Shown: piece after piece, positions 1 through 64,000 of the stretch
How positions within the stretch are numbered: position 1 is the stretch's first letter
How the letters are laid out: the number at the start of each line of letters is the position of its first letter
NCBI GenBank assembly: GCA_030390025.1
Contig: CM059431.1
Coordinates: forward strand, 99,140,001 to 99,204,000
Length of the DNA: 64,000 nt
DNA from: Squalus acanthias
Taxonomy: Eukaryota
Direction of reading: 5' to 3'
Notes under the pieces: generated by a model
The model's input: the letters and a program-made list of their open reading frames with translations, nothing else
The model's database searches: none
What the model was told of the DNA's origin: nothing
Made by a program: the position numbers and the translations under genes

Positions 1-908
1 AGGTTGATGATCAGCCATGATCTTATTGAATGGCAGAGCAGGCTCGAGGGGCCGAATGGCCGACTCCTGCTTCTAATTCTTATGTTCTTGTGTTCTTAAC
101 ACAGACACCCTTAAAAAAGCTGATCGATGATAGTATGTGAGTAAATTACTTTAAAATGGCAAAGTATTTGAAACGACCTCATGCTGCCAGTGCAAGTGTT
201 GCAGCTGAAGCCGCGATCAGTGCTGAGTCTTGTAGCAAGAAAGAAACGAAGAACAGAAAGTACGAGGAGAGTTCGATAGAATTCGGGTTTATGGAGCTCG
301 GTGATGGACACTGCAATGTGTCGTGGAAAAACTAAAGCGACACCTCACAACAAGGCATCCGGAATGTAAAGATAAATCGAAATACTTCTCTGAATGAACC
401 CAAGTGACAAACATAACACTGGTTCCGGAAAAGGACCTGAGACAGCGTTTCGGATTGCGAAAAGCACAAAAGGCCAACGTGTAGGAGAGGAGCTGAGTCT
501 TCTGGCTGCTGTAGAGATGCGCAGAGCGATGGTGAGTGAAGATGCAGCACCGAGGCTCTAATGACACAATCAGTAGAAGAATCGAGGAACTTTCAAGAGC
601 TATAAAATGCCGATTGACAGAAAGGCTTTTCGAATGTGAGCAGTTTACAATCCCGCTCGATGAGACAACTGATGTTGGTCGTGCGGCGCGATTATTAGTT
701 TACCTTTGCTGTGTTCGGCTGGGGAACACTTTTGAAGATTTTCTTTTTTTGCCAGACATTACCAGAAGGAGCAACGGCTGAGGAAATATTTAAATTACTG
801 GTTCATTTCATGGAATTGGAATTGCTTAAGTGGAAGAAGTGCGTTGCTGTTTGCACAGACGGTGCTGCCGCTGTGACAGGTAATAGGAATGGTGTTGTTG
901 CAAGAATA

Positions 909-2490
909 AGCTGGTGGGACTGACCAGTGACCGCTCGCTCGAACAGGAGAGGAGCTGGTGGGACTGACCAGTGACCGCTCGAACAGAAGAGGAGCTGGTG
1001 GGACTGACCAGTGACCGCTCGCTCGAACAGGAGAGGAGCTGGTGGGACTGACCAGTGACCGCTCGCTCGAACAGGAGAGGAGCTGGTGGGACTGACCAGT
1101 GACCGCTCGCTCGAACAGGAGAGGAGCTGGTGGGACTGACCAGTGACCGCTCGCTCGAGCAGGAGAGGAGCTGGTGGGACTGACCAGTGACCGCTTGAAC
1201 AGGAGAGGAGCTGGTGGGACTGACCAGTGACCGCTCGAACAGAAGAGGAGCTGGTGGGACTGACCAGTGACCGCTCGCTCGAACAGGAGAGGAGCTGGTG
1301 GGACTGACCAGTGACCGCTCGAACAGAAGAGGAGCTGGTGGGACTGACCAGTGACCGCTCGCTCGAACAGGAGAGGAGCTGGTGGGACTGACCAGTGACC
1401 GCTTGAACAGGAGAGGAGCTGGTGGGACTGACCAGTGACCGCTCGAACAGAAGAGGAGCTGGTGGGACTGACCAGTGACCGCTCGCTCGAACAGGAGAGG
1501 AGCTGGTGGGACTGACCAGTGACCGCTCGCTCGAACAGGAGAGGAGCTGGTGGGACTGACCAGTGACCGCTCGCTCGAACAGGAGAGGAGCTGGTGGGAC
1601 TGACCAGTGACCACTCGCTCGAGCAGGAGAGGAGCTGGTGGGACTGACCAGTGACCACTCGAACAGAAGAGGAGCTGGTGGGACTGACCAGTGACCGCTC
1701 GCTCGAACAGGAGAGGAGCTGGTGGGACTGACCAGTGACCGCTCGAACAGAAGAGGAGCTGGTGGGACTGACCAGTGACCGCTCGCTCGAACAGGAGAGG
1801 AGCTGGTGGGACTGACCAGTGACCGCTTGAACAGGAGAGGAGCTGGTGGGACTGACCAGTGACCGCTCGAACAGAAGAGGAGCTGGTGGGACTGACCAGT
1901 GACCGCTCGCTCGAACAGGAGAGGAGCTGGTGGGACTGACCAGTGACCGCTTGAACAGGAGAGGAGCTGGTGGGACTGACCAGTGACCGCTCGAACAGGA
2001 GAAGAGCTGGTGGGACTGACCAGTGACCGCTCGAACAGAAGAGGAGCTGGTGGGACTGACCAGTGACCGCTCGCTCGAACAGGAGAGGAGCTGGTGGGAC
2101 TGACCAGTGACCGCTCGCTCGAACAGGAGAGGAGCTGGTGGGACTGACCAGTGACCACTCGAACAGGAGAGGAGCTGGTGGGACTGACCAGTGACCGCTC
2201 GAACAGGAGTGGAGCTGGTGGGACTGACCAGTGACCGCTCGCTCGAACAGGAGAGGAGCTAGTGGGACTGACCAGTGACTGCTCGAACAGGAGAGGAGCT
2301 AGTGGGACTGACCAGTGACCGCTCGAACAGGAGAGGAGCTGGTGGGACTGACCAGTGACCACTTGAACAGGAGAGGAGCTGGTGGGACTGACCAGTGACC
2401 GCTCGCTCGAACAGGAGAGGAGCTGGTGGGACTGACCAGTGACCGCTTGAACAGGAGAGGAGCTGGTGGGACTGTCCAGTGACCGCTCGC
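909..2490. repeat. Minisatellite of mixed 44/40-bp units (roughly 37 copies)
   Basis: Unit gagctggtgggactgaccagtgaccgctc(gctc)gaacaggagag. Confidence 0.97.
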
Positions 2491-2751
2491 TGAAAATTAA
2501 CTTTCAGGAACAAACGCCTTCCCAGTTTTGGCCTTCTGTTGCTGCGGAGTTCCCAGAATTGGTAAAAGACGCAATGAAAGTGTTGCTACCTTTCCCAACA
2601 ACATACATTCATGAAACATAATTTTCTGCTCTGGCAGCAATGTGGACAAAGCACAGGTCCCGTCTGGAAGTGGAGAATGGTTTACGACTGCCATTGTCAA
2701 ACATGAGAAGTCGCACAACACCAGGTTATAGTCCAACAGATTTATTTAATT

Positions 2752-2790
2752 TTACAAGCTTTCGAAGCAGTTCGCTCCTTCGTCAGGTAA
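2752..2790 (-). ncRNA. Mirror copy of the minimal hammerhead ribozyme
   Basis: Reverse complement of 3435-3473 in the left arm. Confidence 0.75.
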
Positions 2791-3434
2791 GTTAGCAATG
2801 AGAGAATCTCCCAGAATTCACAATTTAAACCCAGACAAAATCTATTCACATTATTCCCTACAACAAAGAGCACAGCCAAGACAATGAGATGTGTCCCAGG
2901 GGGTCCAACGTGTCAAACCACCTAGCACAAAGGAAGATGGTTGTAGTTGTAGGAGGTCAATCATCTCAGCCCCAGGCCATCGCTGCAGGAGTTCCTCAGG
3001 GCAGTGCCCTAGGCCCAACCATCTTCAGCTGCTTCTTCAATAACCTTCCCTCCATCATAAGTCAGAAATGGGGATGTTTGCTGATGATTGCACAGTGTTC
3101 AGTTGCGGAGTTGTGAATGGCACTGAACTCTGTGCAATCATCAGCAAACATCCCCATTTCTGACTTATGATGGAGGGAAGGTTATTGAAGAAGCAGCTGA
3201 AGATGGTTGGGCCTAGGGCACTGCCCTGAGGAACTCCTGCAGCGATGGCCTGGGGCTGAGATGATTGACCTCCTACAACTACAACCATCTTCCTTTGTGC
3301 TAGGTGGTTTGACACGTTGGACCCCCTGGGACACATCTCATTGTCTTGGCTGTGCTCTTTGTTGTAGGGAATAATGTGAATAGATTTTGTCTGGGTTTAA
3401 ATTGTGAATTCTGGGAGATTCTCTCATTGCTAAC

Positions 3435-3473
3435 TTACCTGACGAAGGAGCGAACTGCTTCGAAAGCTTGTAA
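3435..3473 (+). ncRNA. Minimal type-I hammerhead ribozyme motif
   Basis: TTAC-CTGACGA-A-GGAGC(gaact)GCTTC-GAAA-GC-TT-GTAA: core boxes, stem II, stem I TTAC/GTAA, palindromic AAGCTT stem III. Confidence 0.75.
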
Positions 3474-4339
3474 AATTAAATAAATCTGTTGGACTATAAC
3501 CTGGTGTTGTGCGACTTCTCATTTTTGTCCGCCCCAGTCCAACGCCGGCATCTCCACATCATTGTCAAACATCGCAGACAGATAGACAGAATCTGCAGTG
3601 AGAAGCAGGCACGCCATCTCACGGATATCTGTCAGTAAATACCCGTTTTCTTAAAAGCATTATTAAAGCACTCTTTACATGCAACACTTTCATATTCTGA
3701 GTGTTATATAGTATTATAATTTAGATGGGGGGTCCGTGATTACAAATCCATTTGGAAAGGGGGTCCTTCAACCAAAAATGTCTGAGAACCACTGGTCTAA
3801 TCGAATCCTGGAACAATAATACAAAGCACTAAGATGGCACATACCAATTATTTAAAAAATAAACATGTCTGCATAAATATCTGCCCTTTAATCTTAATAT
3901 TGTCTTTGTGTATCTCTTCTTTTTAATATTTTATACTTCCATAACCTGTCTCTAACTATTGTCTCAGCAAGCTCCACACATCACGCTTTCGTACAGGTGC
4001 AAAGCCATCTTAAAATGCTGGGGGTTTCTGAGCCGTAACCTGAAACAAGCTGATCCCAAACTGCAAAGGTCCTCAACCATTATTTTAACAAAATTGCCCA
4101 ACTGTGAGCAGCGCCATGGGGCAAAGCTAACGGTGTATGTAAAAACCGGCGCAGCTGAGAGGTCGACTGTGAGGGTAAAAGATGGATCTTACCAGTGGCC
4201 CGTTTCCAGGTCACCTCCCTCCCCACCCCCAGTCACCTGGAGGAAGGTTAAAGGAACGCAAAGTGAAGTTGTTGGGAATTCCACTAATGGGAATGAGGAC
4301 AAAAAAAATAGCATCAGATCGAAATATGGAACACAACAG

Positions 4340-4955
4340 AAACAGAGGTAGTGAGTACAAAAGTAGAGAAGTTATGCTGAACCTTTAGAAAGCACTGGTT
4401 AGGCCACAGTTGGAGTATTGCATCCAGTTCTGGTCACCACACTTTAGGAAGGATGTGAAGGCCCTTGAGAGGGTGCAGAGGAGATTTACCAGAATGGTTC
4501 CGGAGATGGGGGATCTTAGCTACAAGGACAGGTTGGAGAAGCTGGATTTGTTTTCATTAGAGCAAAGGAGGTTGTGGGGTGATTTGATAGAGGTGTACAA
4601 GATTATGACGGATTTGGATAGGCTAGACGGGGAAAGGCTGTTCCCACTAGTTGATGGTACAAGGACTAAGGGACACAGATTTAAGGTTTTGGGCAAGAGA
4701 TACAAAGGGGATGTGAGGAAAAACTTTTTTACGCAGCGAGTGGTGAGGACCTGGAATTCGCTGCCGACGGAAGTGGTGGAAGCGGAGACACTCAATGTTT
4801 TCAAGGGGAGACTGGATAGGCACTTGAGGGAAATAAACTTGCAGGGCTCCGGGGATAGAGCGGGGGAATGGGACTGACTGGATTGCTCCACAGAGAGTCG
4901 GCACGGACTCGATGGGCCGAATGGCCTCCTTCTGTGCCGTTATGACTCTATGACC
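4340..4955 (+). mobile_element. CR1 LINE 3' fragment
   Basis: LEYCIQFWSPHFRKDVKALERVQRRFTRM...RKNFFTQRVVRTWNSLP; tatgactc tail. Confidence 0.88.
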
Positions 4956-5116
4956 CTAATGCCCACAAGCTGATAACCATTAACGCACTAGTTATACAGC
5001 AGGACCACTTACAGCAGCAGGGGTTTGAAATACATGAGTGGTTTGGGTTGGAATGTTGGTGTACTGAATTTCACAGCCATGAATTTCACACACATTGCTG
5101 CTCAACAATTTTTGTG

Positions 5117-5935
5117 AACAGGAGGAGGCCATTCAGCCCCTCGAGCCTGTCCTGCCATTCTATTACATCATGGCTGATCTGTACCTCAACTCCATTTTCC
5201 CGCTTTTGCTCCATACCCCTTAATACCCTCACCCGGTGAATCAATCCCTACCGTGAAATCTCCAATTGATCTCCAGGATCCACAGCCTTTTGGGGGAGAG
5301 AGTTCCAGATTTCTACTAACCTTTGTGAAAAAGTGCTTCCTGATTTCACTTCTGAACGGCCTGGCTCTAATTTTAAGGTTTTGCCCCCCTTGTTCTGGAC
5401 TCCCTCCACCAGAAGAATTTGTTTCTCTCTGGGTCATAGAGGCATGCAAGCCTCCCTGCACACTAAGGTACAGGTCCCCAGGGATGGCCGCTGGAAGCCC
5501 TGTTTGTTTTTAAATGTATTAATTCACGGGATGTGGGCGTCGCTGGCAAGGCCGGCATTTATTGCCCATCCCTAACTGCCCTTGAGAAAGTGGTGGTGAG
5601 CCGCCTTCTTGAACCGCTGCAGTCTGTGTGGTGAAGGTGCTCCCACAGTGCTGTTAGGGAGAGAGTTCCAGGATTTTGACCCAGCAACGATGAAGGAACG
5701 GCCGATATATTTCCAAGTCAGAATGGTGTGTGACTTGGAGGGAAACATCTTCTCTGTGTCTACCCTATCAAACCCCTTCATAGTCTTAAAGACCTCTATC
5801 AGGTCACCCCTTAATCTTCTCTTTTCTAGAGAAAAGAGCCCCAGCCTGTTCAACCTTTCCTGATAGTTATAACCTCTCAGTTCTGGTATCGTCCTTGTAA
5901 ATCTTTTTTGTACCTTCTCCAGTGCCTCGATATCC
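5117..5935 (-). mobile_element. Cluster of antisense CR1-group LINE 3' fragments
   Basis: Translations RKHFFT.., LEKVQKRFTRTIP.., WNSLPNSTVG on the minus strand. Confidence 0.75.
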
Positions 5936-6764
5936 ATTTAAACTCATTGATGCAAAACCAGAACTTTCACAGATGTGAATCAGAGCCACCCTTCCATATA
6001 CACACGGCTGATTTTAATAAACATCCAATAGAGAGGCAGCACAGCGATAATGATGCAAATGTCAATCGGCAGCAAGAGTTAAAGCAAAACATTCAATATT
6101 TTAGTGCATTGAAGACAACAGTAATTGGCAGCATTGCTACTCATAGTGACTAGCATGTAACACCGTGATTATTTAACATTGAATCGATTCTAAAACATAC
6201 AATAAGTCTGCTGGAAGCTCAAATCCCCACTTTTAATTTAGAGCTTGTTTTAGCGCACTCAGCTCCTACCTTGAACTTGTACCATCCACATCAATAACCA
6301 CACTGCATAAACACGGCTGATATTTCCACTCACAAACATGGTCAATCACCCTGATTAATCTAGAGAAATAAGCAATTTCCAGTTAATGTTCCGCCCTAAT
6401 GAACACTGCTTGAGTGTAATAAGTGATACTCGACATCCAAACCAATCGGGCTTTGTATCCGCTGCAGATATAAATGGTGTTACCTCAGAATAATCATGAA
6501 CAGCACACTAACTTTATCAAATTGTCTCAGTGTATCTTTAGCACCGTTGCATCTGCCGGCTGCAAAAGCTGAGCAGACACTTCCTTGCCTCTCATACCAA
6601 GTGGTTTCCATTCGCCTTGATCTCATGGTATGACAGTCCCCAGGACCGCTGCAGTTTCTGGTACAATCACCACTATCGTGGAAAAGCCACCTTTCCGCCA
6701 CTGATGCACCGTCCAGTGCGGTTTGCAAAAGGCACACGGAAAACCTCGTCGTCTTTACTCATAG

Positions 6765-8145
6765 TTCATGTCTATATTAATGACCTAGATGAAGGAACCG
6801 AGTGTAATGTATCCAAGTTTGCTGATGATACAAAGCTAGGTGGGACAGTAAGCTGTGAGGAGAACACAAAGAGTCTGCAAAGGGATATAATTAGACTAAG
6901 TGAGTGGGCAGTAAAGTGGCAGATGGAGTATAATGTAGGGTTATTCACTTTGATAGGAAGAATAGAAAAACAGAATATTTTTTAAATGGTGAGAACTTTC
7001 AAATGTTGGTGTTCAGAGAGATGTTCACAAGATGGACTGCAGCAGCTCGCCAAGGTTTCTTCAGCAGCATCTCCCAAACCCGCGACCTCTTCCACCTAGA
7101 AGGACAAGGGCAGCAGACACATGGGAACACCACCACCTCCAAGTTCCCCTCCAAGTCACACACCATCCTGACTTAGAAGTATATCGCCGATCCTTCATTG
7201 TCGCTGGGTCAAAATCCTGGAACTCCCTCCCTAACAGCACTGTGGGAGCACCTTCACCACACGGACTGCAGCGGTTCAAGGCGGCGGCTCACCACCACCT
7301 TCTCAAGGGCAATTAGGGATGGGCAATAAATGCTGCCCTCGCCAGCGACGCCCAGATCCCATAAATAAATTTAAAAAAATGTGGGTGTCCTCATGCAAGA
7401 AACACATGCCGAAAGCTAGCATGTAGGTACAACAAGCAATAAGGAAGGCAAGTGGCATGTTGGCCTTTATTGCAAGGGGGTTGGAGTATAAGAGTAAGGA
7501 AGTCTTGCTACAATTGTACAGGGCCTTGGTGAGACCACATCTGGAGTACTGTGCACAGTTTTGGTCTCCTTATCTAAGGAAGGATATACTTGCCATAGAG
7601 GGAGTGCAACGAAGGTTCACTAGATTGATTCCTGGGATGAGAGGGCTGTCCTATGATGAGAGATTGTGTAGAATAGGCCTATGCTCTCTGGAGTTTAGAA
7701 GAATGAGAGGTGATCTCATTGAAACATACAAGATTCTGAGGGGGATTGACAGGGTAGATGCTGAGAGGTTGTTTCCCCTGGCTGGAGTGTCTAGATCGAG
7801 GGGCATAGTCTCAGGATAAGTGGTCGGCCATTTAAGACTGAGATAGGAGGAATTTCTTCACTCAGAGGGTTGTGAATCTTTGGAATTCTCTGCCCCAGAC
7901 GGCTGTGGATGCTGAGTCTTTGAGTATATTCAAGGCTGAGATCGCTAGATTTTTGGACTCTAGGGGAATCGAGGGATATGGAGATCGGGCAGGAAAGTGG
8001 AGTTGAGGTCGAAGATTGGCCAAGGTCTTATTGAATGGCGGAGCAGGCTCGAGGGGCCGTGGAGCGGAGCAGGCTCGAGGGGCCGTATGGCGGAGCAGGC
8101 TCGAGGGGCCGTATGGCCGACTCCTGCTCTTATTTCTTATGTCAC
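6765..8145 (+). mobile_element. CR1 fragment with a nested LINE 3' end (about 7028-7380)
   Basis: YINDLDEGTECNVSKFADDTKLGG; RPHLEYCAQFWSPYLRKD; a tail segment is triplicated at about 8035-8120. Confidence 0.85.
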
Positions 8146-8505
8146 GGGGCAAGGAAACTGGGCGCAGTGTATCCGCCTTGCTTCTTCTAAATGGCTTCCT
8201 GGCAGCTCAACACAGCAGCAGTGGCAAAGGAGTTGTCCAGTCAGGTGGTTATATATCGCCCAGGGGCGATTCGGCCCATCGTGCCTGTGCCGGCTCTTTG
8301 AAAGAGCTCTCCAATTAGTCCCACTCCCCCCTGCTCTTTCCCCGTAGCCCTGCAAATTTCTCACTTCACATTTTAGTATTTATCTAATTCCCTTTTGAAA
8401 GTTACTATTGAATCTGCTTCCACCGCCCTTTCAGGCAGCGCATTCCAGATCACAACAACTCGCTGCGTAAAAAAATTCCCACCTGGATTTTTTGCCAAAT
8501 ACCTT

Positions 8506-9239
8506 GGGGTAAAAATTGAGTCGCGCCCCATTTGGGGCGCTAACCTCGCCGGGGCGCGACTTTTAGCGCCCCGAAAAAATTAGCGGCCCCGCGCCGGAAC
8601 TTCAGTGGTTGCGCCCCAAGAGGGAAGCGGGGCGCAACTGGAAGCAGCCCGCATCCCTCTTGGGGCGCTGCGAGTGTATATCCTGGCGCTACGTCGCGCC
8701 GCGGTATTGCAGGCCTTCCTCCCCTTCTTAAAGGGGAGGGACCCTGCGCAGCGCGAACCGGGGCCCAGCTGGGCCCCCAGGGATCGGGAGTGCCGGCAAA
8801 AGAGCCCGGCACTCAAGAGAAGTGCCGGGCTCTTGGAGCGCAGCCGGCACTTCACGGTGGGGGGGCTTCACGGGGGCCGGGGGCAGGTGCTGGCAGGCGG
8901 CCAGCAACAAAAATGGCCGCCTGCCACCTCCGCTTTAAATATCGCCGCCCCGGCCGCACGTACGCCTCCCTGAAACCGTCGGACATAGCGTCTGGCGGTA
9001 AATCAGGGGGCGCGACTGAAGATCACGGCCGGGGCGCGAGCGGGGTGCTGCGCACGGCGATGACGTCATCGCCGGCGGCGCAGCGCCACAGGGCGCTACC
9101 GGCTGCCGCCGCCGCTAACCTCCCACTAAATTTTTCGGGAGGCGTGGGCGGCGCTGCGCCCGGGCGTTAGCTGCTTTACGCCCCATTAGCGCCCTCTTAA
9201 GGCGCTAACGGGAGGCGCAAGCAGCTGAATTTTTCCCCC
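8506..9239 (+). mobile_element. Non-autonomous Harbinger MITE (type B)
   Basis: TIRs GGGGTAAAAATT / AATTTTTCCCCC, TSD CTT. The right end matches the autonomous element. Splits an antisense CR1 fragment. Confidence 0.9.
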
Positions 9240-10311
9240 CTTAAATCTGTGTCCTCTGGTTACTGACCCTCCTGCCAGTGGAAACAGTTTCTCCTTATTT
9301 ACTCTATCAAAACCTTTCATAATTTTGAACACCTCGATTAAATCTCCTCTCAACCTTCTCTGTCCTGAGGAGAACAATCCCAGCTTCTCCAGTCTCTCCA
9401 CATAACTGAAGTCCCTCATCCCTGGAACCATTCTGGTAAATCTCCTCCGCACCCTCGCCGAGGCCTGGATGTCCTTCTCGAAGTGCGGTGCCCAGAATTG
9501 GACACAATACTCCGGCTGAGGCCGAACCAGTGATTGATTTATAAAGGTTCAGCACAACTTCCTTGGTTTGTACTCTGTGCTTTAGTTAGAGGTTAGGTAT
9601 GACTCAGGGGCGAGATGAAAAATTGAGGTGAAAAGGGTGAGTGCCCATAACACAGGGTACTAACCCTCGAGAACTACCGTGGGGTGTGTCCGCTTCCAAT
9701 ACCTTTCTCGCTTTAGATTTAGAATATGCCAATTATGCAGCAAAAATACATCGAACTCAGTCTTGAAAATTTTCAATTGACCCCCAGCATCCACAGCCTA
9801 TTGGGTGGAGAGAGTTCCAGGTTTCCTGATTTCAATCCTTATGACCTAGCTCTAATTTTAAGATTATATTCCCTTGTTCTGGATATTGCCACCAGAGGAA
9901 ATAGTTCCTCAGTATCTATCCTATCGCAGCCCTTTATCATTTTAAACACCTCGATACAGAGAGAGGGTGAAAAATTTTGGGGCGCAACTATCGTCCGGGC
10001 GCAAAAATTAGCGCCTGGCGCTAATTATCGCCACTGACTGGAAACTTCACTTTTAACGCCCCGGGAGGTGATTGGAGCGCTAAATCAGGCGCTGCACACC
10101 TGTCTTAAGGCGCAAAGGCCGAGGAGTGAGGCGCTAACTCAGAGCGCGAGCGCAGCGCAGGTGCTGCCAGTTAGCGAGGGAACACAGACACACTGGCGCC
10201 GGCCAGTTCTTAAAGGGGGGGGGGGGCGATCTTGCTCCCCAGCCACACCCTGCTCATTGCAGCCTTGAATCTCGGCCTGGAGAGACCTGTGAATCCATTT
10301 TCCAGCCAAGG

Positions 10312-12251
10312 ATGGAGAGGGTGAGAGAACGAGCTGAGCGCTTCACCGAGCGGGCCTTGGATGCTCTGGTTGGCGCGGTGGAGCGCCGAAGACCAATACT
10401 GTACCCAGAGAGTGGCAGGAGGCCTTTGCCGCGCGACTACAGAAGAGTGTGGAGGGAGGTGGCTCAGCGCGTCTCCTCCAGGAGCATGGTGCCCAGGACC
10501 CATGTCCAATGCCGGAAAAAGTTCAACGACCTCACTCGGGTCGTCAGGGTGAGTGGCTTTTTTGCAATACCTCTCCATCCCTCCATCTCAACCTCACTCT
10601 ATGGCCAGAGGGTCTTAAAACCACAATTAACAACACTCATCCAACACCTATGGCCCTTTCATGAAGCACACACACACATTCCATACTTTGCATACAGTAA
10701 GGGCTATTCACCTATGGGAGGCACATCAGGCAAGACCATGGCTGTATACAGTAAGGGCTATTCACCTATGGGAGGCACATCAGGCAAGACCATGGCTGTA
10801 TATTTACTCAGACGCTGTCCTTTTTCTTGCAGGCCAAGCTGGCGCATAATAGGAGACAGCAGCAACGGACGGGTGGAGGGCGGCCTCAGCTGCAACCCCT
10901 CAGCGATCTTGAGGAGCGCGTCCACAGGATTGTGGCAAGCCGGGTGATCGGTCCCGTCGCCACTGGAGACGCCGACCCCGTTCTGGACAGCAATGGTAAG
11001 GTCATCACCTTTTTGTCCTCTGTCCTTCCACTTGTCCCTCACAACACCAGCCTTTGACACTTTCAATCCAACTTACTAACTCGCTGCACTTATTCCTCCC
11101 TTACTGCCACCCTGTCCTCACGCTAAAGCCAATCTTGTACCTCCCTGCTTTCAGATGGTGATTCACCAGCTGAGGAGACGGGCCCTGAAGCTGCCAGTGG
11201 GAGTGAAGCTGCAGCCGAGGAGGAAGAGGAAGCCGGAGCATCAGTGCCACCCTCTCCCGAGGAAGCCCATGCCGACACTGGGAACACGCCTTCCCTGGAG
11301 GGGAGCAGGGGGGAAGGGTCTGATGAGGGTGAAGCTCCAGGACCCAGCGGGCTGCAGCAATGCGATGGGGGTAGGGAAGCTCGGGGGCCTTCTCCCCGGA
11401 GGGAGAGTATGCCAGCGAGTCCTGCTGCAATGGACGCAGAGGAGGAGCGGCTGATCGCAGAAATGAACACCCAGGCGGTGGGCATGCACACTGAGCTCAT
11501 GGCTGCAGTGGGTAGGGTGCCCGAATGCATTGAAGCACTGGCAAGGAGTGTGGAGCACTTCGCTGCAGCGCAGGCGGATGCGACACTGAAGCTCAGTGCT
11601 GCAATTCAATCTCAGACTGCTCTCATGCAGACTCAGATTGAGGTCACGCGAGCACTGTCTGCTGCCATCCTCGCTGGTTCGTTCACATTTCCCCGGGGCT
11701 CTCACCGCGCCGCAGCAGGCCAGCAATCTGTGCTCCAGCAGATTGCTCCGGATGCTGAGGTGCTGCCCCGTGGGAGTGCCAGTGTGCCGGTCGAGCAGGG
11801 AGTTGCTGTCCTCGCTCAAGATGACAGCATTCCTGCTGCCACCACTGTCACTTCTCCACTGCAGTTGCCACCGCCTGTAGGACAGACTGCTGCCGCCCAT
11901 GCAGAGTTGGTGCAGTCTGCAGCCGGGCCCTCCAGGCCTAGAACTGGTCGAGGCCGTCCCTCAAGGGCATCTGCATTGTCAGGGCCTGACAGTCAGCAGC
12001 CTTCCACCAGCCTTGCTGCAGCCACTGAGGTCCCATTGCGGAGGAGCAGTAGGCTAAGAAGGGGGGAAGGGCGCACGGAAGGAGTTCACCCTCGATGTAG
12101 GAGGTTTGACAAAATGCTGGTCATTTTTTTATTAAAGGCCGAGGTTCGTGGTCAAACTTTTGTTGAGTGTTTTGCACATGATCTCCAGGTTGTGAGAACC
12201 AGTTATGGTAATGACTGTTTTTTTGTGTTTATTTGTATGAGTTTGTCATGA
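10312..12251 (+). CDS. Harbinger Myb/SANT-like DNA-binding protein, 3 exons (10312-10548, 10833-10995, 11155-12251), about 498 aa
   Basis: RFTERALDALV...VWREVAQRVS...RTHVQCRKKFNDL trihelix/Myb motif; GT-AG introns keep the frame; RTGGG motif in exon 2; acidic and coiled-coil-like exon 3. Confidence 0.85.
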
Positions 12252-12413
12252 AGAAATGACCCACACACAGAGTTTGTAAAATAAATAAGTTTTGGTACTC
12301 AAAATATACATGTTTGGTGTTTGGAATCATTGGTGCCTTGGCCGGCTTAGGGGTTGCGTGTTGGGTTCATTCATGCTGTTCTCAATGGCAGAAGCCATTT
12401 CCACAGCAGGGGC

Positions 12414-12512
12414 CTAGAAGCGGCTTGCTATCAGCCGCTGACGGACGGCCCTTGCAGTTTCACCATTGTGGGCCGCCCTCACGCCTTGGTGCTGCTGCTG
12501 ATCATCCTCCTC

Positions 12513-12543
<31 letters not shown>

Positions 12544-13556
12544 GGTGGTGCTCCAAGGCCTGGTGGCATTGGCTGGGTCCTGAGGATTGCCATGTTATGC
12601 AGCATGCAGCACACAACTACGATGTTGGAAACTCGCTCAGGCGAGTACTGCAGGGCTCCTCCAGAATGGTCGAGACAGCGGAACCGTTGCTTGAGCACGC
12701 CGATTGTGTGCTCCACGATGTTCCTGGTAGCTTGATGGCTCTCGTTGTACCGCAGCTCAGCAGGGGTGTTGGGCGTACGGAGCAGTGTCATCAGCCAGGT
12801 GCTCAGTGGATACCCCTTGTCCCCGAGAAGCCAACCAACTGGCTGATGCGGTGCCTCGAAAAGTTCTGCCACAGTAGTCTGGCGCAGGATGAAAGCATCG
12901 TGGCAGCTGCCAGGATAGTGGGCATTGACAGCGAGTATCAGCTGTCTGTGGTCACAGACCAACTGAACATTCAAGGAATGGAACCCCTTTCTGTTCCGGA
13001 AATCCTCGGCATTCTCATGCGGAGCACGCAAAGCCACATGCGTGCAGTCAATGGCGCCCGCTATCCTCGCAAAGCCCAGAGCGCGTTCTTGCTGCTTGTC
13101 TGGGGTCATGGGGAAAGAGATGAACTCTCGTCTCCTTTTAAAGAGGGCATTTGTGACGTGACGGATGCAGCAATGCACCGCGAACTGGGAGATATTGGCG
13201 ATGTCCCCAACAGCAGATTGAAATGAGCCAGTAGCATAAAAGTTCAGAGCCACTGTGACCTTCACTGCCACCGACAGAGACGTCCTGGACCTCAGGTGAG
13301 GCTGCAGATCTGGCTGCAGCAGGTGGCAGAGCTCAGTGACCACCTCCTTGCTGAAGCGTAGCCTTCGCAGACACTTCTCATCAGACATATGAATGTAGGA
13401 GAGCTGTTCACGATATACCCTGGGAGGGTAAGCTCTCCTGTACAGACGCCTGTTGGCCCTCCTCCGTCTGGCCATCATTGCCACTCTCTCTCTGCGTCTC
13501 TGTCTCCTCCGATTCAGCTGGCGCAGGACGACGCCCCCCATCAGTGCAGCCCCCAT
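12414..13556 (-). CDS. Harbinger DDE transposase (HARBI1-like family), 380 aa
   Basis: Motifs ALNFYATGSFQ, GAIDCTH, NRKGFHSLNVQLVCD, PGSCHDAFIL, LLGDKGY, RNIVEHTIGVLKQRFRCL, CCMLHN. ATG at 13556; no stops or frameshifts. Confidence 0.95.
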
Positions 13557-14915
13557 ATCTCTTAGCAAGCAAAGTTATGAAGGCCAGAAACCAAAGTACC
13601 AGCGAAGTTAGGATGAGTAGCCAAAACTACCTCACACAGCGTTGACTCAATGCAGAAGTCTCTCTTTCTCTCTCTCCGAATCTCTCTCTCTCTCTCAGAA
13701 CGAGTGGTGCAAAAATGTCAACCACAGAGAAAGACAGGAATAGCGCCCCCCCCAGCCCCACAGCGATTGTTAGCGTTCCACTCTTCCGGTCGTTGGATGC
13801 GTCAGGCGGTAAGGATGGGGGCGCCACTGAAATTCTGCTCCGGGGCGCCACAAGGGCGTTGCACTCTCGTATGACGTCACAATCTGCGCGAGCAGGAGAT
13901 CGCGGCGATAAAGTTTAGCGCCACCGCAAAATGTCTAGTTAAGTTCGCGAGCGGCGCAAACATCGCTACGCCCGGGCGCTAGCTGCTTTGCGCCCCATTA
14001 GCACCCTCTTAAGGCGCTAACGGGAGGCGCAACCAACTGAATTTTTCCCCCAGAGTGTTTCCACTTGTAGGGAAGAGCATAACTAGAGGCCATCAATATA
14101 AGATAGTCACCAAGAAATCCAATAGGGAATTCAGAAGAAACTTCTTTACCCAGAGAGTGGTGAGAATGTAGAACTCGCTACCACAGGGAGTGGTTGAAGC
14201 GAATAGTATAGATGCATTTAAGGGGAGGCTGGACAAACATATGAGGGAGAAGGGAATAGAGGGTTAGGCTGATAGATTTAGATGAGGAAAGACGGGAGGA
14301 GGCTGGAGTGGAGCATAAACACCAGCGTGGACTGGTTGGGCCGAATGGCCTGTTTCTGTGCCGTATATCCGATGTAATCCTATGTATGATTGGATTACCC
14401 CTCAATCGTCTAAACTCAGGGGAATACAAGCCAAGGGGGAGAAATTCGGTACCTTAGCACCTTCCGTTATGGCCTCCGGGGGCGATAACGGAGCGCTAAT
14501 GACTTACCGGCCGGGCGGTGTGAAATGAACGACTCCCGCTAACTTGGCCGAGAGGTTTGCGGCGGCGGTAACGCTTTGCGCCACAATCTCCAGCTGACTG
14601 GCCCCAATGCAGAGCTGGTGGCGATGGCCCTTCCCTCGGGTGGTGGCAGTGCTGCACGGGACCGCCTGCATCGCCCCGCCTGCGTCCTTTAGCGCTCCAG
14701 GAAGGAAGTGCAGCGTTTGATTTAGCGCTCCACTTCTTTCCTGGAGGTGCCGTCTTTCGGAGGAGACGTTAAACCGAGGCCCCGTCTGCTCTCTCAGGTG
14801 GACGTAAAAGATCCCATGGCACTATTTCGAAGAAGAGCAGGGGAGTTCTCCCCGGTGTCCAGGACAATATTTATCCCTCAACCAACATCACTAAAACAGA
14901 TTATCTGGTCATTAT

Positions 14916-17900
14916 GTATGCGGGATGGTTTCTTAGAGCAATACATTGAGGAACCAACCAGGGAGCAGGCTATTTTAGATCTGGTAATGTGTAATGAGAC
15001 AGGATTAATTAATGATCTCATAGTAAAGGATCCCCTAGGAAAGAGTGATCATAACATGGTAGAATTTCAAATTCAGTTTGAGGGTGAGAAACTTGGGTCT
15101 GAAACTAATGCCCTAAACTTAAATAAAGGCAATTACAAGGGTATGAGGACAGAGTTGGCTAAAGTGGACTGGGAAAATAGATTAAAGGGTAAGACGGTAG
15201 ATCAGCAGTGGCAGACATTTAAGGAGATATTTCATAAATCTCAGCAAAGGTGTATTCCAGTGAGAAAGAAAGGCTCTACGAGAAGGATGCACCATCCATG
15301 GCTAACTAAGGAAGTTAAGGATGGTATCAAATTGAAAGAAAAGGCATATAATGTTGCGAAGATTAGTGGGAGACCAGAGGATTGGGGAATTTTTAGAAAC
15401 CAGCAAAGGATGACTAAAAAATTATAAAGAGGGAGAAGATAGAGTATGAGAGTAAACTAGCAAATAATATAAAAACAGTCAGTAAGAGCTTCTACAGGTA
15501 TATAAAAAGGAAGAGAGTAGCTGAAGTAAACATTGGTCCCTTAGAGGATGAGACTGGGGAATTAAAGGCCTGTATTTTCTGATCCCTACGGGTGGGTACG
15601 CGCTGTGTACTCACCCGTAGGGACATCGGAAATGGCGGTTTCGGGCATGCACTGTGCATAAGCTGAAAACCGGCATTTTCGATCTGTCAAGAATGGTCTC
15701 GACAGATCGGACGCCTGCCCTGGAGAAGGGCCTCTGCGGGCGGATAGTTCCACTTTCTGGAGAACCTCCGCCTGCTGAAAACCCTTAGAATTCTTACGCC
15801 TGGTAAAAGCAGCGTAAGGCCTGCTTTTACCAGGATAAGAGTTGAAAAAAGTTTAAAAAAAATTCCACTCATTTATCATTTAAAAATACTTTAAAAAAAG
15901 GTAAGTTTAATTTTAGCCCCGTAAAAAACTTTAATTATTTTTTTCAAAAAATTAAATTTTTGTTTAAAATATTTAATTTATTGTAATTTCAACTAATTTT
16001 AAAAATGTGATTTTTAAAAAATGTATTTAATGTTTTAAAGTGTTTTTGGGGTGATCTCCATTCATATATTTGACAGGTCTATCTGTCAAGTGTATGAAGG
16101 GAGATTCCCTTCTCTGATTGGCTCCCCATGGCCCACGTGATCCCAGGGACGCTGCGAACCGCCTGCGCCTCTGGGATACGTGGGCCCTGCGCACTTGGAG
16201 TTGGAGAGGCCCAGCATCGGAACTATACGCACCTCGGGAGCCCTCAGGTAAGGGCGTAGATTTTTTCCAGATCGGAGGCCTCCGTACACGGGAAGCCTCC
16301 GATCGGAAAATAAGGCTCAATAATGGGGAATAGAGAAATGGCAGAGACTCTAAACAATTATTTTGGATCGGTCTTCATGGTAGAAGACACTAAAAACATC
16401 CCAATAATAATAGATAATCAAGGGGCTATAGGGAGGGAGGAACTTAAAACAATCTCTATCACTAGAGAAAAAGTACTAGACAAACTAATGGGGCTAAAGG
16501 CCGACAAGTCCCCTGGACCTGATGGCCTGCACCCTAGGGTCTTAAAAGAAGTGGCTGCAGAGATAGTGGATGCGTTGGTTGTAATCTACCAAAATTCCCC
16601 GGATTCTGGAGTGGTCCCAGCGGATTGGAAAACCGCAAATGTTTTGCCACTATTCAAGAAAGGAGGGAGACAGAAAGCAGGAAACTATAGGCCAGTTAGC
16701 CTAACATCTGTCATTGGGAAAATGCTGGAATCCATTATTAAGGAGGTAATAGCAGGACATTTAGAAAATCATAAGACAATCAAGCAGAGTCAACATGGTT
16801 TTATGAAAGGGAAATCGTGTTTGACAAATTTGCTAGAGTTCTTTGAGGATGTAACAAATAGGGTGGATAAAAGGGAACCAGTAGATGTAGTGTATTTGGA
16901 TTTCCAGAAGGCATTCGATAAGGTGCCACATAAAAGGTTACTGCACAAGATAAGAGCTCACGGGGTTGGGGGTAATATTTTGGCATGGATAGGGGATTGG
17001 CTAACTAACAGAAAACAGAGAGTCGGGATAAATGGGTCATTTTCCGGTTGCCAACCAGTAACTAGTGGGGTGCCACAGGGATCAGTGCTGGGGCCTCAAC
17101 TATTTTCAATCTATATTGATGACTTGGATGAAGGGACCGAGTGTATTGTAGCCAAATTTGCTGATGATACAAAGATAGGTGGGAAAGCAAGTTGTGAGGA
17201 GGACACAAAGAGTCTGCAAAGGGATATAGATAGGTTAAGTGAGTGGGCAAAAATTTGGCAGATGGAGTATAATGTGGGAAAATGTGAGGTTATCCACTGT
17301 GGAAGGAAGAATGAAAAAGCAAATTATTATTTAAATGGAGTTAGACCACAAAACTCTGCAGTACAAAGGAATCTGGGGGTCCTCGTACATGAAACACAAA
17401 GTTAGCATGCAGGTACAGCAAGTAATTAGGAAGGCTAATGGAATGTTGGCCTTTATTGCAAGGGGGATGGAGTATAAAAGTAGGGAAGTCCTGCTACAAC
17501 TTTACAGGGCGCTGGTGAGACTGCACCTGGAGTACTGCGTACAGTTTTGGTCTCCATATTTAAGGAAGGATATACTTGCATTGGAGGCAGTGCAGAGAAG
17601 GTTCACTAGGTTGATTCCTGGGATGAAGGGGTTGACGTATGATGAAAGGTTGAGCAGGTTGGGCCGATACTCTCTGGAGTTTAGAAGAATGAGAGGTGAT
17701 CTTATTGAAACATATAAGATTCTGAGGGGGATTGACAGGGTGGATGCTGAGAGGGTGTTTCCCCTAGTGGGGGTATCTAGAACTAGGGGGCATAGTTTCA
17801 GAATAAGGGTTTGCCATTTAAGACGGAGATGAGGAGGAATTTCTTCTGAGGGTCGTGAATCTTTGGAATTCTCTACCCCGGAGAGCTGTGGAGGCGGAGT

Positions 17901-18087
17901 CATTGAATATATTCAAAGCGGAGATTGACAGACATTTGAACGACAAGGGAGTCAAGGGTTATGGGGAGAGAGCGGGAAAGTGGTGTTGAGGCCAAGATTG
18001 GATCAGCCATGATCTTATTGAATGGCAGAGCAGGCTCGAGGGGCCGATTGGCCTACTCCTGCTCCTGTTTCTTATGTTCTTATGTTC
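14916..18087 (+). mobile_element. 5'-truncated CR1 LINE (ORF2 RT at 16323-17405), inserted into a SINE and interrupted by a MITE
   Basis: KSPGPDGLHPRVLKE, YRPVSLTS, YLDFQKAFDKVPH, SGVPQGSVLGP, KFADDTK; (ttcttatg)n tail. The SINE resumes at about 18092 after the shared TTAT. Confidence 0.92.
15567..16318. mobile_element. MITE (probably Harbinger-type) inside CR1
   Basis: Imperfect TIRs ggcctgtattttctgatc / gatcggaaaataaggctc and an AT-rich centre. CR1 sequence gggaatt|aataatgggg rejoins across it. Confidence 0.7.
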
Positions 18088-18517
18088 TTATCACATTGCT
18101 GTTTGTGGGAGCTTGCTGTGTGCAAATTAGCTGCCGCGTTTCCCAAATTACAACAGTGACTACACTTCAAAAAGTACTTCATTGGCTGTAAAGCGCTTTG
18201 AGATGTCTGGTGGTCGTGAAAGGCGCTGTAGAAATGCAAGTCTTTCTTTAACCTGTTCTCATATTTTAACCCTTTTAGCCCTGGTATCATTCTGGTGAAT
18301 CTCCATTGCCCCCCCTCCAAGGCCAGTATATCCTTCCTGAGGTGCGGGGCCCAGAACTGAACCCAGTTATTCCAGATGTGGTCTGAACAAGGCTCTGTAC
18401 AGCTGAAGCATCACTTCCTCACATGAAGGGGTGGTGGACTCAGAGGAAGAGAGTTCAGGGCTGGAGAAGGTTGCAGAAATAGGGAGGGATGAGATCTTGG
18501 AGGGTTTTAAACACAAG

Positions 18518-21095
18518 GGGGGAAAAGTTCAGTATCGCCCCGTTTGGGGAGCAATTATCGGCCGGGCGCAAAGATTAGCGCCTGGCGCTAATTATCGCCT
18601 CCGACTGCAAACTTGACTTTTATCGCTCCTGGAGGTGATTGGAGCGCTAAATCAGGCGCTACACACTGTAGAATTGGCAATATATCGCGATTTTATTAAT
18701 AAGGAGAAGAACACAGAGTTTCGTTCAAACAGCTTTTATTTCAGCAGAATGCTGTCAGGTTTTCAAAGTGGACACAAGCAGCTTGTAAAATGGCCGCCGC
18801 ACCTCGTGGCAGAACATTCTAGACTTTTCAACAGGCAGACAAGATGGCGTTCCAATAAACATTTGTGCAAGATCGATTAAGACTCAGCACATTTAAGATA
18901 ATACACGAGACATCATGGGTTTACAGTATACACATAAATACTGAAATCGGTCTCCCGGGTACGAATAAAAGCTATTGTACCAAGTAATCAAGAACCCATC
19001 CAAAGACATTAATATGTAAAATCCCAACGACTCTACGATGAGAGAGCCGTTAGCGGGTAGTTACAGAAAACACTTGGAAGCCCCAAAACCCCTCCAGGGA
19101 GAACACCGACCGATTAAACAATGGGAGAAATATTAACAGGTACTCAGACATTTACGAGTAGCCCCGAAACCCATTAAAACGAAGATCACCCTATACAAGA
19201 CATTTGAGCGCCAAACCCTAACAAAAAAAAAGACATTAAGGTTGGGCGGGAAACGGAAGATTTTGCACTATAATTGCAAGCTCCAAACCGTCCATCTTTC
19301 TCTTGACTCTTGACTCTTATTCGGTTGACTCTTATCCTCGTGGCTGCTCCTGTGCTCTTGACTCGCCGTCTTGTTCCTGCTTGCCTCGTGTCTCTTTTCA
19401 AAAGACTGTTGAACTTTACAATCCGCTCGAATCTACCTCGTGTCGTGTCGCGAAGACCTGTGTAGAACTGGGCTCTGAAGCCTTGAAGCGGGCGCACCAT
19501 CCCGATAAGTCGGTAAACGGTGTTGGAACCGAAGGCCCGAGATGAGATGAGATGAGATGAGATGAGATGAGAAGAGAAGAAGACAATACATCTCGTCACG
19601 GTCAGTAAGCCCCGACCGCGCTCGATAAATCGGTAACTGCTACCCAACTGGCAGGAAGACTATTCTTCGAATTTTATCGCATCAGTGCGAGGGCACAGGA
19701 AGACTCTTTTTTGAGTAGAGTCGGAACTCCGAGGACAACACAGATCTTCATGACAGCAGACGTTCCAGCCTGCTAGCCGGAGCAGAAACGAGTAAACAAG
19801 TGGGGCCAGGAGACCCCCTGATCGACACGTGGGCGCTGCGGTGAAAAACATCCGATCAGAGTTTTCGGAATTCTCCGAGTTATCACGAGTGGTGAGCATG
19901 AGTCTCGAATCCTACGAATCTAGCTTAGGACAGATATTGATAGGGGAGGGTTTTAAGTATTAAGGATAATTGTAATGTGTGCCCCCATTTACGATGTGTC
20001 GTTCGTTCCTCGTTTCCCCGAACTTAGTTACATAACTGCGTGTAAGATTGTACTGTCATTAATCTGTGCTTATGACATGTATTTCGTAATCTTAAGTACT
20101 ATGCAATAAAGATTTTCCATTTCGTACCATTCAACCGAGTCTACCTGAGTTTCATCTCCATTACTGCTCTCGCATCTAAGTCCAGTGTCTAGAACCGTAA
20201 GGGCGAGTGGGTCGAACCACTCACAGGGGTGTCTAGTGCTCCCAGACTGGCTGGAGACCAGAACAGGCAACAAGGCCTAAACCCGCACTAGCACCCGGGC
20301 TGCACAGAGCCACACGAATCTCACAGGCTGAGAGACAAAAACCCTTACAACACCTCTCTTAAGGTGCAAAGGCCGAGGAGCGAGGCGTTACCTCAGAGCG
20401 CTGGCGAAGCTCATGTGATGTCAGTCAGCAATGGAACACACACACAATGGCACCGGGCAGTTCTTAAAGGGGAGGGTTGATCTTGCTCTCCATCCACATC
20501 CTGCTCATTGCAGCCTTGAATCTCGGCCTGGAGAGACCTGTACATCAAATCTGCTGGAAAGAACAATGGAGAGGCCCAGGGAAAGAGCTCAGAGTGCAGC
20601 CCCCACAGTCTCTTCTAAATAGATGCAAGGAAGGGCAAATCAAAATGAACCTGCAAAGTGCTGCTCAGTACCCAAAACTCCTTCACACAGCGTTGAATGT
20701 CTCCAGAAGTCTCTCTCTCTCTCTCAGAATGCGTGGTGCAAAAATGTCACCAACAAAAAAAGGCAGGAAGCGTTCGCCTTTAAATAGCGCTCCCCCAGTC
20801 CCTTCTTGATTGCAAAACGCTCCCCTCAACCTGTCGTTGCTAGCGGCAGGCGGTAAGGCAGGGGGCGCCACTCAATATCCGCTCCGGGGCGCTACCGGGG
20901 CGTTGCGCACTCGACTGATGTCACGATCTGCCGGCGCAGGAGATCGTGGCGGTAGTGCTTAGCGCCACCGCAAAATGTCTAGTTAATTTCACGAGCGGCG
21001 CAAACATCGCCGCGCCCGGGAGCTAGTTGCTTTGCGCCCCATTAGCGCCCTCCTAAGGCGCTAACGGGAGGCGCAACCAATTGAATTTTTCCCCC
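18518..21095 (+). mobile_element. Non-autonomous Harbinger deletion derivative (type A), interrupted by an LTR-like insertion
   Basis: TIRs GGGGGAAAAGTT / AATTTTTCCCCC, TSD AAG. Retains both termini and the sequence up to the Myb ATG of the autonomous element. Confidence 0.9.
18667..20349. mobile_element. Solo-LTR-like element (1683 bp)
   Basis: TGTA...TACA termini and 4-bp TSD ACAC. The empty site gctacacacctctcttaagg is visible in the sister copy near 42120-42140. No convincing coding capacity. Confidence 0.75.
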
Positions 21096-21877
21096 AAGGA
21101 GAATAAGTTTAAACTTGAGGTGTTGGTGAACCAGAGCCAGTGTAGGTCAGTGAGGCCAGGGAACAACAACAACTTGTATTTATACAGTGCCTTTAACGTA
21201 GCAAAACGTCCCAAGGTGCTTCACAGGAGCGATTATTAAACAAAATTTGACACCGAGCCACATAAGGAGATATTAGGACAGGTGGTCAAAGAGGTCGGTT
21301 TTAAGGAGCGTCTTAAAGGAGGAAAGAGAGGTGGAGAGGTTTAGGGAGGGAATTCCAGACCTTAGGGCCCAGGCAGCTGAAGGCACGGCCACCAATGGTG
21401 GAGCGATGGGAATCGGGGACACGTATAAGGCCAGAATTGGTGAGCTGGGCCAGTGGGATTCCACTAGCAGAGTTTTGAATGAGTTGAAGTTCACTGAATG
21501 TTGGGGATTACTCACTGTGAGAATTGTGTGCACTGGAAATTGAGAGACTAAAGGAAAGACAATTTATGAAATTTCAGTTGAGTTATTAATAAGTTATTTG
21601 TTATAGAAAAGAATACATTCTAAACATGTGCACCAGAGCTGAGTTGTTGCATTTCTGTTTATAAAGAGTCTGAGACAACTTTTCCGTTTACTTCCTAAGC
21701 GATTGTCCTACATCTTCTGTCTAACCTGTGCTCACTGTTTAGCAAACCAAGACACCTTATCTGATTTGTAACACTCACTCTCGCTGGTAATAAATCATTA
21801 ACACCAACTATTTTTGGAAACGAAATTGGACTGTATTCACAGCACTCTCAGGAATTTAGGGTAGGTTGAGTTCCAAC

Positions 21878-23800
21878 TAGGAGGACACAAATAACCTCCC
21901 AGAGATGTCGGGGAACATAGGGTCTAATGAGAGGGAGGAATTGAATGAAATCAGTATTTGTAGGGAAATGGTGTTAGGGAAATTGATGGGATTGAAGGCC
22001 GATAAATCCCCAGGGCCTGATAATCTACATCCTAGGGTACTTAAGGAAGTGGTCCTAGAAATAGCAGATGCATTGCTGGTCATCTTCCAAAATTCTATAG
22101 ACTCTGGAACAGTTCCCATGGATTGGAGGGTAGCTAATGTAACCCCACGATTTAAAAAAGGTGGTAGAGAGAAAACGGGGAATTATAGACCGGTAAGCTT
22201 GACATCGATAGTGGGGAAAATGCTAGAGTCCATTATAAAAGATGTAATAGCAGAGCACTTGGAAAACAGTGACAGGATCGGACAAAGTCAGCATGGATTT
22301 ACAAAAGGTAAATCATGCTTGACTAATCTACTGGAATTTTTTGAGGATGTAACTGGTAGAATAGATAAGGGAGAACCAGAGGATGTGGTGTATTTGGACT
22401 TTCAGAAGGCTTTCGACAAGGTCCCGCATAAGAGATTAGCGTGCAAAGTTAAAGCACATGGGATTGGGGGTAAGGTACTGACTTGGATAGAAAACTGGTT
22501 GGCAGACAGGAAACAAAGAGTTGGAATAAATGGATCTTTTTCCAAGTGGCAGGCAGTGACTAGTGGGGTACCGCAGGGATCGGTGCTAGGACCCCAGCTA
22601 TTCACTATATATATTAATGATCTAGATGAGGGAACTAGATGTAATATCTCCAAGTTTGCAGATGACACAAAGCTGGGTGGGCGTGTGTGCTGTGAGGAGG
22701 ATGCAGAGAAACTCCAGTATGATTTGGACAGGTTGGGTGATTGGGCAGATGCATGGCAGATGCAGTATAATGTGGATAAATGCGAGGTTATCCACTTTGG
22801 TGGCAAAAACAGGAAGACAGATTATTATCTGAACAGCAATAGATTGGGAAAAGGGGAAGTGCAACGAGACCTGGGTGTCCTTGTGTACCAGTCGCTGAAG
22901 GTAAGCATGCAGGTGCAGCAGGCGGTTAAGAAGGCAAATGGTATGTTGAGAGAGAGGATTCGAGTACAGGAGCAAGGATGTCTTGCTGCAGTTGTACAGG
23001 GCCTTGGTGAGACCACACCTTGAGTATTGTGTGCAGTTTTGGTTGCCTTATCTGAGGAAGGATGTTCTTGCCATGGAGGGAGTGCAGCGAAGATTCACCA
23101 GACTGATACCTGGGATGGCAGGAATGACGTATGAAGAGAGATTGGGTCGATTAGAAACATAGAACATAGAAACATAGAAGCAGGAGTAGGCCATTCGGCC
23201 CGTCGAGCCTGCTCCACCATTCAATACGATCATGGCTGATCATTCAAATACAGTACCCTGTCCCTGCTTTAATCCCCACAGTACACAAATCCCACCCTAC
23301 CCCCGTAACCCCACGTATTTAATTCCCCCTAACATATCCCATCCTATCCCCATAACCCCACAGATTAGGCTTATATTCGCTCGAGTTTAGAAGAATGAAA
23401 GGGGATCTCATTGAAACTTATAAAATTCTAACAGGACTAGACAGACTAGATGCAGGAAGGATGTTCCCGATGGGGGGGGAGTCCAGAACCAGGGGTCACA
23501 GGATTCTAAGGATAAGGGGTAAGCCATTTAGGACTGAGATGAGGAGGAATTTCTTCACCCAGAGAGTGGTGAACCTGTGGAATTCTCTACCTCAGAAGGC
23601 AGTTGAGGCCAATTCATTAAATATATTCAAGAAGGAGTTAGATATATTTCTTAAGGCTAAAGGGATCAAGGGATATGGGGAGAAAGCAGGGACAGGGTAC
23701 TGAATTTGGATGATCAGCCATGATCTCATTGAATGGCGGAACAGGCTCGAGGGGCCAAATGGCCTACTCCTGCTCCTATCTTCTATGTTTCTATGTTTCT
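21878..23800 (+). mobile_element. 5'-truncated CR1 LINE (RT ORF 21905-23023)
   Basis: Same RT motifs; (ttctatgt)n tail. Confidence 0.92.
23155..23362 (-). mobile_element. Truncated SINE-like insert with a CR1 3' tail
   Basis: TSD GATTAG (23149-54, 23363-68); G-rich body plus a tail resembling 23685-23800. Confidence 0.7.
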
Positions 23801-24958
23801 AACTGAAGAGATTACGGCTTAAGCTTTTTCTTGAGTTCTTTGTGACCTGGCACCTCTTACCGTGCCTAGCTTGCATGCAGCACTCTTCATAGCGTAATCT
23901 TCAATGTCATGCTGTCACCTGGCAGTCGGGACTCTGAACTCTTCCTAAACGGGATTTCCTGAAAATGATTCACCCCAGAAGATGGGAGTTGAGGGGTGAT
24001 ATGACGTTCAGGAAAGATTACTTTGACCAGAGGAGAGAAAATGTTTGCTTTACCCATGTAAAAACAGTTTGGAAATTCAGAAAGTGTCTCGATGAGAGGT
24101 GAAACATGAAGCACTCTGGTTTAAGCTCAGGAGGAGGAACTGAAGAAGGTTGACTTTTGGGGAATGCTGCACCTCCCAGGCCAGATATGCACTCAATTCT
24201 ATGGAGCGGGACTTGAACCCAAGATCTTCTGACTCGGGGGTGGGTGTTGGCTACCAACTGATCCAAGGCTGAACCTCCTTGGTCAAGTTCCTGACTCCCA
24301 TTGAGCAATGCCAGGGGAGATTTACTCGTTTGTAGAAAGACTCCCAGCCAAACAAAGCGAACAGTCTGTACAAACAACAACCTGCGTCAGATATTTTAGG
24401 AGGAGCCTCACCAGCTGCTTCTCTGCTTTGGTGCTTGAATACATGACGAAAATTAATTGCGCAGGAATTTGATGCAATAAGTTTGTCTGGTTTGGATCCA
24501 TTTTAACCCAACATGTCCACATTATCACCATACAGACAGGCACTGAGGGCTGAACGTTCCTTTCTTGAAATGCAGTTTCTGATCTTTACTGTGGTCCAGC
24601 AGCCTAAACCTGTCACTCATTGCTGCAAGAAAGCACATTTACTGTAGCCATATATCACATGACTGACACAATGCGAATATATCACACACCTCTCTGATAC
24701 TGACAGCTACGGGCCTCATAATATTTGTCACATAATTTACCTCCCACTTTACAAAGCTTGCTTAAAATGCCAAGTAACTTAGGTGTCAGCCGTGGCTCAG
24801 TGGGCAGCACTCTCGGCTCTGAGTCAGAAGTTAGGTCTGTGAATTCTGGATGCTCGATGCTTTGGTGATGTAGTGCCATGAGGTGCGACACTCTGGAGCC
24901 CAATTCTCAGTGTGATGTGTGTGAAGGCTCGATGCTATCACGTGCAGTCTACCCAAGA

Positions 24959-25915
24959 GGTCGGAAATTCTGCTGCTGATCTTGCGGGCAGAATTCAGGC
25001 TCCACGGGGAAGGTTTTTTAAACGGACGGCTGAAGGACCCTGAGTGGCATCTGCTCCGCTCAACTCCACCACGAGTTTCTACAAGAGGGGTGTCAACAGG
25101 CGTCAGGCCCCTCTTTTACATGTACAAGGGGCCCAACGCCTGTTTTAGGCAGGAGCCCGCACAGATTGGGCGCAGGACGTCCAACTGCTAAATTGGTCTG
25201 AGTTGCGCCCGATTTACACCCAAACAATACACACCAACATCTACCCCCGTGCGTTATATTTTTGGCATGCAGCGCAGTTCAGACTGGCAGGGACAGGGCA
25301 CCAGCTCCGACTGCCCGAGGACCTCTATGTAAAGGCAGCCTGCACCTCTTAAAGGAGAGGTTCACCTCTTCAATGCTGGTCTGTGGCAAATGATTTTCTG
25401 ATTCCGCTGGTGAAAGGATTTTGCCCAGGGCCCCCATATTTTCTGATGGTGCTGTGAGGGGCTCATAGAGCAAGTGAGCCACAGATAAGAGGTCCCTCAT
25501 CCCCTCTGATGGGTGCTGGGGTTTTCCAGGCAAGCTTGCCAACAGCAATGGAGCGAGGTGGAAGAGCACGTCAATGCCAGCATCGTTGCACCCAGGAGCA
25601 GTGCAGGAAGAAGTTTAATGATCTCACCAGGACTACAAAGGTAAGACTCCCCTTCAACGTCTCCCTCACACTCTGCTTTGGCCCCAGCGCCAGCAATGCT
25701 TCTCTCCCCCACTTCCCATACCTCTCCTCCAATCGCAATGGGACACTTCACTGCTTGCACTTGCACACTCAGCTACTCACAACTACTTCCCCTCATGCCC
25801 ACACCTGCTGGCCCTTCATCTCATCATCCGCCCTGTCTCACACATCTTCAAAAAAACCCTTTGCACTAACCCACTGCCACACCTCTTGCAGGAGAAGCCT
25901 TGCTAACCCGCAATG
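24959..25915 (+). mobile_element. Degenerate Harbinger remnant with Myb/SANT pseudogene fragment
   Basis: TQEQCRKKFNDLTRTTK|gtaag at about 25590-25645 mirrors the exon-1 end of the intact Myb gene; TIR-like ggtcggaaattc at about 24959. Confidence 0.65.
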
Positions 25916-26191
25916 ACTGACTCCTAGAGCAACACATAGCTACTCAGTTGACAAGTGGTTAAAAAGCTTACGCAGTGTCCTACACAAGTGGAAAAAAGAA
26001 AGCAAGACTTGCATTTATATAGAAAGACTATGCTTATGTTAGTTGGTAGATTCCCATCGTTATCAGACTTCCACGATTGCTTACATAGACGCAGATTAAT
26101 TATTGGATGTAATAAAATAGGGAATGTTATTGACATTCTGCTTGCATTCTCCAGGCCCCTGTTGAATTGTTCAACCTTTTAACCAACCTTT

Positions 26192-26271
26192 GGTCAAAGT
26201 CCAGGGGTGTACCTTGCACCTACAAAAAGAAAGCTCAAAGATTCTCTCAGAACTGAACCAGCCAGAGCTTG
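26192..26271 (+). promoter_or_regulatory. Candidate PDZK1 promoter and short non-coding first exon
   Basis: HNF4-type motif GGTCAAAGTCCA at 26192-26203, TATA-like TACAAAAA at 26221, splice donor G|GTAAGC at 26271/26272, all in non-repetitive sequence. The first coding exon begins with an acceptor, so an upstream exon is required. Confidence 0.4.
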
Positions 26272-28084
26272 GTAAGCGCTTTTGTTACATATTTTATGTG
26301 AATTAATTTTGGATAGAGGTATTGCTTGAATTTAACTGTCAGTTGCTTACGTTGTAATGTAAGTAGTTTCTTTGATGTTCCCCCTCTGTCTGTTTTACTT
26401 TGTTTTTGCATTGTTAATCAGTGTCTTGTTTTGTGTTGCTGTTCAAATATTGACTATAATCATATAGTCGTCAGGTCTAATTGAATAAGTAGGTAAGCTA
26501 CTTTTAATTAAAAATTCTAGTGTTTCCGTGCATTTTCATAATTTAAGCAAAGCATGTCATCCAGAGAGCCTGGAATTTGAAGTGAATCCACGGTGTTGTC
26601 CTATCAGTCTTGTTCCAGTAACTGACCATACTTCTGCTTCAATGCTGTGCATTTCCAAACTAATTTAACTCAACACCTTTGATCTAAGTATGGTGACTTG
26701 CTACTGAAATAATAGGCTGCAGACGGGGTGATCACCAAATACAAAATAAATCGCTAATCACATTAGGTTCCCCGTGTAGAGGTATAGCACTGAATATGAG
26801 ATCAATACACCTTCTAGCGCAGCTTTGTGAGATAGCCATGGTTCAGTGGTAGCACTCTCGCCTCTGAGTCAGAAGACGTTATCTAAATGCAAGTCTTTTT
26901 GAGCTTTCTCTTACCCACATTAAGGGTAATTGTCTGAGTCTGGACTGGTGGCGGGACCCTGGCTCACTGTCAGCTCGCAAAGAGTTAAATTACGAGGACA
27001 GGTTGCCCAGGCTAGGCTTGTATTCCCTCGAGTATAGAAGATTAAGGGGTGATCTGATCGAGGTGTTTAAGATGATTAAAGGAGTTGATGGGGTAGAGAG
27101 AGAGAAACTATTTCCTCTGGTGGGGGGAGTCCAGAACAAGGGGGCATAACCTTAAAATTAGAGCCAGGCCGTTCAGGGGTGATGTCAGGAAGCACTTCTT
27201 CACTGAAGGATTAAGGGGAAGCCATTTAGGACTGAGCTGAGGAGGAACTTCTTCACCCAGAGAGTGGTGAATCTATGGAATTCTCTTCCACAGAAGGTTG
27301 TTGAGGCCAGTTCGCTAAATATATTCAAAAGGGAGTTAGATATAACACTCACAACTAGGGGGATCAAGGGGTATGGCGAGAAAGCAGGAATGGGGTACTG
27401 AGGTAGCATGTTCAGCCATGAACGCATTGAATGGCGGTGCAGGCTCGAAGGACCGAATGGTCTACTCCTGTACCTATTTTCTATGTTTCTATGTTTCTAT
27501 GTTTCACACAAAGGGTGGTGGAAATCTGGAACTCTCTCCCTCAAAAAGCTGTTGATGTTGTGCCAGTTGGCGCTTTCAAGACTGAGATTGCTAGATTTTT
27601 GTTGGGTAAGGATATCGAGGGATATGGTGCAAAGGCAGGTAAATGGAGTTGAGGTACAGATCAGTCATGATCTAATTTGTGTGAGAATCTCTGTCACTAG
27701 TGGACACTTGGACAGTTGCCCCTACTTGCACCAAGGGCACAAGGTGTGGTGCATGTACAACCCCAGTGATAATATGTACTTGTGCTACCAGCGCAGAGCT
27801 TAACATCAATGGATGGAAAATCACAGCGACCTGCCCCTGAATTCCTGATATACTCTCCTGGTGGTTGGAGTGTTGACAGTGTGAGTTTGTAAATTTGCCC
27901 TGAATGGCTCCACCATCCACCGGGGGGGGGGGGGGGGGGGAAGGGCGGTGTTCTGGCAGAAGATCCGGTTACACCAGGTCCCCTGCGGTTTCCAGAAGTT
28001 TACGCAATGCCTTGTGAAGAGGTGGCCAAGGTAAATGACAGCCCGGGCAGCGGAGAAGAAAGAAAGAAAGTCAGACAGACAGAA

Positions 28085-29799
28085 AAACTTGCATTTATAT
28101 AGCGCCTTTCACAACCTCAGGATATTCCAAAGCGCTTTATAGCCAATTAAGTACTTTTGCAGCATAGTCACTGTTGAAACGCGGCAGCCAATTTGCGCAC
28201 AGCAAACTCCCACAAACAGCAATGTGATAATGACCTGATAATCTGTTGGTTGAGGGATAAATATTGGCCAGGACACCGGGGAGAATTCCCCTGCTCTTCA
28301 TCAAAATAGTAGCTGTGGGATCTTTTACGACCACTAGACAGGGCCTCAGTTTAGCTTCTCACCCAAAAGACGGCACCTCTGACAGCGCGGCACTCCCTCA
28401 GTACTGCCCCTCCGACAGTGCGGCGCTCCTTCAGTACTGCCCCTCTGACAGCGCGGCACTCCCTCAGTACTGCCCCTCTGACAGCGCGGCACTCCCTCAG
28501 TACTGCCCCTCCGACAGTGCGGCGCTCCTTCAGTACTGCCCCTCCGACAGTGCGGCGCTCCCTCAGTACTGCCCCTCCGACAGTGCAGCGCTCCCTCAGT
28601 ACTGCCCCTCCGACAGTGCGGCACTCCCTCAATACTGGCCCTCCGACAGTGCGGCGCTCCCTCAGTACTGCCCCTCCACAGTGCGGCGCTCCCTCAGTAC
28701 TGCCCCTCCGACAGTGCGGCGCTCTGTCAGTACTGCCCCTCCGACAGTGCAGTGCTCCCTCAGTACTGCCCCTCCGACAGTGCGGCACTCCCTCAGTACT
28801 GCCCCTCCAACAGTGCAGTGCTCCCTCAGTACTGCCCCTCCGACATTGCAGCGCTCCCTCAGTACTGCCCCTCCGACAGTGCAGCACTCCCTCAGTACTG
28901 CCCCTCCGAGAGTGCGGCACTCCCTCAGTACTGCCCCTCCGACAGTGCAGTGCTCCCTCAGTACTGCCCCTCCGACAGTGCAGTGCTCCCTCAGTACTGC
29001 CCCTCCGACAGTGCGGCACTCCCTCAGTACTGCCCCTCCGACAGTGCAGTGCTCCCTCAGTACTGCCCCTCCGACATTGCAGCACTCCCTCAGTACTGCC
29101 CCTCCGACAGTGCAGCACTCCCTCAGTACTGCCCCTCCGAGAGTGCGGCACTCCCTCAGTACTGCCCCTCCGACAGTGCAGCGCTCCCTCAGTACTGCCC
29201 CTCCGACAGTGAGGCGCTCCCTCAGTACTGCCCCTCCAACAGTGCAGCGCACCCTCAGTACTGCCCCTCCGACAATGCGGCACTCCCTCAGTACTGCCCC
29301 TCCGACAGTGAGGCGCTCCCTCAGTACTGCCCCTCCGACATTGCAGCGCTCCCTCAGTACTGCCCCTCCGACAGTGCAGCACTCCCTCAGTACTGCCCCT
29401 CCGAGAGTGCGGCACTCCCTCAGTACTGCCCCTCCGACAGTGCAGTGCTCCCTCAGTACTGCCCCTCCGACAGTGAGGCGCTCCCTCAGTACTGCCCCTC
29501 CAACAGTGCAGCGCACCCTCAGTACTGCCCCTCCGACAGTGCGGCGCTCCCTCAGTACTGCCCCTCCGACAGTGCGACGCTCCCTCAGTACTGCCCCTCC
29601 GATAGTGCGGCGCTCCCTCAGTACTGACCCTCCGACAGTGCGACGCTCCCTCAGTACTGCCCCTCCGACAGTGCAGCGCTCCCTCAGTACTGCACTGGGA
29701 GCATCAGCCTGGATTTCGGCCCAAGTCTCTGGGTCTATGAACCCACAACCTCCTGACTCAGAGGCGAGAGTGCCGCCCACTGAGCCACGGCTGACACCT
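28085..29799 (-). mobile_element. tRNA-headed Deu-type SINE with internal 33-bp tandem expansion (about 40 copies, 28374-29690)
   Basis: Minus-strand head ggtgtcagccgtggctcagtgg...gtgggttca (A/B-box-like), core ggaggtgccgtctt...aaactgaggcc, tail ataaatgcaagtt; unit cagtactgcccctccgacagtgcggcgctccct. Confidence 0.85.
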
Positions 29800-30691
29800 T
29801 AGGGAAGGATCCCTCAGCTGGGAATTCCCATTTGCCAGGCTCCAGGGTATTAGTGGGGGCTGCTTCAGTGAGTGAGGTGAGGTGTTCCGGCCTCTACAAG
29901 TGTCCTATAACATGCCACCCACCCGCCAGAAGAATTTAAATTCGTTTATTGTAGCAGAATAGTCCCCTAGCTCGTTGGTTGAAAGATCCGCGAGCTGGTT
30001 CAGGGGGGCGGCTGGGCAGCCCTACCCTCTGCATGGGTGGGTGGGCCCCAAAGTTTCTGCCAGGCAAAGGCAGGCAGGCACCGGGAGATGCATCCAAAGT
30101 GGAATAGGTGCTTGATGACCCATTCTAATCTGGCGACTTCCTACTGACCCCATAAACTCCAGCGGGATCCGTGCTGTTGAGCACCATGGGGCAACGCCCC
30201 TGGCGTAACCCACAGGACCGAGATCTCTGTGCTCCCCCAATTCTGGCCTCTTGAGCATCCCTGATTTCCATCGCTCCACCATTGGCGGCCGTGCCTTCAG
30301 CTGCCTGGGCCCTAAGCTCTGGAATTCCCTCCCTAAACCTCTCCACCTCTCTACCTCTCTCTCTCCTTCTTGAAGACGCTCATTAAAACCTACCTCGTTG
30401 ACCCAGCTTTTGGTTACCAATCCTAATATCTTCTTATGTGCCTCGGTGTCAAATTTTTGTTTGATAATCGCTCCTGTGAAGCAGCTCAGGGCATTTTACT
30501 ACGTTAAAGGTGCTATATAAATGCAAGTTGCTGTTGTTGTAGCCCTCGAGAATTCAGGGGCCACTAAGTCAGGCTACGGAGTGATGCTGTAGGTTGGTGG
30601 AATAAAAAGCCCCTTCTCCGTCCAGCTATAAGAGTCTTCGCTTGAAAGACCATTCCTCAATGGCCATGTGAGCTCAGTGTGGCCGTGCGGT

Positions 30692-31017
30692 GGGGTCGCC
30701 AACCCTCCAGGATTGCCCGGGAGTCTCCAAGAATTGAAGATTAATCTCCAGGACACTGCTGGCTTGAACGCTTTTGTTTATTTGTTGTTGGAGATGGGGG
30801 GAAAAAAAGGCTGTTTGACTGAAAGCCAACTATCATCCAATCGGGTAATGAGGAGTCTGATTACTTTCCAATTGGCCGTGGAAGGCGGTGAGGCGCTGGG
30901 GTGGTTGTGATTGGCGACCAACCGACCAATGGCGGGAGTGTGGGGGCGGGGCGGTTGGCGGCTGGAGGTCATGTGATGCAACGTTAGGAATACGTCCAGC
31001 CCGAGTTGGTGACCCTG
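30692..31017. mobile_element. Small TIR element carrying multiple CCAAT/GC boxes
   Basis: Termini GGGGTCGCCAAC / GTTGGTGACCCT. Confidence 0.5.
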
Positions 31018-31982
31018 AGGGTGGATCGGGACCAGAGTTCGGCTCTATGAGTGTAAATAGCACGAAAAATATTTATTCAATTAACCAGGGGTGAATTCGA
31101 CTTCACTCCGTCGCCCAACTTTGTGGGGGGGCCTGGTTTGCTGCGTAAACAGGGTTTCCATCAACCTTCCGCCAAAGTTACAACGATCGAGAGGGAGGAA
31201 ATTCACCCCCAAAATCCATGAATGTGTGAGGTGTGTGTGGACATGGTGTTTGCAGTAAGGTGATTGAGCGAGAGCACTACTCAAGGTACATGCACACAGT
31301 GGGTGGTGCAACGCGATAGAGTTTGTATACTTACAACAACAACAACTTGCATTTATACAGCACCTTTAACATAGCAAAACGTCCCAAGGCGCTTCACAGG
31401 AGCGTAACCTGACAACATTTGACACTGATCCACATAAGGAGATATTAGGACAGGTGAAAGAGGGAGATTTTAAGGAGCATCTTCAAGGAGGAGAGAGAGG
31501 CGATGAGGTTTAGGCAGGGAATTCCAGAGCTTAGGGCCCAGGCAACTGAAGGCACAGCCACCAATGGTTGAGCGATTATAATCAGGGATGCTCAAGAGGG
31601 CAGAATTAGAGGAGCGCAGAGATCTCGAAGTATTGTGGGGCTTAGAGGAGGTTACAGAGATAGGGAGGGACGAGGCCATGGAGGAATTTGAAAACGGATG
31701 AGAATTTTAAAATCGAGGTGTTGCCGGACCGGGAGCCAATGTAGGTCAGCGAGCACAGGGGAGATGGGTGAACGGGACTTGGTGTGTGTTAGGATACGGT
31801 CAGCAGAGTTTTGGATGAACTTAAGTTTACCCTGCGTACTTAGGACCTGGGCTTGAATCCAGCCCAGACTGCTCTCCGCAGCCCCCAAGGGTCCTCCGTG
31901 AAATGAGCTGGGCTGATTTCCCGCTGTGTAAATAAGCAGGCAGTGGGTCCGACTGAACATGGCCACTCGATCTTCCACATTG

Positions 31983-32055
31983 GGTAATCATTGGACACGC
32001 AGCCAAGTTAATCATGAACACGACGGAAAGTTCAGCAACGCTGTTAATGCTTGTC
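31983..32055. promoter_or_regulatory. Cluster of HNF1-like sites (candidate enhancer)
   Basis: GTTAATCATGAAC at 32007-32019 (one mismatch to GTTAATNATTAAC), with weaker matches GGTAATCATTG (31983) and GTTAATGCTTG (32043). Confidence 0.3.
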
Positions 32056-32322
32056 AGTGAATAACAGAAGTGGCTGTCAGCAGAATTCCTGTACTTGTGT
32101 AATATTAAAGGAACAGACCTTTGCTCCAAACGTCACAGCAATAATAAATGCATGAGAATTATTGCAGCGCGATGCAAAGTCTCAGCTCTCAAAACGAGTC
32201 GGACACATGTTAAACACGGCCCTTCATTGGACAGTGAGCTTTCTTTGACCTCCAAGGGGGGCTTTGGTGTGGAATAACAATAGACAAACTGGCTTTGATG
32301 TAATCTGGAGTTAAGAGTTGTT

Positions 32323-33083
32323 GGGGGAAAAATTCAGCTGCTTGCGCCTCCCGTTAGCGCCTTAAGAGGGCGCTAATGGGGCGTAAAGCAGCTAACGCCC
32401 GGGCGCAGCGCCGCCCACGCCTCCCGAAAAATTCAGCGGGAGGTTAGCGGCGGCGCCAGCCGGTAGCGCCCTGTGGCGCTGCGCCGCCGGCGATGACGTC
32501 ATCGCCGTGCGCAGCACCCCGCTCGCGCTCCAGCCGCGATCTTCAGTCGCGCCCCCTGATTTACCGCCAGACGCTATGTCTGACGGGTTCAGGGAGGCGT
32601 ACGTGCGGCCGGGGCGGCGATATTTAAAGGGGAGGTGGCAGGCGGCCATTTTTGTTGCTGGCCGCCTGCCAGCACCTGCCCCCGGCCCCCGTGAAGCCCC
32701 CCCACCGTGAAGTGCCGGCTGCGCTCCAAGAGCCCGGCACTTCTCTTGAGTGCCGGGCTCTTTTGCCGGCACTCCCGATCCCTGGGGGCCCAGCTGGGCC
32801 CCGGTTCGCGCTGCGCAGGGTCCCTCCCCTTTAAGAAGGGGAGGAAGGCCTGCAATACCGCGGCGCGACGTGCCGCAGCGCGTGGCGCTGCGGCACGTAG
32901 CGCCAGGATATTCACTCGCAGCGCCCCAAGAGGGATGCGGGGTGCTTCCAGTGGCGCCCCGCTTCCCTCTTGGGGCGCAACCACTGAAGTTCCGGCGCGG
33001 GGCCGCTAATTTTTTCGGGGCGCTAAAAGTCGCGCCCCGGCGAGGTTAGCGCCCCAAATGGGGCGCGACTCAATTTTTACCCC
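32323..33083 (-). mobile_element. Non-autonomous Harbinger MITE (type B), inverted near-identical copy of 8506-9239
   Basis: Same TIRs, TSD GTT. The ORF track shows near-identical spurious translations in both copies. Confidence 0.9.
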
Positions 33084-35489
33084 GTTGTGTTTATTTTTGT
33101 TTACATAAGCAATTCCCATAATAGATGTTTTCTATATTGAGAGGAGATTTGATAGAGGTGTTCAAAATCATGAGGGGTCTGGACAGAGTAGATAGAGAGA
33201 AACTGTTCCTTAGGGTCGAGAACCAGAGGACACAGATTTAAGGTGATTGGCAGAAGATCCAAAGGCGACATGAGGAAAAACCTTTTTACTCAGCGAGTGG
33301 TGGTGATCTGGAATGCACTGCCTGAAAGGGTGGGGGAGGCAGATTCAATCGCAGCTTTCAAAAGGGAATTGGATAAGTACCTGAAGGAAAAAAAATTGCC
33401 GGGCTACGGGGAAAGGGCGGGGGAGTGGGACGAGCTGAGGTGCTCTTGCAGAGAGCCGGCACGGGCTCGATTGGCCGAATGACCATCTTCTGTGCTGTAA
33501 CCATTCTAGGATTCTTTGATTCTGCAGTTGACTGGAAGTGCAAGCAGACATCGAGGGGGCAGAATATTCCCAGGATGAGAACCTGGAGGTTAAGGAGGGA
33601 ACGTTCCTCCCATTGTCCCACAGAGTTTGGGGAGGGTGGGGGTCACCCGAAGGCACCTCTTTTGCGTGGGGCCAATCAGTGGCCGTGCCACCTAGCTGCT
33701 CCTTGATGCTGTAAAAATGACTCGAGGTGAGAATTCCATCGGGGATTCTCCTGCTCCGTCACCGGAAAAATTACAGCCCCCGGAGACGGAGAATCCCCGA
33801 GGGAATTCACCCCCATTGATTTAATATCTATCTGCATATATTACAGATCTTGGGGTGGAATTTCCTCAGCTGCCCAGATACACTTGTAAGGCGTGGAGTT
33901 TGCTCCTTATAAGGCCAGTGATGTAGAAGGAGTGGGGCCAAGGACCCTAGGCTGGAAGATCCTGCTTCAATGACCCTTAGGGACCCAATGTAAATCCCGT
34001 TCACCCACCACCCCTGTGCTCGCTGACCTACATTAGCTCCTGGTTCAGCAATGCCTCGATTTAAAAATTAACATCCTTGTGTTCAAAGATCTCTGCGCTC
34101 CTCCAATTCTGGCCTCTTGCGCATCCCTGATTTCCATCGCTCCACCACTGGCGGCCGTGCCTTCAGCTGCCTGGGCCCTAAGCTCTGGAATTCCCACCCT
34201 AAACCTCTCTGCCTCTCTCTCCTCCCTTAAGAGGCTCCTTAAAATCTACCTCTTTCCTGTCCTAATATCTCATGTGGCCTTGGGGTCAAATTTTGTTTGA
34301 TAACACTCCTGTGAAACGCCTTGGGATGTTTTACTACGTTAAAGGTGCTATATAAATGCAAATTGTTGGTGTTGTTGTTGTTGTAGACTGGAGATGAGGA
34401 CTGCCAGGGTCAAGATGGGGGACAAGTGTGCACCCCTCCCCCGGGGAGGGACGTATCGGGGGTGGGGGTGGGGTTCCGGCAAGGGTGGGGTCCTGGAATC
34501 CCAACAATGGCAACGTGTATCTCCCACAACATTCCGTACTGACCCCTGACACAGGGGGCGGAGAGGGGGGGCGGAGTTTAGGGCAGAGTGGCGCGGCTAC
34601 TGATTGGCCGCACACAAATGAAGTGCCCTCCCACTGACCCAAACTATGGAGGGCACGGACCAAAGCATTCCCGCTGTAACCTCCGGGATCACATCCCACA
34701 GATTGTTGCCCCGATGTCGGCTCGCACTTGGGAGGAAAATGTCGCCATGGTTGTTCGTCCAGGCCCCCTCCCTTGCCTGGAACCCCCTCTACATCACTGG
34801 CCTTATAAGGAGCAGACTTCACCCCTTACAAGCCAAGTGGGAAATCCCAATTCAGGTCATGACCCAGTGTATCTGGGCAGCTGAGGAAATTCCGCCCCCA
34901 GATTTGTAGTATATGAAGATAGCTATGAAATCAATGGTGGGGGTGAATCTCCTCGGGGATTCTCCGTCTCCGAGGCTGTAAATTTTCTGGTGACGGGGTG
35001 GGAGAATCCCCGATGAAATTCTCACCTCACGCCATTTTAACAGCAGCACGGCCACTGATCGCCCCCACGCAAATAAAGTTCCCTCCAGCTGACGCCCTAA
35101 ATGCACGAGGACACTGAACAAAACATTCCTTCGGAATCTCAGCCCACACATCGTCGACCACCCTCCCCTCTCGACATCTGCTCGCACTTCCTGAAACATT
35201 TTTGCCAAAACAAGTTCATCTGTCAACATCGTTAAGGGGAACTGGTTTCAAGTTAAAGGCCAATTCCTCACCCTGGTTCCTCTTATATGTCACTTTGGTT
35301 CAGAGTCCACTCTCAGTCAGTACGACTGTGGTTTCAGGCCCCTCTCCTAGACCTGAGCGCATCATCCTGGCTGACACATCAGTGCTGTAAAAAGACTTGA
35401 ACCCACAACCTTTTGACTGAGATTCCGAGAGTGCTACCCACTGAGCCACAGCGAAAAATACATTTCTCAGGCGGTACCAAAAAGAAAAA

Positions 35490-36248
35490 GCCCTCAGAAC
35501 GTCCCAAAGCGCTTTACAGCCAATGAAGAACCTTTTGAAGTGTAGTCACTGCTGTAATGTAGGAAACATGGCAGCCAATTTGTGCACAGCAAGCTCCCAC
35601 AAAAAACAACGAGATTAATGACCAGATAATTTGTTTTAGTGATGTTGGTTGATAAATGTTGGCCAGGACACTGGGGAGAACTCCCCCTGCTCTTCTTCGA
35701 AATAGTGACATGGGATCATTTACATCCACCCGAGAGAGCAGACGAGGCCTTGGTTTAACGTCTCATCCAAAAGACGGCACCTCCGACAGTGCAGCGCTCC
35801 CTCTGTACTGCCCCTCCCACAGTGCGGCGCTCCCTCAGTACTGCCCCTCCGACAGTGCGGCACTCCCTCAGTACTGCCCCTCCCACAGTGCGGCGCTCCC
35901 TCAGTACTGCCCCTCCGACAGTGCAGCACTCCCTCAGTACTGACCCTCTGACAGTGTGGCACTCCCTCAGTACTGACCCTCTGACAGTGCAGCGCTCCCT
36001 CAGTACTACCCCTCCGACAGTGCAGCGCTCCCTCAGTACTGCCCCTCCTACAGTGCAGCGCTCCCTCAGTACTGCCCCTCCAACAGTGCGGCGCTCCCTC
36101 AGTACTGACCCTCTGACAGTGCGGCGCTCCCTCAGTACTGCACTGGGAGTGTCAATGTAGATTTTTGCGCTCAAGTCTTTGGAGTGGGACTTGAACCCAC
36201 GACCTACTGACTCAGAGGCGAGAAGTGCTGCCCATTGAGCCACGGCCG
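35490..36248 (-). mobile_element. Same SINE family with about 11 copies of the 33-bp unit
   Basis: Same head, core and tail; array at about 35780-36140. Confidence 0.85.
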
Positions 36249-36301
36249 ATACTGTATGTCCAGCCTGCGATGTTAAATCAGGATCCCATCTGCCTTTCCA
36301 A

Positions 36302-37841
36302 GGCCGGAATTTTGCCGGCGCTCAGAGTTCGGGTCGGGACCCCGCTGTCAACCCACCTCCACGCGAGACTCCCAGGTGTCGGGTCTGTCAGCGCGGAACT
36401 GACCCGACACCAAGCGGCGGGGGAGACAATTGAGCTCATTAAATGGCTTGTTAAGAGCCAATTTAAGAGTCTTTTGAGGCTTACTTGTAATTTTACCTTC
36501 TCCCCCATGGGTTACCCGCTGTTCGGGGTACATGCCAGCTCACCCTGGCGTGAGTCGAGTCTGCTCTGATGTATCTGATAAGCTGACAGCTGCAGAGGTG
36601 GTGTCAAGGATGTCATGTTGCAGATGGTGAGTTTCAGAGCACAGAAAATGTTGGTTACTGCATTTTTGTCACATATAGAGATTTCTTTAGCTTACAAGTT
36701 TTTAAATCCAACTGTATGTCCAGTGCCACCTCATTGGGAGAACCTCTCTCACCATTGACAGATCGCTTCTGTCATCTCACCTGCAGCTGCCATCTATTCT
36801 AGCAATATCGGAGTCAATGAAACAATCAAACCTTGGTCCTCCGAATCCTCCATAATCATCCCCAACACCAACATCACCAACCTCATCACCAACCTTCTCC
36901 GCCATCACCTGATGCTGCACAGGACTCAGGGCATCAGCCCCGACAACATTGCTGCCCGGGAGGGCAGCGATGGCATTACCATGGCCAGATTTACTTCACT
37001 TGATGTTGTAAACCCTGGCTTCCACATGATGCGCCAGATAGACACCATCCCACACCAGCACCGTGAAGCATCCCTTTAATGTCCAAGCCATCCCATGCAC
37101 ACTCATCACTATAGCGGGGTGGGGGGGCGGGCGGGGGGGGTGGTGGTGGAGTTATGACTGAACAATCACTGGAACTCAGTAAGACACTTCTCAAGGTGCG
37201 CTCAGATCTGTCCAATAAGGGGCACTTTTTGAAAAAGAGATTTCACCGTATGACAACACATTACCAGAAACTTCACATGGACATTGGCTAAACCTCTTAA
37301 GTGCCTACCCTTGTGTGTTGTTAGTTGGTATGCTTGCAGTGGGATGAAGGTGAGTGTGAGGGGTGGCTAGTGAGATGGGGAAGTGATAAAGTAGATAGAG
37401 AGGGTTGGGTGGAGTTTCAAGGTAAGTTGATGTCCTGGGGGAGGTCTGTTCAGCCCTTAGAAGGGAAGAGAACCCCCCTGCGTACTGTGACTCCCTCCAT
37501 AAGCATATGGAGGGAGTCATTGGAGAGTCTGGGTGCAAGAGTTCACCTTTGTGCAGTGATTGTCAGTGTTATCAGCACCTCAATGCTGTCAAACACTGAA
37601 AAATCAACTGTCAAAATAAAATTGTGCGTGGTTCCTTTAAGGAAACCGGCAGATGACGCGTCATCAAATGACGTCATCAGACCCGCTTCCTGGTAATTGG
37701 CCGGTAAACCCGCAGGGCAGGCTCAACAAGGTCAATCAAGGGAAAATCACGTCTGCAGAGCGGAGGCAGCTGGGGGCGGGACTGGAACCCGGAAACCAGC
37801 TGACCCACCCCCATCCCGACACCGCTGAGAAAATCGCGGCC
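36302..37841. mobile_element. Degenerate Harbinger-type non-autonomous element
   Basis: TIRs GGCCGGAATTTT / AAAATCGCGGCC, TSD CAA; splits a SINE core. Confidence 0.65.
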
Positions 37842-38997
37842 CAAGTGTTGGTTAAAGATCCCACGGCACGGTTAAAAAAAGAGCAGGAAGATCCACCGGG
37901 CCAACATTCCTCCCTTAAACAATGCCACCAAAAACAAAAGTTTATCTGGCTATTCCTTCATTCACTGTTTGTGGGATCTTGCTGTGTATAAAATGGCTGC
38001 TACATTTGTCTGCATAACAGTGACTACAGGTCTCGGAATGGGTCCTGAAACCACAGTCCTGCTGGCTGACAGTGGACTTACATTAGTTGTAAAATACTTT
38101 GGGATGTCCTGAGGATGTGACAAGATGCTTTACAAGTGCAAATTCTTTCTTCATTGAAACATATAAGATTCTGAGGGGGCTTGACAGAGTAGATGCAGAG
38201 AGGATGTTTCCCCTCATGGGGGAATCTAGAACTAGGGGGCATAGTTTCAGAATAAGGGGTCGCCCATTTAAGACGGAGATGAGGAAGAATTTCTTCTCTG
38301 AGGGTCATGAATCTTTGGAATTTTCTACCCCGGAGAGCTGTGGAGGCTGGGTCATTGAATATATTCAAGACTGAGATAGACAGATTTTTGAGCTACAGGG
38401 TTATGGGGATCGGGCGGGAAAGTGGCGTTGAGGCCAAGATCAGATCAGCCATGATCTTATGGAATGGCAGGGCAGGCTCGAGGGGCCGAATGGCCGACTC
38501 CTGCTCCTATTTCTTATGTTCTTATGTTCATAGAAGAGTGACATAGAAGTGACACACAACTGCCCTAGCCCATCCCTAGACAGCACCAGACTACAGGAAA
38601 TAGATACTCCACCAATAACAGGGGACGGATACAGGAATGATGGGATTCCCTCCTCAGAGAATCCTGTTACTGCAATAATTGCAGAGACCTTGATCTCATT
38701 GACCTGAGCTGGATGTAAATTCGAATCAACTAGTCACCAAGTATTTGAACTCTTCAGGGGGTAACCTTACCCTAACTCTCCGGGCGGGAATCCCATGGGA
38801 TCGAGTGGAACGCCGTTTTAGACCCCGCCCAATATCAACTTCAATGAAGAGTCAAATCGGGCGGAGAGTAAAACCAGCGATCCCGTCAGTTTCCCGATGG
38901 GCGGGTTGGGTTAAAATTCGGCCAAAGTGATACGATGGAAAGTGCCATCTATATCCCATTTACACCCACAGGGACCTCCCTGTCTATTGTGTACAGA

Positions 38998-40518
38998 GGG
39001 GTAGAGTTTCTGCTTCGGGCGCAATCGACAATCCGGGCGCAAATTGCGCTAGTTTCCCAAATGTTTTTTTTTTGCTCAAGTTTCTGCTCAAATGTATTTG
39101 CATAATCGCAAACTGAACCAGCGCAATCTTTAGAACGTTTTAGAACATTATCGTTTATTTTGCATTAACAATATTCCTTGATATATTTCAGCGTGGTAAC
39201 CTGGTGCAGTTTTATTAACACCGCTGAAAATGGGTTTATCACCAAAAATAAACATTATTAATCAGAGTGTCCAGTAACCCTATTTTAAATACCTGAAAAT
39301 GAATTTTAAAAACTTTACAGAGCCAGTTACTAGTTACATTGGTGTGCAGTAGTCAGTTTCTTAGTAAATTAAATATTTTGTAAGAATTAAAAGCATTTAA
39401 AAGGTGCCTATTAGTGCCCGTGTGCCTAAAAAAAAGCTAAATTTTAAGAGCGTCCACGAAGGCTCGCAAACGAGCACAATTAGCGGAAACTCGCCGCGGT
39501 GATTAATTCGATCTGGGGGCGGGGCCAGTTTTGTGGGCGGGGCCGGCTTCCACCGCAATGTTTATTAAACCAGCGCAAAATGGGCTGATAAGTGGCCGGA
39601 AACATTCGCGCCACACAAGTGCCAGGCAATGACTATCTCCAACAAGCGAGAGTCTAACCACCTCCCCTTGACATTCAACGGCATTACCATCGCCGAATCC
39701 CCCAGCATCAACATCCTGGGGGGTCACCATTGACCAGAAACTTAACTGGACCAGCCACATAAATACTGTGGCAACAAGATCAGGTCAGAGGCTGGGTATT
39801 CTGTGGCGAGTGTCTCACCTCCTGACTCCCCAAAGCCTTTCAACCATCTACAAGGCACAAGTCAGGAGTGTGATGGAATACTCTCCACTTGCCTGGATGA
39901 GTGCAGATCTAACAACACTCAAGAAGCTCGACACCATCCAGGACAAAGCAGCCCGCTTAATTGGCACCCCATCCACCACCTTAAACATTCACTCCCTCCA
40001 CCACCGGCGTACCGTGGCTGCAGTGTGTACCATCTACAAGATGCACTGCAGCAACTCGCCAAGGCTTCTTCAGCAGCACCTCCCAAACCCGCGACCTCTT
40101 CCACCTAGAAGGACGAGGGCAGCAGGCGCATGGGAACACCACCACCTCCAAGTTCCCCTCCAAGTCACACACCATCCTGACTTGGAAATATATCGGCCGA
40201 TCCTTCATCGTCGCTGGGTCAAAATCCTGGAACTCCCTCCCTAACAGCACTGTGGGAGTACCTTCACCACACGGACTGCAGCGGTTCAAGAAGGCGGCTC
40301 ACCACCACCTTCTCAAGGGCAATTAGGGATGGGCAATAAATGCTGGCCTTGCCAGCGACGCCCACATCCCATGAACGAATAAAAAAAAAATCGCAGAAAC
40401 TCGATTAATGCTGGGCGTAACTTGCGCTTAAAATTACGTGATCTTATGCGCTGGTTTGGCTGATTTTGAGAGCATTGGGCAGGGAAAACCAGCGCATAGC
40501 CGGCGGAAACTCCACCCC
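38998..40518. mobile_element. MITE with a nested LINE 3' fragment (about 39582-40390), just upstream of the first PDZK1 coding exon
   Basis: TIRs GGGGTAGAGTTTC / GAAACTCCACCCC (TSD not matching); nested ORF YKAQVRSVMEYSPLAWM with poly-A tail. Confidence 0.65.
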
Positions 40519-40618
40519 ATTGATTCTAATGGACGCATCTGTACATCAGAAACCAACCAATTCTAATGTGACCGGTGATTGTCACAGGTTTTATCCTTTT
40601 AGGTCATTCAAACGGCAA

Positions 40619-40831
40619 ATGATGGCCGCTCCAATTGAGCCTCGAGTTTGCAAACTATCCAAGAAGAAAGACGAGAACTTTGGTTTCTACTTGAGGATAG
40701 AGAAAGATACAGAAGGGCACCTGATCCGATGTGTGCTGAAGGGAGGTGTAGCTGACCAGGTTGGTCTGATAGACGGCGATCGAATCCTCAGAGTCAACAC
40801 AGTGTTTGTGGACAGCGAGGAGCACAAAGAG
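40619..40831 (+). CDS. PDZK1: PDZK1/NHERF3 coding exon 1 (start of PDZ1)
   Basis: Acceptor ttttag ends at 40602, ATG at 40619, donor gtaagg at 40832. [37 protein letters not shown]...GDRILRVN closely resembles the vertebrate PDZK1 N-terminus as recalled ([22 protein letters not shown]). Confidence 0.95.
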
Positions 40832-41144
40832 GTAAGGGCCGCACAAGCTAGAGTCTGACAACTGATCCCATAATAGTTCCTCCACCCCCCTCTACTGCAA
40901 CGGTGGTTATGGAAACCCTTTTTGGATTTCGTTGGGATCCCCACAATCAACGTTGCCTCTAATTTGTGGTCTAAATGCGCGATCCCTTTAAATTCGCTGC
41001 GTGGGACCTCCCGATTGGTGGGCCGCCACACGGCCACGCCCCTTAGGGGGTAATATTGCCCACAATAAGCCAGGGATAGGCACATTCTTTACTAGCCCCG
41101 AGAATGGAGGCGGACTTGTCTCCACAAAGTATTTATATGACTTT

Positions 41145-43510
41145 ATAAAAAGAGGCACAGAGTCCAAAAGCAAGGAAGTTATGCTAAACCTTTATAAATC
41201 ACTGGTTAGGCCCCAGCTGGAGTATTGTGTCCAATTCTGGGCACCGCACTTTAGGAAGGATGTCAAGGCTTTGGAGAGGGTGCAGAGGAGTTTTACCAGA
41301 ACGGTACCAGGGATGAGGGACTTCAGTTATGTGGAGAGACTGGAGAAGCTGGGGTCGTTCTCCTTAGAGCAGAGAAGGTTAGAACAGAGAAGCAGAGAAC
41401 ACAAAGGGGGGAAAATTTTGGTTGCTTTGCGCCTCCTGTTAGTGCCCTAAGAGGGCGCTAATGGGGCACAAAGCATCTAGCGTCCGGGCGCGGCGATGTT
41501 TGCAGCGCTCGCGAAATTGACCAAATATTTTGCGGCGGCACTAAACACTACCGCCACGATCTCCTGCGCCCGCAGATCGTGACGTCAGTCGAGTGCGCAA
41601 CGCCCCGGTAGCGGCCCGGACCAGATATTGAGTGGCGCCCCCTGCCTTACCGCCTGCCGCTAGCAATGACAGGTAGAGGGGAGCGTTTTGCAGTCGGCAA
41701 AGGACTGGGGAAGTGCTATTTAAAGGCGACTGCTTCCTGCGACATTTTTGAACCACGCATTCTGAGAGAGAGAGACTTCTGGAGAGATTCAATGCTGTGT
41801 GAAGGAGTTTTGGGTACTGAGCAGCACTTTGCAGGTTCATTTTGATTTGACCTTCCTTGCATCAATTTAGAAGAGACTGTGGGGGCTGCACTCTGAGCTC
41901 TTTCCCTGGGCCTCTCCATTGTTCTTTCCAGCAGATTTGATGTACAGGCCTCTCCAGGCCGAGATTCAAGGCTGCAATGAGCAAGGTGTGGATGGAGAGC
42001 AAGATCGACCCTCCCCTTTAAGAATTGGCCGGCGCCATTGTGTCTCTGTTCCATTGCTGACTGACATCACATGAGCTTCGCCAGCGTTCTGAGGTAGCGC
42101 CTCGCTCCTCGGCATTAGCGCCTTAAGAGAGGTGTGTAGCGCCTGATTTAGTGCTCCAAACACCTCCAGGGGCGATAGAAGCCAAGTTTGCAGTCGGAGG
42201 TGATAATTAGCGTCAGGCGCTAAACTTTGCGCCCAGCCGATAATTGCGCCCCAAACGGGGCGATACCAAATTTCTCCCCCAAAGAGTCTGCAAAGGGATA
42301 TAGATAGACTAAGTGAGTGGGCAGTAAGGTGGCAGATGGAGTATAATGTAGGGAAATGTGAGGTTATTCACTTTGGTAGGAAGAATAGAAAAACAGAATA
42401 TTTTTTAAATGGTGAGAAACTTTCAAATGTTGGTGTTCAGAGTGATTTGGGTGTCCTCGTGCAAGAAACCCAGAAAGCTAGCATGCAGGTACAGCAAGCA
42501 ATAAGGAAGGCAAATGGCATGTTGGCCTTTATTGCAAGGGGTTGGAGTATAAGAGTAAGGAAGTCTCGCTACAATTGTACAAGGCCTTGGTGAGACCACA
42601 CCTGGAGTACTGTGCACAGTTTTGGTCTCCTTATCGAAGGAAGGATTTACTTGCCTTGGAGGCGGTGCAACAAAGGTTCACTAGATTGATTCCTGGGATG
42701 AGAGGGCTGTCCTATGATGAGAGATTGTGTAGAATGGGCCTATACTCTCTGGAGTTTAGAAGAATGAGAGGTGATCTCATTGAAACATACAAGATTCTGA
42801 AGGGGATTGACAGGATAGATGCTGAGAGGTTGTTTCCCCTGGCTGGAGTGTCTAGAACTAGGGAGCATAGTCTCAGGATAAGGGGTCGGTCATTTAAGAC
42901 TGAGATGAGGAGGAATTTCTTCACTCAGAGGGTTGTGAATCTTTGGAATTCTCTACCCCAGAGGGCTGTGAATGCTGAGTCATTGAGCATATTCAAGGCT
43001 GAGCTAGATAGATTTTTGGACTCATGGGGAATCAAGGGATATGGAGATCGGGTGGGATAGTGGAGTTGAGGTCGATGATCAGCCGTGATCTTATTGAATG
43101 GCGGAGCTGGCTCAAGGAGCCGTATGGCCGACTCCTGCTCCTATTCCTTGTGTTCTTATGTTAGGGGAGATTTAATAGAGGCGTTCAAAATTATGAAAGG
43201 TTTTGATAGAGTAAGTAAAGAGAAACTGTTTCCAGTGGCAGGAGGGTCGGTAACCAGAGGACACAGATTTAAGATAATTGGCAAAAGAACCAGAGGGGAG
43301 ATGAGGAGAATTTTTTTATGCAGCGAATTGTTATGATCTGGAATGCGCTGCCTGAAAGGGCGGTGGAAGCAGATTCAATAGTAACTTTCAAAAGAGAATT
43401 GGTTAAATACTTGAAAAGGAAAAATTTGCAGTGCTCTGGAGAAAGAGCAGGGGGGAGTGGGACTAATTGGAGAGCTCTTTCAAAGAGCCGGCACAGGCAC
43501 GATGGGCCAA
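41145..43510 (+). mobile_element. Nested CR1 fragments in a PDZK1 intron
   Basis: RPQLEYCVQFWAPHFRKD; RPHLEYCAQFWSPY; RRNFFTQRVVNLWNSLP. Confidence 0.85.
41406..42280 (-). mobile_element. Non-autonomous Harbinger derivative (type A), uninterrupted copy in a PDZK1 intron
   Basis: TIRs, TSD AAA. The reverse complement matches 18518-18666 plus 20354-21095. Splits CR1 sequence gagaacacaaa|gagtctgcaaaggg. Confidence 0.9.
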
Positions 43511-43619
43511 TAGACTTCAGTGGAAAAGTAAACCATGCAGGGTATAAAGCCAGCAGCTGATTCGCTATTGCCTGCCAATGACCAATTTCCACCTTCCATA
43601 CTCTCTTTCTCTGTTTCAG

Positions 43620-43851
43620 GTAGTAGAACTGATTAAGAAGTATGGGAATTCGGTAACCCTTCTGGTATTGGATGGTGCCTCTTACATACACGCTAAGAAG
43701 CAAGGCATTAATCTATCTGAACTGAGCAGTCCCAATCCCACCCCGATCCAGCCTGTGATGAACGGAGTCAGTGGAAAAACACCACAGCCAAAATTGTGCT
43801 ACCTGGTGAAACAAGCAGAAGGCTTTGGATTTTCACTGAAGAGCATCCAAG
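43620..43851 (+). CDS. PDZK1: PDZK1 coding exon 2 (end of PDZ1, start of PDZ2)
   Basis: Acceptor ctgtttcag, donor gtaagg. [19 protein letters not shown]...[23 protein letters not shown]; 232 nt, phase 0 to 1. Confidence 0.95.
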
Positions 43852-43899
43852 GTAAGGCTTTAAAATAATTTGGTGTCTACTCATTGATCTAATGCATTT

Positions 43900-44530
43900 A
43901 GGAAGGCAAATGGTATGTTAGCCCTTATTGCAAGGGGGTTGGAGTACAAGAGTAAGGAAGTCTTGCTGCAATTATATAGGGGCTTTAGTATTGTGCACAG
44001 TTTTGGTCTCCTTACCTAAGGAAGGATATACTTGCCTTAGAGGCGGTGCAACGAAGGTTCACTAGATTGATCCCTGGGATGAGAGGGCTGGCCTATGAGG
44101 AGAGATTGTGTAGATTGGGCTGATACTCTCTGGAGTTTAAGAATGAGAGGTGATCTCATTGAAACATATAAGATTCTGAGGGGGATTGTCAGGGTAGATG
44201 CCTGAGAAATTGTTTCCCCTGGCTGGAGAGTCTAGAACTAGGGGGCATAGTTTCAGGATAAGGGGTCGGCCATTTAAGACTGAGATGAGGAGGAATTTCT
44301 TCACTCAGAGGGTTGTGAATCTTTGGAATTCTCTACCCCAGAGGGCTGTGGATGCTGAGTCGTTGAGTATATTCAAGACAGAGATCGATAGATTTTTGGA
44401 CTCTAGGGGAATCAAGGGATATGGGCATCGGGTGGGGAAAGTGGAATTGAGGTCGAAGATCGGCCATCATCTTATTGAATGGCGGAGCAGGCTCGAGGGG
44501 CTGAATGGCCGACTCCTGCTCCTAATTCTT
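43900..44530 (+). mobile_element. CR1 3' fragment
   Basis: RRNFFTQRVVNLWNSLPQRAV and typical tail. Confidence 0.85.
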
Positions 44531-44904
44531 ATGTCCTTATGTTCTTCTCATGGTTAAAAGTCTAGATATAAACTGGATGCTGGTTATCAGCCATCCCACA
44601 GCACACATGTAATTGAGGAAGTTTAGATTGAGGAAGTATGCAACATTTCTACCACAATAAGTAAGCTCGTTATGTTGAATAAACTTTTCCCTTCTTCAAT
44701 CCCCGTAATGCCTACAGTTCATAAAGCTATCTGAAAAGGTGTGCTGGAAAAGTCTTCACTAATTAGAATATTTATTATACTCAATCAGAATAACTGTATC
44801 AAGAAACGGAGTTGATTTTTATTGATTTGCTAAATGCCTTGATTAAAGGTTTTAAGAGACTTGCAGTGTTTACTACCTGAGGACTGAAGTTAAGTTTAAA
44901 AAAA

Positions 44905-45447
44905 TATATTTATTCATTTATGGGATGTGGGCGTCGCTGGCAAGGCTGGCATTTATTGCCCATCCCCCCAACTGCCCTGGAGAAGGTGGTGGTGAGCCGT
45001 CTTCTTGAACCGCTGCAGTCCGTGTGGTGAAGGTGCTCCCACAGTGCTGTTAGGGAGGGAGTTCCAGGACTTTGACCCAGCGACGATGAAGGAATGGCCG
45101 ATATATTTTCAAGTCGGGGTGGTGTGTGACTTGGAGGGCATCTTGGAGGTGATGGTGTTCCCATGCGCCTGCTGCCCTTGTCCTTCTAGGCGGTAGAGGT
45201 CGCGGATTTGGGAGGTGCTGCCGAAGAAGCCTTGGCGAGTTGCTGCAGTGCATCTTGTAGATGGTGTACACTGCATCCACGGTGCACCGGTGGTGGAGGG
45301 AGTGAATGTTTAAGGTGGTGGATGGGGTGCCAATCAAGCGGGCTGCTTTGTCCTGGATGGTGTCGAGCTTCTTGAGTGTTGTTGGATCTGCACTCATCCA
45401 GGCAAGTGGAGAGTATTCCATCACACTCCTTACTTGTGCCTTGTAGG
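44905..45447 (-). mobile_element. Antisense CR1-group LINE 3' fragment
   Basis: YKAQVRSVMEYSPLAWMSA; same family as 39582-40390 and 52430-52840. Confidence 0.8.
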
Positions 45448-46044
45448 AGGTGGAAGGTTCAGACCCCACCTTATAACGGGAGTGTTTGTGCGAACGTGAT
45501 TTGCCCGCGATGGGCAGTATAACGGGTTAGCACTATGATAGCAATCAACAGGAATGTTGTGGATCACCATTAAATAAATTAAACAAGACTGCAAGCAATG
45601 CAACTCACTTCATTTAAAATACAGTCTGTGCCTGGTACAGACTGCAACCCCACACCACTTAGAAGGGTTTAAGTACGCAAAAGGTAATTGGACCTCAACA
45701 AGATGCGAACGGTGCGTGAACACAGCTGTTTCAGCCTGAAATAAACGGACGCTGTAACCGGACTTTGAAATTGACGTGAACGCAAATGCTTATTGGGTTA
45801 TTGCATTTTTGGCCGATATAAACGGCTGCTCGATTTAAAGGTGAACATTTCAAGTGGTGGGGACTGTATTATTTTACAGGATTAATTTTTTTTAAATGTA
45901 CGGGAGTGCATGTTGGGAGATGAGGATTATGCGGGGAGCGAACTTACGATTTCCCACCATGCAATCTCGAGGAGTGAGAATCTGTCCCATTCACCCCGGG
46001 TATCTTCTAGTATTAGCGCTTCACTCAAACCTTCCCTTTTTCAG

Positions 46045-46181
46045 GAGTTACTGGTCTGTTCATGACCGAGCTCTCTCCTTCTGGTGCTGCCTCCAATGCT
46101 GGCGTTCAACCCAACGACCGAATGGTGGAACTGAACGGAGAAAATGTTGAAAACTTTACTCATGATCAAATGGTGACTAAG
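46045..46181 (+). CDS. PDZK1: PDZK1 coding exon 3 (PDZ2)
   Basis: Acceptor ccctttttcag, donor gtactt. (G)VTGLFMTELSPSGAASNAGVQPNDRMVELNGENVENFTHDQMVTK; 137 nt, phase 1 to 0. This frame is not in the ORF track and was read manually. Confidence 0.93.
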
Positions 46182-46648
46182 GTACTTGCTGCAACATCTT
46201 GACCCATTCTCTGAGTGTCTAATGAAACTCCTCTACAACAACAACCACTTGTATTTACATAGCGCCTTTAACGTAGTAAAACGTCCCAAGGCGCTTCACG
46301 GGAGCGATAAAAGACAAAAAATTTGACACCAGGCCACATAGGGAGATATTGGGGCAGGTGACCAAAAGCTTGGTCAGAGAGGTCGGTTTTAAGGAGTGTG
46401 TCAAATTTAATCTGAAAACGCTCCTGTGAAGCACCTTGGGATGTTTTACTACGTTAAAGGCGCTATATAAATACAAGTTGGTGTTGTTGGGACAGTAAAG
46501 GATTAGCGGTGCTCCTCTGAAGTTGATGCTAAGGCACATTGTGGGGTAGGAAGAAGCTTTAGGCTGTGGCCATGTGGCACCTGATCATATTTGTACCAAC
46601 ATTGTTTTGCCAAAGCTGGTTATTCCATTCCCAGCACAGAGACTATTA

Positions 46649-47332
46649 GGGCTGGATTTTCATTGACCCGTGGAGGCGGGTTTAGAGGCGTGTGGGGGAC
46701 ACAAGTCCGCCTCCATCCCGCCTCCACGCAATTTTCATTAAATCGTGTCTGCTGGTCCCGACTCCGTCCCGCCTTTAAGAGGCGGGATAGGCTGTCAAGG
46801 CCCTTAACAAGCACTAAATTGGCTGTATAATGCCATTTTGAAAGGCCTTTGTGATTTTAACCCTTGATCTACGTGAAGCACGCCTGTTCTGAACCATGAT
46901 TGTGAAAGCTGACTATCAGCTGCAGGTCCACTATTACAACGGAGATGTGATGAAGGTAGTAGTAGTATTAGGTCTGAAAGGAGGCTGCTGCATTGAAGGT
47001 CTTCAGAGACTGCCTGGCCTTTGCTGTGAGAGGACCTGGATGCAAAACACTCTCTCTCTCTCTCCTTAGAGCTGCTGCTCATTTTGCATTCAGGTCCTCT
47101 CACAACAAAGGCCAGGCAGTCTCTGACCTGCAAGGCAGCAGCAATGATGACATCATCAGAGGCAACTTTCAGACTGAAACCACTAATTGGTTCATGGGTT
47201 CCCACATGCTGGAACTCAATTGCCCAATTAGGTGAAAATTGCATCAATCTCCCACATCCAATTGCAGTCGGGTGGATAACACGAAATGCAGATGACACGA
47301 CCCCAACCCGCCCCAGTATCAAAATCCAGCCC
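46649..47332. mobile_element. MITE (Harbinger-type TIR) containing an internal hairpin
   Basis: Perfect TIR GGGCTGGATTTT / AAAATCCAGCCC; flanks TTA / ATA. Confidence 0.7.
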
Positions 47333-48869
47333 ATATCTGAGGGGTGATTTTCCAAGGTGGTGGGCCCAGCTCAAATGTCAGATCATGGAATCATCGCAGT
47401 GATTTTCAAGGAGACATTTGTTGTGTAATAAAAAGATAACACCTGGTACCAATATTCCATCAAATATGTATAGTTTGCCTCTTTATAGAATCATACAGCA
47501 CAGAAGGAGGCCATTTGGCCCATTGTGCCAGTGCTGGCTCTTTGAAAGAGCTTCTTACAGGGCTTGACAGGGTAGATGCTGAGAGGTTGTTTCCCCTGGC
47601 TGGGGAGTCTAGAACCAGGGGTTACAGTCTCAGAATAAGGGGTCGGCCATTCAGGACTGAGATGAGGAGAAATTTCTTCACTCAGAGGGTGGTGAATCTT
47701 TGGAATTCTCTACCCCAGAGGGCTGTGGAGGCTCAGTCGTTGAGTATATTCAAGTCAGAGATCGATAGATTTTTGGATACTAAGGGAATCAAGGGATATG
47801 GGGATAGTGCAGGAAAGTGGAGTTGAGGCAGAAGATCAGCCATGATCTTATTGAATGGCGGAGCAGGCTCGAGGGGTCGAATGGCCGACTCCTGCTCCTA
47901 TTTCTTATGTTCTTATGTCCAATTAGTCCCACTCCTCCTGCTCTTTCCCCAGAGCCCTGCAAATTTTTCTTCTTCAAGTAATTATCCAATTCCCTTTTGA
48001 AAATTACTATTGATGCAGGGCATTCCAGATCGTAACAACTCGCTGCGTAAATAATTGTATTTTCATCTCCCCCCTGGTTCTTTAACTATATTTAAATTAC
48101 TTATTTTCTCTCCCTGCCAATGCGATCATACCGATAGGACTGCAGGTGTGAGTCCTATCAGACTGACCTCACGTGGAGGGGTGTATCGATGGTACAGTAG
48201 GGTCCCTGACCCGGAGAGAAGGTGGAGAGAGATGGCTCTGGCTACTTTATAAAAAATGGTCATAAAACACTGACACAAAATGTAGGCAGCTCCTGATTTT
48301 AGCACCGCTTTTTACCGAAAGGGTAAGGTTTCTCTGAGAGCTGCATGTAGCGACGTCATAAACGTATTCACAGGGAACAGTTTGCAATCTCACTACAATT
48401 AGCACAGTGAGGAAGTCTTTCCCCTGGGTGGCTGAGCGCAGCCTGACACTGAGAATAATTGGAGAAAAGGTCCGTTCAGTTTATAGGAACTGTACTGCAA
48501 AAAGGCCATTTCTGATTCCTCTGGCCAGGGAGAAGAACCAATCTCCTTCCTTCCCTGAAAGTGCTGGCTCAGGGCCCTCATATCTCTCAGGACTGTGGCT
48601 AGGCCCTGGCTCTATTCTACTGTCCCATCTTTCGGTTCAGCTCTTAAGAAGACCCTGTTCAACTGCACGATGGATGCAAAAGATCTATAGCCGCTATATA
48701 AAGAAGAGTAGGGAGTTCTCCCAATGCCCTGGCCACCATTCCTTCCTTGGCCAACTTAATAAAACAGATTTACTATTGGATTTACCATTTGTGGAATCTT
48801 GCTGTGCATAAATTGGCTGCTAAATCTGATGACATAACACCAATGGTTACCTTTCAAAATTAATTCTTA

Positions 48870-49545
48870 AAGGTGGCCGGGCAAGGTGATCAGGTGGTTA
48901 ATAAAGTACACGGGTTACTTGGGTTTATAAATAGAGGAATAGAATATAAAAGCAAAGGGATCATGCTATAACTTTATAAATCACTGGTTAGGCCTCAGCT
49001 CGAGTATTGTGGACAATTCTGGGCACCACACTTCAGGAAAGATGTAAAGGCCTTAGAAAGGGTAGAGAGGAGGTTTACCAGGATGTTATCAGGGATGAGG
49101 GACTTCAGTTATGAGGAGACGTTGGAAAAGTTAGGACTCTTCTCTTTGGAACGGAGAAGGTTAAGAGCTGACCCAATAGAGGTTTTCAAGATGATGAGAG
49201 GTTTTGATCGAGTAGAGAGCGAAAAACTATTCCCTCTGGCGAGTGGGTCAATAACCAGAGGTCATAGATTCAAAATCAGTAGAAAAAGATCCAGAGGGAA
49301 GATGAGGAGAATTCTTTTCACTCCGAGAGTTGTGGGGATCTGGAACGCTCGACCTGAAAAGGTGGTGGAAGCTGATTCCATCAATAATTTTAAAAGGGAG
49401 TTGGACGGTTCTGGAGGAGGAACTGACAGGGTTACGGACAACAAGCGGGGATGTCGGACTGAGCACGACTGCTCTTTCAAAGAGCCAGCACAGGCACGAT
49501 GGGCCAAATGGCCTCCTCCTGTGCTGTCAGTTTCTCTGATTCGAT
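48870..49545 (+). mobile_element. CR1 3' fragment
   Basis: GMRDFSYEETLEKLGLFSLERRRLR... Confidence 0.8.
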
Positions 49546-49684
49546 AAATTCACGGGTTTGAGCACACCCCACAAAGGCAAGTTAGTTCTTTCTTAATATT
49601 GCTGCTGGATGAAGCCTGACTATCCGCTTTCGTGAAATAAGATTTCTGATATTATTTTTTTTTTAGCATGTTTTTTTTTTGCAG

Positions 49685-49880
49685 ATGAAAGCGTCAGGAA
49701 ACAACATTGTGCTCCTGCTGATTGACGAGGCCTCGGATAAACACTTCAAAAGCAAAACGACTAAGGTTGTGGCATCAATGGCAAGTGTGAAAGGACTGCC
49801 ACACACACCACGGATAGTGGAGTTAACCAAGGGATCTCAAGGCTATGGTTTCTACTTGAGAGCGGAACAAGGACGCCAGG
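49685..49880 (+). CDS. PDZK1: PDZK1 coding exon 4 (end of PDZ2, start of PDZ3)
   Basis: Acceptor poly-T gcag, donor gtattg. MKASGNNIVLLLIDEASDKHF...LPHTPRIVELTKGSQGYGFYLRAEQGRQG; 196 nt. Confidence 0.94.
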
Positions 49881-50144
49881 GTATTGTAACCCGCGGTGTT
49901 ATCTGTAAGGGCCTGATTTTCCGAGCGGGTGCTCCTGGTGCAGAGCCTCCCCCAGTGGGAGCGTGCATCAGGAAATCATGGGCGTGACCCTTGACCTTAA
50001 TGAACCCTGTCTTAAAGAAGGGAAAAAGTATCAACCAGGTCCCCTTCTTGATCCTGATTGGGTTAACGGGGTAATATTTGCACTCCCAGCGCAAACACTC
50101 TCCCACCTGGAGTGCGTATCGTAAAGTCGATTACATTATGTTAA

Positions 50145-50745
50145 TGATTAATGCTTTTGTTATCTCCACATCCGACTACTCCAACGCTCTCCAGGCCGGC
50201 CTCCCCCCTTCAAATCTCTGTAAACTTGAGCTCATCCAAAACTCGGCTGCCCGTGTCCTAACTCGTACCAAGTCCCGTTCACCCATCTCCCCTGTGCTCA
50301 CTGACCTACACTGGCTCCCGGTCCGGCAACGCCTCGATTTTAAAATTCGCATCCTCATGTTCAAATCCCTCCGTGGCCTCGCCCCCTCCCTATCTCTGTA
50401 ACCTCCTCCAGCTCCACAACCCTCCGAGATCTCTGCGCTCCTCCAATTCTGGCCTCTTGCCAATTTCCTTTACCCCGATTTTAATCGCTCCACCATTGGC
50501 GGCCGTGCCTTCAGCTGCCTGGGCCCTAAGCTCTGGAATTCCCTCCCTAAACCTCTCTGCCTCTCTCTCATCCTTTAAGATGCTCCTTAAAACCGACCTC
50601 TTTGACCAAGCTTTTGGCCACCTGTCCCTAATATCTCCTTATGTGGTTCGGTGTCAAATTTTGTTTGATTACATTCCTGTGAAGCGCCTTGGAACGTTTT
50701 ACTACGTTAAAGGTGCTATATAAATACAAGTTGTTGTTGTTGTTA
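50145..50745 (+). mobile_element. L2 LINE 3' fragment
   Basis: INAFVISTSDYSNAL...LELIQNSAARVLT...LHWLPVRQRLDFKI with (ttg)n tail. Similar fragments at about 21160-21450, 30220-30540, 31335-31830, 33995-34385, 59390-60000 and 60650-60885. Confidence 0.82.
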
Positions 50746-51348
50746 GTCTTGGCCAGGAGATTCCTGTGCCCATTAAATATAATTGTGAATCTATAGCCAG
50801 CTGATAGAGGGGTTGATTTTACAAATTGGTGCAGAGTTGAGCGGCAATTGTGACTGTTAAGCTCCGGCTGACATTTTAGAGGGCAGGGGGAGACAGAACA
50901 CGATTCCTTTACCTTCAGTCATCTGTATTTGAACTCAAACCAAATTCAGAGGACAAGGGTCTTCTCTCTCTGTGGGATGTGATGGTCCTATGTGAAGTCG
51001 TCTTTGGGCCATCTTAACCCATTCTCCAAAAGTGCCCAGTGTGTGCCACTATTTGGCAATAAGTCGGGAATCTTGTTCAAAGAGGAGCAAGGTTGGCTGG
51101 TGTGTGAAGTGAAGAATAATCAGTGCTGCAGTAAAGGTCACAGTAGGTCCTCGGGATCGAGTTCAGGAACTTTTACCTGCATCCAATCTGTGTATCCACC
51201 GAGTCCCTCGCTGATGCCCCCTGGTGTAACTCCCAACTCGACATCCTCAAGTCAGAAGACGGCACCATCGTAAAAGTGACCATGAAGCTGTTGGATTGTC
51301 AGAAAAACCCTACTAGTTCATTAATGTCATTCCTTTGTAAATGTCTAG

Positions 51349-51545
51349 GTCACTTCATCAGGGATATTGACCCAAACAGTCCAGCAGAAAATTCCGGGCT
51401 AGTTGATGGCGATCTTCTGGTTGCTGTGGACGGGGATGGTGTTGAACATCTGGATCATGAATGCCTAGTTGATAAGATAACGAAGTGCGGGAACAAGACC
51501 ACATTCCTTGTTGCAGATAGTCTAACGAATGAGCTTTACAAACAG
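51349..51545 (+). CDS. PDZK1: PDZK1 coding exon 5 (PDZ3)
   Basis: Acceptor tctag, donor gtgggt. (G)HFIRDIDPNSPAENSGLVDGDLLVAVDG...TTFLVADSLTNELYKQ; 197 nt. Confidence 0.94.
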
Positions 51546-51829
51546 GTGGGTGAATGAATCATCACGGAGCTAAAGTCAAGCGAGAAAACCTCTTGTGATT
51601 GACCTCAGTTACACCGGGAGTGGAATCTCGAATTGACTGTTAATCCAGATTGAATCTTTCTCTTAAATCAGGACCGTATCAAATTGCAACTCCAGAACTG
51701 TGGAGATTTCGATCACATTTGGTTTTATTCTGATGCATCAAGACGTAATTTTAAGAAGGAATCTAGTTCCTTTCCTGGGAGAGTGTGAACAGAGAGTTCG
51801 TGGTGCTGATTGCTTCATATGTGGACTTG

Positions 51830-52392
51830 TTCTTCTCAGGCAGTCCCTCGGAACCGAGGATGACTTGCTTCCACATTAAAAATGAGTTCTCAGGTAACTG
51901 ATGAGTTCAATGCGGGACCTACAGTGTCTGTCACAGGTGGGGCAGACGGTGGTTGAAGGGGCGGGTGGGTGGGGTGCTTGGGTTGACGTGCGCTCCTTGC
52001 GCTGTTTGCGCTTGGCTTCCGCTTGCTCCCGGCGAAGAGACTCGAGGTGTTCGGCGCCTTCCCGGATACTTCTCCTCCAGGTGGGCCAGAGATTCCCAGG
52101 TGTCGGTGGGGATGTTGCACTTTTTCAAGGAGGCTTTGTGGGTGTCCTTGAAGCGTTTCCTCTGCCCACCTGGGGCTCTCTTGCCATGTCGGAACTCCAA
52201 GTAGAGCGTTTGTTTTGGGAGTCTCGTATCAGACGTGCGAACGATGTGGTCCGTCCATCGGAGCTGATCGAGCGTGGTCAAAGCTTCGATGCTGGGGATG
52301 TTGGCCTGAGCGAGAACACTGATGTTGGTGCGCCTATCTTGCCAATGGATTTGCAGGATCTTGCGGAGGCAGCATTGGTGGTACCTCTCCAG
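51830..52392 (-). mobile_element. RTE-clade LINE fragment
   Basis: QLRWTDHIVRTSDTRLPKQTLYLE..GKRAPGGQRKRFKD..KASLK, typical of the RTE ORF C-terminus. Confidence 0.8.
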
Positions 52393-52904
52393 ACACTATT
52401 TCAATCAGTCACATCACTCTATCACCACCGTAAACATTCACTCCCTCCACCACCGGTGCACCGTGGCTGCAGTGTGTACCATCTACAAGATGCACTGCAG
52501 CAACTCGCCAAGACTTCTTTGGCAGCATCTCCCAAACCCGTGACCTCCACCACCTAGAAGGACAAGGGCAGCAGGCGCATGGGAACACCACCACCTCCAA
52601 GTTCCCCTCCAAGTCACACACCATCCTGACTTGGAAATATATCAGCCGTTCCTTCATCGTCGCTGGGTCAAAATCCTGGAACTCCCTCCCTAACAGCACT
52701 GTGGGAGTACCTTCACCACACGGACTGCAGCGGTTCAAGAAGGCGGCTCACCACCACCTTCTCAAGGGCAATTACGGATGGGCAATAAATGCCGGCCTTG
52801 CCAGAGACGCCCACATCTCAGGAACAAATTTAAAAAAAAATCGGTTTTGCAGCCCTTTATTTGCCCTCCAAAGCTAGCCCCCAAACAACTGTGAATTTTA
52901 AAGA

Positions 52905-53690
52905 AAGACTTGCATTTCTACAGCATCTTTCACGACCCCAGGATGTACCAATGAAGTACTTTTGAAGTGTAGTCACTGTTGTAATGTAGGAAACTCAGCA
53001 GCCAATTTGCGTACAGCAAGATCCCACAAACAGCAATGTGATAATGACCAGTTCATCTGTTTTAGTGATGTTGATTGAGGGATAAATATTGGCCCAGGAC
53101 ACCGGGGAGAACTCCCCTGCTCTTCTTCCAATAGTGCAGTGGGATCTTTTGCGTCCACCTGAGAGAGCAGACGGGGCCTCAGTTTAACATTTATCTGAAA
53201 AGTGGCACACTCCAACAGTGCTGCGCTCCCTCAGTACTGCACCTCCAACAGTGCAGCGCTCCCTCAGTACTGCCCCTCCAACAGTGCGGCGCTCCCTCAG
53301 TACTGCCCCTCCAACAGTGCGGCGCTCCCTCAGTACTGCCCCTCTGACAGTGCAGCGCTCCCTCAGTACGGCCCCTCTGACAGTGCGGCGCTCCCTCAGT
53401 ACTGCCCCTCTGACAGTGCGGCGCTCCCTCAGAACTGCCCCTCCGACAGTGCGGCGCTCCCTCAGTACTGCCCCTCCGACAGTGCGGCGCTCCCTCAGTA
53501 CTGCCCCTCCGACAGTGCGGCGCTCCCTCAGTACTGCCCCTCCGACAGTGCGGCGCTCCCTCAGTACTGCCCCTCTGACAGTGCGGTGCTCCCTCAGTAC
53601 TGCCCCTCCGACAGTGCAGCACTCCCTCAGTGCTGCCTCACCGATAGTGCGGCGCTCCCTCAGTACTGCCCCTCCAAAGTGCACTGGACA
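52905..53690 (-). mobile_element. Same SINE family (head missing) with about 14 copies of the 33-bp unit
   Basis: Core and tail present; array at about 53210-53677 runs directly into the 35-bp satellite. Confidence 0.85.
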
Positions 53691-53802
53691 GTGTGGCACT
53701 GACCCCTGGGTAAATGCACTGGACAGTGTGGCACTGACCCCTGGGTAAATGCACTGGACAGTGTGGCGCTGACCCCTGGGTAAATGCACTGGACAGTGTG
53801 GT

Positions 53803-54468
53803 AATGATATAACAACAGAAAACGCTGGAAAAACTCAGCAGGCCAGGCAGCATCCGTGGAGAGAGAAAGAGAGTTAACGTTTCAGGTCGATGACCTTTCG
53901 TCAGAACTGTGAAGAGCCGGAAATCAAATAGATTTAAGGCCAGAGTAAAGCTGGGAAAAGGGGGAGGGGATAAAAGAACAAAAGGGGAGATGAAGAGACA
54001 TTAAGAGACATTAAGAGATATGCAAGGCTAGAGGTGGTGTTAATGTGACAGATTAAGGCTGAAAGAAGTGTGAAATCCACTGGCAGAATGAAGGACAGCT
54101 GCCAGCTTCTAGGAGGAAAAAAAAGGTGGGGGGGGCAAATAAAAGGATGGAAAAAATAAAATATAAATGTGATTGGAGCTGAGGTTATGATCTAAAATTG
54201 TTGAACTCGATATTGAGTCCAGAGGGCTGTAGCGTGCCTAAACGAAAGATGAGGTGCTGTTCCTCGAGCTTACGCTGCGCTTCCGTGGAACAGTGTAATA
54301 GGCCGAGGACGGTGAGGTCAGAGTGGGAGTGAAGCGGTGAATTAAAGTGACAGGCCACCGGGAGCTCGGGGTCCCCCTTACGGACTGAACGGAGGTGTTC
54401 CGCAAAGCGGTCACCCAATCTGCGTTTGGTCTCCCCAATGTAGAGGAGACCACATCGTGAGCAGCGAA
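53803..54468 (-). mobile_element. 5'-truncated Penelope-like retroelement (GIY-YIG endonuclease C-terminus and 3' region)
   Basis: CIRCSRCGLLYIGETKRRLGDRFAEHLRSV...VACHFN...RKLEEQHLIFRLGTLQPSGLN, stop at 54185, followed by a hammerhead motif. Confidence 0.9.
53872..53908 (-). ncRNA. Minimal hammerhead ribozyme motif in the Penelope 3' region
   Basis: AGTT-CTGACGA-A-AGGTC(atc)GACCT-GAAA-CG-TT-AACT. Confidence 0.78.
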
Positions 54469-55515
54469 TACAGTGTGGCACTGACCCCTGGGTAAATGCA
54501 CTGGACAGTGTGGCACTGACCCCTGGGTAAATGCACTGGACAGTGTGGTACTGACCCCTGGGTAAATGCACTGGACAGTGTGGTACTGACCCCTGGGTAA
54601 ATGCACTGGACAGTGTGGCACTGACCCCTGGGTAAATGTACTGGACAGTGTGGCACTGACCCCTGGGTAAATGTACTGGACAGTGTGGTACTGACCCCTG
54701 GGTAAATGCACTGGACAGTGTGGCACTGACCGTTGGGTAAATGTACTGGACAGTGTGGCACTGACCCCTGGGTAAATGTACTGGACAGTGTGGCACTGAC
54801 CCCTGGGTAAATGTACTGGACAGTGTGGCACTGACCCCTGGGTAAATGTACTGGACAGTGTGGCACTGACCTCTGGGTAAATGTACTGGACAGTGTGGCA
54901 CTGACCTCTGGGTAAATGTACTGGACAGTGTGGCACTGACCCCTGTGTAAATGTACTGGACAGTGTGGCACTGACCCCTGGGTAAATGTACTGGACAGTG
55001 TGGCACTGACCCCTGGGTAAATGTACTGGACAGTGTGGCACTGACCCCTGGGTAAATGCACTGGACAGTGTGGCACTGACCCCTGGGTAAATGCACTGGA
55101 CAGTGTGACACTGAGCTGCACACACCCAATGGGCTCGAGGTTTTTGGCCATTTCTCAGCTCTTTTCTCTCGGAGCTCTGAGCCTTGCAGTACATTTACCC
55201 AGGGGTCAGTGCCACACTGTCCAGTACATTTACCCAAGGCCTATTTTCCACATGACTGTGATTATTGAGAATAATGATTGTGACTAGTAATGATCAGACA
55301 TTTTGATTGTCCATTGTCAGTGGGGGGTGCGGATAAATGTTTTTCTTCCTCCTACGGTGTTGACAGGTACCGAGATTACTTTATTTGCCCACAGCCTGGC
55401 AGATAATCCTGTGACCTCCCCGCAATGAATCATGAAACAATTCCAATGTAGCTGTATAAGATGAAGGTTTAATTAAAGTGGTAAATTACGTCACCTTCTT
55501 AATATCCAATCACAG

Positions 55516-55716
55516 GCTGGCATTTCTCCAATCTGCTACTGGAAAGAAGTTTTTGAATCGCATCGGCCAGCGGAGCGTGAGGAGTCCCGAGAGAGTCAGA
55601 GATTGGTGGACAGTCCTCAGCACAGTCCCAAACTGTGCAACCTCACCAAAGGCCCAGGAGGATACGGCTTCACTCTCAACGCAGTCAAGGGTGTGCAAGG
55701 GCAGTTTATTAAACAG
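55516..55716 (+). CDS. PDZK1: PDZK1 coding exon 6 (linker, start of PDZ4)
   Basis: Acceptor cacag, donor gtacaa. [14 protein letters not shown]...[32 protein letters not shown]; 201 nt. Confidence 0.92.
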
Positions 55717-58214
55717 GTACAAATCCTTCAGCACTTAGAACTTAGAATCGTACAGCACAGAAGGAGGCCATTCGGCCCATCGTGCCTGTACCAGCTCTTT
55801 GAAAGAGCTCTCCAATTAGTCCCACTCTCTCCCCCTGCTCTTTCCCCACAGCCCTGCAAATTTCTCCTTTACAAGTATTTATCCAATTCCCTTTTGAAAG
55901 TTACTATTGAGGGAGTCAGGAAGTGAGCAGAATAGCCAACCTCTGCCTTGCCCTTGTGGCCAGGTTGTTGATACGGCTGGTCCAGTTCAGCTTCTGATCA
56001 ATGGTCACCCTCCCAGAATGCTGATGGTGGGGGATTTGGCTCGAGTTGAAGGTTGGCGAGAGGGGATTTATAAAGCTCCTTTCACATTCCCAGGTGCCCC
56101 AAAGTGTTTCACCGCCAATGAACTACTATTGAAGCGCATTGCTTAGACTAATGCAGGGTGGGCAATGGTGTTCTGCAGAGGGAAGTGGCAAGGTGGAGCG
56201 TTCTGGATCAGTTACGGTTTCCATGGTTACTTGAAGATCATTTCTGTAACCCTTCAGTCAATAATTAACTGTGAAGTCTCTCACTCTGAATCAATATTGG
56301 TATAATATTGAGTTGGCGAGTTAAAGTTACAAGGGCTTGTGAAAATAAACACAAGCAACACTCGAGAAAAATATGATATACAGAAGCCTAAGATCCTAAA
56401 TATGTGGGGATAAGTCAGTTTGTTTGCATTTAAGGCTCGACGGAGAATCACACAGCACAGAAGGAAGCCATTCGGCCCATTGTGCCTGTGCCGGCTCTTT
56501 GAAAGAGCTCTCCAACTAGTCCCACTCTCCCTTTCTCTTTCCCCATAGCCCGGCAAATTGTTTTCCTTTTAAGAACATAAGAACGTAAGAAATAGGAGCA
56601 GGAGTCGGCCATTTGGCCCCTCGAGCCTGCTCCGCCATTCAATAAGATCATATCTGATCTTCTACCTCAACTCCACTTTCCTGCACTATCCCCATATCCC
56701 TCGATTCCCTTAATATTCAAAAATCTATCGATCTCAGTCTTGAAATATACTCAACGACTGAGCCTCCACAGCCCTCTGGGGCAGAGAATTCCAAAGATTC
56801 ACCACCCTCTGAGTGAAGAAATTTCTCCTCATCTCAGTCGATGACCTTTTGTTAGAACTCTCTTCCCCCAAAAGGCTGTTGATGCTGGGGGTCAATTGAA
56901 AATTTCAAAACTGAGATTGATAGATTTTTTTGGGGTAAGGGTATCAAGGGTTACGGAACCAAGGCGGGTAAATGGAGTTCAGGTACAGATCAGCCATGAT
57001 CTAATTGAATGGAGGAACAGGCTCGAGGGCTGAATGGCCTTCTCCTGTTCCACTGGAAGTGAAACTAATTGCACACTGCAATAATGTTCTTTTTTTGTAA
57101 AAAAAAGAACAAAATGCTCCAAAATATATGAGTTACAGGAAGAGGCTCAGGGAGCTGCTGGACTGTCTCCAGTGTGTGGTTTCAATCTATCACACACTGA
57201 ATAATTATGGGGTCACTCCGTACATTTCCCTTCAGATGTTGACGGCTCTAGAACGATCTCGTTGGTTAACACAGAGGCCCTCCAAGCCCAGTGAGGAAAG
57301 GCGAATATTTTGCAAAATGCTGATGTTGAAACATTGGCTGCTGACGTGTATGAAAATAAACATTCTGACAAAAGTTACGAAAGGCATGGGTCAGTGCCAA
57401 ATGTTAAGATTCCCTCCCAGAAAGTGAAAGTTTCATTTTACTCAAAAACTTGGGACAACTTTCTGGAGTGTTAAAGATACTGTGGGGCGTACGACGGAAG
57501 CCGTGAGGGAAGTTTACGCACGAGAGCTTAGTACAACTGATAGGGACACAGGAATCGCTGGATGGTAAAAGACCACGGTCCATCTAGTTCACCCTCTCCC
57601 ATCCTGGTGGTCACATGATCCAACGATAATGGAGTTGTTGACCAATCACAGCGATCAATCTCTGTCAATGAGTCTACAACAGACCCAGACATGAGGCGAG
57701 GAAAACCCCCAGTGGTGGAGAGCTTTGGGAACCAGAGGTCCAAAGTCACCTGTTCCTCCCGAGCTCGCTACACTCACCACACCTCATGTCTCCAATTACT
57801 CAGATACTGGAGCACAAAATATTATTCTCTGACAGAAATCTCTCCAATTTGCATTTGAATGAAATAATACTAACTGCTTCCTATAGATGTGAATAAAAGT
57901 TGTAAAAATTGAGAATGAAAAAGCTAAGGGAAGGGACTGTGGTCTTTGAAAGGCCACAGGGGTGAATGAAAGCAGAGTGTTTGTTTAGGGCGAGTGGGTA
58001 GCCCTGGGTTCAGTTGGCGAGTTGTCACACTGAAGGGAATGAGCTAACTCCAGGCCACAGGAGCAAGTGACTGGGGATTAAGAATGGGGATCAGTGCCAA
58101 CAGGTAGCGGGCCTGCCGGGAAATGGCATCAGCTGTAAAAAAGTCACAATAAGTATTAGGACTGTGGAAAGGAAACAAGTCACAGAGAAAAAGAGGTAGT
58201 TAAGAAATCAGCAC

Positions 58215-59067
58215 AAGAACATAAGAAATAGGAGCAGGAGTCGGCCATTCGACCCTTCGAGCCTGCTCCGCCATTCAATAAGATCTTCGACCTCAACTCC
58301 ACCTTCCCGCACTATCCGCATATCCTCTGGTTCTCTTAGTATCCAAAAATCTATCGACCTCTGTCTTGAATATACTCACTGACTGAGCACCCACAGCCCT
58401 CTGGGGTAGAGAATTTAAAGATTCACAACCCTCTGAGTGAAGAAATTTCTCCTCATCTCAGTCCTAAATAGCCGACCCCTTATCCTGAGACTGTGACCCT
58501 TGGTTCTAGACTCCCCAGCCAGGGGAAACATCCTCCCTGCAGCTACCCTGTCAAGCCCTGTAAGAATTTTGTATGTTTCAATGAGATCACCTCTCATTCT
58601 TCTAAACCCTACAGAATATAGGCCGAGTCTACTCAATCTCTCCTCATAGGACAATCCCCCCATCCCAGGAACCAGTCTGGTGAACCTACGTTGCACTCCC
58701 TCTATGGCAAGTATATCCTTCTTTAGGTAAGGAGACCAAAACTGTACACAATACTCCAGGTGTGGTCTCACCAGGGCCCTATATAATTGCAGTAAGACGT
58801 CTTTACTCTTATATTCAAATCCTCTTGTAATAAAGGCCAACATAACATTTGCTTTCCTAATTGCTTGCTGTACCTGCATGTTAACTTTCAGTGATTCATG
58901 TACAAGGACACCCAGGTCCCTCTGAACACCAACATGTATATCTGAGTATTTATCCAATTCGCTTTTGAAAGTTATTATTGAATCTGCTTCCACCGCCCTT
59001 TCAGGCAGCGAGTTCCAGATCACAACAACTCGCTGTGTAAAAAAAGTTCTCCTCATCTTGCCCCTAG
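58215..59067 (-). mobile_element. Antisense CR1 fragments abutting PDZK1 coding exon 7
   Basis: ORF 58415-59056 with CR1 C-terminal motifs. Confidence 0.85.
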
Positions 59068-59382
59068 GTTGTTAAAGGAGGCTCAGCAGAAGAGGCAGGC
59101 CTGGAAGTGAATGACATACTGATTGAAGTGAATGGTGTCGACGTGCAGACGGACACACACGAAGAATTGGTGGAGAAAATCAATAGCAGTGGGGATAAGC
59201 TGAGCATGCTGGTGGTTGGAAAGGAAGGGTATGATCACTTCAAAGCAAAGAATACTCCAACCTCTCCGACTGTAATCCCAGTGCCAACGCCTGGGCCAGT
59301 TAGTCTTCCCGACAGTATCGAAGAAGAAGACATTTATGAGGAGCCAGTAGCTGACAGCCCTACACAGGAAAGGAGAGAGCAG
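59068..59382 (+). CDS. PDZK1: PDZK1 coding exon 7 (PDZ4 and acidic tail)
   Basis: Acceptor cccctag, donor gtaaat. VVKGGSAEEAGLEVNDILIEVNGVDV...LSMLVVGKEGYDHFKAK...; 315 nt. Confidence 0.93.
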
Positions 59383-60033
59383 GTAAATCACTCAACAACA
59401 ACAACTTGCATGTAGATAGCGCCTTTAACATAGCAAACGTCTCAAGGCGCTTCACAGGAGCGTAATTGACCCCGAGCCACATAAGGAGATATTAGGACAG
59501 ATATCCAAAAACTTGGTCAAAGAGGTAGGTTTTAAAGAACGTCTTAAAGGAAGAGAGAGCAGTGGAGAGGCGAAGAGGGTTAGGGAGGAATTCCAGAGCT
59601 CGGGGCCTCGACAGCTGAAGGCGCGGCTGTCAATGGCGGGGTGATGGAAAACGGGGATGCGCAAAAGGCCAGAATTGGAGAAATGCAGAGTTACACAGAG
59701 TTACATCGTACCTACAACACAGAAACAGGCCATTCAGCCCAACAGGTCTCTGCTCCACACGCGCGCCTCCTCCCACCCTACTTCATCGAACCCCATCAAC
59801 ATCTCCTTCTATTCCTTTCTCCCTCTCGGGGGGTTGTGGGGCTGAAGGAGGTTACAGAAATAGGGAGGGGCGAGGCCATGGAGGGATTTGAACACGAGGG
59901 TAAGATTTGTAAAATTTGAGACATCGCTGGACCAAGAGCCAATGTAGGTCAGCGAACACAGGGGGTGATGGGTGAACGGGACTTGGTGCGAGTTAGGATA
60001 CTTAAATTAAATTCTTTATTATTATTTTTCTAG

Positions 60034-60093
60034 TCCAAGTCGTCCTCCTCATCGTCAGCTGAAGAGGATACAGATGATGATACACAAATGTAA
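60034..60093 (+). CDS. PDZK1: PDZK1 last coding exon
   Basis: Acceptor tttttctag. SKSSSSSSAEEDTDDDTQM*; the Ser-rich end and terminal DTQM resemble the mammalian EDTEM PDZ-binding C-terminus. Confidence 0.88.
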   Translation, partial: SKSSSSSSAEEDTDDDTQM

Positions 60094-61884
60094 AAAGATC
60101 TTAAAAGGAACATACATAGAGGAGCAACACAATCACCTTTCAGCTGCTTTTAACACCTGGGATGATCTGCAGTGGTTTATAGCACAGATTCAATTTTTAT
60201 TGCTAATCAAACTTTGTTCCTCATTTAAGCAAATTTTCTACATTTTCGAAGTAATGATGCTTAATTATTCATATCTTTAAGATTAAATCATAGAATCTTA
60301 CAGCATCGGAGGAGGCCATTTGGCTCAGCGTGCCTGTGCTGGTCCCATTCTCCAAAGACCTGCAATTTTCTCCCCTTCAAGTATTTATCCAATTCCCTTT
60401 TGAAAGTTACTATTGAATCTGCTTCCACCGCCCTTTCAGGCAGCGCGTTCCAGATCACAACAACTCGCTGCGTAAAAAAAAAAGTCTCCTCATCTCCCCT
60501 CTGGTTCTTTTGCTAATTATCTTCAATCTGTGTCCTCTGGTTACCGACCCTCCTGCCACTAGAAACAGTTTCTTCACCAATCCCTTCCGTCAATTGAGCA
60601 AGGGTCCAGTGGACCCCTGTAACTCATGCGTCTCTCACGCTTTCCAATTACCACAACAACTTGCATTCATATAGCACCTTTAATGTAGCTAAATGTCCCA
60701 AGGTGCTTCACAGGAGCGATTATCAAACAAAATTTGATACCGAGCCACATCAGGAGCTATTAGGACAGGTGACCAAAAGCTTGGTCAAATGGTAGGTTTT
60801 AAGGAGCGTCTTAAAGGAGGAAAAAGAGGCAGAGAGTTTTGGGGAGGGAATTCCAGAGCTTAGGGCCTAGGCGCTGAAGGCACCTACACTGCAATTTACC
60901 ATTTCTAAGTCCTAGGAACTTGTCCCTCTCACTTTTGGAGGATTGCAGGAAATCCTTCCTCATGGCGTGTTTCAGAGACACACTCTAAGAGGACAAAAAT
61001 ACTTTCCAACATTGAGCGTAACTTGTTCCCTATGTATTTTATGCACCTTGGTTCTCCCATCCCTATTTACATCAACTAAGTTAACAGGGGTAGAGTCTAA
61101 TCCCTTCATAATTAAAAAAAAACTTCAATAACATCTCCTCTATGAGGATAAAATTCAATGGGGGGGGGGGGGGGGGTGAGGAGGGGAAGAGCATAAAACT
61201 GGCAGTAGTGGATCAGCTCCCCATTATACACCCCGCCCGATTCTCCTCTCCATCTTTCAGTTGAGACGTTAAACCGAGGCCCTATCTGGTAGATGAATGA
61301 GAACCCACGGCCACTATTCGAAGAGCAGGGGAGTTCTCTTCAGTGTCCTGGGGCCAATATTTATCCCTCAACCAATATCACTAAAAACAGATTATCTGGT
61401 CAGTATCACATCGTTGTTTGTGGGTTCTTGCTGTGCGCAAATTGGCTGCCGTGTTTCCTACATTATAACAGTGACTACACTTCAAATGTACTTCATTGGC
61501 TGTAAAGCACTTTAGGTCCTGAGGTCGTGAAAAGTGCCATAGAAATGCAAGTCTTTCTTTAATGATTTATGAACCTTGGTCCCTCTCCTGTTTCCAGGAT
61601 AACCCTGCTTGGAGTATCCCAGACTCAAATGCATTGATCCACCTTGAGAGACATTGTCCCAACTTATCTATATTGGCCCGTAACCTACTTTGATGCAATT
61701 TCTCAACCTCCAACATCTTTACACTTGTGAATGGGCTCCATTAACACCCTCATCGACATCTAAGTGATGGATGAAGATGGTGAATGGCGATGAGAGATTC
61801 GCTGCATGCTCCACATATATTTTTTTTGTCCATTTGTTTTAAGGCACTCCCAGTGGGCCAGACTCCATGGAAGAGGATGGAAGA

Positions 61885-62905
61885 TAGGAACAGGAAGAGG
61901 CCATTCAGCCCCTCGAGCCTGCTCCGCCATTCAAATAGATCATGGTTGATCTGTATCTTAACTCCATTTACCCGCCTTAGTTCCATAGCCCTTAAAACCA
62001 GTTACCCAACAAAAATCTATCGATCTCAGTCTTAAAAGCTCCAATTGACCCCCAGCCTCAACAGCCTTTTGGGGAAGCAAGTTCTGGATTTCCGCTACCC
62101 TTTGTGTGAAGAAGTACTTCCTGTCATCACCCCTGAACGGCCTGGCTCTAATTTTAAGGTGATGCCACCTCGTTCTGGATCCCCCCCCCCCCCCCAACAG
62201 AGGAAATAGTTTCTCTCTCTACCTCATCAACTTCTTTAATCATCTTAAACACCTCAACTAGATCACCCTTTAATCTTCTATACACAAGGGAGTATAAGCC
62301 TGTCTGTGCAACCTATCCTCGTAATTTAATCCTTTTAGCCCCGGTATCATTCTGATGAATCTGCGCTGCCCCCCCTCCAAGGCCAATATATCCTTCCTGA
62401 GTTGTGGTGCCCAGAACTGAACGCGTATATTGGCCTTGGAGGGGATGCAGCACAGATTCACCAGAATGATACCGGGGCTAAAAGGGTTAAATTATTAGGA
62501 CAGGTTGCATAGACTAGGCTTGTATTCCCTTGGGTATAGAAGATTGAGGGGTGATCTGATCGAGGTGTTTAAAATGTTAAGGGAATTCGACAGGGTAGAT
62601 AGAGAGAAACTATTTCCTGTGATGGGGGAATCAAGAACAAGGCAACATAATCTTAAAATTAGAGCTAGGTCATTTAGGAGGGAGATCAGGAAGCACTTCT
62701 TCACACAAAGGGTAGTAGAAATCTGGAACTCTCTTCCCCCAAAAGGCTGTGGAACAATTAGAGCTTTCAAGTCTGAATTAGATAGATTTTTGTTGGGTAA
62801 GGGTATCAAGGGATGTGGAGCAAAGGCAGGTAAATGGAGTTGAGGTACAGATCAACCATGACCTAATTGCTCGAGGGGCTGAATGGCCTCCTCCTGTTCC
62901 TATGA
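61885..62905. mobile_element. Head-to-head pair of CR1 3' fragments
   Basis: Antisense copy at about 61885-62420 and sense copy at about 62427-62905 cover the same consensus region. Confidence 0.8.
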
Positions 62906-63094
62906 GTCCTGAAGAGGAAAATGTCCTTCCATATGGCCCAATTGTGTTAGATTCAATTATGAAGAGTGTCCTGAGGATCAAGCTGCACATTTTAGATGCA
63001 GTATTTATGACAGACTTTCTATCTGTAAATAGTAGCATCAAACTATTGTGAAACTTTCAATGAACAGAACCTGCATCTTTGATTGCTTTTCTGA

Positions 63095-63117
63095 AATAAA
63101 AAGGGCAGCTTAATAAA
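63095..63117 (+). terminator. Candidate polyadenylation signals for PDZK1
   Basis: Two AATAAA at 63095-63100 and 63112-63117 in AT-rich unique sequence downstream of the stop codon. Confidence 0.3.
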
Positions 63118-64000
63118 GAAATATCAAGAGTACAATAATATTTACTTCATACAAGCTGACTGAGTTGGTAGCTCGCCACTAATAACTTGTAAACAAAACA
63201 ATATTTATATTCAAGCACGGGACAAGTAAAGATCAGGGGTCAAATACAAAGATAAAAAACTGCAAATGATCGAAACTTGAAACAGAAAATGCTGGAAATA
63301 CACGGCAGGGTAGTCAGTACCCTGAAAGTGAAAGGAGAAGTTAATGTTTCCAATTAACTCTTTTTCAAAACTGAAAGATAAGAAAGCACTTTGATAGGAA
63401 CTGGAGGGGGAAAAAAAACCATCGTAAGGGGAGAATACAGCAGTCCGAAAGGCAATGGGGCGAATAATTAGGTTAGGATTGCTGGTAGGTAGGGAGTTAT
63501 GGGTAGGGTGAGGGTTTACGGGGAGGGATATGATTATGCGTAGGGATAGGGTTCGTTTTACTATGAATGGCCACATTTATTCCAGAAAGAGTCTAATTTG
63601 ATTGCATTGAGTGAAATATATAAGGGGTGAAATTCATCTTTGGCCTCGGTTAGACTCTTTACCCCCCCCCCACTTGATTTTCCTTTCCATCAACTTCCAT
63701 GAAAAGGAAATCGACCGAGGGGGGGGGGGGGAGGAGATGGAGTCTGCCACCACTAGTTCTGTGCCCCCGCCAGTTAATTTTCACTCCCATAGTCTCCTCC
63801 TCTTAATTCAGGGGATCCAAATGATTTAGCACAACATTCTCCCTTTGTTGCATTATTTACATTGCTTAATTAAAATGATTGTACTGGGTTGGTCAGATAT
63901 GAAAAGCCTGCATTCAGTGGACTTCAGGGCCAAAAATACAGACATGGGTAATTTTACCTCAGCTGGAGTATTGTGTCCAATTCTGGGCACCGCACTTTAG

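What the first reader, a model, noticed from the sequence alone, without database searches (positions are those of the whole stretch)
2692..3572. 820-bp fold-back Penelope-type insertion with twin hammerhead ribozymes and a captured LINE RT fragment
Seen: two 401-bp arms (2703-3103, 3122-3522) are reverse complements, with only one mismatch noticed near the 18-nt loop. An unpaired 37-nt tail follows, and a 13-bp direct repeat flanks the whole insertion inside a hAT transposase remnant. Each arm has an outward-facing minimal hammerhead (stem I TTAC/GTAA, palindromic AAGCTT stem III). The inner ~190 bp encode a LINE RT piece (AGVPQGSALGPTIFSCF..MFADDC), and the loop continues that LINE sequence on the minus strand. 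Known: Penelope-like elements carry minimal hammerheads, form inverted pLTR structures and have short tails. Inference: a non-autonomous, ribozyme-ended RNA carrying foreign cargo was retrotransposed by PLE machinery with a fold-back template switch. Such a retrozyme-like vehicle would yield a long hairpin RNA when transcribed from either strand.
Basis: partly seen in the sequence, partly recalled or inferred. Interest (0 to 1): 0.8.

Follow-up and report, generated by a model that had tools for sequence, protein, structure and literature searches.

The report
Penelope fold-back insertion with LINE piece
This is one ordinary hairpin-shaped insertion of a young Penelope-like retrotransposon in a shark-like genome; it is unusual only because it picked up a 200-base piece of another retroelement at its centre, and that piece shows the two arms were not made independently.

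Summary
The arms are 2698-3103 and 3122-3527, with an 18-nt loop, one arm mismatch near the loop, a 32-37-nt unpaired tail and a 13-bp target-site duplication. Seven of 7 paralogous hAT copies carry the 13-mer once.

The outer 258 bp of each arm is the terminal (pLTR) region of a very young autonomous Penelope-like element (PLE) with an RT plus GIY-YIG ORF.

The fold-back is the family's normal insertion form. The family's exact 35-nt hammerhead occurs 2,042 times. Of the first 100 places, 48 form 24 outward-facing pairs. All 24 have one tailed and one tail-less arm, and 22 have 12-14-bp duplications.

The hammerhead fits the published PLE minimal type, but no Rfam model detects it.

Only the centre is unusual. 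It holds 202 nt of a LINE RT, joined to the PLE at a 4-nt microhomology. It is 184/184 identical to one LINE copy 16.5 Mb away. The junction was found nowhere else, and 0 of 33 other fold-backs carry foreign DNA.

The "retrozyme-like, ribozyme-ended vehicle" reading is not supported. Capture of unrelated sequence and self-priming by PLEs were already described (PMC3846280). Verdict: a new member of a known kind, of low to moderate interest.

The parts
2692..2704 (.). Left copy of the 13-bp target-site duplication CATTGTCAAACAT. Its last 6-7 nt also resemble the PLE sequence at the tail-less boundary (6/7 microhomology).
2705..2923 (-). Tail-less arm: PLE terminal (pLTR) region, in PLE sense on the minus strand. 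It starts at the family's tail-less boundary (PLE reference ~2694).
   Evidence: 99.6% to reference copy L028, ref 2469-2694
2752..2790 (-). Minimal hammerhead motif of the left arm; predicted cleavage between 2756 and 2755 on the minus strand.
   Evidence: motif features per PMC4209133; no Rfam hit
2920..3103 (+). LINE RT fragment in the left arm (sense on plus), 184/184 identical to the LINE copy at C7:115645442-115645625. Positions 2920-2923 (ACCT) are shared with the PLE (microhomology).
3104..3121 (-). 18-nt loop. It continues the LINE sequence of the right arm on the minus strand (16/18 to the donor copy).
3122..3305 (-). LINE RT fragment in the right arm (sense on minus), 183/184 to the donor copy. 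The one difference is at 3129.
3302..3559 (+). Tailed arm: last 258 bp of the PLE unit (pLTR region), 99.6% identical to six other copies compared. 39 other places in the genome match it over its full length.
3435..3473 (+). Minimal hammerhead motif of the right arm: UUAC / CUGACGA / A / GGAGC-GAACU-GCUUC / GAAA / GCUU | GUAA. Predicted cleavage is at 3469|3470, 90 nt before the element's 3' end.
3523..3559 (+). The 'tail': 32-37 nt present only on this arm. The last 3 nt before the TSD and the first 3 nt of the TSD (CAT) are ambiguous between element and target.
3560..3572 (.). Right copy of the 13-bp target-site duplication.
2490..2691 (+). Flanking decayed repeat (probable hAT transposase C-terminus) that was the insertion target. 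It continues at 3573-3700.

Best explanation
Window 2692-3572 is the product of a single retrotransposition event by a young, autonomous Penelope-like element (PLE) of this shark-like genome. SHOWN: the element's endonuclease made a staggered cut in a dead hAT-like repeat, leaving a 13-bp duplication. One end of the insert starts at the family's distal start point (with the 32-37-nt tail) and the other at its proximal, tail-less start point. Only the last 258 nt of the PLE unit (the pLTR region with the minimal hammerhead) were copied. INFERRED (about 55%): reverse transcription of sense PLE RNA primed from the right-hand target end ran 258 nt. It then switched at a 4-nt microhomology (ACCT/AGGT) onto a nucleic acid carrying the antisense strand of a LINE copy. 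The donor is most likely the copy at C7:115.645 Mb, as RNA or DNA. Synthesis copied 202 nt of it. The nascent cDNA then folded back on itself, leaving an 18-nt loop, and was copied back to the tail-less boundary, which made the second arm. The hammerhead played no visible part, because the template was uncleaved at it. The insertion has no evident host function. If transcribed from either strand it would give a ~400-bp perfect hairpin RNA, as would the many other fold-backs of this family.
For: PLE identity. 39 other places match window 3302-3559 over its full length. In six copies the sequence upstream continues into a 679-aa ORF. That ORF has an RVT_1 hit at E=1.6e-8. It is 40% identical over its full length (E=4e-154) to a protein whose aligned C-terminus is a Pfam GIY-YIG domain. 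Locus L092 shows the inverted copy, partial tandem and full unit of ~3,025 bp.

Family norm. The exact 35-mer hammerhead occurs 2,042 times against 0 for the control. Among its first 100 places there are 24 minus/plus pairs within 4 kb and 0 plus/minus pairs. In 24 of 24 pairs one arm ends at reference 2725-2738 and the other at 2686-2699. 22 of 24 have exact 12-14-bp flanking repeats. The window's insert has the same ends and a 13-bp TSD, verified on 7 of 7 paralogs.

Capture. LINE homology covers 3104-3305 continuously and overlaps PLE homology (from 3302) by 4 nt. The left arm is 184/184 identical to one LINE copy, while the other 38 scored copies are 94-95%. That donor locus holds no PLE sequence within 9 kb.

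One arm copied from the other. Both arms carry the same unique junction and the same donor sequence, and the loop is contiguous with the tailed arm.

Literature. The inverted 5'-truncated copy and one-sided 30-40-bp tail are in PMC8557442 (passages). Two RT start sites defining the tail, and a hammerhead not needed for insertion, are in PMC11167929 (main text). Self-priming inferred from palindromic junctions, and unrelated sequences captured between pLTRs with TSDs, are in PMC3846280 (passages).
Against: A simple copy-back from the tail-primed cDNA cannot be the family's only route. In 7 of the 24 surveyed pairs the tail-less arm is the longer one. This fits priming on both target strands (PMC11167929) better. 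In 4 of the near-symmetric pairs the extra central bases belong to the tail-less arm. Copy-back also does not explain by itself why synthesis stops at the tail-less boundary. The arm mismatch (3096/3129) has the donor's base in the supposedly secondary arm, and the loop differs from the donor at 2 of 18 positions. So either three later or error-prone changes cluster at the apex, or the true donor is not that copy. Whether the donor was RNA or DNA is unknown. A chimeric source locus absent from this assembly cannot be excluded, since only 40 of 5,469 candidates were scored. The palindrome was not checked in long reads: the public runs gave only ~60-nt repeat-dominated contigs.
Confidence: 0.7

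Rival explanations
1. 5' transduction plus double copying. A 5'-truncated PLE copy once sat in the LINE copy at C7:115.6 Mb, or a near-identical copy, in a haplotype or region absent from this assembly. A read-through transcript (antisense LINE followed by PLE pLTR) was the template. Both nicked target strands then primed reverse transcription of that same chimeric RNA, one at each start site, and both cDNAs ran to about its 5' end and were joined.
For: PLE protein cleaves and extends both target strands and starts at two adjacent sites (PMC11167929, main text). 24 of 24 pairs have exactly one tailed and one tail-less arm, and 10 of 24 are near-symmetric, as expected if two cDNAs run off one RNA. 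An arm mismatch in which one arm keeps the donor base is natural for two independent copies.
Against: No locus with the junction was found: only the window's own two arms span it among the 40 scored of 5,469 candidates. The 100%-identical LINE copy has no PLE within 9 kb. The 4-nt microhomology fits a switch as well as an old insertion junction.
Confidence: 0.17
2. DNA-level templated repair. The LINE piece was copied from chromosomal DNA of the donor locus by microhomology-mediated template switching of a host polymerase while the integration intermediate was being repaired. The fold-back arose in the same repair.
For: The junction has 4-nt microhomology. The best donor lies on the same contig, which makes up about 4.3% of the genome: 159.8 of 3,713 Mb. 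Differences from the donor cluster at the apex.
Against: 16.5 Mb is far for templated repair. 0 of 33 other fold-backs show such insertions. A reverse transcriptase is already at the site and such enzymes are known to jump templates. This is really a variant of the best explanation that differs only in the enzyme and template.
Confidence: 0.08
3. One reading: a non-autonomous, ribozyme-ended, retrozyme-like RNA carrying foreign cargo that PLE machinery mobilises as a family.
For: A minimal hammerhead is present in each arm. Non-LTR retrozymes are proposed to derive from PLE pLTRs (bioRxiv 10.64898/2026.07.22.740005, abstract only).
Against: The junction is unique. The PLE part equals the end of the autonomous element. 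The insert's ends are not at hammerhead cleavage sites, since the site lies 90 nt inside. There is no tandem array of units here.
Confidence: 0.02
4. Assembly or chimeric-read artefact: the inversion does not exist in the genome.
For: Palindromes are a known long-read artefact and PLE structures trouble assemblers (PMC8557442, passage). Reads could not be checked.
Against: An artefact would not end one arm exactly at the family's tail-less boundary, flush with a 13-bp duplication of a target that is single in 7 of 7 paralogs. Nor would it reproduce the architecture seen in 24 of 24 independent loci.
Confidence: 0.03

Closest known systems
Canonical endonuclease-containing Penelope-like elements (Penelope/Poseidon-type), with insertion architecture as described by Evgen'ev & Arkhipova and in PMC8557442, PMC3846280 and PMC11167929
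   Same: A single ORF with RT plus C-terminal GIY-YIG. Partial tandems forming pLTRs. An inverted 5'-truncated copy at one side. A 30-40-bp tail on one arm only. A TSD. A minimal hammerhead in the pLTR. The ORF start lies next to the reverse-transcription start region.
   Different: Nothing in kind. This is a shark family that is very young (copies 97-100% alike), with about 2,000 exact hammerhead copies and 12-14-bp TSDs. The clade within PLEs was not determined.
Unrelated sequences captured between Penelope pLTRs with TSDs in the rotifer Adineta vaga (PMC3846280)
   Same: Non-PLE sequence is enclosed by PLE terminal repeats and flanked by a TSD. It is attributed there to self-priming and template jumps or to trans-mobilisation.
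   Different: Here the cargo is a 202-nt antisense-joined LINE RT fragment that is itself part of the palindrome. It has a defined 4-nt microhomology junction and an identifiable donor copy. The rotifer cases lie between direct or solo pLTRs and include whole intron-bearing genes.
Minimal hammerhead ribozymes of metazoan PLEs (Cervera & de la Pena 2014, PMC4209133)
   Same: CUGANGA and GAAA boxes. [quoted passage not shown] A G10.1-C11.1 pair. Palindromic 15.2-16.2 (AGCU). A 4-bp helix I. Motifs often found 100-700 bp apart on opposite strands.
   Different: None found at motif level. Activity is untested, and the Rfam hammerhead models do not score it.
LINE-1 chimeric retrocopies (e.g. U6-L1) and twin-priming inversions
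   Same: RT template switching during target-primed reverse transcription creates chimeras at microhomologies. Use of both target strands creates inversions.
   Different: This involves a different RT/EN lineage. L1 twin priming gives inverted, non-duplicated segments, not a near-perfect palindrome with a programmed tail-less end. This comparison rests on my own knowledge; no paper was read for it.
Non-LTR retrozymes (bioRxiv 10.64898/2026.07.22.740005, abstract only)
   Same: Hammerhead-bearing sequence related to PLE pLTRs.
   Different: Retrozymes are recurring, tandemly organised non-autonomous units. This is a single, unique, inverted insert.

Membership tests
Penelope-like element (EN+) | [quoted passage not shown] | tested here: met
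   The element whose end forms the arms has a 679-aa open frame (L028). It hits RVT_1 at E=1.6e-8. It is 40% identical over its full length to P0098, whose residues 578-666 are Pfam GIY-YIG (28.9 bits, cut-off 22.6) and align to the ORF's C-terminus. In the table of the best 120 hits, PF01541 is listed for 19 proteins by my hand count. The ORF itself gave no direct GIY-YIG hit in Pfam or PDB.
Penelope-like element (EN+) | Partial tandem copies forming pseudo-LTRs | tested here: met
   L092: partial copy (reference 2003-2731) followed directly by a full unit; repeat spacing ~3,025 bp.
Penelope-like element (EN+) | Inverted 5'-truncated copy adjoining the insertion, with a 30-40-bp tail at one end only | tested here: met
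   Window: arms end at reference 2694 and 2729. Family: 24 of 24 surveyed pairs have one tailed and one tail-less arm.
Penelope-like element (EN+) | Target-site duplication flanking the whole complex insert | tested here: met
   13 bp in the window, present once in 7 of 7 paralogous targets. 12-14 bp in 22 of 24 other fold-backs.
Penelope-like element (EN+) | Clade assignment (Penelope/Poseidon, Neptune, Nematis) | not tested
   No tree was built and no named reference PLE sequences were at hand.
PLE minimal hammerhead ribozyme | Catalytic boxes CUGANGA and GAAA, an unpaired nucleotide between 9 and 10.1, a G10.1-C11.1 pair, palindromic 15.2-16.2, and a short helix I | tested here: met
   Read directly from window 3435-3473 against the features listed in PMC4209133 (parts 1-2 of 4 read). 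The pattern occurs 67,379 times in the genome against 30 for the reversed control. Position N7 varies (A/C/G/T) between families. Helix I covaries, TCAC/GTGA versus TTAC/GTAA, among 23 distinct variants, of which 21 keep at least 3 bp.
PLE minimal hammerhead ribozyme | Detection by a curated covariance model (Rfam hammerhead families) | tested here: not met
   No hammerhead hit at gathering scores in the whole window, at E<=10 in 2000-4500, or at E<=10 in 3425-3495. This is expected for a motif without helix III, but it remains a miss.
PLE minimal hammerhead ribozyme | Self-cleavage | not testable with these tools
   Needs an in vitro assay. Published PLE minimal hammerheads cleave poorly and as dimers or with protein (PMC4209133, PMC11167929).
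Non-LTR retrozyme / non-autonomous hammerhead element | A recurring non-autonomous unit (the same structure at many loci, typically tandem) bounded by hammerhead cleavage sites | tested here: not met
   The junction was found only in the window's two arms among the 40 scored of 5,469 candidates. There is no tandem unit. The cleavage site lies 90 nt inside the end.
LINE (non-LTR retrotransposon) RT fragment | Homology to the RT domain of a dispersed non-LTR family | tested here: met
   RVT_1 at E=6.6e-5 for the 47-aa piece and 2.4e-28 for the intact relative L014. 39 genomic copies were scored at 94-99%. The LINE clade was not determined.
hAT transposon (target) | hAT C-terminal dimerisation domain | tested here: inconclusive
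   The paralog ORF scores 21.2 bits against a cut-off of 21.4, E=2.5e-4. The window's own piece gave no hit.

The most novel reading that the evidence does not exclude
The captured LINE segment is a natural barcode. It shows that near-symmetric Penelope fold-backs are made from one cDNA that snaps back and copies itself (a hairpin cDNA intermediate), with the tail-less boundary acting as a programmed stop or resolution site. Together with 24 of 24 insertions having exactly one tailed and one tail-less arm, this would mean that in vivo the two reverse-transcription start sites found in vitro are used in a strictly coordinated, one-each manner per integration. This very young ~2,000-copy shark family would then be a ready-made data set for solving the unresolved PLE integration mechanism.
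Probability: 0.35. Interest if true: 0.5.

Novelty: new member of a known kind. Interest (0 to 1): 0.3.

Why it matters
How Penelope-like elements integrate, and why they leave inverted and tandem copies with a one-sided tail, is still described as undefined (PMC8557442). The first in vitro system dates from 2024 (PMC11167929). This locus adds no new kind of element. It does give a clean, datable example in which a foreign 202-nt marker, with an identifiable donor and a 4-nt microhomology junction, sits in both arms. So the arms cannot be two independent copies of PLE RNA. The family around it has 2,042 exact hammerhead copies, about half of them in TSD-flanked fold-backs, each with one tailed and one tail-less arm. 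That makes it a useful natural sample for testing self-priming against two-strand priming. For genome annotation, it warns that tens of thousands of such hairpins exist in this genome (67,379 motif hits). They are real insertions rather than assembly errors, and they are potential sources of long double-stranded RNA.

Tried and rejected
Rfam. No hammerhead family matched in the whole window at gathering scores, in 2000-4500 at E<=10, or in 3425-3495 at E<=10. The strong MIR869, mir-19 and similar hits are artefacts of the perfect hairpin, all lie below gathering scores, and were discarded.

Direct detection of GIY-YIG in the PLE ORF failed in Pfam and in PDB sequences (only a chance hit at E=1.8). 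The domain was shown through homologues instead. The ESM Atlas neighbours (score 0.98, clusters with HTH_animal, DUF8422, GIY-YIG and RVT_1) were used only as a lead.

Pfam on the window's own hAT piece gave nothing.

Public reads. The look-up of sequencing runs listed 24 runs with no RNA holder on record. Read laying on four of them returned only ~60-nt repeat-dominated contigs, none bridging the unique junctions or the loop. So they neither confirm nor refute the palindrome and say nothing on expression.

An early impression from a biased sample of 9 pairs was that the tailed arm is always the longer one, which would have favoured pure copy-back. The unbiased 24-pair sample overturned it: 7 with the tailed arm longer, 7 with the tail-less arm longer, 10 near-equal.

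A later LINE insertion into a pre-existing fold-back is rejected, because the LINE piece is itself palindromic (184 bp in each arm). A later DNA-level inverted duplication is rejected, because the TSD and the tail-less end match the family's insertion signature.

Literature searches for PLE chimeras found no description of a LINE fragment captured in a PLE fold-back. The terms were 'Penelope, retrotransposon, template switching, chimeric' and 'Penelope-like, template jump'. They did find the rotifer captures (PMC3846280). One search failed on term syntax and was not repeated.
Full report
OBSERVATION

The structure exists as described. The repeat finder reports inverted arms 2698-3103 and 3122-3527 (406 nt) separated by 18 nt. 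It also reports a 13-nt direct repeat, CATTGTCAAACAT, at 2692-2704 and 3560-3572.

A base-by-base comparison finds two mismatches in 406. One (2702/3523) lies where the arm overlaps the duplicated target. The other (3096/3129) lies 8 nt from the loop.

As RNA the stretch folds into one hairpin of -825.8 kcal/mol. Twenty shuffles average -252.8 +/- 8.5.

The 13-mer is a genuine target-site duplication. The flank belongs to a repeat family with 123 candidates. In 7 of 7 paralogs examined, the window's left and right flanks overlap on a single copy of the 13-mer.

The flank is probably a hAT transposase C-terminus. A paralog's 149-aa ORF hits Dimer_Tnp_hAT at E=2.5e-4, 21.2 bits against a cut-off of 21.4. 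The window's own 43-aa piece gave nothing.

WHAT THE ARMS ARE

The window lies in a 3.7-Gb genome. Searching it with 3104-3559 gave 5,748 candidates, of which 40 were scored. Thirty-nine other places match only the last 258 nt (3302-3559) over their full length. Six of these were compared and are 99.6% identical.

In all six the sequence upstream of the breakpoint is shared and continues into one long open frame. The 679-aa frame of locus L028 has an RVT_1 hit at E=1.6e-8. It has 3,422 relatives at E<=1e-10; the closest named ones are shark proteins at 80-92% identity. It aligns over its full length (40% identity, E=4e-154) with a lancelet protein whose residues 578-666 are a Pfam GIY-YIG domain. 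My own Pfam and PDB scans of the ORF did not score GIY-YIG directly.

Locus L092 shows the classical arrangement: an inverted 5'-truncated copy, a partial tandem copy (pseudo-LTR), then a full unit of about 3,025 bp. The ORF's ATG sits at the very point where insertions end.

So the outer arms are the terminal, pLTR region of a young autonomous Penelope-like element (PLE).

THE FOLD-BACK IS THE FAMILY'S NORMAL INSERTION FORM

The exact 35-nt hammerhead of this family occurs 2,042 times (1,059 + 983), against 0 for the reversed control.

Among the first 100 places listed, I counted 24 minus/plus pairs within 4 kb (48 of the 100 motifs). There were no plus/minus pairs and one same-strand pair, the tandem above.

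I fetched all 24 pairs and compared them with the reference copy:
- In 24 of 24, one arm ends at reference position 2725-2738 (tailed) and the other at 2686-2699 (tail-less).
- Ten are near-symmetric, with inner ends within 26 nt of each other.
- In 7 the tailed arm is longer, and in 7 the tail-less arm is longer.
- None has foreign DNA at the centre. Three apparent gaps are the element's own 5' region.
- Twenty-two have exact 12-14-bp flanking repeats, one has 8 bp and one has none.

Nine further pairs from the first search look the same. That sample was biased toward long tailed arms.

The window's insert ends at reference 2694 and 2729 and has a 13-bp duplication, so it has exactly this signature.

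The literature describes the same anatomy:
- an inverted 5'-truncated copy and a 30-40-bp tail often present at only one end (PMC8557442, passages);
- a 31-bp tail and an inverted pLTR 37 bp shorter (PMC3846280, passages);
- in vitro, cleavage and extension of both target strands, with reverse transcription starting at two adjacent internal sites whose spacing equals the tail (PMC11167929, main text read).

THE HAMMERHEAD

No Rfam model detects it. The miRNA hits are hairpin artefacts.

Read directly, 3435-3473 is UUAC / CUGACGA / A / GGAGC-GAACU-GCUUC / GAAA / GCUU | GUAA. It therefore has every feature that Cervera and de la Pena list for PLE minimal hammerheads (PMC4209133, parts 1-2 of 4 read):
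- the catalytic boxes;
- a G10.1-C11.1 pair;
- palindromic 15.2-16.2;
- a 4-bp helix I.

A relaxed pattern occurs 67,379 times in the genome, against 30 for the control. Position 7 varies freely between families. Among 23 distinct variants, helix I covaries (TCAC/GTGA in 13, TTAC/GTAA in 5), and 21 keep at least 3 pairs.

The same paper notes dual motifs 100-700 bp apart on opposite strands.

Activity is untested. First, the two motifs are on opposite strands, so a transcript holds only one in sense. Second, the predicted cleavage site (3469|3470) is 90 nt inside the element's end and both arms span it. The copied template was therefore uncleaved there. This matches the in vitro result that unprocessed RNA is the substrate (PMC11167929).

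THE UNUSUAL PART

Searching the genome with 3122-3400 gave 5,469 candidates, of which 40 were scored. Only the window's own two arms cover the junction. The other 39 hits cover the first 184-185 nt only. These are copies of a LINE at 94-95% identity, except one at 99%: C7:115645442-115645625, 16.5 Mb away on the same contig.

The fragment is an RT piece. It hits RVT_1 at E=6.6e-5, and an intact relative hits at 2.4e-28.

Against that closest copy, the left arm is 184/184 identical. The right arm plus loop, read on the minus strand, is one contiguous 202-nt match with 199/202 identity. The three differences are the arm mismatch and two loop positions.

LINE homology (3104-3305) and PLE homology (from 3302) overlap by 4 nt, AGGT/ACCT. 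The donor locus holds no PLE sequence within 9 kb.

The LINE sense strand is joined to the PLE antisense strand.

MECHANISM

Because both arms carry the same unique junction and the same donor sequence, they cannot be two independent reverse transcripts of ordinary PLE RNA. Either one arm was copied from the other, or both came from one chimeric template.

My preferred reading (about 55%) has four steps:
1. Target-primed reverse transcription begins at the tailed start site.
2. After 258 nt it switches template at the 4-nt microhomology, onto RNA or DNA presenting the antisense strand of the LINE copy.
3. It copies 202 nt of that template.
4. The cDNA snaps back, leaving the 18-nt loop, and is copied back to the tail-less boundary.

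Self-priming was already inferred for PLEs from palindromic inverted junctions (PMC3846280).

Evidence against copy-back as a general rule is real. In 7 of 24 pairs the tail-less arm is the longer one, which copy-back from a tail-primed cDNA cannot produce. In four near-symmetric pairs the extra central bases belong to the tail-less arm. Two-strand priming (PMC11167929) explains those cases.

The main rival for this locus (about 17%) is a read-through chimeric RNA from a source copy missing from the assembly, copied from both target strands. A DNA-templated repair variant (about 8%) is suggested only by the donor lying on the same contig, which is about 4% of the genome.

An assembly artefact is unlikely (about 3%) given the TSD and the family-specific tail-less end. 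It was not excluded with reads, because the public runs gave only short repeat-dominated contigs.

COMPARISON AND NOVELTY

Every defining PLE feature that could be tested was met. Membership of a retrozyme-like family was tested and not met.

Capture of unrelated, non-coding sequence between Penelope pLTRs with TSDs, template jumps and self-priming were reported for rotifer elements in 2013 (PMC3846280, passages). My two literature searches found no case of a LINE fragment inside a PLE fold-back, but that is a detail rather than a new kind.

Here the event is rare: it is the only one among 34 fold-backs examined (the window plus 33 others).

The verdict is a well-observed but ordinary PLE insertion with a rare chimeric centre. 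Its value is as a natural marker for the still-unsolved integration mechanism, and as a pointer to a very young, abundant shark PLE family suited to studying it.

Noticed in passing
window ~990-2570: A long minisatellite of 40/44-bp units (12 copies seen in 2000-2489, 91-100% alike) lies directly upstream of the hAT-like remnant. On the minus strand it reads as open frames of up to 504 codons with a repeated SLVSPTSSSPVRA-like motif. It is probably just a tandem repeat.
   Followed up: partly
genome-wide: The relaxed minimal-hammerhead pattern occurs 67,379 times, against 30 for the reversed control. In the first 100 places I counted 29 close minus/plus pairs against about 2 plus/minus pairs, by eye. 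So outward-facing fold-backs are the rule for several PLE families of this genome, not only this one.
   Followed up: partly
L041, L049, L059 (reverse complement) and the flank of L006; L052 and L053: Different PLE fold-backs share the same target-site duplication (TTGAATATACTCA in three or four loci, CCTCTATTTATAAA in two). Either the element repeatedly hits one site inside another repeat family, or insert-bearing segments were later duplicated.
   Followed up: no
L029 = C7:115641000-115650000 (LINE copy at about 2953-5505, fragment at 4443-4626): The only LINE copy that is 99-100% identical to the captured piece lies on the same contig as the window, 16.5 Mb away. That contig is about 4% of the genome. 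This may hint at spatial proximity of donor and target, or be chance.
   Followed up: partly
L092 = C1:175686300-175691300: In a tandem copy the PLE ORF's start codon lies at the exact point where insertions end (..CCACATCATGA). The hammerhead is about 90 nt upstream of the ATG and the reverse-transcription start region flanks the start codon. In the anole element the start sites lie 111-118 nt inside the ORF.
   Followed up: partly
L027 = C5:39628900-39632700: One inverted pair has tails on both arms (reference 1987-2731 and 1896-2734, head to head) plus a further inverted piece. It is the only exception to the one-tail rule among 34 pairs seen; it came from the biased first sample.
   Followed up: no
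window 3096/3129 and loop 3104-3121: All three differences from the donor LINE copy cluster within 26 nt at the apex of the palindrome, while the remaining ~360 LINE-derived bases are identical. This could be error-prone synthesis at the turn, mutation of a cruciform loop, or a slightly different true donor.
   Followed up: no

Follow-up and report, generated by a model that had tools for sequence, protein, structure and literature searches.

The window analysed here is a stretch of 64,000 nt from Squalus acanthias (GCA_030390025.1, CM059431.1 positions 99,140,001-99,204,000, forward strand), and all element coordinates are window positions. It contains one autonomous and four non-autonomous Harbinger elements, two of them inverted, together with two LINE reverse-transcriptase ORFs (Table 1). 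Of the 66 ORFs that reach 130 aa, 45 were searched against Pfam; the omitted 21 lie inside the five elements or are overlapping reading frames in satellites.

Table 1. Features of the window; TSDs were read directly from the flanks
Feature	Position	Strand	Description
Element 1, non-autonomous Harbinger (MITE), 734 bp	8506..9239	+	TSD CTT; empty site CCAAATAC-CTT-AAATCTGT
Element 2, autonomous copy, 4087 bp	9965..14051	+	TSD AGA; empty site ATACAGAG-AGA-GTGTTTCC
First exon-like ORF, second Harbinger gene of element 2	10138..10947	+	Myb/SANT-like: PF13873 Myb_DNA-bind_5, E=8.3e-9, residues 65-137
Transposase ORF of element 2, 386 aa stop to stop	12414..13574	-	DDE_Tnp_4, PF13359, E=4.2e-41, profile positions 1-158 of 158
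LINE reverse-transcriptase ORF	16314..17402	+	RVT_1, E=1e-33; 3' end with (TTCTTATG)n at 18069-18091; host repeat type of the region
Element 3, non-autonomous copy, 2578 bp	18518..21095	+	TSD AAG; empty site TTAAACAC-AAG-GAGAATAA
Second LINE reverse-transcriptase ORF	21881..23020	+	RVT_1, E=2.2e-33; tail (TTCTATGT)n at 23781-23801
Element 4, MITE, inverted, 761 bp	32323..33083	-	TSD GTT; empty site TAAGAGTT-GTT-GTGTTTAT
Element 5, MITE, inverted, 875 bp	41406..42280	-	TSD AAA; empty site GAGAACAC-AAA-GAGTCTGC

The window has 12 matches to GGGGKAAAAATT with at most one mismatch, where 0.90 are expected and 0 of 100 shuffles give as many. The five elements account for ten of them, one pair each, and no further family fragment was found in the window at E<=1e-6, therefore the five elements were not cherry-picked. 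A weak sixth terminus lies unpaired at 14435, and a search for its partner end found none. The original prediction named five Harbinger insertions with GGGG(G/T)AAAAATT termini at this locus, and the coordinates, the perfect 3-bp duplications and the flanks all agree with it. Its reconstructed empty sites (AAATAC-CTT-AAATCT, ACAGAG-AGA-GTGTTT, AAACAC-AAG-GAGAAT, AGAGTT-GTT-GTGTTT and GAACAC-AAA-GAGTCT) match our direct reading of the flanks letter for letter.

The TIRs read GGGG(G/T)AAAAATT(C/G)AG, with 12-15 matching bases between the two ends of an element, and the subterminal 7-mer TAGCGCC is present in 5-7 copies per element, near both ends. Element 1 is 94.9% identical to element 4. Element 5 is an internal-deletion derivative of the autonomous element, in which positions 12-374 and 3579-4087 of element 2 match positions 26-388 and 389-874 of element 5. 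The left end of element 2 begins GGGT, without about 14 nt found in elements 3 and 5. Element 3 has ends similar to those of element 5 and its own internal segment of 1.68 kb, for which at least 40 copies were scored elsewhere in the genome (94-99% identity).

The empty site of element 1 aligns gap-free with 21 uninterrupted paralogous copies of its host repeat, and that of element 3 with 3 such copies. Four sequencing runs on window positions 7900-14600 gave only short repeat-derived contigs of about 100-180 letters, and the run joints across element 1, which carry 23-40 other letters, originate from paralogous host-repeat copies.

For the transposase ORF of element 2, at least 107 near-identical genomic copies were scored (96-100% identity), 91 of which have no internal stops. 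A subterminal 21-mer has 41,704 genomic matches, and the family size exceeds 40,000 copies in a genome of 3.7 Gb. The 3-bp TSD is identical in all 5 window elements and in 51 of 60 paired elements outside the window (56 of 65 overall). A DDE_Tnp_4 transposase, a Myb/SANT ORF, a 3-bp TSD, short TIRs, non-autonomous derivatives and an extended target are all found here, as in PIF/Harbinger elements. From the above, the window very probably holds five independent insertions of one young and very abundant PIF/Harbinger family, one autonomous and four non-autonomous, with a preference for a loose palindromic target.

A loose palindrome flanking the TSD

The logo sample comprises 70 loci, about 72 of 100 listed places of the 21-mer, all of them within the first 12 Mb of a single contig and picked by the 21-mer of young copies; whole-genome statements are pattern counts only. 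Flanks within 3 mismatches in 20 were removed before the logo was made, reducing 153 ends to 128. In the 119 unique ends from outside the window, the logo is TWARASWC-WWW-GWSTYTWA, with T52, W, A63, R83, A82, S64, W82 and C63 at positions -11 to -4, A/T-rich positions at -3 to -1, and no information beyond -12. The logos of A ends (n=56) and B ends (n=63) are identical, and the preference is independent of the orientation of the element.

In these 119 ends, ARASWC is found 21 times at the expected offset, and 0-1 times when shifted by 1-8 bp. Over the whole genome, ARASWC is present at 18.7% of B termini (5,219 of 27,930) against a background of 0.22% per position, and at only 0.5% (141 of 27,930) when offset by 2 bp. 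The A termini replicate this result (17.9%; 7,340 of 40,934). AAACAC occupies positions -9 to -4 at 2.4% of B termini (682 of 27,930), while the local background is 0.030%. The original prediction was that a genome-wide flank logo would be enriched in AAACAC/GTGTTT, and this came true, AAACAC being about 80-fold enriched. AGAGTC and AGACAC nevertheless outnumber it at the termini, and AAACAC/GTGTTT is one permitted, minor spelling of the half-site. In short, the predicted target preference is real, position-specific, palindromic and located outside the 3-bp TSD, but its motif is not AAACAC-NNN-GTGTTT; the looser TWARASWC-WWW-GWSTYTWA takes its place.

Two further parts of the prediction were not borne out as worded. 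The centre was thought to be relaxed, but it is about 90% A/T in the 46 unique sites, in which ATA, TTA and TAT are the commonest TSDs and no CWG TSD was found. The signal was sought in one half-site per insertion, but the opposite halves have good scores too: with a matrix built without the window, 9 of the 10 window half-sites lie above the 95th background percentile, and both of those of element 4 are high (percentiles 99.9 and 99.9). The statement that each of the five window sites has an AAACAC/GTGTTT half-site with at most one mismatch is correct. Background positions carry a 6-mer that differs from AAACAC in at most one letter with a frequency of 0.49%, which makes about 1% per two-sided site, and the chance for 5 of 5 is about 9e-11. 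The independent genome sample has such a half-site at only 16 of its 46 unique sites, and the 5 of 5 in the window is therefore high for the family (0.35^5 = 0.005).

The target is chosen with modest selectivity: our own sum of the logo information over positions gives roughly 8 bits, and there is no strict 15-bp site. About a third of the sampled ends (32%) fall below the 95th background percentile, and ARASWC stands on both sides in 0 of 46 unique sites. The scores of the two half-sites are not significantly correlated (r=-0.24, p=0.11, n=46) and speak for neither cooperation nor compensation; this weak negative correlation therefore neither shows nor excludes a model of two independent protomers.

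Since many termini are directly adjoined by AGAGTCATA, we also considered that the conserved flank bases could be the true element ends, with the real duplication lying further out. Such an error in the boundaries is hardly conceivable. The TSD is exactly 3 bp and identical in the 56 of 65 pairs given above, the flanking 6-mers vary (eight spellings among the first 100 listed B ends with ARASWC), and the paralogous empty sites join without gaps at precisely the boundaries used here.

Host LINEs and repeatedly used sites

The second LINE of the window is 71-75% identical to the first, and the 3' tails of both are 8-bp repeats. The original prediction placed at least three of the five copies in CR1 sequence. 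Octamer 3' tails are a mark of CR1 LINEs, and CR1 is a candidate label for the two window LINEs, which show RVT_1 domains and octamer tails. Homology places elements 1 and 5 within LINE-derived sequence, which for element 1 is a LINE-derived repeat, and elements 2, 3 and 4 at 50-100 bp from LINE-homologous segments. The right flank of element 5 is a LINE reverse-transcriptase region, 83% identical to window positions 17199-17608, and its host site is also occupied in the sampled loci L005, L010 and L011. Element 5 and L005 occupy one LINE position in opposite orientations, an independent reuse of one host site that speaks for the target preference.

Insertions recur in LINE tails and in one LINE-internal site. 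Part of the motif signal stems from a single repeated context, AGAGTC-ATA, which stands at 1,224 of 27,930 B ends and is a LINE 3' tail in the sampled loci, and 6 of 46 unique paired sites were assigned to a LINE 3' tail by eye from the flanks, not by computation. When the outer 24 nt of the flanks were tested for a period of 8, 1 of 119 ends was positive; the test is a poor detector because the insertion splits the tail array.

This recurrence raises the question of whether the motif comes from a few repeat families (LINE tails and the one LINE-internal site) that were copied along with the elements, and not from reading by the transposase. All five window sites are in repeats or within about 100 bp of them, one context alone supplies the 1,224 B ends above, LINE 3' tails hold 6 of the 46 unique paired sites, and identical flanks recur, with loci L042-L045 representing one duplicated locus and likewise L018 and L020. 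However, near-duplicate flanks had been removed before the logo was made (153 to 128 ends), and the 46 unique sites have, for the most part, unrelated contexts. The positions beyond -12 are flat, unlike what a shared repeat would produce. Moreover, different subfamilies occur in both orientations at the same host sites, and the 21 paralogous copies of the element 1 host repeat are empty at the insertion site. We regard co-copying with host repeats as highly improbable and a preference of the element itself as the better reading.

From fixed genomic copies, and not from de novo insertions, we infer that this preference acts at integration. A different history would also leave such a sample, as it consists of fixed copies only: integration may be specific to the A/T triplet alone, with the palindrome arising from loss elsewhere, by precise excision or by selection. 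Excision is usually precise according to PMC2836001, so that loss would be traceless. Against this, de novo integrations of Harbinger3_DR show the same half-site, as the review PMC3016246 describes. The sampled copies are young, with an exact 21-mer and transposase copies 96-100% identical, leaving little time for filtering, and the signal is sharply positional. Differential retention is thus unlikely, and we proceed with a preference exerted during integration.

Possible mechanism and comparison with known systems

In the mechanism that we propose, a Myb-like partner would recruit the DDE_Tnp_4 transposase to the element ends, and the transposition complex would cut the target with a 3-bp stagger, preferring the loose palindrome 5'-T W A R A S W C - W W W - G W S T Y T W A-3'. 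Because the target has two-fold symmetry and the two different element ends give identical logos, two identical protomers may be at work, each of them reading the half-site on its own side, at 4-11 bp from the centre. A search for a solved structure of a relative, against which the protomer model could be checked, gave 0 matches. PMC2836001 left open whether the transposase or the Myb-like protein recognises the target, and the natural protein pair described here makes this question testable.

A wider reading is offered tentatively, and we consider it doubtful as a whole: a naturally active vertebrate Harbinger, with an ARASWC half-site common to it and Harbinger3_DR, a centre changed from CWG to WWW, and preferential nesting in LINE tails. 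Possible activity rests on the at least 91 stop-free transposase ORFs (96-100% identity) and the more than 40,000 non-autonomous copies. LINE tails of 8-bp period might be preferred for nesting because both half-sites become available together where the GASTC core recurs with this spacing. If this reading is true, half-site recognition and centre choice would be separable modules of the PIF/Harbinger transposition complex, and LINE 3' tails would serve as a built-in "safe haven" for insertion. The logo describes in quantitative terms the target of a vertebrate Harbinger family that is natural and was probably active until recently. In the annotation of the 3.7-Gb genome, it is of use for placing element boundaries exactly and for spotting nested insertions. 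A 2022 survey (PMC9179366) reports no Harbinger in the single cartilaginous fish that it examined, and calls for more species.

The nearest relatives of the transposase are annotated as "putative nuclease HARBI1" in sharks and rays, with the same Pfam domains (the best is 65% identical across 89% of the query, E=4e-154). These names are automatic, and at 65% identity or less none of these proteins belongs to the Squalus acanthias transposase family. Whereas HARBI1 proper is a single-copy gene that has been domesticated, the transposase ORF of element 2 is flanked by TIRs and occurs in at least 107 copies. Among the best 120 transposase relatives, no zebrafish protein was found.

Like the present family, Harbinger3_DR of zebrafish has a transposase plus a Myb-like protein, duplicates 3 bp and prefers an extended target that is palindromic (PMC3016246, PMC2836001). 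The zebrafish consensus quoted in the original prediction, AAACACCWGGTCTTT, is confirmed in PMC3016246, and both half-sites of this target, AAACAC-CWG-GTCTTT, fit the degenerate ARASWC and GWSTYT of the shark family. The half-site is therefore not peculiar to that reconstructed element, whereas the Squalus acanthias family consists of natural, near-identical copies. The centres differ, WWW (90% A/T) here and CWG in Harbinger3_DR. The Squalus acanthias half-site is also degenerate, with G preferred at -8 and a weak T W preference at -11 and -10. Its specificity is lower, as ARASWC is found at only 18-19% of ends, whereas Harbinger3_DR is called "highly specialized" (PMC3016246).

A full-text search for a maize 9-bp consensus string matched no paper. 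Maize PIF/mPIF and rice Ping/Pong/mPing share with the present family the A/T-rich 3-bp duplication and MITE derivatives of a two-gene element (PMC2836001). For the Harbingers of barley, the reported preference is confined to TAA (PMC5738225). An extended target preference is described as a trait of all characterised PIF/Harbinger members, of 15 bp (PMC3016246) or 9 bp (PMC2836001), and the family reported here is a fresh example of this known habit, not a new kind of mechanism. The preference in Squalus acanthias extends 8 bp on each side, compared with 3 bp in the plant PIF/Ping systems, in which the 9 bp comprise the TSD and 3 bp on each side (PMC2836001). Because the inner S-W-C / G-W-S of the shark family falls on exactly these plant positions, the ability to read the target is probably ancient in the PIF/Harbinger superfamily.

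Paired termini and gene content of the five insertions

A terminus scan with GGGGKAAAAATT gave 12 matches in the window, against 0.9 expected, and 10 of the 12 form pairs that delimit five Harbinger elements, numbered 1–5 in window order. Read directly at the ends, the 3-bp duplications (TSDs) are perfect in all five, and the flanking hexamers of the original prediction are identical to those found here. Within every element, ends A and B differ behind a 12–15-bp inverted repeat (TIR). No further family fragments were found in the window at E ≤ 1e-6. A weak Harbinger-like terminus at 14435, GGGGGAGAAATTCGG..., has GC-rich subterminal sequence; a partner end and a good half-site were sought and neither was found, and the terminus possibly belongs to a related family, of which this copy would be old or truncated.

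Coordinates of features in the window and at sampled genomic loci outside it (L005, L010, L011, L057) with family copies
Feature	Position	Strand or orientation	Details
Element 1	8506-9239	as 2, 3	paired termini, TSD CTT
Element 2	9965-14051	as 1, 3	paired termini, TSD AGA
Element 3	18518-21095	as 1, 2	paired termini, TSD AAG
Element 4	32323-33083	inverted vs 1-3	paired termini, TSD GTT
Element 5	41406-42280	inverted vs 1-3	paired termini, TSD AAA
Transposase, window copy	12414-13574	-	in element 2
Tandem duplication	10692-10802		in element 2
Internal segment	18667-20350		in element 3
Weak terminus	14435-14700	+	
First LINE	~14.5-18.1 kb		RVT_1 domain, 8-bp tail repeats
Second LINE	~21.4-23.8 kb		RVT_1 domain, 8-bp tail repeats
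PDZ-domain open frame	40442-40855	+	E=8e-7
PDZ-domain open frame	51147-51554	+	E=1e-7
Satellites	909-2489; 28376-29693; 35780-36141; 53210-53682; 53680-53801; 54470-55114		
Occupied GAGGACAT/GAGTCTGCAAAGGG LINE position	window 41406-42280; L005 648-1540; L010 2967; L011 1540		
L057 pair	722-1614		next terminus 8 bp + TSD further

Element 2, the autonomous copy (4087 bp), encodes a full DDE_Tnp_4 domain (E = 4e-41) within a 386-aa frame and, on the strand opposite the transposase, a Myb/SANT-like domain (E = 8e-9) in a second frame, which is the two-gene layout of PIF/Harbinger. It starts with GGGT, not GGGG (9965-10000), is about 14 nt shorter behind the TIR than elements 3 and 5, and carries a perfect 54-bp tandem duplication (2.1 copies). 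Judged from its sequence, element 5 derives from the autonomous copy by internal deletion. Element 3 encloses its own 1.68-kb segment, unrelated to the autonomous element, between element-5-like ends; at least 40 scored genomic copies of this segment (94–99% identity, of 4,387 first-look candidates) exist, some of them split at about positions 926–1022, and the one ORF tested in it has no Pfam match. Elements 1 and 4 are 94.9% identical, and have only the B end and TIR in common with the other elements. The 7-mer TAGCGCC occurs 5–7 times per element, clustered near both ends, and these copies are plausibly binding sites of the Myb-like protein; such end binding is reported for the zebrafish element in a passage of PMC2836001.

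The window satellites comprise a ~1.6-kb array (40/84 bp), three separate arrays built from a 33-bp unit and two built from a 35-bp unit. The two frames with PDZ matches probably represent host-gene exons; the first lies ~550 bp upstream of element 5.

Target preference in the window and the genome

The subterminal 21-mer has 41,704 matches (≤1 mismatch) in the 3.71-Gb genome. In 70 loci around its copies (30 + 40, drawn only from one contig's first 12 Mb), BLAST with the window's ten ends located the element ends, as 228 raw hits that collapsed to 153 ends; removal of flanks with ≤3 mismatches in 20 left 128 unique ends, including 119 from outside the window. Numbered outward, with -1 adjoining the terminus, the logo from -11 to -4 is T (52%) W A (63%) R (83%) A (82%) S (64%) W (82%) C (63%), with an A/T-rich triplet inward of -4 and no information beyond -12. 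End A (n = 56) and end B (n = 63) yield the same logo, which means a palindromic target and insertion that follows no rule of orientation. Both copies of the 3-bp duplication match exactly in 56 of 65 paired elements. When the 46 unique non-window empty sites (reconstructed pre-insertion sequences) are combined, their logo is symmetric: A reaches 91% on the left, its mirror T 78% on the right, and the centre is 90% A/T.

The target had been predicted as AAACAC-NNN-GTGTTT. Within one mismatch, AAACAC is found at 17 of 119 ends (background 0.49%), and at 0–1 when displaced 1–8 bp, while the degenerate half-site ARASWC (mirror GWSTYT; positions -9 to -4) is found at 21 of 119 (background 0.22%). 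Across the genome, the B terminus 18-mer has 27,930 matches, of which 5,219 (18.7%) carry ARASWC and 682 (2.4%) carry AAACAC at -9 to -4; ARASWC displaced 2 bp outward occurs at 141 (0.5%), many overlapping a correctly placed motif. The A termini (degenerate 20-mer, 40,934 matches) replicate this, with ARASWC at 7,340 (17.9%). Enrichment over local background is ~85-fold for ARASWC and ~80-fold for AAACAC, so that the anticipated genome-wide AAACAC/GTGTTT enrichment is present. Among the first 100 ARASWC B-end matches listed, the spellings, counted by eye, are AGAGTC 34, AGACAC 19, AAACAC 11, AGAGAC 10, AAAGTC 9, AAAGAC 7, AGACTC 6 and AAACTC 4.

On a matrix built without the window, its ten half-sites reach background percentiles of 97.7, 95.8, 90.6, 98.7, 100, 95.4, 99.9, 99.9, 98.7 and 98.7, and thus the "other" halves, set aside originally, fit as well. 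At all 5 window sites, one half or both come within a single mismatch of AAACAC; in the genomic sample, 16 of 46 sites do so, which puts the window among the family's more favourable cases (0.35^5 = 0.005). Its duplications are less A/T-rich than usual for the family.

Host LINEs and the origin of the preference

The element 1 empty site aligns without gaps to 21 uninterrupted paralogous copies of a ~580-bp LINE-derived repeat; for element 3, the alignment is to 3 paralogous repeats. To its right, element 5 is flanked by sequence with 83% identity to the first LINE's reverse-transcriptase region. Of the claim that at least three of the five elements landed in CR1, a LINE host, judged by homology, is clear for elements 1 and 5 and borderline for 2–4. 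One LINE reverse-transcriptase position, ...GAGGACAT-AAA-GAGTCTGCAAAGGG..., carries a family member in four or more separate LINE copies, facing either way; the L005 element is opposite to element 5, and the occupations in the window, L005, L010 and L011 are independent hits. Manual reading of flanks places 6 of the 46 unique sites within ...TATAACTC TATGACTC TAT..., the tail of a different LINE family. Because its GASTC core recurs with an 8-bp period, the two half-sites are both on offer there, one on each side of a 3-bp centre, and this accounts for AGAGTC-ATA being the commonest context (1,224 of 27,930 B termini; 4.4%). A single LINE 3' tail at L057 holds two elements, separated by one octamer.

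Rival readings of the motif are an artefact of the host repeats, a bias in which insertions are retained, and mis-set boundaries; none of them fits jointly with a logo that is flat in its outer positions, the controls with shifted motifs and the empty sites in paralogous repeats. The best reading is that target choice is intrinsic to the Harbinger transposition complex, which would cut the target with a 3-bp stagger and read the half-sites with two-fold symmetry. Left and right half-site scores show no significant correlation (n = 46). Which protein contacts the target is left open for the superfamily in a section of PMC2836001, and no solved structure was found among relatives.

Family age and comparison with known Harbingers

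The transposase has at least 107 scored copies at 96–100% identity, the window copy included, of 124,220 first-look candidates; 91 of the 107 have no internal stop, and in most the open frame is 392 aa, against 386 aa in the window copy. On these sequences the family looks very young and is possibly still mobile. Among named proteins, the closest carry automatic "HARBI1" annotations in sharks and rays (≤65% identity). In public runs of 11 further organisms, 24–55% of 31-mers sampled from window 7900-14600 (72% Harbinger) are present, indicating that near-identical copies exist beyond the source organism, be it in related species or through horizontal spread.

A literature search, supplements aside, found no earlier description of shark Harbinger MITEs or of Harbinger targeting CR1/LINE tails; a passage of PMC9179366 states that Harbinger was not found in elephant shark and calls for further cartilaginous fishes. 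According to parts of PMC2836001, preference beyond the TSD is a trait of all characterised PIF/Harbinger elements, with a span of 9 bp for those of plants and 15 bp for those of vertebrates, and for barley Harbingers an excerpt of PMC5738225 gives a TAA preference only. Zebrafish Harbinger3_DR integrates into palindromic AAACACCWGGTCTTT, as stated in part of a review (PMC3016246). Both of its half-sites are instances of ARASWC/GWSTYT, whereas its centre is CWG and that of the shark family WWW, and the shark target is much less strict. What the shark elements add to this is a natural family that is likely active, with its target logo quantified and with nesting in LINE tails.
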